Assembly (NCBI GenBank): GCA_038087875.1 | Contig: CM075988.1 | Coordinates: 7,504,001-7,568,000 of the forward strand | Origin: Malacoraja senta | Lineage: Eukaryota | Reading direction: 5' to 3' | DNA length: 64,000 nucleotides | Part shown: piece by piece, positions 1 to 64,000 of the stretch | Position numbering within the stretch: the stretch's first letter is position 1 | Layout: every line of letters begins with the position of its first letter | The notes under the pieces: generated by a model | What the model saw: only the letters and a program-made list of their open reading frames with translations | Databases searched by the model: none | Told to the model about the DNA's origin: nothing | Position numbers and translations under genes: made by a program

Positions 1-247
1 ATGATTAAAGTCTTGAATAGATTTTAAAGGAAGAGGAAAATTCCTGTATGCAAAACTCACTTAGTTGTGAAGGGCGAGCTGAAAGTTGTGATGTATGAAA
101 TAGAGTTGAAACAAAGTTTATACAGAGGGATGTAAGGATGGAGAAAGTCATTGATATAATAACGTTCCCTAATTCATTTCTTGTAAAATATCCAATTTGT
201 ATTATGGAAATAGGCATTGTAAGTGTGTTTTACTTCTTTGCATTGGG

Positions 248-992
248 CAATTTATTTATTTAATTCTTTATTTCGAACAGAATAAAAGAATAAAAAGCAA
301 GTGTGAAACAGCATACAAAAAACAAAACAAAAATATTTATAAAGTGTCATAAACAATATCTATGAATAAATGAAATCGTATGTGTCCGAAAAGGAGCAGG
401 AAGAAGCCAAAGCTTATTAATTCCCACCCCTTATTCAACTGCTTATAATTATCTTATACAAATTTAGCAGCTATATGTACACCATATGTACACCAGCAGC
501 TATGTACACCAAATTATTTACATTTATACACTAATCAAATATTTACAAAGCCATACAAAAAAAGAGAGAAAAAAAGAAAAAAGAAAAAAGAAAAGAAAAA
601 ACCCTCATATATTATACAGTATCTCTTAGTCATATATACAACCCATCACCCTATAATCACACTTCCCAATACAATCAGTATAACAAATATCCCACTCACA
701 ATCACCTATCCTCATCCCAATATCCTTTAAAAAAAGTGTACAAAACATCTTTTTAAACTGAATTATGTTTGTGCTAAGTTGTATCTCCTGTTCCAGACCA
801 TTCCACAAATTCAACTCACAGATTGCTATGCACATACTTTTAAGAGTTGTTCTGGCATTGAGTTTTTTAAATTAAGTTCCCCTCTCAAATTATACCCACC
901 CTGTCTTTCCATAAACAGTTTTTGTATATTTCCTGGAAGTAAATTATTTCTTGCTTTGTACATGATTTGTGCAGTCTTAAATTTAACCAGAG
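248..992 (-). mobile_element. Crack/L2-like LINE 3' fragment (ORF2 C-terminus, 3'UTR, (TAAA)n tail)
   Basis: Minus strand reads ...IMYKARNNLLPGNIQKLF...YNLR...LWNGLEQEIQLSTNIIQFKK, a typical L2/Crack ORF2 end. 3'UTR ends TGTTCGAAATAAA..TAAATAAA. A similar tail occurs at ~48400-48752. Confidence 0.7.
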
Positions 993-1550
993 CAATGAAT
1001 CAAAATATTAAAGAAAGCGGGTTTTGAAGAACAATGCTTGGTTGAAGTCTGTAGAAGGTGGAGAACGCAAAGCCTGCCTGCAGAATGTTGGGAATGTCCC
1101 ATTAATCTGCCCAATATTATTCTTGTTATCCCACTCTGCAACTATTGATGGATCAAGTTGAAGCTGGACTTGTTAAACTAACTTCCCTTGTCGCCCAGTT
1201 TCAAAGTGGCACTACTAAGGATTACAGTAATATCTTTGTGTTCTATTGACTGGACTTCCCAAGATCTATGAGGACTAACAAAGGTTATGTTCTTCTAGGC
1301 ATATAGAGAAAGAACATTTTGATCTGTGCAACAAGGTTGAAGTGATGGAAATTGCATGTTTGTTATTAGAAGTAATGATGGGAGTATTCTAAGGTGTAAG
1401 GTAATTTATTCTGATATGCTTTCTGCTGATGCTTTATTTTTCCAAGAAATAAATTGAAATGAATATCTTCCTATTAAGAAAATAACAAAATTTTGCATCA
1501 CTCAAATACTCATTTTGCAAACTCAAAATGAGACAAACCATCAACCACTT

Positions 1551-1808
1551 TAGTTTAGTTTAAAGATACAGAGTGGAAACAGGCGGTTCAGTCCACTGAG
1601 TCCGCACCGACCAGCAATCACTCCGTACAATAACACTATCCTACACACATCAGTGACAATTTACAATATTTACCAATTAACCTACAAACCAAACCTACAC
1701 GGGTCACGGGGAGAACGTACAAACTCCTTACAGACAGCACTCCTTGTCAGGATGAACCAGGTTCTCTGGCACTATAAGACAGCTTTTTTCATCTGCATCA
1801 CCATGCCG
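1551..1808 (-). mobile_element. tRNA-derived SINE (HE1/V-SINE-like)
   Basis: Matches the SINE repeated many times in this window: degraded tRNA-like head, GTTTGTACGTTCTCCCCGTGACC core, CR1-like tail ending (TAAAC)n. Confidence 0.8.
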
Positions 1809-2446
1809 ACCTTGTTACATTGGATCCTGACTGTGAAGGTTTTCCTACTGTCCTTACGATGGTGCTGAATGTTGCATTTAAAGGCCTGCAACATCATGGT
1901 TTAACTGTAAAATAGCACTTCTGACAACGGAGCAGTCCATCAGTACTATATGAATCGTTTTGACCTTGGGGTGTTACATCTCAGTAGCATTTGATGGGTG
2001 AAGAGAACCACATATAATCCTGAACACATGGGCCTGTAAGTTTATCTGCATCATTATTTTGTTTTAATAACAGGTGCCAATTTAAAAAATGAATAGAAAA
2101 TTAATTGATTTTTTGTTGGGTCAGTCTTAAAACAGTTAACAGACTCTCCTTGCAATTCTACTCTGGGAATAGCAGGTGTTAGGGGTCAGGTTTCCATCAA
2201 CATTAATAACATATTTCCTTGTTGCTCTAACCTTAAGGAGTAAATCTTGAAGGATCACACAACAATATCATTCAAGCTCTTTCAGCCACTGGGGAATGTT
2301 GTTAAGGAGTGAGTGCATACTGAAACAATGGCGCAAAGAGGGCACTCATAGTCCTTTCCAGTGCTTCTGCGGTACATGCATGATGCAACCTCTTGCAAAT
2401 GTACTTCTGGCTGTAAATTGGCAAGGAAGTGTTTCTAAGAGCATGA

Positions 2447-2620
2447 CAAATACATGGATAGGAAAAGTTTAGGATAAGGATCAAACGCAGGCAGGTTTGA
2501 CTAGCGCAAATACATGGATAGGAAAAGTTTAGGATAAGGACCAAACATAAGCAGGTGGGACTAGCGTAGATGCGGCATCTTAATTGTCATGGCAAGATGG
2601 GCCATAGACTATGACTCTGT
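2447..2620 (+). repeat. CR1 3' fragment with a local ~60-bp tandem duplication
   Basis: CAAATACATGGATAGGAAAAGTTTAGGATAAGGA occurs at 2447 and 2507. The sequence matches the CR1 tails elsewhere in the window. Confidence 0.7.
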
Positions 2621-2678
2621 GAACGCCCTTTGTGCATACCTGCATCTTTGAAGACCTGCAGTGCAGTCAAATGCTCCA

Positions 2679-5063
2679 GGAAATAGAAGAAACAATAAAC
2701 ACTCTAAAGAATGGAAAAACACCAGGACCAGATGGATTTTGTAATGAATTTTATAAAAGATTTTATGAGATAATTACACCACGTTTACATAAAATGTATA
2801 CATATGCTTTCAAAGAACAAACATTACCAGAAACACTAGCGGAATCAACGATTACACTTATACCTAAAAAAGATAAAGATCTAGAAGACCCTGGCTCATA
2901 CAGAGCCATTGCGCTGTTAAATACAGATCAAAAAATATTAGCAAAAACATTGGCTAGAAGATTAAGTAAATATGTTAGTAAATTAATAAATGCGGATCAA
3001 ACAGGGTTTATACCCTAGAGATACTCATGCAATAATCTGAGACGTCTGTTTCACATAATGCATTCATATAAAACTGAAGAACAAGACATCAATTATTTCA
3101 TTGGACGCAGAAAAAGCATTCGATCAAGTGGAATGGGATTACCTCGTTAAAGTATTGCAAAAATTTCAAATGGGAGAGAATTTTATCTCATGGGTAAAAC
3201 TATTATATGACAGGCCCACTGCTAGAATATTAACTAATAACATGTTGTCCCCGAAATTTCAATTATCCAGGGGCAATAGACAGGGATGCTCACTATCACC
3301 TCTGCTATTTGCTCTTGTAATAGAGCCTCTAGCTGAAAGCATTAGAACACATCCGAATATCCATGGTTATAATACAAAATACTCAAATAATAAAATATCA
3401 TTATACGCAGATGATGTACTACTGTACATCACAAAATCACAAATCAGTATACCAAATATATTAAATCTAATAGAGGAATTGGATCCTTTTCAGAATATAG
3501 AATAAATTGGAATAAAAGTGAAATTATGACGATAAAACCTCGATTCAACACACCTGTTAAAATTCCCTTTTAAAATTGCTACAGAAAAATTTAAATATTT
3601 GGGAATTGAAATTACCAGAAAATATAAATCTTTATTTAATGCAAACTATATGCCACTACTTAATAAATTAAACGCCCTGATTAAATTTTGGAAAACACTT
3701 CCGATGTCTTTAATAGGCCGAATAAATGCTATAAAAATGATCTTTCTACCACAAATTTTATATCTATTCCAATCAATACCAATATACTTACCTAAATAGT
3801 TTAAAAAAAAACTGGATTCTGATATCACAAATTTTATTTGGGACTATAAATCCCATAGAATTCAAAGAAGACATTTGTGCAAACCTAAAGAATTTGGTGG
3901 ACTAACACTCCCTAATTTTTTGTATTATTATTGGGCAGCAAATGTCAAAAATGTGATTCACCTGTTGGGCAACTCTGCCCAATGAGTGGATTGGATAGTA
4001 ATGGAGAGAGAGGATTGCTCCCCTTTTAATATAGGAGCGATCCTTCTCTCACCAATAAAACTGAATAATACAATATACAGTAAAAATCCAATTATTCATA
4101 GTACGATTAGAATTTGGTAACAAATAAAATTAACCCTAAAATTAAGAAACCTATCGCTTCTCTCTTCCATAGTTAATAATCCGTCGTTTAAACCATCTAT
4201 TATAGATCAATCATTTACACACTGGGAAAGAATAGGAATTAAAACGTTTGGAGACATGTATGAAAATGGAATTTTTTTATCATTCCAACAACTACAACTT
4301 AAATACAATCTTGGAAGTAACCAATATTTTAAATATTTTCAAATCCGTGATTATTTGAAAAAATATACACAAGAATATCAAAATCTGTCTCCAGACCTAT
4401 TAGATGAAGCAATGAATATAAAGGCGGACTCAACTAATTTAATATCATACTTGTATAATATCATCCTAAATATAGAAATACCATCGTCCGATGGAATTAG
4501 AAGAGATTGGGAACAAGAACTAGCTATAAAAATCTCGAAAGAGAGTTGGGATAAACACTTGCTATATGTGCACAATTGCTCGATCAATGTAAGACATATT
4601 CTAATCCAATTCAAAACCTTACATAGACTATATTACTCAAAAACTAAAATAAGTAATTTTTTTCCAAATGTGTCCCCCATCTGTGATAAATGTCTATCCC
4701 AAGAAGCAACTATAGCACATACCTTTGTTTTTTGTATAAAAATCCAAAAATATTGGAATGAAATCTTTGAAAGTTTTACAAAATTATTATTTAAAATAAA
4801 ACTGAAACCGAACGCAGAATTGATTATTTTTGGAACAATGGAAGCCAGCTTTGAGCTGACTTCGTTCCAAAAGAGTTTCCTTAATTACGGCAAAAAATCT
4901 TATACTTAAATTCTGGAAAAACGCTCCCACACCAACGATAAAAATGTGGATTTCAAATATGTCCGAAATGTTACACCTCGAAGACATGAGATTCCTCCTA
5001 GCAGGCAAATCAGACCATTTCCAAAAGATTTGGTCTCCATTTATCGACTTATTACAAGCATAG
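2679..5063 (+). pseudogene. L1 ORF2 (RT and C-terminal Cys knuckle), disrupted by stops and frameshifts
   Basis: KTPGPDGF, DAEKAFD, RQGCSLSPLLF, SLYADD (YADD 3404-3415), CDKC..HTFVFC. Split across several ORF-track entries. Confidence 0.93.
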
Positions 5064-5419
5064 GGTGCAACATAACATGAAATAAATGGTTTCAGGACCT
5101 GGTGAGGGGTGTGTAAAGATACGAAGTAGGTACATCCCTTTTATCTTATTTTACTTTCTTATATCTTCTGTTTTCTATTTTTCTCTTTTTTTTCCTTTGG
5201 TTTTCTTTTTAACTCATTCTCGTGTTTTACGTTTCTACGGGTTTCTTCTGATCACTCTTTCACGCACTTACTATACTATCTTATCTAACTCTCTCTATTC
5301 TTCTCCTTTTTAAAGTTTAAAATAAGAAGTGGTACAGGAAATGTATTATGTTATTTTTGGCTTATATCACTGTAATGTACATTACTTCTAATAAATAAAA
5401 TAATTAAAAAAAAAAAAAA
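2679..5419 (+). mobile_element. L1-clade LINE, 5'-truncated, with poly(A) tail and 10-bp TSD
   Basis: TSD AAATGCTCCA at 2669-2678 and 5420-5429. AATAAA is followed by a poly(A) run at ~5406-5422. T-rich 3'UTR. Confidence 0.95.
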
Positions 5420-5475
5420 AAATGCTCCATCCAGCTTTGAATAGAAAATAGCCATTGACCAGAAATCAACAGCTC

Positions 5476-6830
5476 AAATTCAAGTTCAAGTGAGTTTATT
5501 GTCATGTGTCCCTGATAGGACAATGACATTCTTGCATTCCTTCAGCACAACAGAATATAGTAGGCATTGACTACAAGGCATTCTATAAATATATACACAC
5601 ATGAATCAATATACTGATGAAGTGCAAATAACATTATTGGCTAGTAAAGTTCAGTGTTATGTCCGAGCCAGGTTTAATAGCCTGATGGCTGTGGGGAAGT
5701 AGCTATTCCTGAACCTGGTCGTTGCAGTCTTCAGGCTCCTGTACCTTCTGCCTGAAGGTAGTAGGGAGATGAGTGTGTGGCCAGGATGGTGTGGGTCCTT
5801 GATGATACTGCCAGCCTTTTTGAGACAGCGACTGTGATAGATCCCCTCGATGGAAGGGAGGTCAGAGCCGATGCTGCACTGGGCAGTGTTTACTACTTTT
5901 TGTAGTCTTTTCCTCTCCAGGGCGCTCAAGTTGCCGAACCAAGCCACGATGCAACCGGTCAGCATGCTCTCTACTGTGCACCTGTAGAAGTTAGAGAGAG
6001 TCCTCCTTGACAAACCGACTCTCCGTAATCTTCTCAGGAAGTAGAGGCGCTGATGTGCTTTCTTAATAATGGCATCAGTGTTCTCGGACCAGGAAAGATC
6101 TTCAGAGATGTGCACGCCCAGGAATTTGAAGCTCTTGACCCTTTCAACCATCGACCCGTTGATATAAACGGGACTGTGGGTCCCCATCCTACTCCTTCCA
6201 AAGTCCACAATCAGTTCCTTGGTTTTGCTGGTGTTGAGGGCCAGGTTATTGTGCTGGCACCATATGGACAGTCGCTCGATCTCTCTTCTATACTCTGACT
6301 CATCCCCATCAGTGATACGTCCCACAACAGTGGTGTCGTCAGCGAACTTGATGATGGAGTTCGCACTATGTCCGGCTATGCAGTCATGAGTATAGAGTGA
6401 GTACAGCAGGGGGCTGAGCACGCAGCCTTGAGGTGCTCCCGTGCTGATTGTTATCGAGTCTGACACATTTCCACCAATATGAACAGACTGTGGTCTGTGA
6501 GTGAGGAAGTCGAGGATCCAATTGCAGAGGGATGCGCAGAGACCCAGTTCTGCGAGTTTGGTAACCAGCTTGGAGGGGATGATTGTATTAAATGCCGAGC
6601 TGAAATCGATGAATAACAGCCTGACATATGAGTTTTTGTTGTCCAAGTGGTCCAGAGCGGAGTGGAGGGCCAGCAAGATCGCATCCACCGTTGATCTGTT
6701 GTGGCGGTAAGCGAACTGCAGTGGGTCCAGGTTTTTGTCGAGGTAGGAGTTGATCTGCATCATGATCAACCTCTCAAAGCACTTCATCACCACGGGCGTT
6801 AGTGCCACAGGTCGATGGTCATTGAGGCAC
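5476..6830 (-). mobile_element. Rex1/Babar LINE, 5'-truncated
   Basis: RT ORF plus a 3'UTR ending GACAATAAACTCA(CTTGAA)n on the minus strand. Confidence 0.9.
5657..6808 (-). CDS. Rex1/Babar reverse transcriptase, uninterrupted 383-codon fragment lacking its natural start
   Basis: [56 protein letters not shown]; no internal stops. Confidence 0.9.
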
Positions 6831-7152
6831 TAACTGCTAAGAACTCCCTACTGAACTCCCTACTGCTAAGAATGTTTGAGCTTCTGCTATTCGTCCGTGA
6901 GCTGCAGTGTTCCAAGTTGCATGCATCGGGAAAGATCCTGCAAGTAGGGTCTTTGATTCTGAGGGTGAGGTGGTCTTTGACTTTGAGCATGCAGGCATTT
7001 GAGTTCGTAGAGGTGTTTTGTAGTTACAGAAGTGAGTGAGTGGGGGTGGGTTGGGATATAATTGCTTCTTCTGTAAGTGCTGGATCCGTGTGGAGCCTGG
7101 CTGGGGATAGGTTTATATTGTATCGCCTCTTTTGAAATGTACCTTTCCATTG

Positions 7153-7272
7153 TCTGAAGAGTCTGAAGAAGGGTCTCGACCCGAAACGTCACCCATTCCT
7201 TCTCTCCAGAGATGCTGCCTGTCCCGCTGAGTTACTCCAGCATGTTGTGTCTATCTTCCTTTCTGTTACATC
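7153..7272 (+). mobile_element. Penelope terminal-repeat unit with minimal hammerhead-like core
   Basis: CTGAAGA(7163)-A-GGGTC.TC.GACCC-GAAA-C-GTC(7190). Same repeat as the 3' end of the Penelope element at 29021-29153. Confidence 0.8.
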
Positions 7273-7599
7273 TTTTCTGATCTGATGGAGTGAGAGACAT
7301 TACTCTTTTGCAGGATTTCTTCTGGAATTTTGAGGAGGGAGCTTGCTGATGCCACCTGGGAGTGTGGTGATTGGGATCCCAGTTTGGTTCGACAACTTGA
7401 AGGGTATTTTGGCAGAGAAATGAGCAGCACTGGCTATGACTGGAGGAATAAAATTGTCTTAACCTTTAAGTAATGCTGAAAGCTCACACTAAATCATTAT
7501 TAAAAGTCAGTTCTTTCGGGAGTGAACAAACGGCCGTTGTTATTGGGACCAATGTGGTGCAAAATGCTGCCAGAAATGAATTTGGGGCATTACAGGGTT

Positions 7600-8015
7600 A
7601 TTTCATAAGGTCATAAGTGATAGGCGTATCAAGTTTACTTCGCCATTCAATCAAGGCTGATCTCTCTCTCCCTCCTAACCCCATTCTCCTGCCTTCTCCC
7701 CATAACCTCTGACACCCGTACTAATCAAGAAACTATCTATCTCTGCCTTAAATATATCCACTGACTTTGCCTCCACTACTTTCTGTGGCAATGAATTCCA
7801 CAGATTCACCATCCTCTGACTAAAAAAAATCCTCCTCATCTCCTTCCTAAAATAATGCCCTTCAATTCTGAGGCTGTGACCTCAAGTCCGAGACTCTCCC
7901 CACGAGTGAAAACATCCTCTCCACATCCAGTCCATCCAAGCTTTTCACCATTCTATACGTTCCACCTCATTCTTCTAAATTCCAGCAAATATAGGCCCAG
8001 TGCCGTCCAATGCCG
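7600..8015 (-). mobile_element. CR1 LINE 3' fragment
   Basis: Reverse complement of the CR1 ORF2 end and 3'UTR seen at 36500-36920. Confidence 0.85.
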
Positions 8016-9039
8016 TTATTTATGTCACTTGAGTGATCTGGAAGCCAGAAACCAAAAGAAACGTGCTTGGACTCATTGATTCCTTGAACTGCGAAGTCCA
8101 GAATATTTATACAGAGAGTCCAGTTCAAATCCTGCCGCAAAGTGGAATTTGAAATGAAAATATTACTGATTTTTTCAAAATTTAATTTAATGGTAACCAT
8201 GAACATATTGCATTTTGTTTTGTAAAAGCCTGCCTGGTTCAGTAATGTGCTTTGGCGAAGGACGTCTGGTATCTTTACCTAACCTGGCATCTGCGTGACT
8301 CCAGATACACAGATGCATTTAATGCAGAGTTGCGGCCTGAAATGGCTGCACAGATGGGGGCAGTGCAGAGGCTGTCAGTTATGAATGGATAATAAACATT
8401 GCCCTTGCCAGTCCTGCCCACATCCCATGAAAACAGTCAATGTAAATAAAATGCCAAATTCTTTAAAAAATATTTAAAAGCAAAAAAGTGTTATGAACGA
8501 GGGTCTGAGCTATAGGGTAGGCTGGGACTATTCCTTGGAGCGCAGGAGGATGAGCGGTGATCTTATAGAGGTGTATAAAATTATGAGAAGAATAGCTCGG
8601 GTAGATCCACAGTCTCTTGCCCAAGTAGGTAAATCATGAACCAGATGACTTAGATTTAATGTGAAGGGGAAATGATTTAATAGGAATCTAAGGGGTCATG
8701 TTTTCAGAGGGATATTGGCCAAGCGCTGGTAGATGGGACTAGTATAGCTGGGACATGTTGAAGGGTGTGGGCAAGTTGGGCCGAACTGCCTGTTTCCACA
8801 CTGTATGACTCTGACTCACAAACTCAGTAAGCCATTCAAGAGAGAAGTTGGGAAATACTCCTTTCAAAGCCTGGTAGAAGTGTTTGAGTTTGCACACCAA
8901 CACTAGATTATCGGAATCTTAATTTGCCATTCGAGAGGATAAGAGGATTCCGAGCCAGTGTTGTTATTGGATTGAGCGCTCGTTCTGCCTGCCTTGCGCT
9001 GCCTTTAAGGATTTAAACTGATGTCTTAGAGAATGACAT

Positions 9040-9200
9040 TTTCTAATGAAACTGAAACCTAGTGACCTGGCATGTCTTTTTGAAATGTCAAATCTCTATC
9101 TCTCTGTTCAGGTAAAACTAATGACCCTCGTGGCATGATAGGAGGGGGACCAGTGAGTTCTCCTTGTGTGCCAGGACACTTTACAACTGTAACTGATCGA
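9040..9200 (+). mobile_element. Degenerate DeuSINE-like relic
   Basis: TTCAGGTAAAACTAATGACCCTCGTGGCA..GAGTTCTCC..GTGTGCCAGG resembles the Deu-domain core as recalled; not aligned to a consensus. Confidence 0.4.
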
Positions 9201-10448
9201 ATATTGAGAAAAGAGGCAAGTTCTCAATTTGGATTTTGGCTGCTTTCTTGGTGGCATTCATAGAGAGTGTGGCGTTTGACTTCATTCTGTCCCTTCAGAG
9301 TAGGTTGACTCAATTTTCCAACTTTGTAACATGGTCTCCAATTTAGTTTATTTATTGTCACATGTACCGAGGTACAGTCATGGGGAATAGGAGTAGAATT
9401 AGGCTATTTGGCCCATCAAGTCTACTCCACCATTCATTCATGGCTGATCTATCTCTCTCTCCTAACCTCATTCTCCTGCCTTCTCTACATAGCCTCTGAC
9501 ACCTGCACTAATCAAAATTTTATCTATCTCTGCCTTAAAAATATCCATTGACTTGGCCTCTACAGCCTTCTGTGGCTGTAGCAGTGAAAATCATTTTTGT
9601 GGCATGCTATCCAGAAAGACTATACATGATTACCGTCAAGCCATGCACAGTTTACAGATACAGGATAAAAGGAATAATGTTCCGTGCACGATAAATTCCA
9701 ATAAAGTCCGATTAAATAATAGTCCGAGGGTCTCCAATGAGGTAGATGGTAGCTCAGGACTGCACTCCTCTGGTGAAACGTACTGGACAAATGGAGTCAT
9801 CTTATTTTCCAAAGCTATCCATCCAGTCATGGTTCAATGTGTATATTAGTCACCCCTTCAGCTCACCGAGTGAGGCAACTCCCAGGAGACAAAATGCCCA
9901 CCACTGCTTATTGCATTGACTCTGCCACCTAGATTGGATCACAAATGTATGTCGGGAATCCTGGGGATGAAACCGACTCGGTAACCGTCAATAAAAATCC
10001 ACTTATTAGTCAATAAAAAAGCTTAAAAGAGACAGAAAGTGCTCTCTATGCTTCCCAACAGTGGTCCCTCATTAGAACGAGAAAACGTTTAACTATTGAC
10101 AAAAGGAGGGATGAACGAAAGGAACAATAATGATCTGTGATAGGATTGACTGCAAGAAGAAAATAAAAAGGATGGTATTGCATCGCCAAAGGAGCCATTA
10201 ATGGAACAAGAAGCGGATGCATCTGGAGAAGTGTCAGCAAGAGTAGCAGATTCATAATGTGAGCCTAGAGTCAGAGGTGAGGTTGTGTTTCTCAAGCTTG
10301 GGTTTCCCAGGAGAAGTGTAGCAAGTGTAGGAAACAGTGCCCTAACAGGGGAATAGGGAACGGCTGGACAATTAATGACAAGTGACTGGAAGGTTAAAGG
10401 CAGAATCACATTGGGGCTGAATGGAGGTGTTCTGCAAAGCTGTCGCCC

Positions 10449-10580
10449 AGTCTGAAGAAGGGTCTCGACCCGTAACGTCACCCGTTCCTTCTCTCCAGAG
10501 GTATTGCCTGTCCCGCTGAGTTACTCCCATATTTGGGTCTATCTTTGGTTTAAACCAGCATCTGCAGTTCCATCCTACAT
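10449..10580 (+). mobile_element. Penelope hammerhead unit with TSD
   Basis: GCCCAGTCTG duplicated at 10445-10454 and 10581-10590. The core GAAA is mutated to GTAA. Confidence 0.8.
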
Positions 10581-10775
10581 GCCCAGTCTGTTTGGTTTCC
10601 TCAGTGTACTAATTGGAAAAAAACATGGGCAGATTGTTTGACTTAGAATGGATTTGGGATCCTGGGTGATGGGAAGAAGGTTAAAGGGTAGGTATGTTCC
10701 TTTATCCCAGCACTACATCAGGGCAAATCAATTGTGTGTCATGACATCACGTGATTCCATTTTAGGCTTTAAAAT

Positions 10776-11064
10776 TTAGAGATACAGAGTGCAAAGAGGT
10801 CCTTCAGCCCATGGAGACTGCGCCGACCAGTGATCACCCCCGTACACTAGCACTATCCTACACACTAGGGACAATTTTTACCGAAGCCAATTAACCAACA
10901 AACCTGCTTGCCTTGGAGTGTGGGAGGAAACTGGAGCACCTGGTGAAACCCCACGTGGTCACAGGGAGAACGTACAAACTCCATACTAACAGCACCCATC
11001 GGATCAAACCTGGAACTCTGGCGCTGTAAGGCAGCAACTCTACTGCTGTGCCACCATGCCACCC
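10776..11064 (-). mobile_element. tRNA-derived SINE (HE1/V-SINE-like)
   Basis: Full-length copy of the window's SINE consensus. Confidence 0.85.
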
Positions 11065-11599
11065 GATTTTGTCTTGTGTAAGTTATTATTGGTGCCTAGT
11101 TTAAGGTATTGCACCCCTCATCCTTGCCTTTGCAAATCCAGACTTGCTTGTTCCAATGCCTGGACTAGCTATCCATTTACCCAAAACTTTAGCCAAAACT
11201 TCTGCCAATATCCTAATTTACCCTGACCTATTTGCTAAGCGCTTTTGTGATCAATATTAAATTTCAGACTAGGTGGCTCAAATTCAAATGTAACTCCACA
11301 ATATTAACATCCCTGCCCAGTCTCTCTCTCTCCCTGATAATGTGGTCTATTAATCCTCTTTCTGTCTTTCTTCCCACCACCAAAGTTTAATGGACAAATG
11401 TTTTTTACTCCGAGGTTGGTGCGTGCTTGGAACGCGCTGCAGAGATGGTGATGGAGGCAGGTACGATAGCGGCGTTAAAGAGGCTTTTAGTTAGGCACAT
11501 GGACATGGAGGGGTTTGGATCTCATACAGGCAGATGAGATTGGTTTATCTTGGCATCATGTTCAGCACAGACATGGTGGAGCGAATGGCCTGTTCTTTT

Positions 11600-11905
11600 A
11601 GACTAGACGTTAGAGATACTGAGCGGAAACAGGCCCTTCGGCACACCGAGTCTGCGCCAACCAGAGATTACTCCGTACACTAATCTACGCATACCTGGGA
11701 CAATTTTACAATTTAGCGAAGCCAATTAACCTACAAACCTGCACGCTCTTGGAGTGTGGGGAGAAACTGGAGCACCCGGAGAAAACCCATGAGGTCACAG
11801 GGAGAATGTACAAACTTCGTACTGACAGCCCCCGTAGTCAGGATCGAACCTGGATCTGTGACGCTGTAAGGAAGAAACTCTACCATTGGGTCACTGTGCC
11901 TCCCT
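11600..11905 (-). mobile_element. tRNA-derived SINE inserted in a CR1 tail
   Basis: B-box GGTTCGATCC on the minus strand. CCTGTTC occurs on both flanks. Confidence 0.85.
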
Positions 11906-12230
11906 GTTCCTGTACTATGTTTTTCTATGTTCTGTTCTCAACCCTGGCAGCTTTGGAAGCCTCCATCAACACTGCTAAATCCCACCCCCTTACAGAAACT
12001 GCTCCTAATACATCACAGTTGTCCTCCTCTTGTTCTTGGAAAATGAAATGCCAGTTGAGAGCAGAATCGTTGAGAAGTGCTGGCAGCCCGATGTCGTATT
12101 TTTAGTTACTGCTATCATTAACAAGGTCTGTAGTAACAATATCTGTGAGAGTGTATGCGGAGACATGGCAGTGTGTTTGCAGTGGGCCTTTCTCGGTATG
12201 TAGATCATTTTGAACCTTGAGCTCCACATG

Positions 12231-12520
12231 ATGGCGGCACAGCAGTAGAGTCGCTGCCTTACAGCACCAGAGACCCCGGTTTGATCCTGTCATTGGGGCG
12301 CTGTCTGTTTGGTGTTTGTACATTCTCCCCGCGACCGCATGGGTTTTCCCCGAGTGCTCCGGTTTCCTCCCACACTCCAAAGACATTGTAGGTCAATTTG
12401 GCTTTGGTAAAAGTTGTAAATTGTCCCTGGTGTGTTGGGATCCCAGTGTACAGGGCTCGCTGGTCGGCATGGACTCAGCGAGCCAAAGGGCCTGTTTCCG
12501 CGCTATATCTCTAAACTAAA
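12231..12520 (+). mobile_element. tRNA-derived SINE
   Basis: TGGCGGCACAGCAGTAGAG head, GGTTTGATCC B-box, TATCTCTAAACTAAAC tail. Confidence 0.85.
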
Positions 12521-13981
12521 CCTTGAGGGGAGAGCTGGAAATCAAACTCCTATGTTTCATACCTTATTGGAGATACAATTTCTTTCTAAAAACATTGTTG
12601 CTCTAAGTGAAATGTTAAGTTGCAATAATTATAATGCAGTCTAAAGTGAATGGGTGACCCTTTGCCATTTTGTTGCAAGAAAATCAATCTCTTTTTATAA
12701 GTGCCTCTCATAAGAAAGATAGGACAGCATAGTTTGTGAATGGGGGAAAAAGGAGAGGGTATTCACTTGGTCTATTTGGACAACTATCATTGAAATACCA
12801 GATGCTGGATGGCAGAACATGGTGGAAGAGCAGGAGAGATGCAGAGATCAGAGGGGGAGCAATGAGAGGATCTCACAGAAATCCCACCTGGGATGTCTGG
12901 CACTTGCAGATCCTTGTGACCCCATTGGAATAAGGAGTCAGGTTTATAAACTAGTCAAGAAGGCAAATGGATTGCTGGACTTTGTATTGGGAGAGTTGGA
13001 TTACAGCTTTATAAAGCTCTAAAGAAGCTTATAAATCAGAGCAGAATTAGGCCATTCGGCTCATCGTTTACTCCACCATTCAATCATAGCTGACTTATCT
13101 TTCCTTCTCAACCCCACTCTCCTGCTTTCTGCTCCTAACCTCTGACGCCTTAACTAATCAAAAACCTATCAATCACTTTAAAAATACGCATTGACTGGGC
13201 TTCCACTGCCATCTGTGGCAATGAATTCCACAGGTTCACTGCTCTCTGGCAAAAGAAAATTCACCGCATCACCATTCCTAAGGTACGCCCTTTTATTCTG
13301 AGGCTGTGCCCTCTGGTCTTAGACTCTCCCACGAGGGGGGTCATCCTCTCCACCTCCACTCTGTGCCTTTCACACCTGGTACGATAGAGGAGCAATGAAA
13401 GGCTCAAGTAGCACTTGTTAAATTGTGCCTCACCTTTCCAATTGAACAGTCTGCCAACTCCCCCCCAAAAATGACTCACTCAGACATAAATAACTTTATT
13501 TAGTAGCAGTAATTTCTTTCACTTCTAATAATCCTGTGGTATAAAAATAGCTGTTAATTCCCTTCTGTAGCCTCATGTCAAGTAATGAAGAAAATCCCGC
13601 TTACCTCTTTGAGGCAAATGGCAGTAATAATATTTGGAGCATTTGATTTTCCTGAAGCAATTTTAATCCTTATTAACAAATGCGTATTAATCAGGAAAGA
13701 GGAACACATTTCAAACCAACATCTGCAGTTCTTTCCAACACATTTCTAACATCATTAATCCTGGTCTGAAGTTTAGTTTGCAGGGAAACAAAATATAATC
13801 ATCTGTGAATTCTCTTAATTCATGCCCGATGGATATTTTTGCAAAATTGGATATCTAGGTGGGAGCCAATTGCAATGAGCACAATAAATAAATGAGTTTA
13901 TTCTGGAGTTTACCTTTTGAAAGCTACTCTGAATCTTCTTGGCAACTTCCCTATCGGGCAACTGAACCATCCTAGCAAATA

Positions 13982-14895
13982 CAGTGGCTTGCAAAAGTAT
14001 TCATACCCCTTGAACTTTTCCACATTTTGTCACGTTACAACCACAAACGTAAATGTATTTTATTGGGATTTTATGTGAATAAAATCCAGTGCAACCAATT
14101 GCCTTCAGAAGTCACCTAATTAGTAAATAGAGTCCACTTGTGTGTAATCTAATCTCAGTATGAATACAGCTGTTCTGTGAAGGCTTGTTAGAGAACATTA
14201 GTGAACAAACAGCATCATGAAGCCCAAGGAACACACCAGACAGGTCAGGCATAAAGTTGTGGAGAAGTTTAAAGCAGGGTTAGGTTATAAAAAAAATCCC
14301 AAGCTTTGAACATCTCACGGAGCACTGTTCAATCCATCATCCGAAAATGGAAAGAGTATGGCACAACTGCAAACCTACCAAGACATGGCCGTCCACCTAA
14401 ACTGACAGGCCGGGCAAGGAGAGCATTGATCAGAGAAGCAGCCAAGAGGCCCATGGTAACTCTGGAGGAGCTGCAGAGATCCACAGCTCAGGTGGGAGAA
14501 TCTGTCCACAGGACAACTATTAGTCGTGCACTCCACAAATCGGGCCTTGAGCTTGAGCTATTTTGCAAAGAAGAATGGGCAAAAATGTCAGTCTCTAGAT
14601 GTGCAAAGCTGGTAGAGACATACCCCAAAAGACTTGCAGCTGTAATTGCAGCGAAAGGTGGTTCTACAAAGTATTGACTCAGGGGGGCTGAATACTTTTG
14701 CACGCGATACTTTTCAGTTTTTTATTTGTAAAAAAATTTGAAAACCATATATCATTTTCCTTCCACTTCACAATTATGCACCACTTTGTGTTGGTCTATC
14801 ACATAAAATCCCAATAAAATACATTTATGTTTGTGGTTGAAATGTGACAAAATGTGGAAAGGTTCAAGGGGTATGAAAACGTTTGCAAGCCACTG
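13982..14895 (+). mobile_element. Tc1-family DNA transposon, internally deleted, nested in a Rex1-type 3'UTR
   Basis: ~95-bp TIRs CAGTGGCTTGCAAA.../...TTTGCAAGCCACTG. TA TSD at 13980-13981 and 14896-14897. Confidence 0.95.
14217..14677 (+). pseudogene. Tc1 transposase: paired-like DNA-binding region fused in frame to the C-terminus, DDE domain deleted
   Basis: MKPKEHTRQVR..GYKK (frameshift in A-run ~14290) ISRSTVQSII..GRPPKL..LHKSGL | ELELFCKEEW..KGGSTKY*. Junction at ~14548/14549. Confidence 0.9.
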
Positions 14896-15362
14896 TAACT
14901 ACCTAATTTTGGACCCTCGGACTATCTTTATTTGGACTTTATCTAGCACTAAATGTTATTTCCTTTATCATGTATCTGTACACTATGGATGGCTCGATTG
15001 TAATTATATACTGTCTTTCTGCTGACTGGTTAGCAGGCAACAAAAGCTTTTCACTGTACCTGTAAATATGACAATAAAATAAACAAAACTAAACTAAACT
15101 GAATCCATCTCTACGGTTTGTGCTTATTAAGGGTTTCAATTAACCTTTGCCATCTCCAAAGCAAATCTTGAGCTCGAGTTGCAAGACTTAAGCCCTACTC
15201 CTGACTTCAGGTTTAAGTTCCCGCATCTGTGCCTTCATTAGCAGAGCATGTCTTCAGTGATACACGACAGCACATTCTGCCCTCTCTCCCCCACCCAGTG
15301 CCTCCAGTTTTAACCAAACGCTGCCAGGCAAGTAAAAACTGAGGTAAAAGTGACAATGTCGA

Positions 15363-15702
15363 GATCTTCAGTATGGACAGGGGGCTGATCTTCAGTATGG
15401 ACAGGGGGCTGATCTTCAGTATGGACAGGGGGCTGATCTTCAGTATGGACAGGGGGCTGATCTTCAGTATGGACAGGGGGCTGATCTTCAGTATGGACAG
15501 GGGGCTGATCTTCAGTATGGACAGGGGGCTGATCTTCAGTATGGACAGGGGGCTGATCTTCAGTATGGACAGGGGGCTGATCTTCAGTATGGACAGGGGG
15601 CTGATCTTCAGTATGGACAGGGGGCTGATCTTCAGTATGGACAGGGGGCTGATCTTCAGTATGGACAGGGGGCTGATCTTCAGTATGGACAGGGGGCTGA
15701 TC
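15363..15702. repeat. Perfect 24-bp minisatellite, 14 copies
   Basis: (GATCTTCAGTATGGACAGGGGGCT)x14 plus GATC; no variant units seen. Confidence 0.98.
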
Positions 15703-17196
15703 GAATTCAGTTTGAAAGAAAAGAATAGCACAAAACTGGAAGGTTCCAAGCAGATATAATGCTGCATTGTACAAACCTTGGGCTTGAAAGTCTAGTTAAG
15801 CTTCAACATTGCTTTAGTCTGAAACAATTTGAATCTTTGGCAGTACATTTATTGATTGATTGAAAGATTGACTGAAAAATACAGCATGGAAACATGGAAA
15901 CATTCACCCCACCGAGACCACACCGATCATTGATCACCCATTCACACCAGTTGTATGTTATCCCAGTTTCTCAACCACTCCTTACACACTAGGGGCAATT
16001 TACAGAGGCCCTAAACCTAGAACCCCCCACGTCTTTGGGATGGGGCACCTGGATGAAAACCCAGTGAGAAGAGCCAAATGCCATTGGTAAAGATTGGGTG
16101 AGCAATAATTTCCACATGTTCCTCTACTGTATGATTTAAAGTCAAATTTATCCCTGGTTTTCCGATCAAGAAAGCTGATTTCAGCAAGGTTTGGATGGAT
16201 AGCGGCATCATTGGGACTATGACTTTACGTATGCAAGTATCCTGGAGTAAAGTAACTTGGCAGGTCAGGCAGCATCTCTGGAGAACGTGGATAGGTGTTG
16301 TTTTGGGTCTGAAGAAGAGTCCCAACTGAAAGCATCATCTATCTGTGTTTTCTGGAGATTCTGGAGATACTACAGCACTTTTTTTTGTAAACCAGCAACT
16401 ATAGTTCCTACTGTCCCCATTTTTTTTGTTTAGTCAGTGGTACAATGTAGGAATGCAGCAATCAATGTGTGTAAAGCAAGCTATCGACACAAGTTAGTAG
16501 CACAATCCAGGTTGATGTTATAATCTGTTTGGAAATGTTTCTGAAACATTTTGCCTTGCATTGGTTTCTCAGGCCAAGGTTGTTCAGTTGCTCTCGGGTT
16601 ACTAATGGACTCAGAATTTATTTATATCATGTGCAAAAATGTAATTGCAGATTGTAAAGTCATATTTGACATTGGTTTATTGTGGGTCATATTTGATCAC
16701 TTAATCTGCTGTGTCTATTGATTGAAAGCAACTCAGTCAATGAGAAGTCTTTCAGTATTTGCCTGCTTCATTTGTGCTATTTATTATAATTTGATTCTGC
16801 GATGATGTACAAGTGTATATGACATCTCCTTGCTCCTTCAGTTTACTGTGTTACAGCTCCTCGTGGTAAATCCTAAACTCATCTATATTTCCAGCATGTA
16901 TTTGGGGGTATATTTGTGTAGGTGCTCTAATTGAAATGTTTGTGACATTTTTAATAAGCTATTATCTCTGGGGAAGAGGTAAATGGTTTATTCCAAACAG
17001 GAACTAGCCTTCTCAGAGTTAAAATTTGCAGTTGACCTGGTCTCAACAACATTATTGGTTTGAGTGTTCCCGATCTTCATTAACCTGTACAGTTCTTCTG
17101 ACCTCTCTCTCTCTCACTCTCTCACTCTCTCTCCCTCCTCCCCTCCCCATAGTGGCTTAACTCCCATGGAAGAAAATCTTTATCCTTTCTACAATG

Positions 17197-17345
17197 GGCG
17201 CCACAGTGGCGCAGCGGTAGAGTTGCTGCCTCACGGCGTCTGAGACCCAGGTTTCTTCCTGACCTTGGGTACTGTCTGTACGGCGTTTGTACGTTCTTCC
17301 TGTGAACACGTGGGTTTTCTCCAGGTGCTCAGGTTTCTTCCCACA
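17197..17345 (+). mobile_element. tRNA-derived SINE, 5' half
   Basis: GGCGCCACAGTGGCGCAGCGGTAGAG head followed by the core. Confidence 0.85.
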
Positions 17346-17349
17346 ATGG

Positions 17350-17620
17350 TCCCACAATTGTCCATTGTTGGCTGTGGAAGAGGTGACAATGAAGGGATAT
17401 ATGGATGCAAACAGTGGAACTGGCAGGAAGCTAGGGTGGGGGAGGGGTGGAGAGAGAGGGAATGCAGGGGTTACTTGAAATTGGAGAAATCAACAGTCAT
17501 ATCATTGGGTTGTAAACTGCCCAGGTAAAATTTGAGGTGCTGTTCCTCCAATTTGCGTGTGGCCTCACTCTGACGGTGGAGGAGGCCCAGGACAGAAAGG
17601 TCAGTTTGACAACTGGGAGA
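17350..17620 (-). mobile_element. Penelope GIY-YIG C-terminal fragment
   Basis: LSVLGLLHRQSEATRKLEEQHLKFYLGSLQPNDMTVDFSNFK* is homologous to the end of the ORF at 28306-28926. Confidence 0.85.
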
Positions 17621-19419
17621 TCGTGTCCCTGAGCAGGTTACTTGCTTGTATTGAATTATAACCATGCAGGTGTGAATTGTGGCCAAGGCTTTGATTGTCA
17701 ATTCTTGGCTCAGAGACTGTTGTTGATTTTTGCCAAGCAAGTTTCACAAGAGGAAACACAAAGTGCTGGAGTAACTCAGTGGGTCGGGCAGTATTTCTGG
17801 AGAACATGGATAGGTGAAGTTCCTGGTCGGGGCTTGTGAGGCATCAAATCTCGTTGGCAATTGCTTTACAATGCTATTGGGAGTGCCCTACAGAGATTTC
17901 CTTTCAACTTTTAAAATGTTACTTCTAACCGCACACTCGTGTGTCTTTTATCAACTGGGATTTCCCCTTCTGCCCTTTATCAGGTCATTAATCGCACAGT
18001 TTGTGGCAGATTGATGCATTACCAAGAGTGGAGTTTATCATACTATTCTGACATTGCTTTAAAGCAAGTGTCACAGACTTGCACCATCTGCCTTTTCAAT
18101 GTTTGATCTCCAGTTCTATATGTCGTACTATTTATATGACAATTTGCTGCACTGGTTAGCGTTCTGGGGTTTATTTTTCATTCACTTAAGAGCATTTTCT
18201 TTTCCTCTTCCTCGCTATACTTTTATTCCATTATTTGTGGTTCTCTGAGTGCTGACATTCTCACAGGCATCTCCCTGCCTCTCTTCATACACTTGTCTTA
18301 ATCCAGAAACAGATTGAATGACCACTTTTTCTTTTGCGTGTGACTTGCTGTTGTATAATCTGCATGGTTGCCATCTCGATACGATGTTTTAGGGGCTTGG
18401 ATGAAGGCACCTAAGAATACAAGAACGTAAGAAGTAGGAGCAGGAATAGCCCCTGTAGGCATTCAAGTCCGCTGTGCCGCTCATTATGATCATGGCTGAT
18501 CATCTAATGAGATGACGGTTCGCGGGCTGAACCAGTCGTGGGCGACGGAGGGGATTGGGAGCAACTCCAGTAGAACGAACATGCGGGAATCCGGACTTTG
18601 AACTCGATAAAATATCGCCACATATGACCGCGCCGGCATTATTATATGCAAAATGAATTTCACTGTTTAATGTTTAATTGCATATGTGACAATAAATATC
18701 CATTGAACCAATGAACCATTTTCCTGTAAAACACCAGAATCTCTCGATTCCCTTAATTACTAGAAATCTACAAAGCTCAGCTTGAGTAGACCCAATGCCT
18801 GGGACTCCACAGCCCTCCAGAATGGAAAATTACAAAGCTTCTAACATGCTCCTTATCCCAATTTTGAAAGAATATAAATTAAGTCAACTCTGTTTCTGAT
18901 CCTTACTCCTCTATAGTGCAGAAATCTGTCAATGTATGTTGGCCACAGTTCTGTGAGTTTTATAAGCGTTTGTACTGGGGGTTTTGGGGTTTTGGGGTTT
19001 TGGGGTTTCTTACCAACAATGCAAGTTTGCCAGACCCAATCGAACTTGAACCCATTCAGAAATAAAATCCTAATGCCTGCCCCAGCTGTGTTTTACACAC
19101 TCTCATTTCAAGTCAAGTAGAGTTTCTTTTTGTAACATTTACAAGTGTGGTGAAGTACAATGAAAATCTTGCTCGTGCCAGGATTGCGGGCACATGGATT
19201 CCGACGATACACATAAACATACATCATATATAAATTATTCATTGAATTACATGGGACCTGTTCTGTTGAGTTATAAATTTTATAAGGCAGTGGAAAGAAA
19301 AAAATAAGACTGTGCTGAAAGGAACTAGATGTCAATGGGAAACACAATTAGAAAATAAGTCCATGGCAGTTCAAGAACCTGACTTGTATTGCCTCCTTGA
19401 TTAACAACACTTTGAGTTT

Positions 19420-19650
19420 AGTCTGCGGAATTCCCTGCCTCAGAGGGTGGTGGAGGCCGGTTCTCTGGATACTTTCAAGAGAGAGCTAGATAGCGCTCTT
19501 AAAGATAGCGGAGTCAGGGGATATGGGGAGAAGGCAGGAACGGGGTACTGATTGGGGATGATCAGCCATGATCACATTGAATGGCGGTGCTGGCTCGAAG
19601 GGCCGAATAATCTACTCCTGCACCTATTGTCTATTGGCTATTGTCTATTT
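19420..19650 (+). mobile_element. CR1 LINE 3' end
   Basis: GATCAGCCATGATC..GCTCGAAGGGCCGAAT..CTACTCCTGCACCTATT tail. Confidence 0.85.
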
Positions 19651-19890
19651 ACATTTATCATGTTAGTGTTGAAATCTTTAGGTGGCATTTTCCTTATCAC
19701 TGCATCTTCTCCTCCAGCTTCACTCGGCTTGTACCACTTTTTCCTCCTCGTTTTGGAGCTAGTTTTCTTATGCCCATCCATTTAATAAGACTTGGTTAAA
19801 TTGCGGATGCAAGTTGTTGTAGTTTGGTCGTTTGAAATTCCTGCGAACAACTGATTAACCCGACCATTGTGATGTCTTGTATTTTCACAG

Positions 19891-19954
19891 ATGCAGCAGA
19901 AAAGCATTTGAATTTGTCCTCAAGAACCTTGTCGTTTGCAGAAGAATCACTATT
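19891..19954 (+). other. Candidate 64-bp internal exon of an unidentified host gene
   Basis: Acceptor TTGTATTTTCACAG| and donor |GTAAGT in non-repetitive sequence. Two frames are open: (D)AAEKHLNLSSRTLSFAEESL or CSRKAFEFVLKNLVVCRRITI. Confidence 0.5.
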
Positions 19955-21699
19955 GTAAGTAATTGTTATTTCAAGATGAGTTCAGAAATTTTGAAAGCTA
20001 TTGACCAGATGCAGAATTGTAACGATTATTGTTTATGCAGTAGGGTTGACGATTTTGTTTTCACTTGTACCTTGATCTTCAGTCACTCTTTAGCTGTTGG
20101 TTGCTTGGCATTGTCCATCATCGCAGTGCATTGCCATCCAATTTTCTTTCCTCCCTTCTTCAATGCTTTTATCATTAAGGAGTGATATTGTGCAATAAAA
20201 ATAATAAAGCACACGTTTTAAAAGAAAATATTCTATGATTATAGTTCTAAGTTGATCATCTTTAATTCTTAGAGACTTCAGGAGAGTCGCAGAGAGTTTG
20301 CATTCTTAGATGGAGTGGAACGCAGTTGATGTTGACAATGACAAAACCCGGTTGATGGTACCTGGAAGCAAAAAAAAGACCAAAACACATATTTTGATTT
20401 GGAAGTTCTCAACTGCTGTAGTTTTTAAATCAAGTTTTTTAATCGGTACCAGAGGCTGAGGGGAGGCCTAATGGAAGCAGATATAATTATGAGAGCATCG
20501 GCAGGGTAGACGGTCAGAATCTTTTTTCCCCAGGGTGAAAATGTCAAAGACTAACCGGCAGAGCTTTATGGTGAGAGGGGCAAAGTTTAAAGGAGATGTG
20601 TGGGGCTAATTTTCTTTACACAGAGAGTGGTGGGGCGCCTGGAACGCGCTGCCAGGAGTGGTGGGGTTGGCATATATAATAGTGGCGTATAAGAGGCTTT
20701 TAGTTAGACACATAGGTATGGAGGGATATGAATGACTACAGGCAACGAAATTTCGTTCAGACCGAAAGGTCTGAATGACAAATAAAGGAATCTCTATCTC
20801 TATCTCGAATCCATGTTTAGGCAGGTTAGATTTTTAACTTGGCGGTCTTCTGCCCACTCACTGGTAAAGCAGATCTCTTGCTGTGCTGTGGGCAGCTGGT
20901 ATCTCGTGGGTGGGCAGGTTCCAGAAAAACAGCGATCCAGTGAGATTCTTTGAGGGTAGCTGCAGTTGCGAAACTAATCCTAAGAAAATAAAGGGCCTCT
21001 GATTCTGGGATGTGGGCGGGCTGGTGGTACAGCTTGAGAAACCTGTTATCTCTTGATGAAACTGCGATGAATGCAAAAGAGCTTCATTGCCTGCCTGATG
21101 ACTTAACCAAAAAGTGGTGTTATATTTGTTGGGTTTACTGATCGGGATGCATGGCGCACGCAAGCCATTTATTTTGAATGGGGCAATGTAGAGTTGGTAC
21201 CTTTGCCCCCTTCCCTAACGTCAACAGGCTTGTTCATGACACTCCTCGTTCACACTAAGTTGAGATGGACAGGATTGCAATAAAGACTGATGCATACACT
21301 GAAGCTGAAAAGAGGGTCTTATTGACGAAAATGTTGGGTTCACTCTTTGCCTATTATTACCACTGAGCAATTCTGTTTTTGTTTTTTGGATTATATTTTG
21401 CATTAAACCATGTTTATGGTAGTAAATCTAAAAGCAGTGTACACAGAATGATATGTTTGATATACACTCTCGTTTTAAAGGCCTTGACCATGGATCAGGG
21501 AATAGTGCAAACAGAAACAAGCTCTATGATGCACAAAATCTGTGCCAGCCACGATGCAATTAAACTAATCCTAGAGATACAAAGACTGTCCTGTTGCAGG
21601 GTTTTGACCCAAAATGTCAACCACGCCCTTCTCCCAACAAAAATTGCTCAACTTCCGCCAGCAAATAGTTTGTTGCTTAAACGTTGTCCATATCCTTCC

Positions 21700-22290
21700 A
21701 TTTGCCTGCATGTGGTCCGTATCCTTCCATCCCCTGCCTGTTTGTACACCTGCTTAAATGGTCGTTAAATGTTGCTAACTTATCCGTCCCCAACATCTCC
21801 CCAGGCCACATATGCTACCCTGTTCATGTAAACAAAAAGGCCTTGCCACTCTTCTTTCAACTGTCCCCTCTCACCTTAAATCTATGCCCTATGGCAATGG
21901 ATGTTTCCACCTTTGGGAAAACGATTCTGACATTTACCCCGTCCATAGCTCTCATAGTTTTATGTCATTCTATCAGGTCTTCGTTCAGCCTCTGGGGTTC
22001 CAGAAAAAAATGATCCAGGTTTGTCTCTCCTCATAGCTAATACTCATCGAGAAAACCACCTGGTGAACCTCTTTTGTGTCGTCTCCAATTGCCACATCCT
22101 TCCTGTAATATGGTGACCAGCACCGCACACAATACTCCAAATGTGGTCGAACTGAGGTCTTATACAGAGACAACATTCCTTTTAAACTCAATGCCCTGAC
22201 CGATGAAGGCAGGCATACCATATGCCTTCTTTATTATCCTAACTACTTGTGTAGAGCAATGGACTTGGACCCAAAGATCCCTCTGTTTGT
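21700..22290 (-). mobile_element. Degraded CR1 LINE 3' fragment
   Basis: Minus-strand LYKTSVRPHLEYCVRCWSPYYRKD. Confidence 0.8.
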
Positions 22291-22947
22291 TGCTGTCGTT
22301 CATTACCTTGATGAGACTTCAAATTCCTGAATCTGTTCGCAATGTAACTGGATGCTGATCAGTTCCCAAGCCATAACCAACTATTTATCCCTGATATATT
22401 TCTAATAATAAAGGGAATTCAGATGTCAGGTGTTGCCTGCGAAGTTGAATCAAACATTTTAAAGGTGTATTTTTAAGCCTGTGTTCATCAGCGGGCACAG
22501 TCATGCCATCTCCCGCATCCGGCAATGCAACCAGTATGTTCTTCTTCTTCTTTCGTGACCATCTTCCATGTTTCAAATGTTGACCTCGCTGTCATCCTCC
22601 GTCCTGAATAGGACTTAAGCTTCCGGCGACAATCAGTGGGAGCCATCACTTGTTGCAATTGATGATGGTGGTAGCAGAATGAGCTCAGGATACTTCCAGT
22701 TTCCAGCTGCTTCTTCTATAGGGCCACCAGACTGGAGGGAGGGAGTCTTCAGCACTGACTATCAGGTGCACTGACCGGCATTCTCTCAGATAGGAAGATG
22801 GAGAGCAGCAAGTCAGAAGTTTGTTGACTGTAAAGAACCTCAGAATCACATGAAGCTGTAAAGGAAATTACACAACTGCAACTTTTTTTGTTTCTGTCTA
22901 GTTTCGCGTGCATTAATTTCCCTGCCTCAACCAGTCATCATGCATTA

Positions 22948-23507
22948 AGGGAGTGTCCCACTTGGTCGACCTAATTGGCGAGTTTAGAAGAGTTTAGGAG
23001 AGTTTGAAAAAATGACATGTTGAAGACCTCCTTCGACTGTAGAAGACCTCCTTCGACCTCCTTCGACTATGTTGAAGACTAGCTTCGACTAGCTACGAGA
23101 AACTTCGGGAAAATTGGACACCGAATAGTGGAGAGTGAAGACGACCTCCTTCGATCTTCTTCGACCTCCCTTCGACTATGGTGAAGACTATCTACGACTA
23201 CCTTCGATTACCTTCGACTACTCTCGATTACCTAGGAATAACATGACTACCTACTATGACCTACTACGACTAAACCTACGAGTAAAAAAAGTATCGATTT
23301 TTTCCATGGCGACCTTTTTTTACTCGCGGGCATTTTTCAACATGTTGAAAAATACGCCGCGACCTAGCTGAGGCCTCGAGTACACGGGGACTACTCTCGA
23401 GCATGAAGGAGAGTTACAAAGACCTGCTATGACCTCGTGTCGACCATACTGCGAGTATGAGTCAAGGGCGAACTCGCGGATTAGGTCGCCCAAGTGGGAT
23501 AGCCCCG
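22948..23507. mobile_element. PIF/Harbinger-type MITE with TTCGAC/CTACGA-rich interior
   Basis: TIR AGGGAGTGTCCCACTTGG.CGACCTAAT / ATTAGGTCGCCCAAGTGGGATAGCCCCG. TTA TSD at 22945-22947 and 23508-23510. Confidence 0.85.
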
Positions 23508-25625
23508 TTAGTGCGATATTATGGCAAAATAATCCACTAAAGGTCAACCAAAGAAACGTAAATATAAATGATATATTTGGGCTGAATGAAAATTGTTCTT
23601 ACTGAAATATTGAAAAAGGTCTGTATTATTGAAACTATAAACTATTGAAAATGGCAGAGTAAAATATCAGATCAAAATATTACTTTCAAAATATAACAAA
23701 TGGGTTCAATGAATGTGTAGCATAGTTTAAATAGCCCTGATCCTGGTGTTTTGTAATTAAAAACATTGCTTGTTGGAGCTGTGTCACGGATCACTTCTAC
23801 ATGGTGAGCTATGTATCCACAGCACTAAGGTGCAATCTTCAAGTCACTAACGTAACAGAGAATTTTGGACAGTTGGTCTGACATACAAGTTTGAGGCAGA
23901 GCATATAGCGTTTGGACGTTGAAGTTCAAGTATTTAAATAAATCTGGAATCAAAACAAAAGGTTGGTCCCAGTCAAAGTTGCTATGAAACTACAGATAAC
24001 ACTTTCAAGAGTTAATTTAACTTTTCTAGAGAGAGTTAGATTTAGCTCTTAGGCCTAACGGAATCAAGGGATATGGGGAGAAAGCAGGAACGGGGTACTG
24101 ATTTTAGATGATCAGCCATGATCATATTGAATGGTGGTGCTGGCTCGAAGGGCCGAATGGCCTACTCCTGCACCTATTTTCTATATTTCTATGTAACACT
24201 CATTATAATGGACCATAGGGGGAGGGGGGGGGGGGAATTATGTCTGTTATTGCCGATTGACCAGTATAACCAAGTAAGGGGGGGGGGGGGGTAGGGTAAA
24301 TATGTACAGTATTGGAAAAACAGCCAATAAACATAGACAAACCAAGTCACACGATAAAGAGTTAGTTTTTTCACACCATATTCTTCACATACACACTACC
24401 GTAGCACCATTCCCTAACTTGTAGAACTTAGTTCTAATTTCTGGCATACACTTAAACTGACACTTGTTCATTCTACCCACCACTCTCTCTGGAAGCCAAG
24501 GTCAATCACTACAATGATAATTTAAAGCAGAAAAGTGAGTAAATACAAAACGGGGTGAACACACAACACGTGCGGCCACGATGACGCAGCGGTAAAGTTA
24601 CTGTCTTTCAGCACTTGCAGTGCCGGAGACCCGGGTTCGATCCCAACTACCGGTGCTGTCTGTATGGAGTTTGTACATTCTCAATATACACAAATTGTAT
24701 ATGGCAGTTACAATAGGTTTTACTGAAAAGGCAGAATGCTTCCTGAAAATACTTAGCCCTGATTCCCACAGTGAGACTGAGGGTTGGATTTAAATTCAGT
24801 AGCTTGCACTTGTTTCCCAAGCAACGTCCCACTGGATGCATCTGGTTCTATCCTTGGAAGATTGCTTGGAGCAACTAACAAAGTTTGACATGCCATCCCA
24901 AAAATTACTCATTTATTTTTCCTCTAATTTCTGTTGATTAACCTGTTCCTCAGTCCGGGTATTATTTATCCACAATCCCACGGAACCCTAATCTAGTGTA
25001 ACTGACTCTAGTGTGGGCCCCATATCAAATTCCTTCTGTGACTCTAAATATACCATAACTATCAGCTTCCCTTCGCATGCCTGGCCCGCGGCGTTACTCC
25101 AACATTTTGTGGCCAGCTCCCAAGTTGGATGCAGAATTTACAGAAATATGTTCACGAAAATTATAGGATTTTAAACTATTTTCTTTATCTCCCCACAACA
25201 CGGAAATCTCTAACCGAGATGGGGTGGTGGGTATATGGAATGAGCTGATGTGGAACTTCTGTACGGAGTTTGTACATGTGGGTTTTCTCCGGGTCCTCCA
25301 GTTTCCTCCCACACTCCAAAGGTGTACAGGTTTTTAGGTTAATTGGCTTCTGTAAATGATATATTGTCCCTAGTGTGTAGGATAGTGTTAGTGTACGGGA
25401 TGATCGCTGGTTGGCACGGACTTGGTGGGCCAAACGGCCTGTTTCCACGCTACATCTCTAAAGTAAACGAAAGAGCTACCAGAGGAAGTATTTGAAGCAA
25501 CTACTATAACAGCATTTAAAAGCATTTAACAGGTACATGGATAAAAATGTTTAGACGGATATAGGCCAAACACGGGCAGGTGGGTCTGGTGTGGATGGGG
25601 CATCATGAAGAAGTTGGGCCGAAGG

Positions 25626-25718
25626 AGTCTGAAGAAGGGTCTCGACCCAAAACTTTGCCTATTTGCTTCGCTCCATAGATGCTGCCTCACCCGCTGAGTT
25701 TCTCCAGCATTGACCTTT
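25626..25718 (+). mobile_element. Penelope hammerhead unit inserted in a CR1 tail, 9-bp TSD
   Basis: GGCCGAAGG at 25617-25625 and 25719-25727. Confidence 0.8.
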
Positions 25719-26521
25719 GGCCGAAGGTCCTGTTATCGTGCTGTACGACTCTATAAATTGTAATAAATAGGCTCGGCAACTCGTGTGGCATGTGAAAAAT
25801 GGCCAACGTTTCACTTCAAAGACCTTTTGGAAAAGGCAATGGAAGTGAAGGGGAGGGGAGGGTGATGCAGATGAGGTGGAAGGGGAGGAGATGTATGGGG
25901 GCAATTACAAAGCTGCATAACCGGCTGATAACGGGACAGGTAAAGATATAAAATAATAAATATTGATGGAGCTCGCAATCGTAACGTGTATTCATTACAG
26001 CACCTGTTGTTTAAACCAGTGGTTAATGCCAAACTTGGGATTGTGTCCAAAAGATTGAAGTGCCTGATGTTAACATCCTGTTTCCAAACTGGTTGCAAAA
26101 ATAGCCTTGTATCAAAGACATTCCATGGAATAAATATTTGGTCTTCGTCATTGGTCTTCAGTTTGTTTGAAGATTCACTGATTCTCCCTCGAACATCTCC
26201 AATAGAATATTTTCTTCAAGGTGGAGTACAGTACACGTTGGAGTCTTGAGGGTCATCTTTCTAAAGGAATGATATTTCCATGGATCTTAAGTCGACTAGT
26301 TGAGATCTTTTGATTGAATTCTGTAAATGTTTGTATTCTACCTTTCGTCAATGACCTGTGCTTTGACATATTTTTTGTAAATAAGCTGTTCATCTCGTTC
26401 AAAGAGAATTGGTTGAACTGAAAAGAGATACACTTCATCATTTGCCAGTAAGTGACTTGCCTTAATAGATTGTTTGTTCAGACCTAGACAGGAGTAACTA
26501 AGATCTGGTCAGGATGCTTTC

Positions 26522-26820
26522 GGGCAGCACGGTGGCGCAGCGGTAGAGGTGCTACCTTACAGAGCCAGTGATCCAGGTTCGATCCTGACCATGTGTGCTG
26601 TCTGTACAGAGTTTGCACGTTCTCCCTGTGACCCTGTGGGTTTTCTCCAGGTTCTCTGGCTTCCTCCCACATCCTAAAGATGTGCAGAATTGTAGGTTAA
26701 TTGGCTTCTGTAATTTGTCCCTTGAGTATAGGATAGGACAAGCGTATGGGTGATTGATGGTCGACATGGGTCAAAAGGGTCTGTTTTCACGCTGTATCTC
26801 TAAACTAAAACTGAACTAAG
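26522..26820 (+). mobile_element. tRNA-derived SINE, full length
   Basis: A-box TGGCGCAGCGG, B-box GGTTCGATCC, tail TATCTCTAAACTAAAA. Confidence 0.9.
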
Positions 26821-26989
26821 GAGGACCCTGAAGTCGAGAGGCCAAACAGGGCCATGGTTTAATTTTCCGACAATGATGTCCAAGATCCCTAAACCCTCTC
26901 TCAATTCTCAGCAATAATTAAATTGTACTGTTTAAGAAAGAACTGCAGATGCTGGTAAAATCGAAGGTAGACACAAAATGCTGGAGTAA

Positions 26990-27214
26990 AGGGCCTGTCC
27001 CACTTGGGCGTCATTTGCGCGTCATTTATGCGACATCATTTACGCGTCATGACGCACACATGATGCATGCATGGCATGCATTACGCGCGCATGGTGGGTG
27101 GTGACGTAGGCAGAGATGCGCGGTCGCATGCGGCACCCCAGGATTTTGTGATTCACAAAATCTTCGCTCGCCATCTGCGTGACGCGCAAATGACGCCCAA
27201 GTGAGACAGGCCCA
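26990..27214. mobile_element. PIF/Harbinger-type MITE nested in a Penelope hammerhead unit (26931-27288, minus)
   Basis: TIR AGGGCCTGTCCCACTTGGGCGTCATTTGCGCGTCA. TAA TSD splits the host GCTGGAG-TAA-CTC. Confidence 0.9.
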
Positions 27215-27992
27215 TAACTCTGCGGGTGAGGCAGCATCGATGGAGAGAAGGAATTGGCGACATTTTGGGTCGAGACCCTTCTTCAGACTGTACTGATCTC
27301 CACTGATGATCCAACTCTAATTCCACTGTTGGTTAACCATCCTATGGCTTAATGCCTTAAGGTCACCATTCCGCCACAGCCAAACACTTTGAATAATGTG
27401 ACTGGGGATAAACACATGTTAGTTTTTGTTCTGTTAATTAGCTGTTTAGCTACTTCCAACAAAATAATTCTGGAGACACGACTGGCTATCTTTGCATGGA
27501 TATCAGTCACTTTGCTGTGTTGCTGCTGGAGTGTTTTTTTTAGTCTTCCTGAGTAAACAGATAAACAGAAATTTGCAGTTGAAGTCCAAATAATGCTCAG
27601 AACTGTCCCAAGATAGACTTTCCAGTCCTGGCAATCGATGCAAATCAAAAATATGCAGATGCTGAAACACTGAAGTAAAAAGAGAAAATGCTTGAATAAA
27701 AAGCTAAGGTCTGTGGAAAGAGAATCAAAGTTAATGTTGCAGGTTGAAGAACAACCTTCCCCATATATATTGCGATTAGCTGTGGTTCTGTGTGTGAATG
27801 TTTTTGGTGCTTTGTTGGTCCCACAGTTAAGTCAAGGATAAAAGGAAGATTGTGACACTGCAAGTTACCACTCTTTCCAGATTAAGAAAATGAAGTTTTC
27901 CTCCAACGCCACCTCCAACGTGACCCCACCACTCGCCACATCTTCCCATCTGCCCCCCTGTCTGCCTTCCGCAAAGACTGCTCCCTCCGCAA

Positions 27993-28459
27993 AGGGCCTG
28001 TCCCACGGGCATGCGACTCCATGCGGCAAGCGCGACCTAACCGCAAGCGCGGGCCAAGCGGGGGCCGCGCGGAGGTCGAGTGATCCCCGTACAGGGCAGG
28101 TCCCACCAGCATGTGGCTGCATGCGGCAAGCGCTACCAAATCGGAAGCGGGGGCCGCGCGGAGGTCGAGTGACGTCAAGACGGTGCGTACGGCGGAGAGG
28201 CGGTGCGCACGGCCGTTGAGGCGGTGCGCACAGCCGTCGATGCGGCTCGATGGCCTCGATGCGGCTGCGGGGCGGCAGGCCGTTGCCGCACGGAATTTTT
28301 GAACAGTGTCAGTTTTTCGGAGCCCCGCGCGATGTCGGGACCAGCTCCGCACAACTCCATATGGCTCCGGCGATCGAAGTGGGACCGGCCCCGCGCGGCC
28401 CCCGCTTGCGGTTAGGTCACGCTTGCCGCATGGAGTCGCATGCCCGTGGGACAGGCCCA
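27993..28459. mobile_element. CpG-rich PIF/Harbinger-type MITE nested in Penelope
   Basis: ~65-bp TIRs starting AGGGCCTGTCCCACGGGCATGCGACTCC. TSD CAA/TAA with one mismatch. Confidence 0.9.
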
Positions 28460-28462
28460 TAA

Positions 28463-28926
28463 CTCCCTTGTCAATTCTTCCCTTCACTCCCGCTCCACCC
28501 CCTCCCCGGGCACTTTCCCTTGCAACCGCAAGAGATGCTACACTTGTCGCTTTACCCCCCCCCCTCGACTCCATTCAAGGACCCAAGCAGTCGTTCCAGG
28601 TGCGACAGAGGTTCACCTGCACCTCCTCCAACCTCATCTATTGCATCCGCTGCTCTAGATGTCAGCTGATCTATATCGGTGAGTCCAAGCGGAGGCTTGG
28701 CGATCGTTTCGCCGAACACCTTCGCTCGGTCCGCAATAACCAACCTGACCTCCCGGTGGCTCAGCACTTCAACTCCCCCTCCCATTCCGTATCCGAACTC
28801 TCTGTCCTGGGCCTCCTCCACGGCCAGAGTGAGCAACACCGGAAATTGGAGGAACAGCACCTCATATTCCGCTTGGGTAGTCTGTATCCTGGTGGCATGA
28901 ACATTGAATTCTCACAATTCCGTTAA
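28463..28926 (+). pseudogene. Penelope GIY-YIG endonuclease domain (frameshift in C-run ~28555-28564)
   Basis: NLIYCIRCSRCQLIYIGESKRRLGDRFAEH...VAQHF...EQHLIFRLGSLYPGGMN. Confidence 0.9.
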
Positions 28927-29240
28927 CCCTTGCTGTCTCCTCCCCCTCCTACCTCTCCCTCAGCCCTCGGGCTCCTCCTCCTTTTTCCTTTCTTCTCCCC
29001 GCCTCCCCCCACCCCCTATCAGTCTGAAGAAGGGTTTTGGCCCGAAACGTTGCCTATCTCCTTCACTCCATAGATGCTGTTGCACCCGCTGAGTTTCTCC
29101 AGCATTTTCGTGTACCTTTGATTTTCCAGCATCTGCAGTTCCTTCTTTAATACGAAAATGAAGTGCCTGCAGCTGTGATCGTCAGTCACAAGGGTTCTAA
29201 TACGGGGTAAGCTGCATACTGAGAGAATTTCATTCCTACA

Positions 29241-29550
29241 GGGCAGCCTAGTGGTGCAGTGGTAGAGTTGCTGCCTCACAGCGCCAGATGCCCGGGTTTG
29301 ATCCTGATCTTGGGTGCTGTCTGTGTGGAGTTTGCATGTCCCCCTTGTGATGATGTTGGCTTTTTCTGGGTGCTCTGATTTCTTCCCAAATTTCTTAAGA
29401 TGTGCTGGTTTGTAGGCTTCTTAATTGGCTTCTGTAAATTGTTCCTAGTGTGTAGGATAGAACTAGTGTAAGGGTGATGATTGATTGGCGTGGACTCGGT
29501 GAAGAAGAAGGTGAGCCGAAGGGCCTATTTCCATGCTGTATCTCCTTTAA
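29241..29550 (+). mobile_element. tRNA-derived SINE
   Basis: Consensus head, core and tail. Confidence 0.85.
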
Positions 29551-30181
29551 AAAAAAGTAATTGTCGTTGTGAATGTTAGGGGTACGTTTAGTGTGCGGAG
29601 CACTAAATTAACAGAGCAGAATGTTTTTAAATAGATTTTTTTTTAATTCTCTAAAGATGTTATGTTAGATGTAGCAATTGACTAGATGGTATGTGTAGGA
29701 AGGAACTGCAGATGGTGGTTTACACCGAAGATAGACACAAAATGCTGGGGTAACTCAGCGCGACAGGCAGCATCTCCGGGGAGAAGGAATGTGTGACGTT
29801 TCGGGTCGAGATCCTTCTTCAGACCTGAAGGGTCTCAACCCAAACATCATAGGCCTCTCCAACGTTTTCTTAATTTTGTTCATTGAGTTAACCACTGCCT
29901 TGATGACACATGAGTTTCCAGAATTTCTGAAAGCATGCTATGCATTCAAAGATGCATGGTAGAATTACTGGACTGAATCTCCAGTGGGTAAAGAAATGAT
30001 GGGAAAATCCATTCAAAGAAACCAGTTATTGACAACTAATCAATATTGGGGATATCCTACTGGGATTCTTTCATGGACTCCATCATTCCAATGATTAACG
30101 ACACAGATCATCTTTAGGCTGATAGTAGTTATTTTTGTGTCCCTTGGAATTTTTTGTTAATAGATCCATTTAAACAAAACT

Positions 30182-30410
30182 TGTGTAGGAAGGAACTGCA
30201 GATGCTGATTTACACTGAAGATGGACACACCATGCTGGAGTAACTCAGTGGGTTAGGCCGCACCTCTAAGAATAGGTGCCTTTTCAGGTCGAGACCCTTA
30301 GACTATTAAGGAAGGGTCTGAAAAAGGGTCTCGACCTGAAACGTCACCTATTCCTTTTCTCCAGAGGTGCTGCCTGACCGGCTGAGTTACTCCAGCATTT
30401 TGTGTCTTTC
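30182..30410. mobile_element. Inverted (fold-back) pair of Penelope hammerhead units
   Basis: A minus copy is followed directly by a plus copy; the two meet near the CTGA core (~30300-30320). Confidence 0.8.
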
Positions 30411-33400
30411 TATTTTAGTCTGGTCGTCATTCTTTTGCATCCCTTGGAAAGTTTTGTTAATAGATCCATATAAATAAAAGTTGCTTTTATTGTTGATGAA
30501 GGTGTCCGTGGATGAAATTGCTGAAGGCAAGAATATTTATGCAGTTGTTTGGACTGTGTATTCAAACAGCTGAAAGCAATCTCCATGTTTTGGGTTGAGA
30601 TCTATTATTTCTTGAAGGCCATTAACCTTTGAGAACTGCATTTAGGGCAGGACCAACACTAAGCATCGTAACACTCACAATGCAGAGAAATTAAGCCTCT
30701 GGTGAGAAAAGATGATGATTAATGTCTTGTTCTATACCTCTTGGAGTTCACAGCAAGGTCACAACGTTATAGCCCATGCAGGTCGATCCAGGCTACTGTC
30801 CCAAGATTATTAATTCCAAAATGAAGCATGTCATTTTGAAGTTGGTTAGGTCTCACTTAAATCAATGTGAACAGATTGTTGGATTTCTCTCGGTTTTACG
30901 TGTTATTAGATTGTAGGTGTGTATTATTAAATATTTGCAATAGGGTCAGAAATGCTAGTTTTAGTTCAGAAAATTGAAACCACCCAGACAGGCTTGAAGA
31001 TTTTGTTTTTTTTAACTTAAGCCTCAAGTAATTTGATCGAGGTCTAAAATAATGAAGGGATTATATGCTGTGCTCACTCATACATTATTTCAAGCAGATA
31101 GCTTGTGGAAGACCAATGCATTATGTGGATGATTACATTGTGAGTCCTGAGGAGCAGGCCAGAAGATATGGTGGCAAGTCCCAGCCTGATTTTTGTCATC
31201 CTGTCTGGATCCCTGTCCGAAAGAAAATGCTATCTGTCCTCTTGTCTCCCTATTAATAAGTAATAGGAACTTGAAGTTTTTTTTTCACTCTGAGGGTGGT
31301 GGGTGTATGGAACGAGCTGCCAGAGGAGGTAGTTGAGGCAGGTACTCGAACAACATTTTAAATATATTTGGACAGGCACCTGGAGGGGCGGGGGGTGGGG
31401 GGGTTGATGGGGCAGAGAGAAGGAACACCGTAAATCCTGGAATGCTCTGCCCAAACGCTCTGAGAGCATCTTCACCAGTAGAACACGGATAGGACAGTTT
31501 TGGAGCGATATGGGCCAAACGCGGGCAGGTGGGACTAGTGTTGCTGGGACATGTTGGCCGTTGTGCGCAAGTTGGGCCGAAGGGCCTATTTCCACTCTGT
31601 ATGACTATGACTGCAGTGTTTTAAGAAGATGGGAACCGATCTTTTCTCAAAAGTAGTTGAGAATCAACAAGAAATGCCAACCTTGCCAACGATTCTTCCG
31701 TCCTGTAAATGAACAATGAAAGAGAATAGTGGACCATTCTGAGATCACAATGCAGCGATCTACCAAATGACCATGAGGTATTTTGTGTAACTTTTCAAGT
31801 ACTTGCCTGTGACCACAATATTGAGATGTTATATATGAATTTCTTCCACTGGCATGCAGCTCTTTTCTCTTTGAGCCATGAGCCTGAATCTGTTGTGAGA
31901 GAAATTATATGCAGTCTGGGCCTTGTTCCCAGTGGGCATGCTGACGGCAAAAAGCTATCTCGAGTTCAATATAAATTGGCACTTCATGGTTGCCATGGCC
32001 ACAAAGATGGGAGGTGTGGGGAAATAGAATTGTCACTTCAATAAAAGATGTTGTGAACTTGGAATAGAATTGAAGCTTTACTGTGCATATAAACTGCTGC
32101 ATCCAACCAAGTAAATCATTTTAAAGTGACATGGATAGATGGCGCCTTGGGATGTTTTAAAATCATTAAAATTAAGCTGCATTAGCCAAGCTTCCGTAGA
32201 AAATCCAAGATTTTCGAAACTGCTTGAGGCAGATGGGAGACCATTGGTTTGGCAGACATCTCCGTGCATGGTAATAACGTATCGTTGAAGAGAAATGCAA
32301 ATATTTAGGGCAGTGGAGTTCATTATATAACCTCAAACAACTTTATAGGTTCTTGATTCATAAGGATGTCAAGAGTTACCAGGAGAAGACAGGTGAATGG
32401 GGTTCAGAGGGAACGGTAGATCAGCCATGATTAAATGGCAGAGTAGACTTGATGGGACGAATTGCCAAATTCTACTCCTATGACATGAACAGTGAACAAT
32501 GCCACCTATTTTTACCCATGGCTCTCTGTAGACTTGCAAGTCAATTTGTATCTTCATTTTCATTGATTGTGTGAGATCCACCAGGCCCAGGTGGGTGTTC
32601 AGCCAAACTTGATGACGAAGCAATAAGACCAAAATAAGCGATTGTTAAGGCCATTGCTAATATATCCAGGTTCCCTTGGGGCAATATCTGATGTTCATTT
32701 GTGTTTTTCATGTGATGGCATGATCAAATATTTGCATGCTTGAACATTTTAGTGTGCCCTAAAAGGTGGCGCACTTTACCCATAAGCCCACCACGCATAA
32801 TTGAGTTTGAAAATGGCACCCATCCTACATCAGGATTGGTAGTCATCCGGTTGGGGAAGAGGAAGGATCAGAGACATTTGAGGATGAATGGATTGGGATC
32901 AGGGGGGCTGGTGTATCTTGGAGAAGGGAGATTGGAGAGGCTTACAGCAATTGTTTGATGAGAACCATTGGGGCAACCAGCATATTAATATGGGATAAGG
33001 AGTAGATTGGGAGGTGTAGCTTGAGCATCTGGGGCATACGGATAGCAATAGAGACTCGTGGAGTTGCAGGGAGGCACTTGGAATATTTTGAAGGACCAGG
33101 AAACCAAGAAACCAGGAGCCTCTGGTCATTTGGTGGGTAGTGCAGTGCAAAAACATTTGGCAGTCTTAAGGCATAAGTAAGCATTTTGGTTATCTGTAGA
33201 TCTCCCTGTTTAGTGCCAGACGTGTCAGGACCAAGTCATGAGGTGCTTAGTGTAATGAAAATTAGGTAAAATGCTGCAAATTTTGTTACAAGAGGCATGT
33301 TGCACGGGGAAAGATATTATCTGCTCAACCTTGATGTGGAATTGACCGGGGCTATAAGGGTGACTCATGCCTGGTTAAGTTCCCTGACCAGATTAAATGC

Positions 33401-35666
33401 CATATTTGCTGGGTTAACGTTTTGTTTGAGTTGAATAGTGCTGAAAGGGAATTGCAATGCAACCTAGGCCACAGTTTTGGGGAGTGTAATGAGTCATGAA
33501 TCCCATTGTTTCATGGTACAATGTCATCTGCAGGGGTGCCTCCCATGATATCCAGCTTTAAGGCACACACTCTATGGGTGACCGAAACCTTTGGAGAGTA
33601 CTGAATATGTGGACATGGGAGGGGTGGTGGTCAGTTGAAGAGAGTCGAAGAAGAATCAAGGGGATGAAACTGCAAGAAACGAACCTTCAGCCAGATTTTT
33701 TGTATTAATTCAGTGATCATTTGATTTCTCTTTTATTTCTCGCTTTCCTTGACTGCTAAAGTATAAACATATCAAAAATTAATTACGTTTCTTGTTGTAT
33801 TGAAGCTGTATTCCCAATTCTAGTAATAACAAAAGGGGATTTAATTGAAGATTTTGATAATTGAAGATATTTAAATGAAGATATTTAAATGAAGATTTTG
33901 CATTTGATATTACTTGTTAATATTAATATTTTTAATATTTTGGGCACAGTGTGCTGACAGTGAGTTCTTTACTAGCAATGGACTAATGTAACAGCTGTCT
34001 CAAACATTGAGCGCAGTCAGCCGAAAAGTAAGTTTTATATTTCATTACTTTTTAAAGGATAAATATTTCCTCGGGATTTATGAATCAGTAGATTGTCCAG
34101 TAGATTGTCCTGGTGTTACAAGCAAGAGTTTAGATGAAATATAATGTTGGGGCGCATTGGATCAATGGCAGGATTTGAAGGCACAATGTCATGTTTTAAA
34201 GCTATGCTGTTTTGATTTCAAATTTATTTCACAAATTGTGCTCTAGTTTATCAAGAAAATATCTGAAGTTCAAATTGTTACATTAAACGATGCTTGAGGT
34301 GGTTCCGTAAGGGTAGTTTCGACTATTTGTGCACATGTAAGAACTTGTAGTGAAAGAGGTTGACACGGTATGCTTTATTAAATCGGTGGGCTTTTGTGCA
34401 CTGCACCATGGATACAATACCAAACATTTTTTAGTTCAAAAATATATAATTATGGTGAAAAATAGTACTGGTGATAAAAGTGGCTGCAGATAGTGTGAGC
34501 AATGGCATCACGGTGGCATCGATCACCCACAAAATGACTTCTATAGCTGTATGCTGGGACTAGGCTTTTATTCACTTGGCCTAACAAGGAATATAATGAG
34601 AAAAAGCCAATGCGGATAATGAACAGATGCAAATAACTAATGAACAAAGCTGTGTTTAGTTGCAAGAGAGAATGAATGCATGCCACAGTCAGAGCTCCAC
34701 CAGCATCCCCTGCCCCATTCCTCCTTGCAATTTATCCTCTCTCTCTCACGTGCACATTGACTCCCCTTTGATTCTTTTGCTACTTGCTCAGATTAAGAGG
34801 TAATTTACAATAGTCAATTAACCTACCGGCACGTTTTTGGGATGTGTGAATATGTGTGCAGGAGTTACAAAAGCCTGACGTTGTACATCACTAGTTATTC
34901 AGGAACAGATACTTTCCAACAATCATCATGTTCTTTAACCAACCTGGACGACCCTAACTAACTGGACAATGGAACACTATGGACCACTATGGACCATCTC
35001 CTGCACTACCACAGACTAGTTTTTTTCTAATTGTTTTGCACTAAAGTTCCTTTTTTGCACACTTTTTTCTTTTTTTACTATCATGCAGAATTTTGTGTAA
35101 TTTAGCTATAATTTATGTATATTTGTGTATCTGAATCTATGTGCCTGTGCAGGGGTGGAAATCGCTATCAAAACATGGGGGGGGGGCACAATTATTTGGC
35201 GGCTGTATGCACACACATGCACGAAGCTTCGGTCGTGGGCCCGGTGGACGATAACATCGGGAGCTGACCTGGGTGGTGACCGACTCTGAACCCCACCAAC
35301 AGCAGCTTCGTCCACCCCGAATCGTGGGGCTTCATTCGGCCCGTTGGAGGGGCCTTTCATCGCCCGGCGCGGTTTAAAACCAGCCGCGGGATCTTCCATT
35401 GCCCTGCGGGGGCTTCAACATCGGGAGCCTCGATCGCCTTGACTATGCAATTTGACCGGGGGGCGATGGAAAATCCCGCGGCCAATTTTAAGCCGCGCCG
35501 GCTGATGAAAGGCCCCGCGGACGGGCCGTTTGAAGCTCCGCTCTATGATCTTTGCACCACCAGGACGTCTCCCTCCTCCAATCACCACTCTCTATCCTCA
35601 GTCCCACCCCCCTACTTCCGCCTCTGGTCCGACACCTCCCTCTTCCAATCATCACGCTGAATCATC

Positions 35667-36922
35667 ATGTTTTTCGAGGATGTAGCTAGTAGAGTGGATA
35701 AGGGAGAACGAGTGGATATGTTGTATCTGGACTTTCAGAAGGCTTTCGACAAGGTCCCACATAAGAGATTAGTATGCAAACTTAAAGCACACGGTATTGG
35801 GGGTTCAGAATTGACGTGGATAGAGAACTGGCTGGCAGACAGGAAGCAAAGAGTAGGAGTTAACAGGTCCTTTTCAGAATGGCAGGCAGTGACTAGTGGG
35901 GTACCGCAAGGCTCAGTGCTGGGACCCCAGCTATTTACAATATATATTAATGATTTGGACGAGGGAATTGAATGCAACATCTCCAAGTTTGCAGATGACA
36001 CGAAGCTGGGGGGCAGTGTTAGCTGTGAGGAGGGTGCTAGGAGGCTGCAAGATGACTTAGATAGGCTGGGTGAGTGGGCAAATGCATGGCAGATGCAGTA
36101 TAATGTGGATAAATGTGAGGTTATCCACTTTGGTGGCAAAAACAGGAAAGTAGACTATTACCTGAATGGTGGCCGATTAGGAAAAGGGGAGATGCAATGA
36201 GACCTGGGTGTCATGGTACACCAGTCATTGAAAGTAGGCATGCAGGTGCAGCAGGCAGTGGAGAAAGCGAATGGTATGTTACCATTCATAGCAAAAGGAT
36301 TTGAGTATAGGAGCAGGGAGGTTCTACTGCAGTTGTACAGGGTCTTGGTGAGACCACACCTGGAGTATTTCGTACAGTTTTGGTCTCCTAATCTGAGGAA
36401 AGACATTCTTGCCATAGAGGGAGTACAGAGAAGGTTCACCAGACTGATTCCTGGGATGTCAGGACTTTCATATGAAGAAAGACTGGACAGACTCGGCTTG
36501 TACTCGCTAGAATTTAGAAGATTGAGGGGGGATCTTATAGAAACTTACAAAATTCTTAAGGGGTTGGACAGTCCAGATGCAGGAAGATTGTTCCCGATGT
36601 TGGGGAAGTCCAGAACAAGGGGTCACAGTTTAAGGATAAAGGGGAAATCTTTTAGGACTGAGATGAGAAAAACATTTTTTACACAGAGAGTGGTGAATCT
36701 CCGGAATTCTCTGCCACAGAATGTAGTTGCGGCCAGTTCATTGGCTATATTTAAGAGGGAGTTAGATGTGGCCCTTGTGGCTAAAGGGATCAGGGGGTAT
36801 GGAGAGAAAGCAGGTACAGGATACTGAGTTGGATGATCAGCCATGATCATATTGAATGGCGGTGCAGGCTCGAAGGGCCGAATGGCCTACTCCTGCACCT
36901 ATTTTCTATATTTCTATGTTTC
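35667..36922 (+). mobile_element. CR1 (HER1-like) LINE, 5'-truncated, RT region nearly intact
   Basis: YLDFQKAFDKVPH, GVPQGSVLGP, KFADDTKL, RPHLEY. One in-frame TGA at 36198-36200 (probable CpG decay of CGA). (TTTCTATG)-like tail. Confidence 0.95.
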
Positions 36923-38821
36923 TGTGAGGGCAATAGTTAGGGTAAATGCACAGTGCTTTACCCAGAGGGGGGAATCAAGAACCAGAGGACATAGGTTAAG
37001 ATGAGAGGGAAAAGATTTGATGGGAACCCGAGGGGCAACTTTTTCACACTGTGGGTACATGGAATGAGCTGCCAGAGGAGGTAGTTGAGGCAAATACAAT
37101 GACAACATTTAAAAGACAATTGGACAGGTACATGGATAGGAATGGTTTTGAGGGATATGGGCCAAATGTAAGCAAATGGGGCTTAGATGGGGCATCTTGG
37201 TTGGCATGGACGCGTGGGGCCTGTATCCGTGCTCCTTTACTTGATAAGATCACGCCCAGAAGCCTGGCAGTGTGAGACACCCCAGCACTACATGGTATTC
37301 CACTGCACCACCCAATAGTTTCATTATTGTTTTAATGGATATAACAATTAGTGATATTTATACCACTGTTAATAGTGATAAATATGTAGCTGCATCATTC
37401 CATTAAGAATAGGAGAAGAAAGCATGGACAGGCAACATCTCGGGAGAGAAGGAATGGGTGATATTTTGGGTCGCGACCCTTCTTCAGACAGGTTGTGGGA
37501 ATTGGCTGATCAGTCTCCAGATATATTTCCTAATCGCTCGTAAATTGGGTTGCATTCCTGATGCATCATGTCAAAGGAGCACGACACTGGTACGGACTTA
37601 GCCGAGCCACTTTCCACCAGAACCTCTGTACTACGGCTGCAGTATATTAACGCACTTAATATGATGCAAGCTGCCCTGGAGACCGGCTTCCTTTGTGTTG
37701 ATCTCTCTGATCTTTCCACGCAGAGTCCAGAATACATAATGAATCCTGACTTCCAGATGCCATGCAGTTGTTTTCTCTTGGTGCTCTGGTGTTTATAGAC
37801 TTAGATCCCACAATAAAAATGAGGCCGCTTCTGTCATTTTTTTTCTTTTTGCCTCCTGATTCCTTCTCTGCACTTGGGATAATACAGATCCAATTAAATT
37901 GGTAATTCAATGTTTGGTAATTTAAGACTTGTTATTTTTGCCTATCATCACCCTAATTGATAATAAAAAATAGCACAGCATCCCACCCATATCTCTGGAA
38001 ATTTGGATTGACTGTTGTACTGTTGTAGTGTATTTAGAATGAGGAAAATAGTCCCCATCTTGTATATATTTTAAAAATGTGGAATCCACTCATAACTCTT
38101 GTAACAGTTTTCTCAGTGAAATTCCTCTTTTGAAATTGGTTCTGATTTCCACGGAGTTTACCATAATCTACAACAAAATGTGCGGCAAATCATGTCGTTA
38201 TTTTGCGCAATACTTTGATGCAAATGTTTATGGTCTAAGAGTCTACACCTATTTGAACACTGTCATGCTAGTCTTAAAGAAAAATACAGTGCTGGAGTAA
38301 CTGAGCAGGTCAGGCAGCATCCCTGGAGAACTTGGAAAGGTGACACTTTGTGTCAGGACCCTTATGAAGAATTATATACAATTCTGAAGAAGGGTCCCGA
38401 CCTGAAACATCATCCATCTATGTCCTCCAGAGATGCTGCCTGGCCCGCTGAGTTTCTTCATCTTTATAAACCAGCATCTGTTCCTTGTTTCGACATCAAA
38501 CTAACCTATTGTTTTCTTCTTGGTGTGTTTGCCTCCTTGCATACATTTATTTTATTTGCCTCGGCAACTGGAGTTCCACATTCCTGCCATTGAAGAAATG
38601 TTTCTCTTGAACTTTCTACTGATTCCATCTTTATGAGCCCTAGTCTTTGTGCACTCTATACAATTGATATTCATACATCGGATCTAATTGAATGTCAGCT
38701 GCTTTGCAACAGCTACTATGGACCAAGTCAATCTCCTTGTATAGTTTAACGTCTTAATTAGTCAGATCCTTGATTTGCACAATGCTGTAATCCTCGTTTA
38801 TTCCATGTAATTATGAATTTA

Positions 38822-39125
38822 GGAGTGGCACAGTGCCACAGCGGTAGAGTTGCTGCCTTGCAGCGCCAGCGACCCGAGTTAGATTCTGACTACGGGTGCT
38901 GTCTGTACGTAGTTTGTACGTTCTCTCGGTGACCACATGGGTTTTCTTCAGGTGCTCCAGTTTCCTCCCACACCCCAAAGACGTACAGCTTTGTAAGTTA
39001 GTTGGCTTCAATAAAGTTGCAAATTGTCCCTAGTGTGTAGGATAGTGCTCATATGCGGGATGATCGCTGGTCGGTGCGGAATCAATGGGCCAAAGGACCT
39101 GTTTCCACACTGTATCTCAAAAGTC
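38822..39125 (+). mobile_element. tRNA-derived SINE, full length
   Basis: Consensus head, core and tail. Confidence 0.85.
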
Positions 39126-39479
39126 TTTCGACCTAAGTACAAAATGTTTTCAGATGCCTAAATTGTTCTTGGTCTTTCCTAGTTAACCACTGCCAAGTTT
39201 CATTTTGAAGATCGAGATATGTCATTGCCCCTCTCAGATATTTGCTTCATACGTTTTCAATTTAGTTTGGATTAGCAATGAGATGACTGACTGTTACAAA
39301 GCTTTGTTTCCATTGGCATTTCTATCTAAGAATTCCACATGTTACAAATGGGGTCCTGTCACGTTCTATTAATTCACTACTTGTGTGTTGGCAGGCTAAT
39401 CATGAAGAAGTCATCAACTCAGCCACAATCTAATTCCATCCAATTATGACTGGGACCTACTTCATGCAAGAGGCTTAGA

Positions 39480-40910
39480 TGGGCCAGAATTAGTTTGGTG
39501 CATCCAATAGAGTTTTTTTGAAACAGTATGTGGATATTCTAACTCAAGGGACCATTCTGGACCTTGTATAGGGAAACAAACCTGGCTGGGTGACTACCAT
39601 TTCAATGGGAGATAACTTCAATGGGAATAGTGACCAAAAGTTTTAAGATAGTTATGAATAAGGATAGATCTGGTCCTTAGGGGGAAGTACTAAACTGGGG
39701 AGGCAACAATGATAAACAGGAGGTTTGACCTGAAGCTGTTAAATGGATAAGTTCGCATCTCACATGTGGGTGTTATTTAAATAGCAGCTAATCAGAGTTC
39801 AGGACCAGTGTGTTCTAGTTAGGGGGAGGGTCAAGATGGCAAAGTAGGAGAACCTTGGATGATGAGAGAGGTTATGAGTATTGGTCAAAATGAAGAGGGG
39901 AGCATATGTGTGCTTTAGGAAGATGAACAGACAAGGCATTTGAGAAATATAAAGAAAGCAGGAAAGAACAAACAGACAATGAGGAAGGCCAGAAAGGCCT
40001 ATGAAATGTCATTGGCATCAGATGAAAGAAAATCCCAAATTATGCGTTAATAACAAGGGAGGGGGGGGGGGGGGTAACTAGGGTAGGGTAGGACTACACA
40101 AGGGTAAAGGGGGGAATTAATGCTTGGAGTGAGAGGATGTAATTGAGTTTCTAAATGAGTACTTTGCATCTGTATTCACCAAGGAGCAGGACATTGAGGG
40201 TAGTGAAATCAGGGGGAGAATGCTAAAATATAGGGTCAGGCATCATCTATAGAGGGAATAGGTAGGCAATCTTTTGGGTCAGGAATTTTTTTTCGTCTGA
40301 AAAAGGGTTTTGACCTGAAGCGTCGCCTATCCACTCCCTCAACAGATGCTGTTTGACCTGCTGAGTTACTCCAGCACCTTGTGTTTTGGATGAAAATGTA
40401 GAAGGATTTGTTAGTCAGTTTGCAGACAACACAAAAATTGGTGAAGTTGCTAATAGTGAAGAAGGCTCGTCAAAGGATACAGAAGGATCAATTAGTTACA
40501 GATATGGGTGGAGAGATGGCAGATGGAGTATAATCTGGGAATGTGTGAGGTGTTGCATTTGGGTGGTCAATTGTAAGGGGAGGTACAGTTAATGACAGAA
40601 CCACCAATGGCATTAATGTACAGAGGGATCTTGGGTTCCAAATCCATAGCTCATTGAAAGTAGACTGGTAAAGTGGACTGGTGCATGGTATGCTTGCCTT
40701 CATTAGTGGGGGCATTGTGTATAAGAGTCAGGAAGTCATGTTACAGATTTATAAAGCTGTTGATTGAGCTACATTTGGAGTGTTTGTGTGCATTTCTGGT
40801 TGTCCTAGTGCAGGATGGATGTGGGTGCTTTGGAGAGCGTACCAAATAATTTTTACAGATTGGACACAAATTAGATGAAATTAGATATAAAGAGAGGTTG
40901 GATAAACTAA
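39480..40910 (+). mobile_element. Old degraded CR1 LINE with a Penelope-unit insert (~40296-40388)
   Basis: ILDLV.GN, FLNEYFASVFTKE and SQFADNTKIG relics. Confidence 0.75.
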
Positions 40911-41184
40911 GTACAAACCACTGCAGATGTTGGTTGCTACACAAAAGGGCACAAAGTGCAGGAGTAACTCAGCAGTTCAGGCAGTATCCCTGGTAGGTGA
41001 CGTTTCGGGTCATGACCCTTCTTCAGACTGATCTTGATGCAAGGTCAACACACATCTTTACCAGACTACTTGGCAGGAGTGACTCTTTCTGAGTTCATCA
41101 GTGTACATTGCTGCTCTGTATATCCTCTCCTCCTGTTCCCTTTTGGCTCCCTCTGTACTTTTCCACTTCTCCTTGCTCCTCGAA

Positions 41185-41405
41185 AATAGACACAAAATGC
41201 TGGAGTAACACAGCGGGACAGGCAGCATCTCTGGACAGAAGGAATGGGTGACATTTCGGTTCGAGACCCTTCTTCAGACTGGAGAAGAGTCTCGACTCAA
41301 AACGTCACCCTTTCCTTCTCTCCAGAGATGCTGCCTGTCCCGCTGAGTTACTCCAGCATTTTGTGTCTATTTTTGTATTAATCCAGCATCTGCAGTTCTT
41401 TCCTC
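41185..41405. mobile_element. Inverted (fold-back) pair of Penelope hammerhead units
   Basis: ~95-bp arms centred at CTTCAG-A-CTGGAG (~41272-41284). Imperfect flanking duplication CCACT(T)CTCCTT(G/T)CTCCTC. Confidence 0.85.
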
Positions 41406-41508
41406 CACTCTCCTTTCTCCTCATTCTCTTTCTCTTCGTTCGCCAAAAGTGCTGAAGAGAATTGCAGTGCCTAATGGCTGCGATCAATAAACTCTATGCC
41501 AATGAAGG

Positions 41509-42280
41509 TGTTCATCCTGGCTAAATTGGAGCAGCTAGGACTTCAGAATCGGGTTACGTTTCAGGGTTGTGGGGAGATTTGGTCAAATTGGAATTACTCT
41601 CTGCAGAGCTGGGGCAAGCTGCAGAGAGGTGCCAGAGTGCCTGGAGCTTAGATTCAATTTGCAAGCAAAGAATGGGAAGATCTGCAAACCCTGTCAATCT
41701 GGTGCAAAATGCATAGAATGGATTGGATGGCTGCTAACCAGACATACACCTTGTAAATAGTTGTAAATAATGTTGCACAGTCTGACTTTGCCAAGTGTTG
41801 ATTGGATGAGGTGTTGAGCCTTGTCTGGGTTTTCTGTAAATCAGGGTAAATGTTTCCAAGTTGACTTCCTCTCGAAGTCCATTTTGAATACAATGTATTG
41901 AACTGTTGTATCATTGTGTTAGGGGAATGCCTGTTATGAATGGGGTTAATCGATATCTGTAATTGAGTTATTGAGAGACCACCCCCATGTGATTCGTCCC
42001 CTCGAGGTCCCGGGACATATAAAAGTCCACGATCACGAGGCTCAGCGTTGATCTTCTGGAAGAGCACTCAGGACTGCGTGAACTTCTGGACTGCCTCTGT
42101 CTGAGCGAGGCCTAGAGGGCTTGAACAGGCAGACGTGAGGATCGAACCCGCGGTGGGATAGGTACAGTGTTTGATCAGTGACGCGCTTTTGGTAAAATAA
42201 AATTTAGTTGTTTCAAGTGCTTGATTCAGTGTTTTTACTGAAACTAGACTGGGGGGGAACTTAGAAACGAGCAATTATCA
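41509..42280 (+). repeat. 5' LTR (772 bp)
   Basis: TGTTCATCC...AATTATCA. TATAAAA at 42018-42024, AATAAA at 42196-42201. Confidence 0.95.
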
Positions 42281-42281
42281 T

Positions 42282-42299
42282 TGGGGGCTCATCCGGGAT
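42282..42299 (+). promoter_or_regulatory. Primer-binding site, tRNA-Pro
   Basis: TGGGGGCTCATCCGGGAT is a 17/18 match to the MLV-type PBS-Pro TGGGGGCTCGTCCGGGAT, 1 nt after the LTR. Confidence 0.93.
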
Positions 42300-44132
42300 A
42301 TCAAAGGTCCCCCAAACACAAGTTTGCGATCAAGGGTGTTGAGCTGTTTCGATCACGTGCAGAAATCGGGCTAATGGTACGGTTTTCACATTGATTTTCG
42401 GCACTTCGTGAGTCGGAGTGGATCGATCATTCGTGGGCTTGGGAAAGGATCTAATCGAGATCATTAGAACAGAGTCTAGCAAGCACGGAGGAATGGTTAG
42501 CACACCTTTGGGTTGGAGGCTCTTAAAACAAGGCTGGGGTTAGAGGCCCTTTCCTGGGTTAGGGGCCCAAAACTGGTCATAGTTGGGCAGACTGCAGTTG
42601 CCTTTAATGAGAGCTAAACGTGCTTCATTGGGCAAGGAGTAGCCCAGGGTTAGACTTGGTATCCGAATTGGTGAGGTATTAAAAGACAGGTCTCGCCTTT
42701 GATCGGATCGTTGCCGGGAGTGCAAATTGAAAAGGTGCGCTTCGAAAAACAGCATCGATAATTCACAGCGCAAAGCGGCTAGGCGCTGGATCCTCGGTAC
42801 TTAGCAGAAGGGTGTATCTGTGTGTAGGTGTCTGAGCCTCTCCCTGAAGTGACGGACGAAGCGCCTCGAAAAGGTACCGAACTTGGACGAACAGAGTATA
42901 GATTGGCCGGAATACTCCAGTTCGTTCAAGAATTTAATCGGGCCATTTTAGCTAATTCGAGAGCCCGCGTAGTAAGAGAGATACGCACTAAAAATTAGGA
43001 GATCGAGTTCAAGTCTGAGTCTATATTTGCAGCTAAATTTTCAAATACTGGATTTCATATTGAAGTTCTGCGTAAGGTGGGATTCGAATTCCTGTATATA
43101 GAACTTCGAAGTTGGTGCATGTCCGTCATCGATTCCGAATAGCGGCTGATCAACAGTGAATAGTAACCCTCTGGTCGATTGTTGACTCGTACCTGATAGC
43201 GAAGAGTACCTGAGAGACGGGAGCCTCCTTACTTGATGAAAAGTAATCCGAATAGCGAAGTGTACCCCTAATTCTGTCGAACTTAGAGAGGAGGGATAGA
43301 GGTCCCCCTCTAGAAGTCCAGTATTAGCAGAGGGATAGTAACATTCGGGGGGGAAAATAATCATTTAGGGAATAGTACCCCTCAGCAAAGAGTAAACTAG
43401 GAAGGGGAAAATCTTCGGTATCAGAGGGAGTGGTTCACTGCGTGATAACAGCGTGACGCGGCGTCGAGATCGAGTGTCCGTGAATTGTGCGTTAGTGCTT
43501 TAAATCATTTTGTAAATTGTAAAAAATAGCTTTCCGTATTGTTATAGGATCCGGATTTTGTAAATATTCTCTGTATATAAATAAATTTAGAATAATTAAA
43601 AGTTAAGATTTAGATCGTGAATTAAAACTTGAAGAGAGAGTGTGTTTAAGTTAGATATTCGTATTTGTTTAATATCGTTTCGTAAGAATCTGAATCGGGG
43701 TGGTTTGATCAGGGGTTGTACTCCTTCGATCGCTGCGCTGGGGGAGGAGACATCCAATTGATTGATTGCGCCACGAGGAAGATTTCTTAGAGTGCGTGAT
43801 TTATAATAGACGAATGTTTGTGGTTTATTTAGGGGTTTGGTTGTGCCTGATAGTGATAGGTAGCGTATTATCCTGTTTGTGGACTGTGTTACTTGCGTGT
43901 CTGAAAATCATTTTAATATGTTATGATTGAGAACGTTATAAGGTTGAAAGAGCGTGGACTTGTGGGAGATAGGAGAAGAATTTGAATGAGAGAACAGGAC
44001 TGGTGGAGCGAAGGAGTAGCGAGTTGCGAGGTTGCGATCGCGTTGAACCATTAGCCATTGTCTAGGAGCGAGCTTGGTAAATTTAGGGATAAAAGGAAGG
44101 ATTTAAAAATTCAGTGTCAGGTGTTCGGAAGC

Positions 44133-46582
44133 ATGGGGAATAATGTAGATAGAGATGTAACAGAAGAAGTGAAAAGCCCATTACAACTAATGTGTAATGA
44201 GTTTCCTCATAAGGCAGAGAAATTAAGAAATTTATCACGAGCATTAAATAAGAAATTAGGGATTAAGCTATGGCCGCCAGGGGGGAACAGGGACAGTAAA
44301 AGGGATAAAATACATAGAACTAATCAATTGGCAGCATAGTAATAACGAGGGTGCAAAAGAATTAATAGGGTTATGGAGAAAATATTTTGAGGATCGGAAG
44401 ACGAATAAGGAGGTCAAGAGAATGGCTAGTTGGGAAAAAGCGATCGCTAAACTTGGATTAGAACTAAAAGAAGGTGAAGTAGATCGACCACCAGGTAGTA
44501 GTAGGGACAGGAATGGAGATAAAGGGAAACACTCAGAACAAGGGAAAGGTGGATCTCCTGGAAGAAAAGTAGTTCCTGTAAAATTAAAGATGAAGAATCC
44601 GAAGGTTAGTGCTGACTTCGGGGGGGGGAAGAGGATGAGTATTTAGAAGAGTGGACAAATGTTAACGTCAGTGGACGTTCACAGCTCCCACCATGTTCCT
44701 CTTGCGTTTCCCAGGCTTCATTAGCACCGTGTATGACTTGTGTCCATAATAAATATTTTAGGTCTGCAGAATCTATAACAACTCCGGCAGATTCTACATC
44801 TGAACAGGTTTTACCAACAGCAGATACTGAGGTAACAGATCCTTCGATCTTATCCACGCCATCACTGATAGATCGTCCAGTGGCTTATGGCACCCGGAAG
44901 AAAAGGTTAGCTCCCGTGTTTAAAGGTATGTTAGATATAGTGCAACCACCAGAGTATTTCTGTGAGCCACAACCTAGGCAGATCACTCGAGTGGAAAGGA
45001 ATGATTTATTTGGGCAGTATCGGGAATTCCCTAATGAACCGGAAGATTTATCGGAGGGTGAGACAGTAATTCTAGATACCGAAATAGACTTTGACGTAAC
45101 TGAAAGTTTATAAATTGAACAGGTATCCCATAGGCAGTTACCAGTAAGGGAAGGAATAGGAATAACAGATTCGGCCAGCGCAGTGAGATTGAATAATCCC
45201 CGCGTTACAGATGCCCATATGCCATGGAAGCCCCATGAAATAATGGCAGTACTAAACAGAATCCCTGATAGGAAGAAGTCCCCTGCTGCTTTCATAGGGT
45301 ACTTGTGGACCACAATGCGTGTATACCATGCAGATTCACGGGATTTGTGGGAGACCATACAACAGATAATTTCTCCAGCTGAGAATACCAAATTTCTAGT
45401 AGCCCTAGGACACCCGATTTATGAAACATTGGCGGGCGAGGTAATGGACGACAGTGCAAGAGAAGAGGTTGTTTTAACGGCCCTTGCAAAAACGTTTCAG
45501 AAACCAGGCGATTTAAGTCGAGTCCTGGAAATAAAACCAGAGAAGGGGGAAGGAGCAGACGAATTTCTAGACCGCTTTTCAAAATTATATATGGATCAAT
45601 CAGGTGATTTAGACTATCAGAATGGAGTAAGTTCCCCTCAATATTATGCGGTCTTGTTGAATTATCTACCCACTAAAATAGCGGATTTAATTAAAATAAA
45701 TAAAAGGAACTGGTCTGAGAACCGAGCCAGTCAAATAGCCAGAACTGTGAGATATTATTGGAAGGAAGGTAGGAACCAGGAAAATTATTCTGTAACTAGG
45801 AGAGAAAGTGAACGCACAGCGAAGGAGGAATTACCAAAATCTAACTCTGAACCATGGATTCCCAGAGTGCCAACAAATTACGGATTGGGAGATATTAGAG
45901 TCCCAGATTACTCTCACCGTTATACTCCCAATCTCAAGCACATTTCAATGGAACCCAGGGGTAGAATAAGACCAACAATGCTACCTAACCAATGCTATAC
46001 TTGCGGAGGGATGGGACATTGGAGTAGGGCCTGTCCAACGAAGGAACGGATGAAAGAGAGGGGTCAAAGAAGGGGTTTCCAGGATTAAGACGAACTTAGA
46101 GATCCTAGAGAATATAGAGACATCCGACATCCAAGGAATTATGGGAGGTCCTTTAATTCAAGAGACTACTGGGACCCAAGAAACCAGAGAGAGACAGATG
46201 GCCCGAATGTCAGGAACTGAGAAGTCACACACCGTTTACTCAAGCTACCCCATTTTCTCAGTCCTGACTCACCAACCCGTCCTGGAATTGTGGGCGTGGA
46301 GACATGACCCCTACTCTGGATCCCTCTCAAGTAATTTACCAGAATGAGTGGATTGGATATACTATTGTAATAAAAACTGGAAATATTATGGAAGAAAATT
46401 ATAAACCCTCTTCTGATTACCCCAGAAAACCCCTTAGAGCAAAGAAGATTGTAAATCAAGGAGCTTGTTTCAACTGCACCCAATCAGGTCACTGGAGCAA
46501 GGAGTGTCCAGCGAGAAGGCAGAACATAGCTGGATTGAAGAAAAATCAAGAGGCAATAAAGAAAGTAAGAAAAGGAACATAG
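44133..46582 (+). pseudogene. gag: Retroviral Gag (MA - PPxY region - CA - NC), few lesions
   Basis: Kozak AGCATGG with MG start. MA-like WPPGGT. PPEY at 44946-44957. CA start QLPVRE. MHR-like LSRVLEIKPEKGEGADEFLDRF. CCHC knuckles CYTCGGMGHWSRAC and CFNCTQSGHWSKEC. Confidence 0.88.
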
Positions 46583-47858
46583 TAGTGAGTGTGAAAAGAA
46601 ATAGCAACTGAGGAATGGAAATGGCACTACGGAGAGAAGAAACAAACTTACCGTGCAGGAGGAATGGGAGTGGGGGAAAGAAGATATTGAATTAATGTAT
46701 TGCTGAGTTTTGTGCCTGCAGGACAGTGTGTCAACAAGAGACTGTCTGGGGAGTGAGGTAAAAGAATGCACAGACCCCTAAGAACAGGAAGAAGACAGCG
46801 AAAGGTAATGTAGCTCCCCAGAAAAAGGTGACCAGCAGGAAGAATTGATACTGTCCTGCCCCTTTAAGACATTTGGGAAGGCCAGCAGGCAGAGCGACAT
46901 GCTCCTCAGTATCTCCACTCCCTAGTAACCTATACCATCAGTAGAAAGGAGGAAGAAAAGGACCTACCCTAGTGCCCAACTTTAATATCACCTAGCTACT
47001 GAAGGTAGAAGAGGAAGGGGAACAAAGGACACTTTAATAATCTCCAAAAGAAATAACTGACAACTTATAAAGACTGTTAGAAAAACAGAATTTCTCTGTG
47101 ATTCGGGGCAAAATACTCACTTTGCGCCAAAATTTAATTATTAGTAAATTAATTCAAAGAGGGCTTATGGGATACAGTCTCAGATTTGTTAGAGAATTGA
47201 CTGTTAATTTAGCATTCTTCTTTTGTCTCACCCATAAGAGGATAGTCAAAGATAGGACTGGACTATTTAGTTACTACCAAGGAAGGGACAGACCCTAGCG
47301 GATATCAGGAATTAAGACATACCCTGGAAACGTAAGGTGGTAGTATAAAATGATGAGGTAGACCGAAAATTTATGTTCCCCTCGGAAGATCAATACTAAC
47401 CATCTAGAAGTTACTTAGAGATAAGAACCCCTAGACAAAGAACGAAGCCAATAGAATAAAAGCGAGAACCCATAGACAGAGAACGAAGCCAACTTAGTAA
47501 AAAGCCAACATAGTGGAGAATTAGCATAGTAACGAGTTACCATAGTGATGCATACATAAATAAGAGGAGATACTGGAGGAAAGACTTGGTTAACTGTAGG
47601 GTGAACCTTGAATTGTATTGGGAATAGCAGATCTGAAGTGTATTCACCCGATGGATTTGAATTGTTTAACCCATGATGGTAAAGCGGCTTAGATCATCAA
47701 GGTGGAAAGAAATTGTCCCTGGATTTGGCATTTTTGATTGGGCTTCAGATAAAATTAATAGTAAAGGAAATTGATTGTTTAAATTTGAACAGCTGGGAAT
47801 TCCACAGGAATTGGAAGGGAATTGTTTTATCGGCTACAATGCTGTGGAATGAGAAGAG

Positions 47859-48135
47859 ACCGAGATGAGGAAAAACTTTTTCACACAGAGAGTGGTGAAT
47901 CTCTGGAACTCTCTGCCACAGAAGGTAGTTGAGGCCAGTTCATTGACTATATTTAAGAGGGAGTTAGATGTGGCCCTTGTGGCTAAAGGGATCAGGGGGT
48001 ATGGAGAGAAGGCAGGTACGGGATACTGAGTTGGATGATCAGCCATGATCATATTGAATGGCGGTGCAGGCTCGAAGGACCGAATGGCCTACTCCTGCAC
48101 CTATTTTCTATGTATCTATGTATCTATGTATCTAT
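47859..48135 (+). mobile_element. Young CR1 3' end inserted in the provirus, 12-bp TSD
   Basis: GAATGAGAAGAG at 47847-47858 and 48136-48147. (TATCTATG)n tail. Closely matches 36660-36915. Confidence 0.92.
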
Positions 48136-48399
48136 GAATGAGAAGAGGAAATGGGCATTGAAATTCAAAAAAGTAAATTGAAGGCTGAAACTGAATTTGG
48201 TTAAATTGGAACATTTATCATGGTTTGCTTCAAATTAAAGTCACGCCTGTAGGGGAATTTGGACCGAACCCAGCTGAAATTTATATGATTACCCGTCATC
48301 AGATATACATAGTATAACACCGTGTGAGTATGAAGAAGGCTAATTAGTGTCGATCCTAGAATAATAAAGAATATATTAGGGAACAGAATAGGAATAGGG

Positions 48400-48752
48400 G
48401 TACTTCAGATATGAAGATTGTATGTACATAATAGTTGTATGTATATATATGTCTGTAGGTATTATGGGAAATTGCCTAGGGTAGTATTATTATTAGTAAT
48501 GAATTGATTTTTAAATATGATAGAAGTGTTGGGGAAAAGGGGTGAGATTTAATAAGTTATTCTTCTTCTCACTCCTTTTCGAGCTTGTACAGACACAGAG
48601 TTGGACATTGGAACTTTGATTTTGTTCTTCTCATTGCTTTGTAAATATTGATTGTAATGTCCAATTGTTTGATAATTTCGATTTTGTTAATATTAATGTC
48701 TTTAATGTCTTTACTTGTTCGGAATAAATAAATAGATAAATAAATAAATAAA
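48400..48752 (+). mobile_element. Crack/L2-like 3'UTR inserted in the provirus
   Basis: AAGGGGTGAGATTTAATAAG..CTTCT..CTCCTTTTCG and TGTTCGGAATAAA(TAAA)n match the element at 248-992. The 5' boundary is uncertain. Confidence 0.65.
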
Positions 48753-49134
48753 TAGTGAACAGTAATAGAGCAATAGATAATAGAATTGGGATGGGTTCAG
48801 GTGAAATAGGAATAGCGAATGTGTTAGAAAGCATGAGTGAATGATGGTCACTTGCTTTGTCCCAAGCTTCTTAGGATTTTCTAGGGTTTAGGTTCGACTG
48901 TGAAAGGTGATGGAAGACTGGGCAGGGACACGGATGGAGGGAATTCGCGCCCACGAAAACTCGGGAGGTGAAGACTCCTCAGACAGAACTTGTGAAGTTA
49001 TGCCCATGAAAACTCTGGACGTTTGACAAGATTCTGAGAAGAAACATCATCATCTTCTGTTACTGATAGATAGGAAATGTAAAGCACACTTATGTATATC
49101 TGGTTAGCTGAGCCACTTTGGTTATCATTATGAT

Positions 49135-49146
49135 AAAAGGAAGGAA
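49135..49146 (+). promoter_or_regulatory. Polypurine tract
   Basis: AAAAGGAAGGAA immediately before the TG of the 3' LTR. Confidence 0.9.
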
Positions 49147-49916
49147 TGTTAATCCTGGCTAAATTGGAGCAGCTAGGACTTCAAAATGGGGTTAGGTTTC
49201 AGGGTTGCTGGGAGATTTGGTCAAATTGGAATTACTCTCTGCAGAGCTGGGACAAGTTGCGAAGAGGTGTCAGAGTGTCTGGAGCTTAGATACAATTTGC
49301 AAGGAAAGAATGGGAAGATCTGCAAGCCCTGTCAATCTGGTGTAAAATGCATAGAATGGATTGGATGGCTGCAAACCAGACACACCTTGTAAATAGTTGT
49401 AAATAATGTTGCAGAGTCTGACTTTGCCAAGTGTTGCTTGGATGAGGTGGTGAGCCTTTTCTGGGTTTTCTGTAAATCAGGGTAAATGTTTCCAAGTTGA
49501 CTTCCTCTCGCGGTCCATTTTGAGTACAATGTATTGAACTTTTGTATCTTTGGGTTAGGGGACTGCCTGTTATGTATGAGGTTCATCGATATCTGTAATT
49601 GGGTTATTGAGAGACCACCCCCATGTGGTTCAGCCCCTCGAGGTCCCGGGACATATAAAAGTCCGCGATCACGAGGCGCAATGTCGATCTTCTAGAAGAG
49701 CGCTCGGGACTGCGTGAACTTCTGGACTGCCTCTGTCTGAGCGAGACCTAGAGGGCTTGAACAGGCAGACGCGAGGATCGAACCCGCGGTGGGATAGGTA
49801 CAGTGTGTGATCTGTGACCGGCTTTTGGTAAAATAAAATTCAGTTGTTTCAAGTGCTTGATTCAGTGTTTTTACTGAAACTAGACTGGGGGGAAGCTTAG
49901 AAATGAGCAATTATCA
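49147..49916 (+). repeat. 3' LTR (770 bp)
   Basis: Direct repeat of 41509-42280. TATAAAA at 49654-49660, AATAAA at 49832-49837. Confidence 0.95.
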
Positions 49917-50835
49917 AAGGAATGTTCATTGCCATTTATTTTGGCGCTATTTTTTGTACACTTGCTGGAGAAGGATCAACCTGCAGTGTGTGCAGCTCTG
50001 AAGCTAATTTATTTGAGAAGACGTTTCATATTTTGAAAACGCATTCACTTGTAGTCAGACTTCACATGTAATGCCTGAATGAGACTTGCTAAACAGCAAG
50101 GAAAGCTCTTGGGTATTCGTGACCTTAATCAGCTGCTGGTTCAACTTTTTAATATCTTTTGAATGAAGTCATCAAATCCCGTTTTCATTAAAGTTAGAGG
50201 CTTCTGAATGAATATTCCATCTAACTACTCCTGCTTAAATGATCACCAGCCCTGCTAATATTAGGAGAAATAGATCCATCTTTTAGTTATTGCTATTTTT
50301 TATTGCAAGGTAGGGTTGATTGCAAAGGTACAATTTTAAAATTGTACGCAGGTTTAATATTTTCCTCTAATTACCAGTATTTAGATAATGTAGCGTTCAC
50401 AGTTTTGCACAGCTAGTTTAAAAATGAGAACTCCCTGTGAAATGAGAACATTCCCACGGGGCATTTTCTTTGCAGGACTGTCGCGACCTCAAAATAGGAG
50501 TCAATTAATCAGGATAGAAATAAGAAGTATTGTTCCAAACTCAAGAGGGTGGAATCATTGGAATTTTCCTAGTGAGGTTTTGAGCCCCAATCATTAAGTT
50601 TATTCAAGTCAAGGAATAAGTGTAGTCATTAAAGTTAGAGATAGCAGAATAAGCTAGAATATGTCCTGAATTACACTGTCGTTGTCTACCCCTGTTTAGC
50701 AAAGAATGGATAACTCAGTAACACATGGAAAATCTTGTTGTTCAATACATGCAAAAATCTCCTCTCACTCAATGAGGCTGTTAGGATGGAATAAGGATAT
50801 TAATTCCTTGAATAATTTTATTTTTTGTGAGATAT

Positions 50836-51146
50836 GGGCGGCACAGTGGTGCAGCGATAGAGTTGCTGCCTTACAGTGCCAGAGACCATGGTTTGATCCT
50901 GACTACGGGTGCTGTCTATATGAAGTTTGCACATTCTCCCTGTGACTGCATGGGATTTCTCCGGGTGCTCTGGTTTCCTCCCACATTCGAAAGTCGTGCA
51001 GGCTTGTAGATTAATTGGCTTCTGTAAATTGTCCCTACTTCGTAGGATAAAACTAGTGTATGGATAGAAGGATAGAACTAGTTGGTCGCCATGGACTCGG
51101 TGGGGCCAAAGGGACTGCTTCACGTTGTATCTCTAAACTAAACTAA
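50836..51146 (+). mobile_element. tRNA-derived SINE, full length
   Basis: Consensus head, core and (TAAAC)n tail. Confidence 0.88.
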
Positions 51147-51492
51147 ATATAATTTAAAAAAACACATTATGTCAGTTATCCGCCTCCTAAGGAAATTTAT
51201 TTCCTGATAAGGCACTTGAGCAAAGAATGACACAAAGTGCTGGAGTAACAGTAGCATCACTTAAGCAACCAGAACAACAACAGAAATACACACCTTTGAT
51301 TGCCGCTGGGCTGTGCTAGTTTTACTGCACATGCCAGGGAGGTTATTTGAGATGACAATAACATATCTACACTTACTGGATAACTGAATTAAAAAAATAA
51401 AGAGACACTCAGCTGGTAACGCAGAATCAATGGTCAGAGAAGCAATTCATGGTTTCAGTCTGGGTCTCTCTTCATATAGTTTTTGCGATAAC

Positions 51493-51690
51493 TTGTGTCG
51501 GAAGGAACTGCAAATGCTGGTTTAAACTGAAGATAGACACAAAATGCTGGAGTAACTCAGCGGGAGAGGCAGCTTCTCTGGATCGCTTCAGACCTGAAGA
51601 AGGGTCTTGACCCAAAATGTCACCCATTCCTTCTATCCAGTGATGCTGCCTGTCCCGCTGTGTTACTCCAGCATTTTGTGTCTATCTGTC
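51493..51690. mobile_element. Inverted pair of Penelope hammerhead units
   Basis: Centre CTTCAG-AC-CTGAAG at ~51586-51599. Confidence 0.8.
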
Positions 51691-53107
51691 TATTTGGGAT
51701 AACCTCTTGTTTGTTTTCTTTGATCTCCTGGTGAGAGTTAAGGGCAACCTAGGCCTTGCATGATATTCCTCATCAGGAATAACTTGCCAGCCAGTGCTCA
51801 GCAACCTGGGAGTGATGAGTTATTGGAGAACAGATTACCTTGAAACTAGCGCACAGCCATAATCATCGCCTTTAGTTCTGCAGATGCAAACGTAATTAAG
51901 TGCCTTCAAACCTCCTGAGAAAATGATTAGTTGCCAGGTTAAGTAATGCTTGGAGTTTAGTTTAGTTGAGAGGTAGAACATGGAATAATCGAGTCCACAC
52001 CCATCCTCAATCACCCATTCACATCAGTTCCTTGTAATCCATTTTCCTCTCCACTCCTTACACATTAGGAGGAATTCACAAAGGTCTATTAACCTACAAA
52101 CCCACAAGACTTTGGGTTGTGGGAGGAAATCCCACGAGGTCACAGGGAGAAAGCGCACATTCCATACAGGCAGCACGCAAGGTCAGGATCAAACCCGGGT
52201 CTTTGGTGCTGTGAGGTAGCAGCTTTAACAGCTATGCCACTATGCTGCCCTGACTTGGCATTGATTGGAATGGGTAAAATGGAGCATCAATTCAACATTT
52301 TAATATCGTTTTCTGGAACCACAACATTTTGACACATAGAAACAATCGTCAAATTGATCAGATGCAGAGGACACAATGTCTGTTGAAGCACTCCACACAA
52401 CTGTGAAGCACACAATGTCTGCTGGCTTGGAAGCACTGAGATTGATGGGTGTGGGAGTTGAGGAAGTGTGTGTTTAATCTCTGCAGATCGGGTCCCGATT
52501 TTGTTTAGTTTTCCTCGGCCTCCCATCTGTGGCCAGTCCGTGAGTGTGTCTCTCGTTCTGACCCTGAAGGGTTTGCGGAGAGAAAGCCAGATGTTGTTGA
52601 GCGATGCAGATTACTGTCGGCTGCTAACTCGGCAGCTATTGGGTTTCTGGCCACCTGTTGTATGTCTTCAGCTGCTGGCTTAAGGCAGGATTGGGTGAGT
52701 CGGAACAAGGGACAAAGATCTTGCTTAAAAATGAAAACATTGAGTCTTGCTCCATTACATGTCCTTTTCTAAGTCGTTAATTAGATGGAGCCAGGGAATT
52801 CAACCATGTTTTCCCATGTGCCATGTGACACTGCAGGGATAAGCTTATGATCATTTTATTTGGAAAAGCTTTTAACTAACTTTCAGAAGTTCAGACCTGA
52901 ATTTTGGGCTCAATTTGGTGAAACCCAGTATGCCCAGTTTTAGTTTGGAGCCACATGGAATTAATATTTGTTTTGGAATAGGGGGTTGCATCTTGATTTA
53001 TTATTCCCATGCAGAATCATTTCTCTTTACTTTAGACTTTAGAGATACAGTGTGGAAACAGGCCCTTCGGCCCACAGAGTCCACGCTGGTCAGCGATTAC
53101 CCCATAC

Positions 53108-53560
53108 ATAAGGTCATAAGGAATAGGAGTAGAATTCAGCCATACGGCCCATCAAGTCTACTCCGCCATTCAATCATGGCTGATCTATCTCTCCCTCCTA
53201 ACCCCATTCTCCTGCCTTCTCCCCATAACTTCTGACACCTGTACTAATCAAGAATCTATCTATCTCTGCCTTAAAAATATCCTTGCCCTCTACAGCCTTC
53301 TGTGGTAAAGAATTCCACAGATTCACCACCCTCTGACTAAAGAAATTTCTCCTCATCTCCTTCCTAAAAGAACGTCCTTTAATTCTGAGGCTATGACCTC
53401 TAGTCCTAGACTCTCCCACTATTGGAAACATCCTCTCCACACCACTCTATACAAGCCTTTCACTATTCTGTATGCTTCAATGAGGTCCCCCTTCATTCTT
53501 AGAAACTCCAGCGAGTACAGGCCCAGTGCCGACAAATGCTCATCATAGGTTAACCTACTC
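53108..53560 (-). mobile_element. CR1 LINE 3' fragment
   Basis: MFPIVGESRTRGHSLRIKG..FFSQRVVNLWNSLP on the minus strand. Confidence 0.9.
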
Positions 53561-55959
53561 AAGGAAGCTGGATATAAGGTGCAAAACACACTGACTTTTC
53601 TCTTTGGTTTTAATGCAGCATCTAAGGATGTAATGGAAAATTACCTCTGCTGAAAGAGGTGTAAGTGAAATATATTGTTTGGTTTAATTTATTGTCATGT
53701 GTACCGAAGTACCGTGAAAAACTTTTGTTGCGTGATAATCAGTTAGCGGAAAGATTATACATGATTACAATCGAGCCATCCACAGCGTATAGGTACATTA
53801 TGAAGGGAATAAAGTGCAAGATAAAGTCCAGGAAATGGACTGAATGGACTGATGCTGCTGTTGGTTGTAGGCACAGGGTCACAGGACCACATGAGGGCAT
53901 CACAACTCATCAGCAATCTCCCTGAAGGAAAGGGAGGGATAATGAAAAGTGAGGGTTAATCCTGAATCCAAGAATTCCCAAGATGTTGAAATGAAGGCTT
54001 ATCACATTTGGCTGTAGCTTTAACTAATTTCCCAGTACTTCGAAGCTCCTAGATCTCATCCTTTTTCAGGATGGCTTATTGGCTTTCAAAAGTAATGTTT
54101 CAAGTCGCCTCAGCATTGTTCCTTATTACATCCTGGCCTCGGGTTAATTTTCCATTTTGATGCTTCATACGATGAGAACTTATCCACAAATGATGTTTGA
54201 CATCGGTGTCCTGATCAATTGAACTCTCTCGCACCGTGGGCTACAAGTTTGTAACCTGTCACAGATCAATCTGGTAAAGTGAAGTGGATGTCTTCTAGAT
54301 ATTCACTCCAGTCAGAAGTTGACTGTGGACTGTCGTCAATGGTTCATTTATAGATCTCCTGAATTGCATGAATGTTGAAGAGTTGAAATGGCAGATCCGG
54401 AGATGTACTCTAATCACCTTTCCACTCGTCTCTGCTGCAGTGAGAATCGGGGAACTCCATTTTTTATATTTAGCACATCCGAGCAATTTCCCTTTTTATT
54501 TTTCTGCTGCATCTTAATTCTAATTACGTTGATTTGTTTTTTGTCCCTGTTTGAAGTTTATTAAGCAGAATATTTTTTATTTATTGTCATTTTTGCTGGC
54601 TCTTGCCAGCTTTTCCAATTACTGCAGCAGCTCCTTGTAATTGCTTCTGGTAATGGCTGTGAACAATTGCGCAAAATGAGCTGCCTGGATGGCTTGTGTG
54701 ATTCACTTCATTAAAAGCTAATGTATTCCAACTTAAGCAGTCGGCTAGTCATGAGCAAAAAGAACAAGTACATGGTTTCGCCTTTAGTGTTTTGGTCTAA
54801 AATTAATTTTAATTTACATTTTGAGTTTTCTGTGCTGCTACAGCTTTCTGTTGGAAATGGAGTCATCAAGACCAAAATTATTTTTTTAATTTTACCATAA
54901 TTTGGACATTCAGGATTAGTTGGAATTAGTTGTTATTGTATCCCTTTTACAAGAATATTCCCGCCAGATTCTCCTAACGCTTCATTCTTGTCCATGCAAG
55001 TTGAAACTAGTAATTTTACTATTTTATATATCTAATCTGTTTTAAGTAATGAGATAGCTATTCCTTCAGGGTATCAGACTTGTAGTAACTAATGGGATTT
55101 GAACTGACATTGAACTACTCAGAGGATCCGAATATCACAACATGAATGGGATAGAATGACAGGGCTTCTGCTGGAGAATATTAAGCATGTGGCAAGAGGC
55201 TTCCTCCAAGAATTCCCAGGATGTCGTTTTCTGTTGGAATTAGAGTCACCAAGGCCAAAAGAACATGGGAGCTATTTGTTATTGTATCCATTTTACAAGA
55301 ATATTTGTGTCATAAGTGATAGGAGCAGAATGAGGCCATTCGGCTCATCAAGTATCGGATTCCTTTGGAGTGCCCAAGCTGTACATGCCAGAGTGAAGAG
55401 GGAACTGGTGTATACGGCTTGGACAATGGAACAGTAAAGTGTATGAGTGGGGCCTGGTGGTTGATCCTCTGATCCTCCTCTTTCACTCTTGGGCTGTGGG
55501 TGGGTTTAGGAAGATAGTGATGAAGTGTCAAAGGTTACCTTTGGTCACGTCTGCATATCATCCATTGAGCTGCCATATTGGCAGCTATTTGTGGTCTTCA
55601 ATGTTTCTTTATGGACACGTAGGCACTGCACTGTGAAATTCTTTTGCATAGATCACACATACATGAATTGCCATATTTTGGCGGCATTTACAAAAGTCCA
55701 AAGCCCGGTCTACGTTCTGGAGCGGCTCCCGATCCAGGCTCCTGATCCAGGTCTTAAACTATAGTTAAATTACACAAAACACGTTCCAAGTCTACCATTT
55801 CATCTGATTAAAATCTTTTCAATATCTTCCATCCTGCGCGCTATTTATATTTCTTTTCCATTTATCTCTGATTAAAACTATTTCTGGGCACTATATCCTG
55901 GATGTTGTCTTTTTGTCACAAACATGCATCTCTTTAAATATCTGGAATATGGATATTTG

Positions 55960-56265
55960 ATTGGAAGATACAGCATGGAAACAGGCCCTTCGGCCCGCAA
56001 AATTCACACCGACTGAACACCCGTTCGCATTAGTTCCATGATATCCCACTTTCTCATCCACATCCCAACACACTGGGAACAATTTACACAAGCCAATTAA
56101 CCTACAAACATGCATATCTTTGGGAATGGATAGGATTCCGGAGCATCCAGAGGAGTCACAAAGAAAACATGCAAACTCAACATAGGCAGCACCCGAGGTC
56201 AGGATGGAATATGGGTCTCTGGTGCTATGGTGCAACAGCTCTATTAGCTGCGTCACTGTGCCCCT
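55960..56265 (-). mobile_element. tRNA-derived SINE
   Basis: Diverged consensus copy. Confidence 0.8.
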
Positions 56266-56481
56266 CATACTTCCTGGGATAAACCCAGTTGTGTTGGCTC
56301 CTTCGTTTTAATGAATTGCTTGTTCATTAATACCTTTGAATGGTTTGAGCTGTTGACTATCGATCAGCAAGTAGGTGAAAATTTGAAACAAAGTTGCTGT
56401 AATTTGGAATAGCTCGATGTGGATGTGATAAAAGTGATCCTGATGTCAGTTTGTCCACGCCTGATCCAGCATGTTTGCTTT

Positions 56482-56795
56482 GGGCGGCACCGATAGTGCC
56501 GCAGTGACAGAGTTGCTGCCTTACAGCGCCAGTGGCCCGGGTTCCATCCTGACTAGGGGTGCTGAAGGTATGGAGTTTGTACGTTCTTCCTGTGACCACG
56601 TGGGTTTTCTCCAGGTGCTCTAGTTTCTTTCCATATTCCAAAGACATGCTGGTTTATAAGTTAATGGGCTTTCGTAAATTCTTCCTAGTGTGTATGATAG
56701 AACTAGTGCAGGATAGAAATAGTGGTGATCTTTGGTTGGCGGGGACTCGGTGAACTGAAGGACCTGATCCCACACTGTGTCTCTAAACTAAGCTA
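56482..56795 (+). mobile_element. tRNA-derived SINE followed by a (GT)n microsatellite (56804-56847)
   Basis: Consensus head, core and tail. Confidence 0.85.
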
Positions 56796-56817
56796 AATTC
56801 AACGTGTGTGTATACTG

Positions 56818-56848
<31 letters not shown>

Positions 56849-57559
56849 TTTTGTGATGGGTACACATTGACACATGACTGAGTGACAATTGCCCAGACCC
56901 TGACAAAGTATCTGAGTCTTTCTCTGGTATATTGCAAGGTCAAACCTTTTTTTCTGTAGTCTTCCAAGCTTAGCCTCTTAAGATATTTATACAATTTTCT
57001 TTGGAATGGAAAGTGACGCAATGGAAAATTACCATTTGTATCTTCTAATATCCTCTCAGGCAATGAATTAAATTTCATAAGTTTCCAGGTCTCAACAAAA
57101 AAAAAGTTATCTTTTGCTATCTCTGTCAAACCCCTTGTTCTTCTTGGAGCAGATGTGATTGATCCCAGCTTACCTAATTTCTGCAGGAAACTAGACCCTC
57201 ATCCATATTATAATTTCGAGGAAATCTCTTTGTGCTCTTTCCAATGCCTTGATTTCTTTCCTACTGCGCTGAGTTCAAAACCGAATACTCAGTTGGGGTC
57301 TAACCTGTGATTTAATGAAGTTGTGCAGTATTATATTGCCTTTGCATTCTCTTTGTCCTTGTATAATAATCCCAGGACCTTTTGTGATATTTGAGCAGTG
57401 TTATCAACTTATTTTAAAGTCTATGTGGACCATCCCACTTAAAATTCCTTCTCCTCATTCTATCCCCCATCAGGATGCTCAGCCTTTCACTGCTTTGTGT
57501 ATTGTCTGCTGTGAATCTTCCCTTTTTTATGGCTAATCTTTGTTTGTCTGCTCGCTATA

Positions 57560-57958
57560 TTTAGTTTAGTTTAGAGATACAGCCTTTCGACTCCCCTCGA
57601 GCCAACCAGTGATCCCCGTATACCAGCACTATCCTACACACTAGACAATTTTCCTTTTTTTAACCGAAGCCAATTGACCTACAAAGTTGTACGTCTTTAG
57701 AGTGTGGAAGGAAACCGGAGCGCCTGGAGAAAACCCACGTAGGTCATGGGAGAACGTACAAACTCCATACAGACAGCACACGTAGTCAGGGCCGAACCTG
57801 GGTCTCCAGCGCTGTAAGGCAACAACTCTACCACTGCGGAGGTAGACAAAAATGCTGGAGAAACTCAGCGAGTGAGGCAGCATCTATGGAGCGAAGGAAA
57901 TAGGCAACGTTTCGGGTCAAAACCCTTCTTCAGACTCTACCGCTGCGCCACCGTGCTG
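57560..57958 (-). mobile_element. tRNA-derived SINE interrupted by a Penelope hammerhead unit (57839-57933)
   Basis: ACTCTACC(A/G)CTGCG duplicated at 57825-57838 and 57934-57947. Confidence 0.88.
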
Positions 57959-58276
57959 GCCACAGAAGTTAACTTCTGTGAAATTAAAAATTATGCCCTT
58001 TTATATCCAGAACCGTTGTGTATTGAAGAGAGTTGTGGTCCTCACACCATCATCTAGGGATTGTACTTCCCATTAGTCTGAAAGGTGTCTTTTCACCATT
58101 GCTCTGATTTCTGTTACTGAACCAGCTTTGTATCAGTACTGCTCGTACTACAGTTCAGGTTTCGACTTTGCTAGTGTGTCTATCTTGTGGCACTTCATCA
58201 CAACATCATTTGATATTCTGCATTAACAACATGAACAGTACTGTGTACATCAGCATTCTCCATTATTTCATCGTAT

Positions 58277-59510
58277 GGTGACACAGTGGCGCAGCTGGTA
58301 GAACCGCTGCCTCGCAGCACAAGAGACCAGGGCTCTATCCTGATCTTGGGTGCTGTATGTATGGAGTTTGCACATTCTCCCTGTGACTGCGTGACTTTCC
58401 TTCCCGTGCACCGGTTTCCTCCCACACTCCAAAGAAGTGTGGGTTGGTAGGTTAATGGCCTCATTGAATTGCTCCAAGTGTGTAGGGAATGGAAGTGACT
58501 AAAGAACTAGTTTGAATGGGTGTTCGATGGTCAGCATGGACTTGGTGAGCTGAAGGGTCTGTTTCCATGCTGTATCTCTGAGCCAAACTAAAATTCATTT
58601 GTTTAACTGTCATTGATCTATAGGAAGTTTAATATGCCAGAACATTAGAGTTAGCTGTGACATGGAACCAGAGATGTACAATGGGCACCTCGAGAGGTGG
58701 TGCTGCATTTCAGTTAGTTTTACTGATGAACCAAAAACGTTTTGGTTACTTGGGGTTTGCTAAACCAAGATTGTGTTTGGCACAAGTTGTTCCTGTTTTG
58801 TTTACCTTAGTTTAAAAATACAGCATGGAGACAGGCCCTTCAGCCCTCCTTGTCCACGACGACCATTGGTCACCCCATGCGCCTGTTCTATGCCATCCCA
58901 CTTTCACATCCTGCACCCCAGGTGCAATTTACAGAGGCCAATTTACCTACAAACATGTACGTCTTTGTATTGTGGGAGGAAACCGGAGCACCCGCAGAAA
59001 ACCCACGCAGTCATAGGGGGAATGTACAAACTCCGTACAGACCACACCTGTAGCCGGGATCCAAGCTGGGTATCTGGCACCATGAGGCAGCAGCTCTACC
59101 CGCTGCACCACTCGGCCGCAGCTGTGTTGTCCATAGAACTGGTTTGGAGGGATAACGGTGACCAGTCCAGTGTATTAACTTGAAACACACCATCTTCTCA
59201 TAAAATAATCATTTTGTTATCTGAGATAGCTTCCTTCTTTAGACTTTTACTTTAGACAACAGAAACGGGTCTTTTGCCCCGCTGAGTTTGCGCTGCCCAG
59301 TGATCACCCCGTACACTAACACTATCCTACACACCAGGGACAACTAACATTTTTTACCGAAGCCAATTAACCTGCAAACCTGTACGTCCTTGGAGTGTGA
59401 GAGGAAACCGGAGCACTCAGAGAAAACCCACATGGTCACAGGGAGAAAGTACAAACTTTGTGCAGCCAGTACCCGTGGTCGGGATCGAACCCAGGTCTGT
59501 GCTGCCCTTC
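58277..59510. mobile_element. Cluster of three SINEs (58277-58592 +, 58806-59118 -, 59238-59510 -)
   Basis: Each matches the window's SINE consensus. Confidence 0.82.
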
Positions 59511-60574
59511 TGTGTGCTCAGGTGTTAATAACTTCACTTTTTTTTTGCAGGATTTGATTTGTACGCTTCTCTTTTTATTCTGACATTGAGTTCAAAGCAG
59601 TGCAGACGTATACCTGGAAATTCAGCTGTGGAAAAACAGCTGTTTAAACACTCGACTGGCTGAGTATTGCTGTTGAGAAGTGCATTACTCATCATATTGG
59701 ATTCAAATCGACTTGGCAGCAGCGGCTCGTGTGTAACATTTAAAGCCCAGAATAATTTTGTAAATTATGCCTTAGCACATCGTGCAACTCTGGGTTTTGA
59801 ATGTCTCAGTTTTCTATCTCACTATCCCAGGCAGCAGGATCTGTAAACCTCTCGGATTAACTGGGTAAGTGGACTGTCTTAATGGAAGGTCTCCATCTTT
59901 ATTCTCCCCCTTTTCCCCCCACTTGCCCCGCACCTCCAGGTGCATCATAAGGGAGTAGGGGAGGAAACCGGAGCACCTGGAGGAAACCCACATGGTCACA
60001 GGGAGAATGTGCAAACTCCACACAGACAGCAGACTGCCATTAGAAGAAAACAAAGAGGATGCATTTATAGTTTAGGTCGGTGAGTTTAGTTTATTGTCAT
60101 GTATTGCGAGGTACGGTGAAAAGCCTTTTTTGTTGAGTGCTGGCAAGTCAGCAGAAAGACAATACATGATTACAATCAAGCCGTCCACAGTGTATAGATA
60201 CGGAATAAAGGGAATAACATTTAGTGCAAGATCAATTCCAGAAGAGCCCGATTAAAGATAGCTTGAGGGTCCCAATGTGGTAGATGATAGATCTGGACTG
60301 CTCTCTAGTTGGTGATAGGATGGTTCAGTTGCTTGATAACAGCTGGGTAGAAGCTGTCTGTATGGAGTTTGCATGTCCTCCCTGTGACCGCGTAGGCTTT
60401 CTTCGGGTGCTCCGGTTTCCACCCACATTCCAAAGACGTGCAGGCTTGTAATTGTAACTTGCCCCTAGTGTGTAGGATAGTGCTAGTGTACAGGGGTGAT
60501 CACTGGTCAGCGCAGACTCGGTGGGCTGAAAGGCCTGTTTCCGTGCTGTAGCTCGAAGATTTAATCCACTGTTA

Positions 60575-60822
60575 AGGGCCTGTCCCACTTGCCGATTTTA
60601 TCGCCCACTGCCGGCGTCATTGACTGACGTATCAGGGCCGCCGAAAGATTTTGAACATTTCAAAATCCAGCGGTGACGAAAAAAAATGTTGCGACACTTG
60701 AGGTAACACTGCGCGTCAATACGACGTCACGCCGGATCACGCCGCGACTTTTATGGTGACCTGATACGTCAGTCAATGATGCCGGCAGTCACCGATAAAA
60801 ACCGCCAAGTAGGACAGGCCCT
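60575..60822. mobile_element. PIF/Harbinger-type MITE
   Basis: TIR AGGGCCTGTCCCACTTG / CAAGTAGGACAGGCCCT with long imperfect arms. TTA TSD at 60572-60574 and 60823-60825. Confidence 0.9.
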
Positions 60823-61891
60823 TTACCTTGGAAAATAAAATCTGAAGATCCCCTAAAAACATCCTATCCATTCCTTCCACAGATGCTGCCTGCCCCGCAG
60901 AGTTACTCCAGCACTTTGTGTTTTGCCTTGCAAAGTAAAGTTGAACTGGAGGCACTTTTCACGATGAAGATTGGGAGCTGTGGGTGGAATGGTGGCAGCA
61001 GTGATGCAGGCATTATAGTTCATGGTTTAGGGAGTGGAACTGCGGTGTTGTGATCATATGTGGCAGAACAACAGCCGTCACACAGCCATTTCCACAGTCA
61101 GATTAAATCCAAGCCGAGGAGGTAATTTCCATCAGATCAGAATTAAATGGTTCTGTGTAAACAGGTCTTTAGAGAGTCTGGGAGCTGTGTTGATTTGATA
61201 ATGATTCTATTAAAACGAGATGCTGTGGGCACTGGCAGTGGCACCTCGCTGCTTTGCTATACGAATGTAAACTTTGAAAGCGTTTGGGTGGCTGCGGGAG
61301 GCAAAGATAATTGGCCGGGCATTTGATTGGGTGATTAGGCCGAGGCTATGATGGTGATTCAATTTGCATTATTTATTCATATAGTGTCAAATCGCTGCTT
61401 TTAGACACGATGCATTTTACATTAGTCGTATAATGAAGTGAAATTAAATGAAATGTATGCTTATATTTGAAATGTGTTAACATTTGAAGCATGAACACTA
61501 TAATTACCAGTGGCATTTGTGTCTTTTGAAAGCACATCTACTAGTAATTCTGGCTTGCAGCCACCCTTCGGGGGGGGGGGGGGGGGGCAATGGGGTGGTT
61601 GGGGGGAGGCAGTATTTGTGGTGTGGATGCGGGGATTGCGGGTGAAAACGATGGCAGTCGTATTTTGTTTGCAAAGTCAAGAATCAGTCTCGTGCTAATC
61701 TCGCGCTATCAATGAGTAGCAGTGTTTTAAACGTCAAACCAGCATCTACGCTTGCATCTAGGCCATTTGATGCCATTTGACATTTGATGCCATGTTCTCG
61801 GCCTTGCCTCTCCAAGGGCAAGGCACTACATTTATATTGTATGTAGGATACACAAAGAACTGCAGATGCTGGAAACTTACGTCAAACACTT

Positions 61892-62180
61892 GGGCGGTGG
61901 TGCAGTGGTAGAGTTGCTGCCTTACAGCGGGTTCGATCCTGACTATGGGTGCTGTCTGTATGGAGTTTATACGTTCTCTGAGTGACCTCGTTGGTTTTCT
62001 CCGGGAGCTCCGGTTTCCGTCCACGCTCCTAAGACGTACAAGTTTGAGGCTAATTGGGCTGGTAAAATGGTAAATTGTCCCTAGTGTGCATGGTGTTAGT
62101 GTGTGGGGATCACTGATTGGTGCGGACTTGGTTGGTCGAAAGGCCCGATTCCTCACTGTATCTCTAAACTAAACTAAATT
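61892..62180 (+). mobile_element. tRNA-derived SINE
   Basis: GGTTCGATCC B-box and consensus tail. Confidence 0.85.
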
Positions 62181-62803
62181 AAATGAAACAAAGTGCAGGA
62201 GTAACTCAGCGGGTCAGGCAGCATCTCTGGAGGACATGGATAGGAGACGTTTCGGGTGAGACCCTTCAGTCTCCTAACGTTTTGATTAGCCCGTTCAAAT
62301 GGGCGTTAAAGATCCTCACGAGTTTGGGGGACGAAAATAAATACCAGCATTCAGAAAACATTTAACTTAACACAGTCGTTCCAAAGTCCAGAAAGCAGCC
62401 GTATCTCCCTCTGCAACTTGCTGCATTCCAGCAATTTACTGTGTGAATTTCTCCGACCATGTGGCAATTCTTATGTAAACAAAAGTTATTCCTTTCTGAC
62501 TTCAAGCCGTCCACGCTGCTTGCTTCTGGCCGGCTGGAGAATGATAATACATTCTGCTTTGTACGTGGGTGTCTTTACAAACGGGCTAAGTTTACCTTTG
62601 ACTCAGGGAGCGCAGTGATGAAGCGGCGAACTATTGGCAGATCACCCACCTGAACCGTGTGCGACCTGCAGGGTAAATGTGTGGCAGCTCACCCAGCTCT
62701 CTGTCTTGTTCACCATTTCACAGCTGCATGTCTGCAGATGCAGCATGGAAACAGGCCCTTCGGCCTACCGAGTCTAAGCCGACCCTCGTTCACACTAGTT
62801 CTA

Positions 62804-63084
62804 CAGACACAAAATGCTGGAGTAACTCAGTGGGCCAGGCAGCATCACTGGAGAAAAGGAATGGGTGACGTTTTGGGTCGGAACCTTTCTTCAGACTGAG
62901 ATAGAAAAGGCCAGAATACGGAGGTTACACATAAATTTTGGCCTTCTCTATCTTTCAGCCTGAAGAAGTGATCCAACCTGAAACGTCACCTAATCCTTTT
63001 CTCCAGAGATGCTGCCTGACCTGCTGAGTTACTCCAGCATTTTGTGTCTATCTTCAGTATAAACTAGCATCTGCAGTTCCATCT
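62804..63084. mobile_element. Fold-back Penelope hammerhead pair inserted in a SINE (62715-63318, minus), 15-bp TSD
   Basis: TTCACACTAGTTCTA at 62789-62803 and 63085-63099. Confidence 0.88.
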
Positions 63085-64000
63085 TTCACACTAGTTCTAT
63101 TTTATTCCACTTTCGCATTCACTCCCTCCACATTAGGGGCCATTTAGAGAAGCTAATTAACCTACAATCCCGCACGCCTTCAGAGCACTCGGAGGAACCC
63201 AGTGAGGTCAGAAGGAGAGTGTGCAGACTCCACATGGACAGCACTCGAGGTCACGATCGAACCCGGGTTTTGAACGCTGTAAGGCAGCAGCTTCACCAAC
63301 TGTGCCACTGTGTCGCCCTGTTTTGTCCTGTTATATTGTGTAACTGCTGCTTGAGAGAGTACATAAGAAAGAATAACTTGCATGCCTTTGGTGGTAGTTT
63401 TGAAGAGAGAACTTTGGGTGAATTATATTCCTGTTGGCATTCGTCAATTGAAATTGTCCTCAATCTAGCCTTGCCCAGCGATTGGAATCTAAGTTACATT
63501 TTCAGATTAATTAGTTGTCACCGAGATTGTAAAACTACTTGTGTGAACCCTAATGATCTGCACCAAGGCAACCAATCTGGAAAACCTATCACACTGCCAC
63601 CAATGCGGGAGAGCGGACCTGGGACTATATTGAATACTGTTGTAACTTTGTCGAGCCCCATACTCTTTGCATACTTGTGTATTGTAGGCAGAACAAAGAA
63701 TTTCACTGTACCAAGTACATGTGACAATAAAGTATCAAAGAATCAATCATGGGATGGATGTATGGGTGTGGTTACAAACTCCCAAGTGTGAGTGTGTTGG
63801 ATAACACGTTATGTTCCATCTCAGGATTGTAGCCGCATGTCGTAAATTGAACCTTTGATCAGAGTACAGTGGGGATTGAAGGAGGGAAGGGATCAGAGTA
63901 GGGTTTGCGAGAGAGTTGAGCAGGTGACAAGGGCTTGTGTGAGTGCCAAGTCTGTGCACTGGAACAACCCTAGCAGATCTTGGTCTCCAATTGTCTTGGG

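Follow-up and report, generated by a model that had tools for sequence, protein, structure and literature searches.

On sequence comparison, the short repeats scattered over the 64-kb window analyzed here (the whole stretch of 64,000 nucleotides of Malacoraja senta DNA) correspond to the 3' end of a Neptune-type Penelope-like element (PLE), comprising a pseudo-LTR and, in some copies, a tail of ~30 nt, and the motif that they carry corresponds to the published minimal type I hammerhead of PLEs. We consider it probable that these units arose as minimal insertions of a Neptune-clade retroelement through the mechanism proposed below, and we favor the interpretation that the hammerhead in the dispersed copies is a neutrally decaying passenger, mostly decayed.

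A profile built from six window copies gave 30 matches at E ≤ 0.01 in the window, which count as 29 units because a MITE splits one of them, and no match in 10 simulated 64-kb sequences; a ribozyme-free profile gave 28 matches, or 27 units. The resulting density is ~1 unit per 2.3 kb, all counts referring to this one 64-kb window. A preliminary description of the same DNA had proposed ~20 units at one per 3 kb. The repeat itself is real, being recovered by both profiles and absent from simulated sequence, and its very high copy number stands, but the earlier figures were too low because eight loci are head-to-head pairs. The five cores named there sit where they were placed, except that the core ending at 29822 must start at 29795 to take in H17, and profile matches overlap all 14 of the other listed positions (Table 1). 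Several sequence subfamilies are discernible among the short units. DNA pattern scans of metagenome, viral and genome contigs gave no matches, and viral contigs scanned at the protein level yielded no relative.

Table 1 Units and associated features in the 64-kb window
Position	Strand	Feature	Details
7158..7258	+	Solo unit without tail	Whole core (7163-7190) intact
10448..10580	+	Solo unit with tail	A13 altered; 10-nt target-site duplication overlaps 5' edge
16236..16420	.	Old head-to-head pair	Minus arm tailless, plus arm tailed (C3 16309); decayed cores
17474..17605	-	Second ORF-end fragment, other subfamily	66% protein identity; different 3' UTR, ends ahead of any hammerhead
17749..17830	-	Unit without 5' half of core	
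21595..21666	+	Weak decayed candidate unit	E 2e-4; missed by downstream-only profile
25078..25143	+	3' portion of unit only	Coreless
25626..25711	+	Solo unit in SINE 3' end	G12 lost; 12-nt target-site duplication; first base exactly 3 nt upstream of C3
26922..27290	-	Tailed unit broken by 224-bp MITE (26990-27213)	G12 lost
27883-27896 / 29151-29164		Target-site duplication of long copy	14 nt
27897..29152	+	Long copy: 5'-truncated Neptune-type PLE	ORF C-terminus, 3' UTR, hammerhead, tail
27897..27992	+	ORF piece ahead of MITE, RT-EN connector	22/28 residues as in whale shark RT+GIY-YIG protein
27993..28460	.	MITE inside ORF	70-bp terminal inverted repeats; flanks CAA/TAA
28461..28926	+	ORF end: Cys-rich linker (CxxxxCxxC) and GIY-YIG endonuclease	Frameshift near 28558
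28927..29019	+	Pyrimidine-rich 3' UTR	In none of the window's short units
29022..29053	+	Intact minimal type I hammerhead	C3 29024, extra A after A9, 4-bp stem II, ACGU palindrome, H17 29051, 2-bp stem I
29119..29152	+	Optional ~30-nt 3' tail	A relative's reads have 3' loose ends at 29108-29118 and 29147
29692..29851	.	Tailed minus-strand unit with short inverted plus arm (29827-29851)	Core 29795-29822, one stem II mismatch
30182..30413	.	Head-to-head pair	Minus arm alone tailed; flanking duplication at least 36 nt
37426..37489	-	Short unit	G12 lost
38265..38490	.	Old head-to-head pair	Both arms with tail-like sequence
40233..40386	.	Old head-to-head pair	Tail not clear
40915..41030	-	Solo unit with tail	Whole core (40999-41026) intact
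41182..41408	.	Head-to-head pair	Axis on 5'-edge CAG-N-CTG palindrome; plus arm alone tailed; ~20-nt target-site duplication
51217..51474	-	Two weak decayed fragments (51217-51249, 51402-51474)	One profile each
51496..51689	.	Head-to-head pair	Minus arm alone tailed; junction on 5'-edge palindrome
57836..57937	-	Solo unit without tail, in SINE head	Core 57906-57933 fully intact; 14-nt target-site duplication
60838..60930	+	Decayed unit	Part of stem II deleted; 17-nt duplication
61850..61876	-	Fragment of tail alone	16-nt exact match
62186..62270	-	Unit with 3-nt core deletion	
62803..63088	.	Head-to-head pair	~20 nt extra inverted sequence and 17-nt loop between arms; plus arm alone tailed; 18-nt target-site duplication

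As proposed in the preliminary description, the repeat terminates a GIY-YIG Penelope element (27897–29152). This element is flanked by a 14-nt target-site duplication, and a MITE that we take to be PIF/Harbinger-like (27993–28460) splits it. The GIY-YIG domain of this long copy has matches among elasmobranch proteins (E 1e-52 to 1e-33), and several of these proteins include the RT part; homologs at 56–62% identity carry RVT_1 plus GIY-YIG, and the nearest relatives of the element are from skates. The window retains only the connector and the endonuclease (EN), and the Pfam GIY-YIG match of the window ORF (E 6e-4) is below the cut-off. That the unit closes an ORF-bearing copy whose endonuclease matches RT-bearing elasmobranch proteins bears out the suggested Penelope origin. 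The CxxxxCxxC motif at ~28520–28546 is near-invariant among homologs; this type of RT–EN linker is common to Neptune and Nematis, and the Neptune assignment is made provisionally from the linker motif. With the fragment at 17474–17605, there are at least two ORF-bearing subfamilies.

The hammerhead lies 97 nt past the ORF stop in the long copy, and its core, extra A, G10.1–C11.1 and pseudo-LTR location all match the minimal type I class, in line with the identity proposed earlier. Among 19 gap-free copies, the majority state at every core position is the expected nucleotide, and eight copies keep all 11 positions of the CUGANGA / GAAA / UH core around helix II; G10.1 is present in 17 and C11.1 in 14. 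The palindromic helix III (ACGU) is likewise present, with CG at 15.2–16.2 in 12 of 19 copies and mostly CpG decay in the remainder, and the predicted cut after 7190 agrees with the mapping of the core to 7163–7190. The extra A after A9 had been given as a ground for doubting activity; it is instead a conserved hallmark of the family, kept in 19/19 window copies and in 21/21 motifs of distant relatives. Stem II has 4 bp and a 4-nt loop, the 2-nt loop previously drawn being unfoldable; changes of its stem and loop in the window are mostly C/T transitions rather than compensatory. The described weakness of stem I is confirmed: it has 2 bp in the window family, where a third pair fails, while at least 3 bp form in 16 of 21 related motifs. 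A hammerhead-model search did not recover the motif, with no hammerhead family in Rfam at E ≤ 1 and nine matches that were all under the gathering score. Two of the Rfam families returned, MIR2118 and mir-628, matched by chance, at the inverted pairs near 41.2 and 62.9 kb.

Of 61 distant metagenome loci with enough room, 21 have the same architecture downstream of the ORF, 100–306 nt past the matched domain, compared with 0/61 on the reverse strand and 0/1220 shuffles. In an alignment of 15 rows, two-sided changes occur at five of the six stem I and II pairs, none of 500 shuffles equalled the score, and 89% of positions paired in the true register versus 5–51% in slid controls. Covariation of stems I and II between families, a check raised in the preliminary description, is thus supported for 15 rows that represent only about four lineages and were picked by a descriptor demanding stem II but not stem I.

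To what extent the units bear the marks of PLE insertion can be read from their flanks. Flanking duplications exceed the 95th null percentile at 8 of 19 loci and the 99th at five, and three of these enclose a whole pair. The 3' ends are bimodal, with tailed and tailless units, and at five of the eight head-to-head loci the tail is confined to one arm. All three features (target-site duplications, pairing in inverted orientation, and tails on one side) are usual for Penelope insertions. We conclude that the units are 3' ends of the element, each separately inserted, often as one head-to-head insertion. Their 5' edge is sharp: 20 of 21 core-bearing units begin 0–6 nt upstream of C3, i.e. they have at most 6 nt upstream in common with the long copy. 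Because random 5' truncation predicts no such edge, an extra step is needed. Cleavage does not define these ends; no unit starts at nucleotide 1.1, and a seeming exception at 60862 is a full core in decayed form. A TCAG-N-CTGA palindrome overlaps the 5' edge of the hammerhead, and the pair axis falls on it at three of eight loci, the other five junctions not being centered on it; the palindrome is missing from most related metagenome motifs. The unit at 25626 starts at the A of TCAGTC without microhomology, a sequence that we take, from a match of six letters, to be initiator-like.

By analogy with the published insertion mechanism of an anole element, the RT/GIY-YIG protein would nick the target, and reverse transcription would begin within the RNA at either of two sites ~30 nt apart, giving tailed or tailless units. 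Copying would run back through the uncleaved hammerhead and almost always halt 0–6 nt past C3, where the product would join the target, often via microhomology, or fold back or switch template to yield head-to-head pairs. To account for the 5' edge, we favor a stop of reverse transcription or a fold-back at that point. Within this explanation, fold-back at the 5'-edge palindrome is the leading, if tentative, candidate for the halt; a template RNA starting at the initiator-like TCAGTC is a serious though lesser one, and other causes would take a minor share. Selection would keep the hammerhead in transposing masters, in which weak cleavage, by a dimer or aided by the PLE protein, may occur, while in dispersed copies it would decay neutrally and be transcribed on both strands within host RNAs.

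Alternatively, the unit could be a SINE-like non-autonomous mini-element with its own internal Pol II promoter and RT start site that is mobilized by the Neptune protein in trans, so that short copies beget short copies. The shared sharp edge, the 25626 copy that begins precisely at the initiator-like A, the internal promoters and Inr-like motifs reported for PLE pseudo-LTRs, and the subfamilies seen among the units would all fit, as would the excess of short units over ORF-bearing pieces, which is 27–29 to 2 in the window and ~6-fold in RNA depth in reads of a relative. In the same RNA run, however, 10,251 reads were assigned to units from 7.3 million records with a strand balance of depth on the unit of 1.07, and there was no read-start pile-up at the 5' edge, although host read-through would mask the unit's own transcript. 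Moreover, Pol III boxes and a poly(A) tail were not seen by eye, and the initiator match spans only six letters. Because at least two ORF-bearing subfamilies exist, each short subfamily may have a long parent. The copies have ordinary Penelope insertion footprints, and most of them have lost core nucleotides; we regard the SINE-like, self-propagating family suggested in the preliminary description as unlikely. We give a similarly low weight to a broader version, in which the 5' edge would be a working boundary of Penelope replication (an RNA start or a cDNA snap-back) and the 100–140-nt unit a self-contained, PLE-mobilized mini-element with promoter, ribozyme, and RT start site, strong-stop-like and accounting for most insertions.

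We also considered that the host could retain the dispersed copies as active ribozymes, which would cleave introns or UTRs through cis or trans dimers. Of the 19 cores, the four at 7163, 29024, 41026, and 57933 are fully intact; the core at 29822, also previously called intact, has an A–C mismatch in stem II. The units are abundantly transcribed, and the non-CpG core is somewhat better kept than downstream sequence in two of three row sets. For all 19 copies, non-CpG changes number 10/190 in the core and 49/688 downstream (p=0.42); without copy 62269, in which the alignment forced a core deletion into mismatches, they number 6/180 and 58/701 (p=0.023). Whether the core is better conserved than its flanks, a check raised in the preliminary description, depends on that one copy, and the comparison excluded seven more units with gapped or missing cores, which favors the core. 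We attribute this conservation to selection acting in the masters and to the omission of gapped cores, though it could include selection on copies. Against host-kept activity, 7 of 19 copies no longer have the catalytic G12, mostly through CpG decay, and stem I has only 2 bp. The C11.1–G12 CpG reads CG in eight copies, CA in six (G12 lost), TG in four (wobble kept), and GA in one, so that the lethal CpG change is not avoided (6/10, p=0.75). Published minimal hammerheads are poor cleavers in vitro. The RNA ends expected at the GUH site did not appear as a pile-up in the relative's poly(A) reads, a library insensitive to cleavage ends. For the four intact copies, the double-hammerhead fold has -6 to -7 kcal/mol versus -19 to -28 kcal/mol for the best dimer fold; these energies leave out tertiary contacts and are uninformative because related motifs have similar gaps. 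Altogether, we find host-kept ribozymes very improbable.

Equally hard to sustain is a retrozyme-like population, also raised in the preliminary description, in which the hammerhead would cut tandem repeats to monomers that are circularized and reinserted. Non-LTR retrozymes have been proposed to descend from PLE pseudo-LTRs, occur as dispersed monomers, and were found in the sole chondrichthyan sampled. However, none of the 21 TRF rows for the window is a head-to-tail array of the unit, and the closest same-strand cores are at least 251 nt apart with unrelated DNA between them; this absence of tandem arrays argues against retrozymes. In addition, the units are not permuted at the cut site, inverted neighbors hide the motif in a long hairpin, and the motif is minimal whereas retrozymes use canonical type I motifs. 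Finally, a 3' splice site at the 5' edge (pyrimidine tract plus CAG, 29020–29022), with short units derived from spliced RNA, is suggested by 30 of 32 pyrimidines upstream of the edge in the long copy and by the Drosophila virilis Penelope intron that ends at helix I, but is highly implausible and was rejected: short units have no common upstream exon, none of the 15 joints listed (246 more exist) is RNA-supported or matches this intron, the AG is mostly missing in related metagenome motifs, and PLEs are reported to keep introns during transposition.

The window motif closely resembles the metazoan PLE minimal hammerheads as described in the text of Cervera and de la Pena (2014, PMC4209133): a type I core with an unpaired nucleotide between 9 and 10.1, G10.1–C11.1, a palindromic 15.2–16.2 without loop 3, a pseudo-LTR location, and mostly dispersed single motifs from truncated elements, including opposite-strand pairs. 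That work reports them in fish Xena, Poseidon, and Neptune elements; cartilaginous fishes (shark/skate) are unnamed in its text and two supplementary files, while its figures may list elasmobranch motifs. There, stem I has 4–5 bp in Schistosoma and 2 bp in D. virilis, compared with 2 bp (and a 4-bp stem II) in the window; the density, if the window is typical, would be far above the 4,000 (coelacanth) and 9,000 (Xenopus) motifs given; and the common 5' edge is a feature that its text does not describe. Neptune EN-positive PLEs (Craig et al. 2021, PMC8557442; Arkhipova et al. 2013, PMC3846280) share with the window a C-terminal GIY-YIG domain, a Cys-rich RT–EN linker, heavy 5' truncation, an inverted 5' partner, a 30–40-nt tail at one end, palindromes at inverted junctions, and target-site duplications, but the window products are nearly all of one minimal size class. 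The Anolis carolinensis Poseidon element (Frangieh et al. 2024, PMC11167929) likewise has two 3' end classes one tail apart with the hammerhead ~100–130 nt earlier, insertions from uncleaved RNA, and no RNA-seq ends at the cut site; it belongs to another clade, and protein-assisted cleavage was demonstrated in the anole. Non-LTR retrozymes, as far as described in the texts of Cervera and de la Pena (2020, PMC7229834) and Li et al. (2026, 10.64898/2026.07.22.740005), are also small non-coding hammerhead repeats related to PLE pseudo-LTRs; the window differs in its minimal motif, inverted neighbors, and lack of tandem arrays. A canonical type I motif, with a 6-bp helix I and loop 1–loop 2 contacts, is a retrozyme feature, in contrast to the 2-bp stem I and absent Rfam hammerhead match here.

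With respect to ribozymes, the window adds a skate lineage, and perhaps a record density, to an already described class, with no new catalysis. Its use is mechanistic: given a very large natural collection of minimal insertions whose 5' edges, tails, and target duplications are exact, junction counting in one genome could test how PLE reverse transcription ends, how pairs form, and which role the hammerhead has, questions stated as open in the literature. Extrapolated to a genome of 2–3 Gb, and if the window is representative, there would be of the order of a million units and 100,000 intact minimal hammerheads, and many long hairpins in host pre-mRNAs.

The units, dispersed 3' ends of Penelope-like elements (PLEs) carrying a minimal type I hammerhead and, optionally, a tail, are real and densely spaced in the window. 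Profile 1, constructed from six copies in the window and used at E ≤ 0.01, gave 30 matches, corresponding to 29 units because one unit split by a MITE gives two, five being weak; ten simulated 64-kb sequences matched for dinucleotide composition gave none. A second profile (profile 2) was restricted to sequence 3' of the ribozyme, so that the core played no part in retrieving copies, and gave 28 matches representing 27 units. The five hammerhead cores named in the preliminary description all lie where it had placed them, and each of its 14 additional positions overlaps profile matches; its count of about 20 units mostly entered once the eight loci that are head-to-head pairs, with two arms each, folding as long hairpins. 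No tandem array of the unit was found within the window. An Rfam search of the window returned no hammerhead model at E ≤ 1, and a custom hammerhead descriptor found five motifs vs 0.15 per simulated window.

The unit forms the 3' end of an ORF-bearing PLE copy at 27897-29152, which is flanked by a 14-nt target-site duplication and interrupted by a MITE. The last 121 codons of this long copy match Pfam GIY-YIG weakly (E 6e-4, below cut-off) and match 25 longer proteins (157 candidates), the named ones being from sharks, rays, and skates, with Leucoraja erinacea and Rhinoraja longicauda giving the best, which makes a skate the probable host. All four homologs scanned for domains contain GIY-YIG and two contain RVT_1; the ORF piece preceding the MITE shares 22 of 28 residues with a whale shark RT+GIY-YIG homolog. 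The linker carries a CxxxxCxxC motif, which marks the Neptune and Nematis clades (PMC8557442). The window contains just one further ORF piece, at 17474-17605, and nowhere else in it does the 3' UTR of the long copy find a match. We note that the interrupting MITE (27993-28460, with what looks like its own end nested at 28094) and a second one at 26990-27213 share a terminal motif and TAA-like flanks, and that both lie within Penelope sequence. Separately, five annotated elasmobranch proteins (P0001, P0002, P0008, P0010, and P0018) have host-like N-terminal parts or names together with the same GIY-YIG domain; in P0002 (skate) and P0018 (shark) a receptor-transporting-protein-like domain is joined to it, which may reflect an old exonisation instead of an annotation error. 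The read-through C-terminal peptide of zebra shark protein P0009 resembles the translated start of the unit, suggesting at the protein level that sharks have this motif in the equivalent position.

An extra A is present in the hammerhead of all 19 gap-free copies. The same hammerhead architecture recurs at metagenome loci encoding related endonucleases (41-55% identity). Of 80 such loci, 61 extended 250 nt or more downstream; the architecture was present in 21 of the 61, all with the extra A, vs 0/61 reverse strands and 0/1220 shuffles. Stem I has 2 bp in the window's family and at least 3 bp in 16 of the 21 relatives. In an alignment of 15 chosen rows (six from the window and nine of the 21 metagenome loci), 89% of cells were paired, two-sided changes occurred at five of six pairs, and the covariation score was reached by 0/500 shuffles. 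The descriptor demanded stem II and only about four lineages are represented, so the signal from stem I carries less circularity. For the four intact copies, the best dimer fold is 12-22 kcal/mol more stable than the double-hammerhead fold. Published PLE minimal hammerheads are mostly dispersed singles from truncated elements, some being pairs on opposite strands (PMC4209133), and one of nine Xenopus dimers is reported to cleave in a study whose sampled genomes include one chondrichthyan (10.64898/2026.07.22.740005). The ribozyme is a further example of an already described type. Among the papers listed by our search of freely accessible literature, none dealt with skate minimal hammerheads or with a shared 5' edge at a hammerhead.

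All 11 core positions are kept in eight of the 19 gap-free copies, and in four of the 19 stem II and the ACGU palindrome are kept as well. The CpG spanning C11.1-G12 reads CG in eight, CA in six, TG in four, and GA in one of these copies (9 CA, 8 CG, 5 TG, and 4 other in all 26 aligned units). CA means loss of the catalytic G12, and TG retains a wobble pair; there was no avoidance of the G12-removing change at this CpG (6/10, p = 0.75). One comparison proposed in the preliminary description, of conservation at core nucleotides and at flanking positions, has a mixed outcome, with significance depending on the rows and columns used. Using downstream columns without subfamily variants, non-CpG core cells differed in 10/190 vs 49/688 over all 19 copies (p = 0.42) and in 6/180 vs 58/701 without copy 62269, dropped because its core deletion is misaligned (p = 0.023). 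When every downstream non-CpG column served for comparison, p was at most 0.0024. Subfamily variants occupy 0/10 core columns vs 12/50 downstream columns. This pattern fits selection in transposing masters together with decay after insertion, the two being incompletely separable from one window.

Flanking duplications exceed the 95th null percentile at eight of 19 loci and the 99th at five. At three of the eight the duplication encloses a whole pair, and such a pair is therefore one event. The 3' ends fall at profile 2 positions 56-67 in 10 matches, 83-92 in 11, and elsewhere in seven, the two main groups lying ~30 nt apart; in five of eight pairs the tail is confined to one arm. Inverted 5' partners, one-sided tails, and junction palindromes have already been described for PLEs, and in an anole element the tail sits between two internal RT start sites (PMC8557442 and PMC3846280, and PMC11167929, respectively). 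One pair is flanked by an unusually long duplication of at least 36 nt (30133-30168/30433-30468). At 62899-62955, the arms of one pair mirror each other over ~20 nt that do not belong to the element, with a 17-nt loop between them; this may be a captured flank or a longer fold-back.

The 5' edge is sharp: 20 of the 21 units reaching C3 match the long copy for 0-6 nt upstream before entering unrelated DNA, and in none of the 21 does the start coincide with the cleavage site. Similarity among upstream flanks is confined to inverted arms. Overlapping the edge are the palindrome TCAG-N-CTGA, the sequence TCAGTC, which resembles an initiator, and a CAG that follows a pyrimidine tract as in a splice acceptor; the junction is centred on the palindrome in three of eight pairs, and copy 25626 begins at the initiator A, immediately after its target duplication. 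In about 6% of a poly(A) RNA run of a relative (7.3 million records), 10,251 reads matched 28461-29200 at ≥82% likeness. Depth across the edge rises from 168 through 1,975 to 3,934, the unit is 6.2-fold deeper than the ORF, and DNA contigs step up at the same edge; the depth step is partly 3' UTR divergence between subfamilies. Strand ratios of first mates, 1.07 for the unit vs 1.72 for the ORF, suggest passenger transcription of the unit in host RNAs of both orientations. The ORF bias was seen at 28736-28885, its direction depending on library protocol. Read starts and ends piled up over threshold at no site, including the predicted cut after 29051, in this library, which is insensitive to rare cleavage. 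Loose 3' ends with dissimilar flanks at 29108-29118 and 29147 agree with the two 3'-end classes of the units. Use of the edge as a 3' splice site was not supported, with no joint carried by RNA reads among 15 shown (246 more not shown).

Other elements share the window. The RT fragments represent three different LINE-type elements. Broken gag-like frames at 44055-46582 (+), from an LTR element or endogenous retrovirus, include one zinc knuckle (Pfam zf-CCHC, E 1e-6) and, at 46268-46582, another motif resembling a knuckle; by eye, no pol-like frame of at least 70 aa was recognised downstream. A ~300-bp SINE-like repeat, probably HE1, a SINE known from sharks and rays, occurs at 29241-29545 and about 20 other places (over 20 matches), and hammerhead units 25626 and 57836 sit within copies of it. 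A perfect 24-bp minisatellite (15363-15702; 14.2 copies, 100% matches) is uninterrupted in several reading frames.

Transposon-derived coding fragments in the window
Feature	Coordinates	Strand	Domain
LINE-type RT fragment	2623-4909	+	Pfam RVT_1
LINE-type RT fragment	5657-6829	-	Pfam RVT_1
LINE-type RT fragment	35661-36827	+	Pfam RVT_1
Tc1/mariner-type transposase fragment	14291-14677	+	HTH_Tnp_Tc3_2

By analogy with the anole work, the target would be nicked by the element's protein, and reverse transcription would start internally at two sites with uncleaved RNA as the template; we suggest that it would stop at the hammerhead 5' edge, either by fold-back or because the RNA begins there. We consider this whole account, from the observed origin of the units to the stop at the edge, probable. 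That the units are instead a self-propagating mini-element appears unlikely. All remaining explanations, even taken jointly, are improbable. What interest the units hold lies in their density and their sharp 5' edge, not in the ribozyme.

Follow-up and report, generated by a model that had tools for sequence, protein, structure and literature searches.

A decayed provirus with gag and no pol in the skate Malacoraja senta, probably one copy of a helper-dependent class I-like retrovirus family

The window analysed here is a 64,000-nt stretch of Malacoraja senta DNA (contig CM075988.1), and all parts of the provirus described below lie on its forward (+) strand. At 41509..49916 it carries a complete provirus. 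The two LTRs, of 772 nt (41509..42280) and 770 nt (49147..49916), run from TG to CA, and each contains a TATAAA (at 42018 and 49654) and an AATAAA motif (at 42196 and 49832). They align with 717 matches over 770 ungapped columns, corresponding to 93.1% identity and a K2P distance of 0.072. Immediately outside them, the letters AAGG occur at 41505..41508 and again at 49917..49920, forming a 4-bp target-site duplication. The primer binding site (42282..42299) is of the proline-tRNA type and agrees at 17 of 18 bases with the MLV PBS-Pro printed in PMC4587795, and a polypurine tract (49136..49146) lies directly before the 3′ LTR. Paired LTRs, a short target duplication, a primer binding site and a polypurine tract together identify a provirus, and all of these elements, first named in an initial annotation of this DNA, were located. 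The splice donor proposed there at 42408 (GTGAGT) fared less well, being a bare motif in an element where donor patterns match at 10 places. No tRNA gene was found within the window, and an Rfam search returned a single match, at chance level.

The gag gene (44133..46267) had been described as nearly intact. Instead, it lies in five pieces, with three apparent frameshifts (one near 44285, one at a run of G near 44625 and one somewhere from about 46157 to 46218) and two in-frame stops (45111-45113 and 46086-46088). The probable gag stop is the TGA at 46265-46267, directly preceded by a C-terminal PF motif that also occurs in shark Gags, and gag probably ends at 46267. We take the MG start and the matrix-like part to be such from position and familiar motifs only; the WPxxGT matrix motif claimed earlier is readable, but only across a frameshift. 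A proline-rich spacer with PPEY (about 44943-44957) separates the matrix-like part from the capsid (about 45189-45770), which is recognized by its predicted fold and by sequence relatives. Behind it lies a CCHC knuckle (45993-46034; Pfam zf-CCHC, E 1e-6), while the Pfam Gag_p30 profile did not match the window protein itself. The window copy is dead, and there is no sign of host use.

The relatives of this Gag place it near class I retroviruses. The predicted structure of the capsid is nearest to MLV CA in the PDB (E 4.5e-5). In BFVD its nearest retroviral folds are those of epsilon-like class I viruses, namely an ERV of the toad Rhinella marina, WDSV and WEHV2 Gag (E 1e-6 to 3e-5), and no foamy Gag is among the fold matches listed. 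The capsid region is thus predicted to fold like the capsids of MLV and the epsilonretroviruses. At the sequence level, relatives in skates and sharks are 35-80% identical. The capsid is 79% identical to an uncharacterized protein of the thorny skate, Amblyraja radiata (LOC116973492), which, judged from its sequence, is almost certain to be a further decayed member of this family; in a capsid tree the element groups with this protein with support of 100/99, and the skate branch is long. Gag_p30 matches in the relatives are weak, one lying above the Pfam cut-off. In a gene model of the sawshark Pristiophorus, a Gag relative is joined to an RNase H nearest to that of MLV/XMRV (E 9e-10). An MLV p30-like capsid combined with a CCHC nucleocapsid is characteristic of class I Gag, and the foamy-like coiled-coil Gag with a glycine-rich end that defines lokiretroviruses (PMC12067270) was not found. 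Both the class I affinity and the cartilaginous-fish host suggested at the outset are supported. Searches of viral and metagenome contigs for related loci by protein gave 10 and 100 pattern matches, none confirmed, and a 26-nt LTR pattern gave no match in either set.

Directly behind the probable gag stop and in frame with it, at the position of pro-pol in class I retroviruses, lies ORF2 (46268..46582; 104 codons stop to stop). It has an ATG at 46304, a basic tail and the element's second CCHC knuckle (46466-46507), in an open reading frame separate from gag. This second knuckle ORF at the pro-pol position is the only unusual feature of the element. The lack of pro-pol behind the gag stop is as expected for a non-autonomous derivative, and we therefore file the element as 'class I-derived' and not as a complete class I retrovirus. 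ORF2 may be a duplicate of the 3′ end of gag. The whole of ORF2 aligns to the end of a Heptranchias Gag (E 2.6e-10). With the knuckle left out, its score against three named shark Gags was marginal (reached by 23-34 of 500 shuffles); the corresponding counts were 3 of 500 for one further Gag and 181-452 of 500 for four others. No DNA likeness was seen between ORF2 and the element's own gag, an Atlas search with ORF2 returned knuckle clusters only, and no read-through structure was found 3′ of the gag stop (z 0.17). The start of ORF2 (TIVIKTG, DTG-like) was considered as a protease remnant and rejected, with no Pfam protease match at E<=5. We regard as unlikely the idea that a skate-wide class I ERV parasite gave up pro-pol in exchange for an additional nucleocapsid module. 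Ribosomes passing the gag stop would then make, besides Gag, an extended Gag with two knuckles where other viruses make Gag-Pol, giving the element's own RNA an advantage in being packaged into particles that it shares with a helper. Such a parasite, if real, would have spread widely over millions of years while hidden from Pol-based ERV screens.

The remaining 3′ region (46583..49135) is non-coding and bears no likeness to Pol or Env. Nested within it is a LINE 3′ tail (47859..48135), which we take to be CR1-like; it ends in (TCTATGTA)n and is flanked by a 12-bp target duplication (47847-47858 and 48136-48147). The tail is 93.7% identical to a LINE end at 36656-36926 and is missing from sister copies in public sequencing runs, where the joint 47856>48159 was found in four contigs of run X5 and three of run X6. 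A probable second retroposon tail with an (AATA)n end lies within approximate bounds of 48545..48760. The best duplication around it is 7 bp long in an unlikely place, so that no target duplication was found; the hints come only from read depth, the summed depth at 48698 being 18505 in run X1, 56 in X5 and 0 in X6. Thus, one of the two nested LINE tails reported in the initial annotation is established and the other is probable. The space between ORF2 and the 3′ LTR amounts to 2564 nt, to 2275 nt without the proven insert and to roughly 2.05 kb without both tails; these values replace the earlier figure of ~1.9 kb and are likewise too short for pro-pol.

No Pfam family of pro, pol or env was matched at E<=5 when the leader and 46221-49146 were searched in all 12 frames, and the three sense frames of the 3′ region (one of them read from 46583) gave no retroviral PDB match at E<=10. 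As a control, the PDB search found the ~90-residue RNase H piece of the shark relative (E 9e-10); this piece had no match in the provirus at E<=1. The absence of protease, reverse transcriptase, RNase H and integrase motifs noted at the outset was thereby borne out. A DSG at 47100 and a DTG at 47569 were rejected as protease sites, lying in stop-rich frames with no protease context. Between 46583 and 47846 the longest stop-free run is 75 of 421 codons, a length reached by 24.5% of shuffles; had this part decayed in the manner of gag, a longest run of 75 codons would have a probability of 0.0003-0.01. It was probably already non-coding at insertion. Between its two LTRs, the element therefore has a gag-only layout, with gag present and neither pol nor env.

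Upstream of gag, the non-coding leader (42300..44132; longest stop-free run 56 codons) is rich in CpG. Over 42281-44132 we counted 4.9 CpG per 100 nt compared with 1.8 in the flanks, and an observed/expected ratio of 1.08 compared with 0.39-0.42, confirming the ~1.8-kb CpG-rich leader of the initial annotation at a measured 1.85 kb. The leader is likely to contain a packaging signal. One stretch of high read depth showed no stable fold when compared with shuffles (z -1.19). This stretch (42934-43451) is represented, by read depth of contigs, in several times more repeat copies than gag. Since parts of the leader are so much deeper, the element's cis signals are probably present also in relatives whose gag is absent or divergent.

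VL30 and ETn are elements that move on cis signals with helper proteins. A family of this sort, pol-less, mobilized by cis signals alone, supplied with all proteins by a helper and carrying a gag already in decay, would suit the depth of the leader, the long skate branch of the capsid tree and the broken or short state of both the window and the Amblyraja copies. We nevertheless consider this reading improbable. Stop-free runs of 324, 165, 128 and 104 codons remain, as against at most 75 in neighbouring regions, which fits a gag that was open at insertion. Moreover, a confident fold is still predicted for the capsid (mean pLDDT 79), and at the in-frame stop at 45111 sister copies differ from the window copy in all four runs examined.

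Evidence for such sister copies came from public sequencing runs. Of 23 listed, 18 runs, from seven organisms, contain 26-37% of the element's words, and contigs of the four examined cover all 30 bins of the element. In each of the four, the ratio of median summed depth over 46301-47595 to that over gag was 0.84-1.01, a comparison of five post-gag bins with seven gag bins in which summed contig depth is not copy number and can differ more than tenfold between bases; bins that overlap the LINE tail or the second tail, the polypurine tract or an end of gag were excluded. Among the 32 pieces listed (of 292,842), four, which are 85-94% identical and come from two organisms' runs, continue from gag across its stop into ORF2, and no protease lies in between. 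Given a 3′ part as deep as gag and these four diverged pieces, it is very improbable that a normal gag-pro-pol-env provirus inserted here and that this locus alone then underwent a deletion. ERVs are most often found as single defective copies, and 96.9% of zebrafish ERV-like elements are incomplete (PMC8672886). However, no pol or env ends are left in the window copy, the 3′ region looks long non-coding and occurs in other copies, and the gag-ORF2 junction is shared with other organisms.

A weightier alternative, which we still consider unlikely, is that the family is mainly autonomous, a long epsilon-like provirus to which gag, ORF2 and the 3′ non-coding region all belong and in which pro-pol(-env) comes after ORF2, and that the window holds a minority, internally deleted copy. 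Two listed pieces (X1 no. 6 and X6 no. 32) stop matching at 46574 and 46586 with unmatched letters remaining, and none of the 32 bridges the ORF2 stop; for this reason some copies may carry other sequence there, possibly pro-pol. The codon that closes ORF2 is TAG, which gamma and epsilon viruses use for read-through. A parent with both gag and the 3′ part would likewise give the two equal depth, and the sawshark gene model links this Gag clade to class I Pol. On the other hand, the Gag end motif of the clade sits upstream of ORF2, not downstream, and a clean deletion would have had to take every pro, pol and env codon. The parent would also need ~2 kb of non-coding 3′ sequence and the 1.85-kb leader, an estimated total of about 13 kb, and depth does not fall in the bin that spans the ORF2 stop.

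With a probability of about 0.68, we favour the interpretation that the provirus is a complete, dead member of a non-autonomous class I (epsilon-like) skate ERV family that has many copies and depended on a helper. The non-autonomous lineage originally proposed is supported at the gag end, where other copies share the layout. No full-length pol-less sister copy is among the 32 listed pieces, in which joints are swamped by the LINE tail, and weak tests for long Gag-Pol or Pol relatives as a helper gave 0 of 7998 and 0 of 41 candidates. No RNA run is among those listed as containing the element, run X19, at first taken for RNA, being probably DNA. In such a family, the LTR would drive a full-length RNA, which would be translated into Gag and packaged by means of the leader into particles mixed with helper Gag-Pol. 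Protease, reverse transcriptase and integrase would be borrowed from the helper. Reverse transcription, primed by tRNA-Pro and at the purine tract, followed by integrase-type insertion, would leave the paired LTRs and 4-bp duplication that are observed. Lacking env, the element would have spread within germ-line cells or in the helper's envelope. Once inserted, the copy decayed, as the LTR distance and the five gag breaks show, and it acquired one, probably two, retroposon tails.

Mammalian MaLR elements, cited as precedent in the initial annotation, have a gag-only internal ORF, depend on ERV-L, belong to class III and produce a 5-bp duplication. The skate element resembles them in being an LTR element that lacks pol, keeps a gag-like ORF and was probably mobilized in trans, and differs in its class I-like capsid, 4-bp duplication and PBS-Pro. 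MaLR also appears as an entry in a Repbase table (PMC5753468). Comparable elements are, in fact, already published. According to the accessible text of PMC12067270, zebrafish BHIKHARI-1 and -2 (Bik-1 and Bik-2/crestin) are gag-only non-autonomous ERVs, present in many copies with many more solo LTRs and thought to need a reverse transcriptase/integrase partner, and chicken ENS-1 (ERNI) is a non-autonomous variant of the autonomous ENS-3/Soprano. The skate element shares with Bik-1/Bik-2 an LTR-gag-LTR structure in a fish, without pol or env. The Bik elements are lokiretrovirus relatives with a Gag of coiled-coil, capsid and glycine-rich parts, and are young, with a Gag that is intact and developmentally required (PMC12067270). 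In the skate element the capsid is MLV/epsilon-like, CCHC knuckles are present, gag is broken, a further knuckle ORF follows and the LTRs have diverged by 7%. ENS-1 likewise keeps a Gag-type protein as a non-autonomous variant, but is sister to ERV-L, on the class III side, with a known partner (same text), while our searches found no partner for the skate element.

The elephant-shark CmiERV lineages II and III share a cartilaginous-fish host class with the skate element (PMC4422223), the two being compared here by description. Epsilon-like ERVs are defined by Pol, and the CmiERVs were found only through Pol plus Env; the skate element has neither. That survey screened for Pol and required a downstream Env, so gag-only families were missed by design, and Pol-based screens would miss the present element as well. 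No description of the family was found in the accessible literature, and subscription journals, Repbase Reports or supplements could hold one. The element probably adds a new, class I-like case from skates to a kind that is already known. If this is correct, a class I case from cartilaginous fish joins the few vertebrate ERV families that kept gag and gave up pol, a lifestyle that would then have had separate origins in class I, class III and lokiretrovirus lineages. The zebrafish and chicken families have been a source of developmentally used Gag proteins (PMC12067270, accessible text), which makes intact skate copies, if any exist, worth seeking.

The element at 41509–49916 is a real provirus that is complete in its cis parts. 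Its 5′ LTR (41509–42280, 772 nt) and 3′ LTR (49147–49916, 770 nt) both start with TG and finish with CA, AAGG immediately flanks the element on both sides, and a purine tract lies just upstream of the 3′ LTR. Of the 18 bases of the primer site (42282–42299), 17 agree with the proline primer site of MLV as given in PMC4587795, and the leader is CpG-rich (4.9 CpG per 100 nt compared with 1.8 in the flanks). The LTRs are 93.1% identical, differing by 29 transitions and 24 transversions (K2P 0.072). PMC4422223 works with two host rates, 2.2e-9 and 2.2e-10 per site per year, at which this distance corresponds to 16 to 164 million years; the copy is therefore old, and the range permits nothing more precise.

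Although gag was described as nearly intact in the initial annotation, we found it split into five pieces: the reading frame appears to shift around 44285, around 44625 and somewhere between about 46157 and 46218, and it is interrupted by stops at 45111–45113 and 46086–46088. This copy is dead. A short C-terminal Pro-Phe motif occurs near the stop in seven of the nine relatives printed and is absent in two; since the same motif immediately precedes the TGA at 46265–46267 in the window, this stop is probably the end of gag. In class I retroviruses, pro-pol occupies the position behind the gag stop. In the element, a second open reading frame (ORF2, 46268–46582) follows directly in the same frame and encodes a second CCHC knuckle (Pfam E 2.2e-6) similar to that of the Heptranchias Gag. 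The part of ORF2 before the knuckle has a marginal likeness to shark Gag spacers, and DNA comparison revealed no likeness to the element's own gag. No read-through structure was found downstream of the gag stop. The location of ORF2 in the pro-pol position is the sole feature that could mark the element as unusual, and any function is putative.

With stops read as X and a threshold of E ≤ 5, a Pfam search of all six frames of 46221–49146 and of the leader returned only the knuckle and one unrelated family at chance level. Searched against PDB at E ≤ 10, none of the three sense frames had a retroviral match, while the identical search detected the roughly 90-residue RNase H of a shark relative; this RNase H piece in turn matched nothing in the provirus. 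ORF2 and the 3′ LTR are 2564 nt apart, or 2275 nt after removal of the proven LINE insert, and MLV reverse transcriptase alone has about 650–680 residues in the PDB entries matched by the shark RNase H. The longest stop-free run in 46583–47846 is 75 codons, a length that 24.5% of shuffles reach. For a 421-codon frame decaying at the gag rate, the probability of such breakage is 0.0003 (0.003–0.01 at up to twice that rate). Because the breakage resembles that of shuffled sequence and is improbable under gag-rate decay, this segment was probably non-coding already before the copy inserted. One of the nested tails is a proven LINE tail: it is flanked by a 12-bp duplication, matches a LINE end at 36656–36926 at 93.7% identity and is skipped by contigs in two runs; a second tail, without target duplication, is probable. 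The cis elements and the missing pol motifs reported in the initial annotation are thus borne out, whereas only one of its two LINE tails is established.

Related sequences recur in public sequencing runs, 18 of the 23 listed (seven coded organisms) containing 26–37% of the element's sampled words. When contigs of four runs were aligned to 41380–49146 at 82% likeness, all 30 bins were covered in each run. Summed contig depth, used solely as a ratio and not as a copy number, exceeded the gag value by a factor of 14–38 over the LTR in these runs; for 46301–47595 relative to gag it was 0.84–1.01 (five post-gag and seven gag bins, those beside the LINE tails and purine tract being excluded). Four of the 32 listed pieces, from a total of 292,842, reach across the gag stop into ORF2, extending at least 40 letters to either side of it. 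They are 85–94% identical to the window and derive from runs of two organisms; ORF2 therefore stands at the expected protease start in other copies as well. Among the same 32, none spans the whole element or crosses the ORF2 stop, and two lose their match at 46574 and 46586 with letters remaining (44 or 102 in the first, 8 or 239 in the second, according to how minus-strand records are counted). Hence some copies may continue differently past ORF2, and the different sequence could be the pro-pol of a helper, the supposed autonomous ERV lending its enzymes to the element. It is also conceivable, if rather unlikely, that the family is autonomous, with pol behind ORF2, and that the element belongs to a minority of deleted copies; weak searches for long Gag-Pol relatives found none. 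Two further depth features were apparent. A local spike just past ORF2 (46560–46700, with 46630 at about 4–9 times the gag level in runs X1, X5 and X6) adjoins the point where the two pieces cease matching and may mark where subfamilies diverge. The leader at 42934–43451, and also at about 42500–42600, has several times the depth of gag in these four runs; these pieces are probably common to other LTR-mates that lack gag or carry a more distant one, and provide a handle for locating the helper.

A 324-codon frame (45114–46088) contains the gag zinc knuckle (Pfam E 1.3e-6). We folded its unbroken stretch 45114–45794 together with 18 relatives, obtaining a capsid model with a mean pLDDT of 79. 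The best PDB match was the MLV capsid (E 4.5e-5, TM about 0.44), and the best retroviral matches in BFVD were the Gags of a Rhinella marina ERV, WDSV and WEHV2 (E 1e-6 to 3e-5). By sequence, the closest relative is a protein of Amblyraja radiata, uncharacterized and 79% identical (two matches among 1809 candidates), with further relatives at 39–48% identity in Heptranchias, Scyliorhinus and Pristiophorus. In an 18-row tree of capsids, the window sequence and the Amblyraja protein group at 100/99 among shark Gags, which makes a skate the likely host. In a Pristiophorus gene model, such a Gag is fused to part of an RNase H whose nearest matches are MLV and XMRV (E 9e-10); this ties the Gag clade to class I Pol, albeit through a model that may be spliced or deleted. 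This model (P0007, Pristiophorus japonicus) skips nucleocapsid, protease and reverse transcriptase between Gag and the class I RNase H piece. The putative matrix part (44133–44615) gave no significant relative in sequence searches and is assigned from its position, MG start and WPxxG motif, which we take to be a matrix motif and which is seen in distant Gags too.

What was observed is a gag of capsid type without enzymes, the products of a retroviral-type integration, and numerous related pieces from several organisms that are themselves related. We favour, with a probability of about 0.68, a family using its own Gag together with the Gag-Pol of a helper. LTR-driven RNA would be translated into the element's Gag and co-packaged with the helper's Gag-Pol, tRNA-Pro would prime reverse transcription, and spread would be intracellular or helper-enveloped. 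That gag is only a passenger seems improbable to us, and a one-off deletion very improbable.

MaLR is one non-autonomous gag-only case. Zebrafish Bik-1 and Bik-2 have gag, lack pol and env and are taken to be partner-dependent, and chicken ENS-1 is a non-autonomous variant of ENS-3 (PMC12067270). The skate element shares the working principle of all of these. However, as far as Bik is described there, its Gag is lokiretroviral, with a coiled coil and a glycine-rich end, whereas the Gag of the skate element carries CCHC knuckles and its capsid is MLV/epsilon-like; the element is not a Bik. Elephant-shark ERVs were detected through Pol together with Env, and of their three lineages two lie near epsilonretroviruses (PMC4422223, PMC4977317), and incomplete and ERV1-N elements are frequent in zebrafish (PMC8672886, PMC9341512). 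Listings of the openly indexed literature yielded no account of this skate family. Of the possibly new lineage first proposed, the pol-less provirus is well supported, and it probably belongs to a skate family of non-autonomous ERVs derived from class I; the gag-only kind of ERV is already known from Bik-1/Bik-2, and ENS-1 is a further non-autonomous ERV.

Several minor observations were made. The top structural match of the capsid model was 'ICP4c' (HP37) of Chelonid alphaherpesvirus 5 (BFVD V5NX06; E 2.7e-8, 17% identity). HP37, HP36 (a retroviral-type aspartic protease) and HP35 (retroviral Env TM-like) are consecutive on the same strand, and the passages of PMC3462797 describing them name HP37 as ICP4-like, not Gag; the row reads like a captured gag-pro-env cassette. 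A short palindromic, MITE-like repeat (41183–41373; 95-nt arms, 91% complementary) lies 135 nt before the 5′ LTR; similar copies occur at 38276–38460, 40272–40397 and 51529–51694. The long ORFs include remains of other retroelements, at 2623–4909 (+), 5657–6829 (−), 35661–36827 (+) and 28303–28926 (+); from their motifs, we presume these to be L1/Tx1-like and CR1/L2-like reverse transcriptase pieces, a 390-codon reverse transcriptase frame and a GIY-YIG-like (Penelope-type) piece. At about 15310–15790, a 30-nt unit repeated in tandem gives rise to repetitive open frames.
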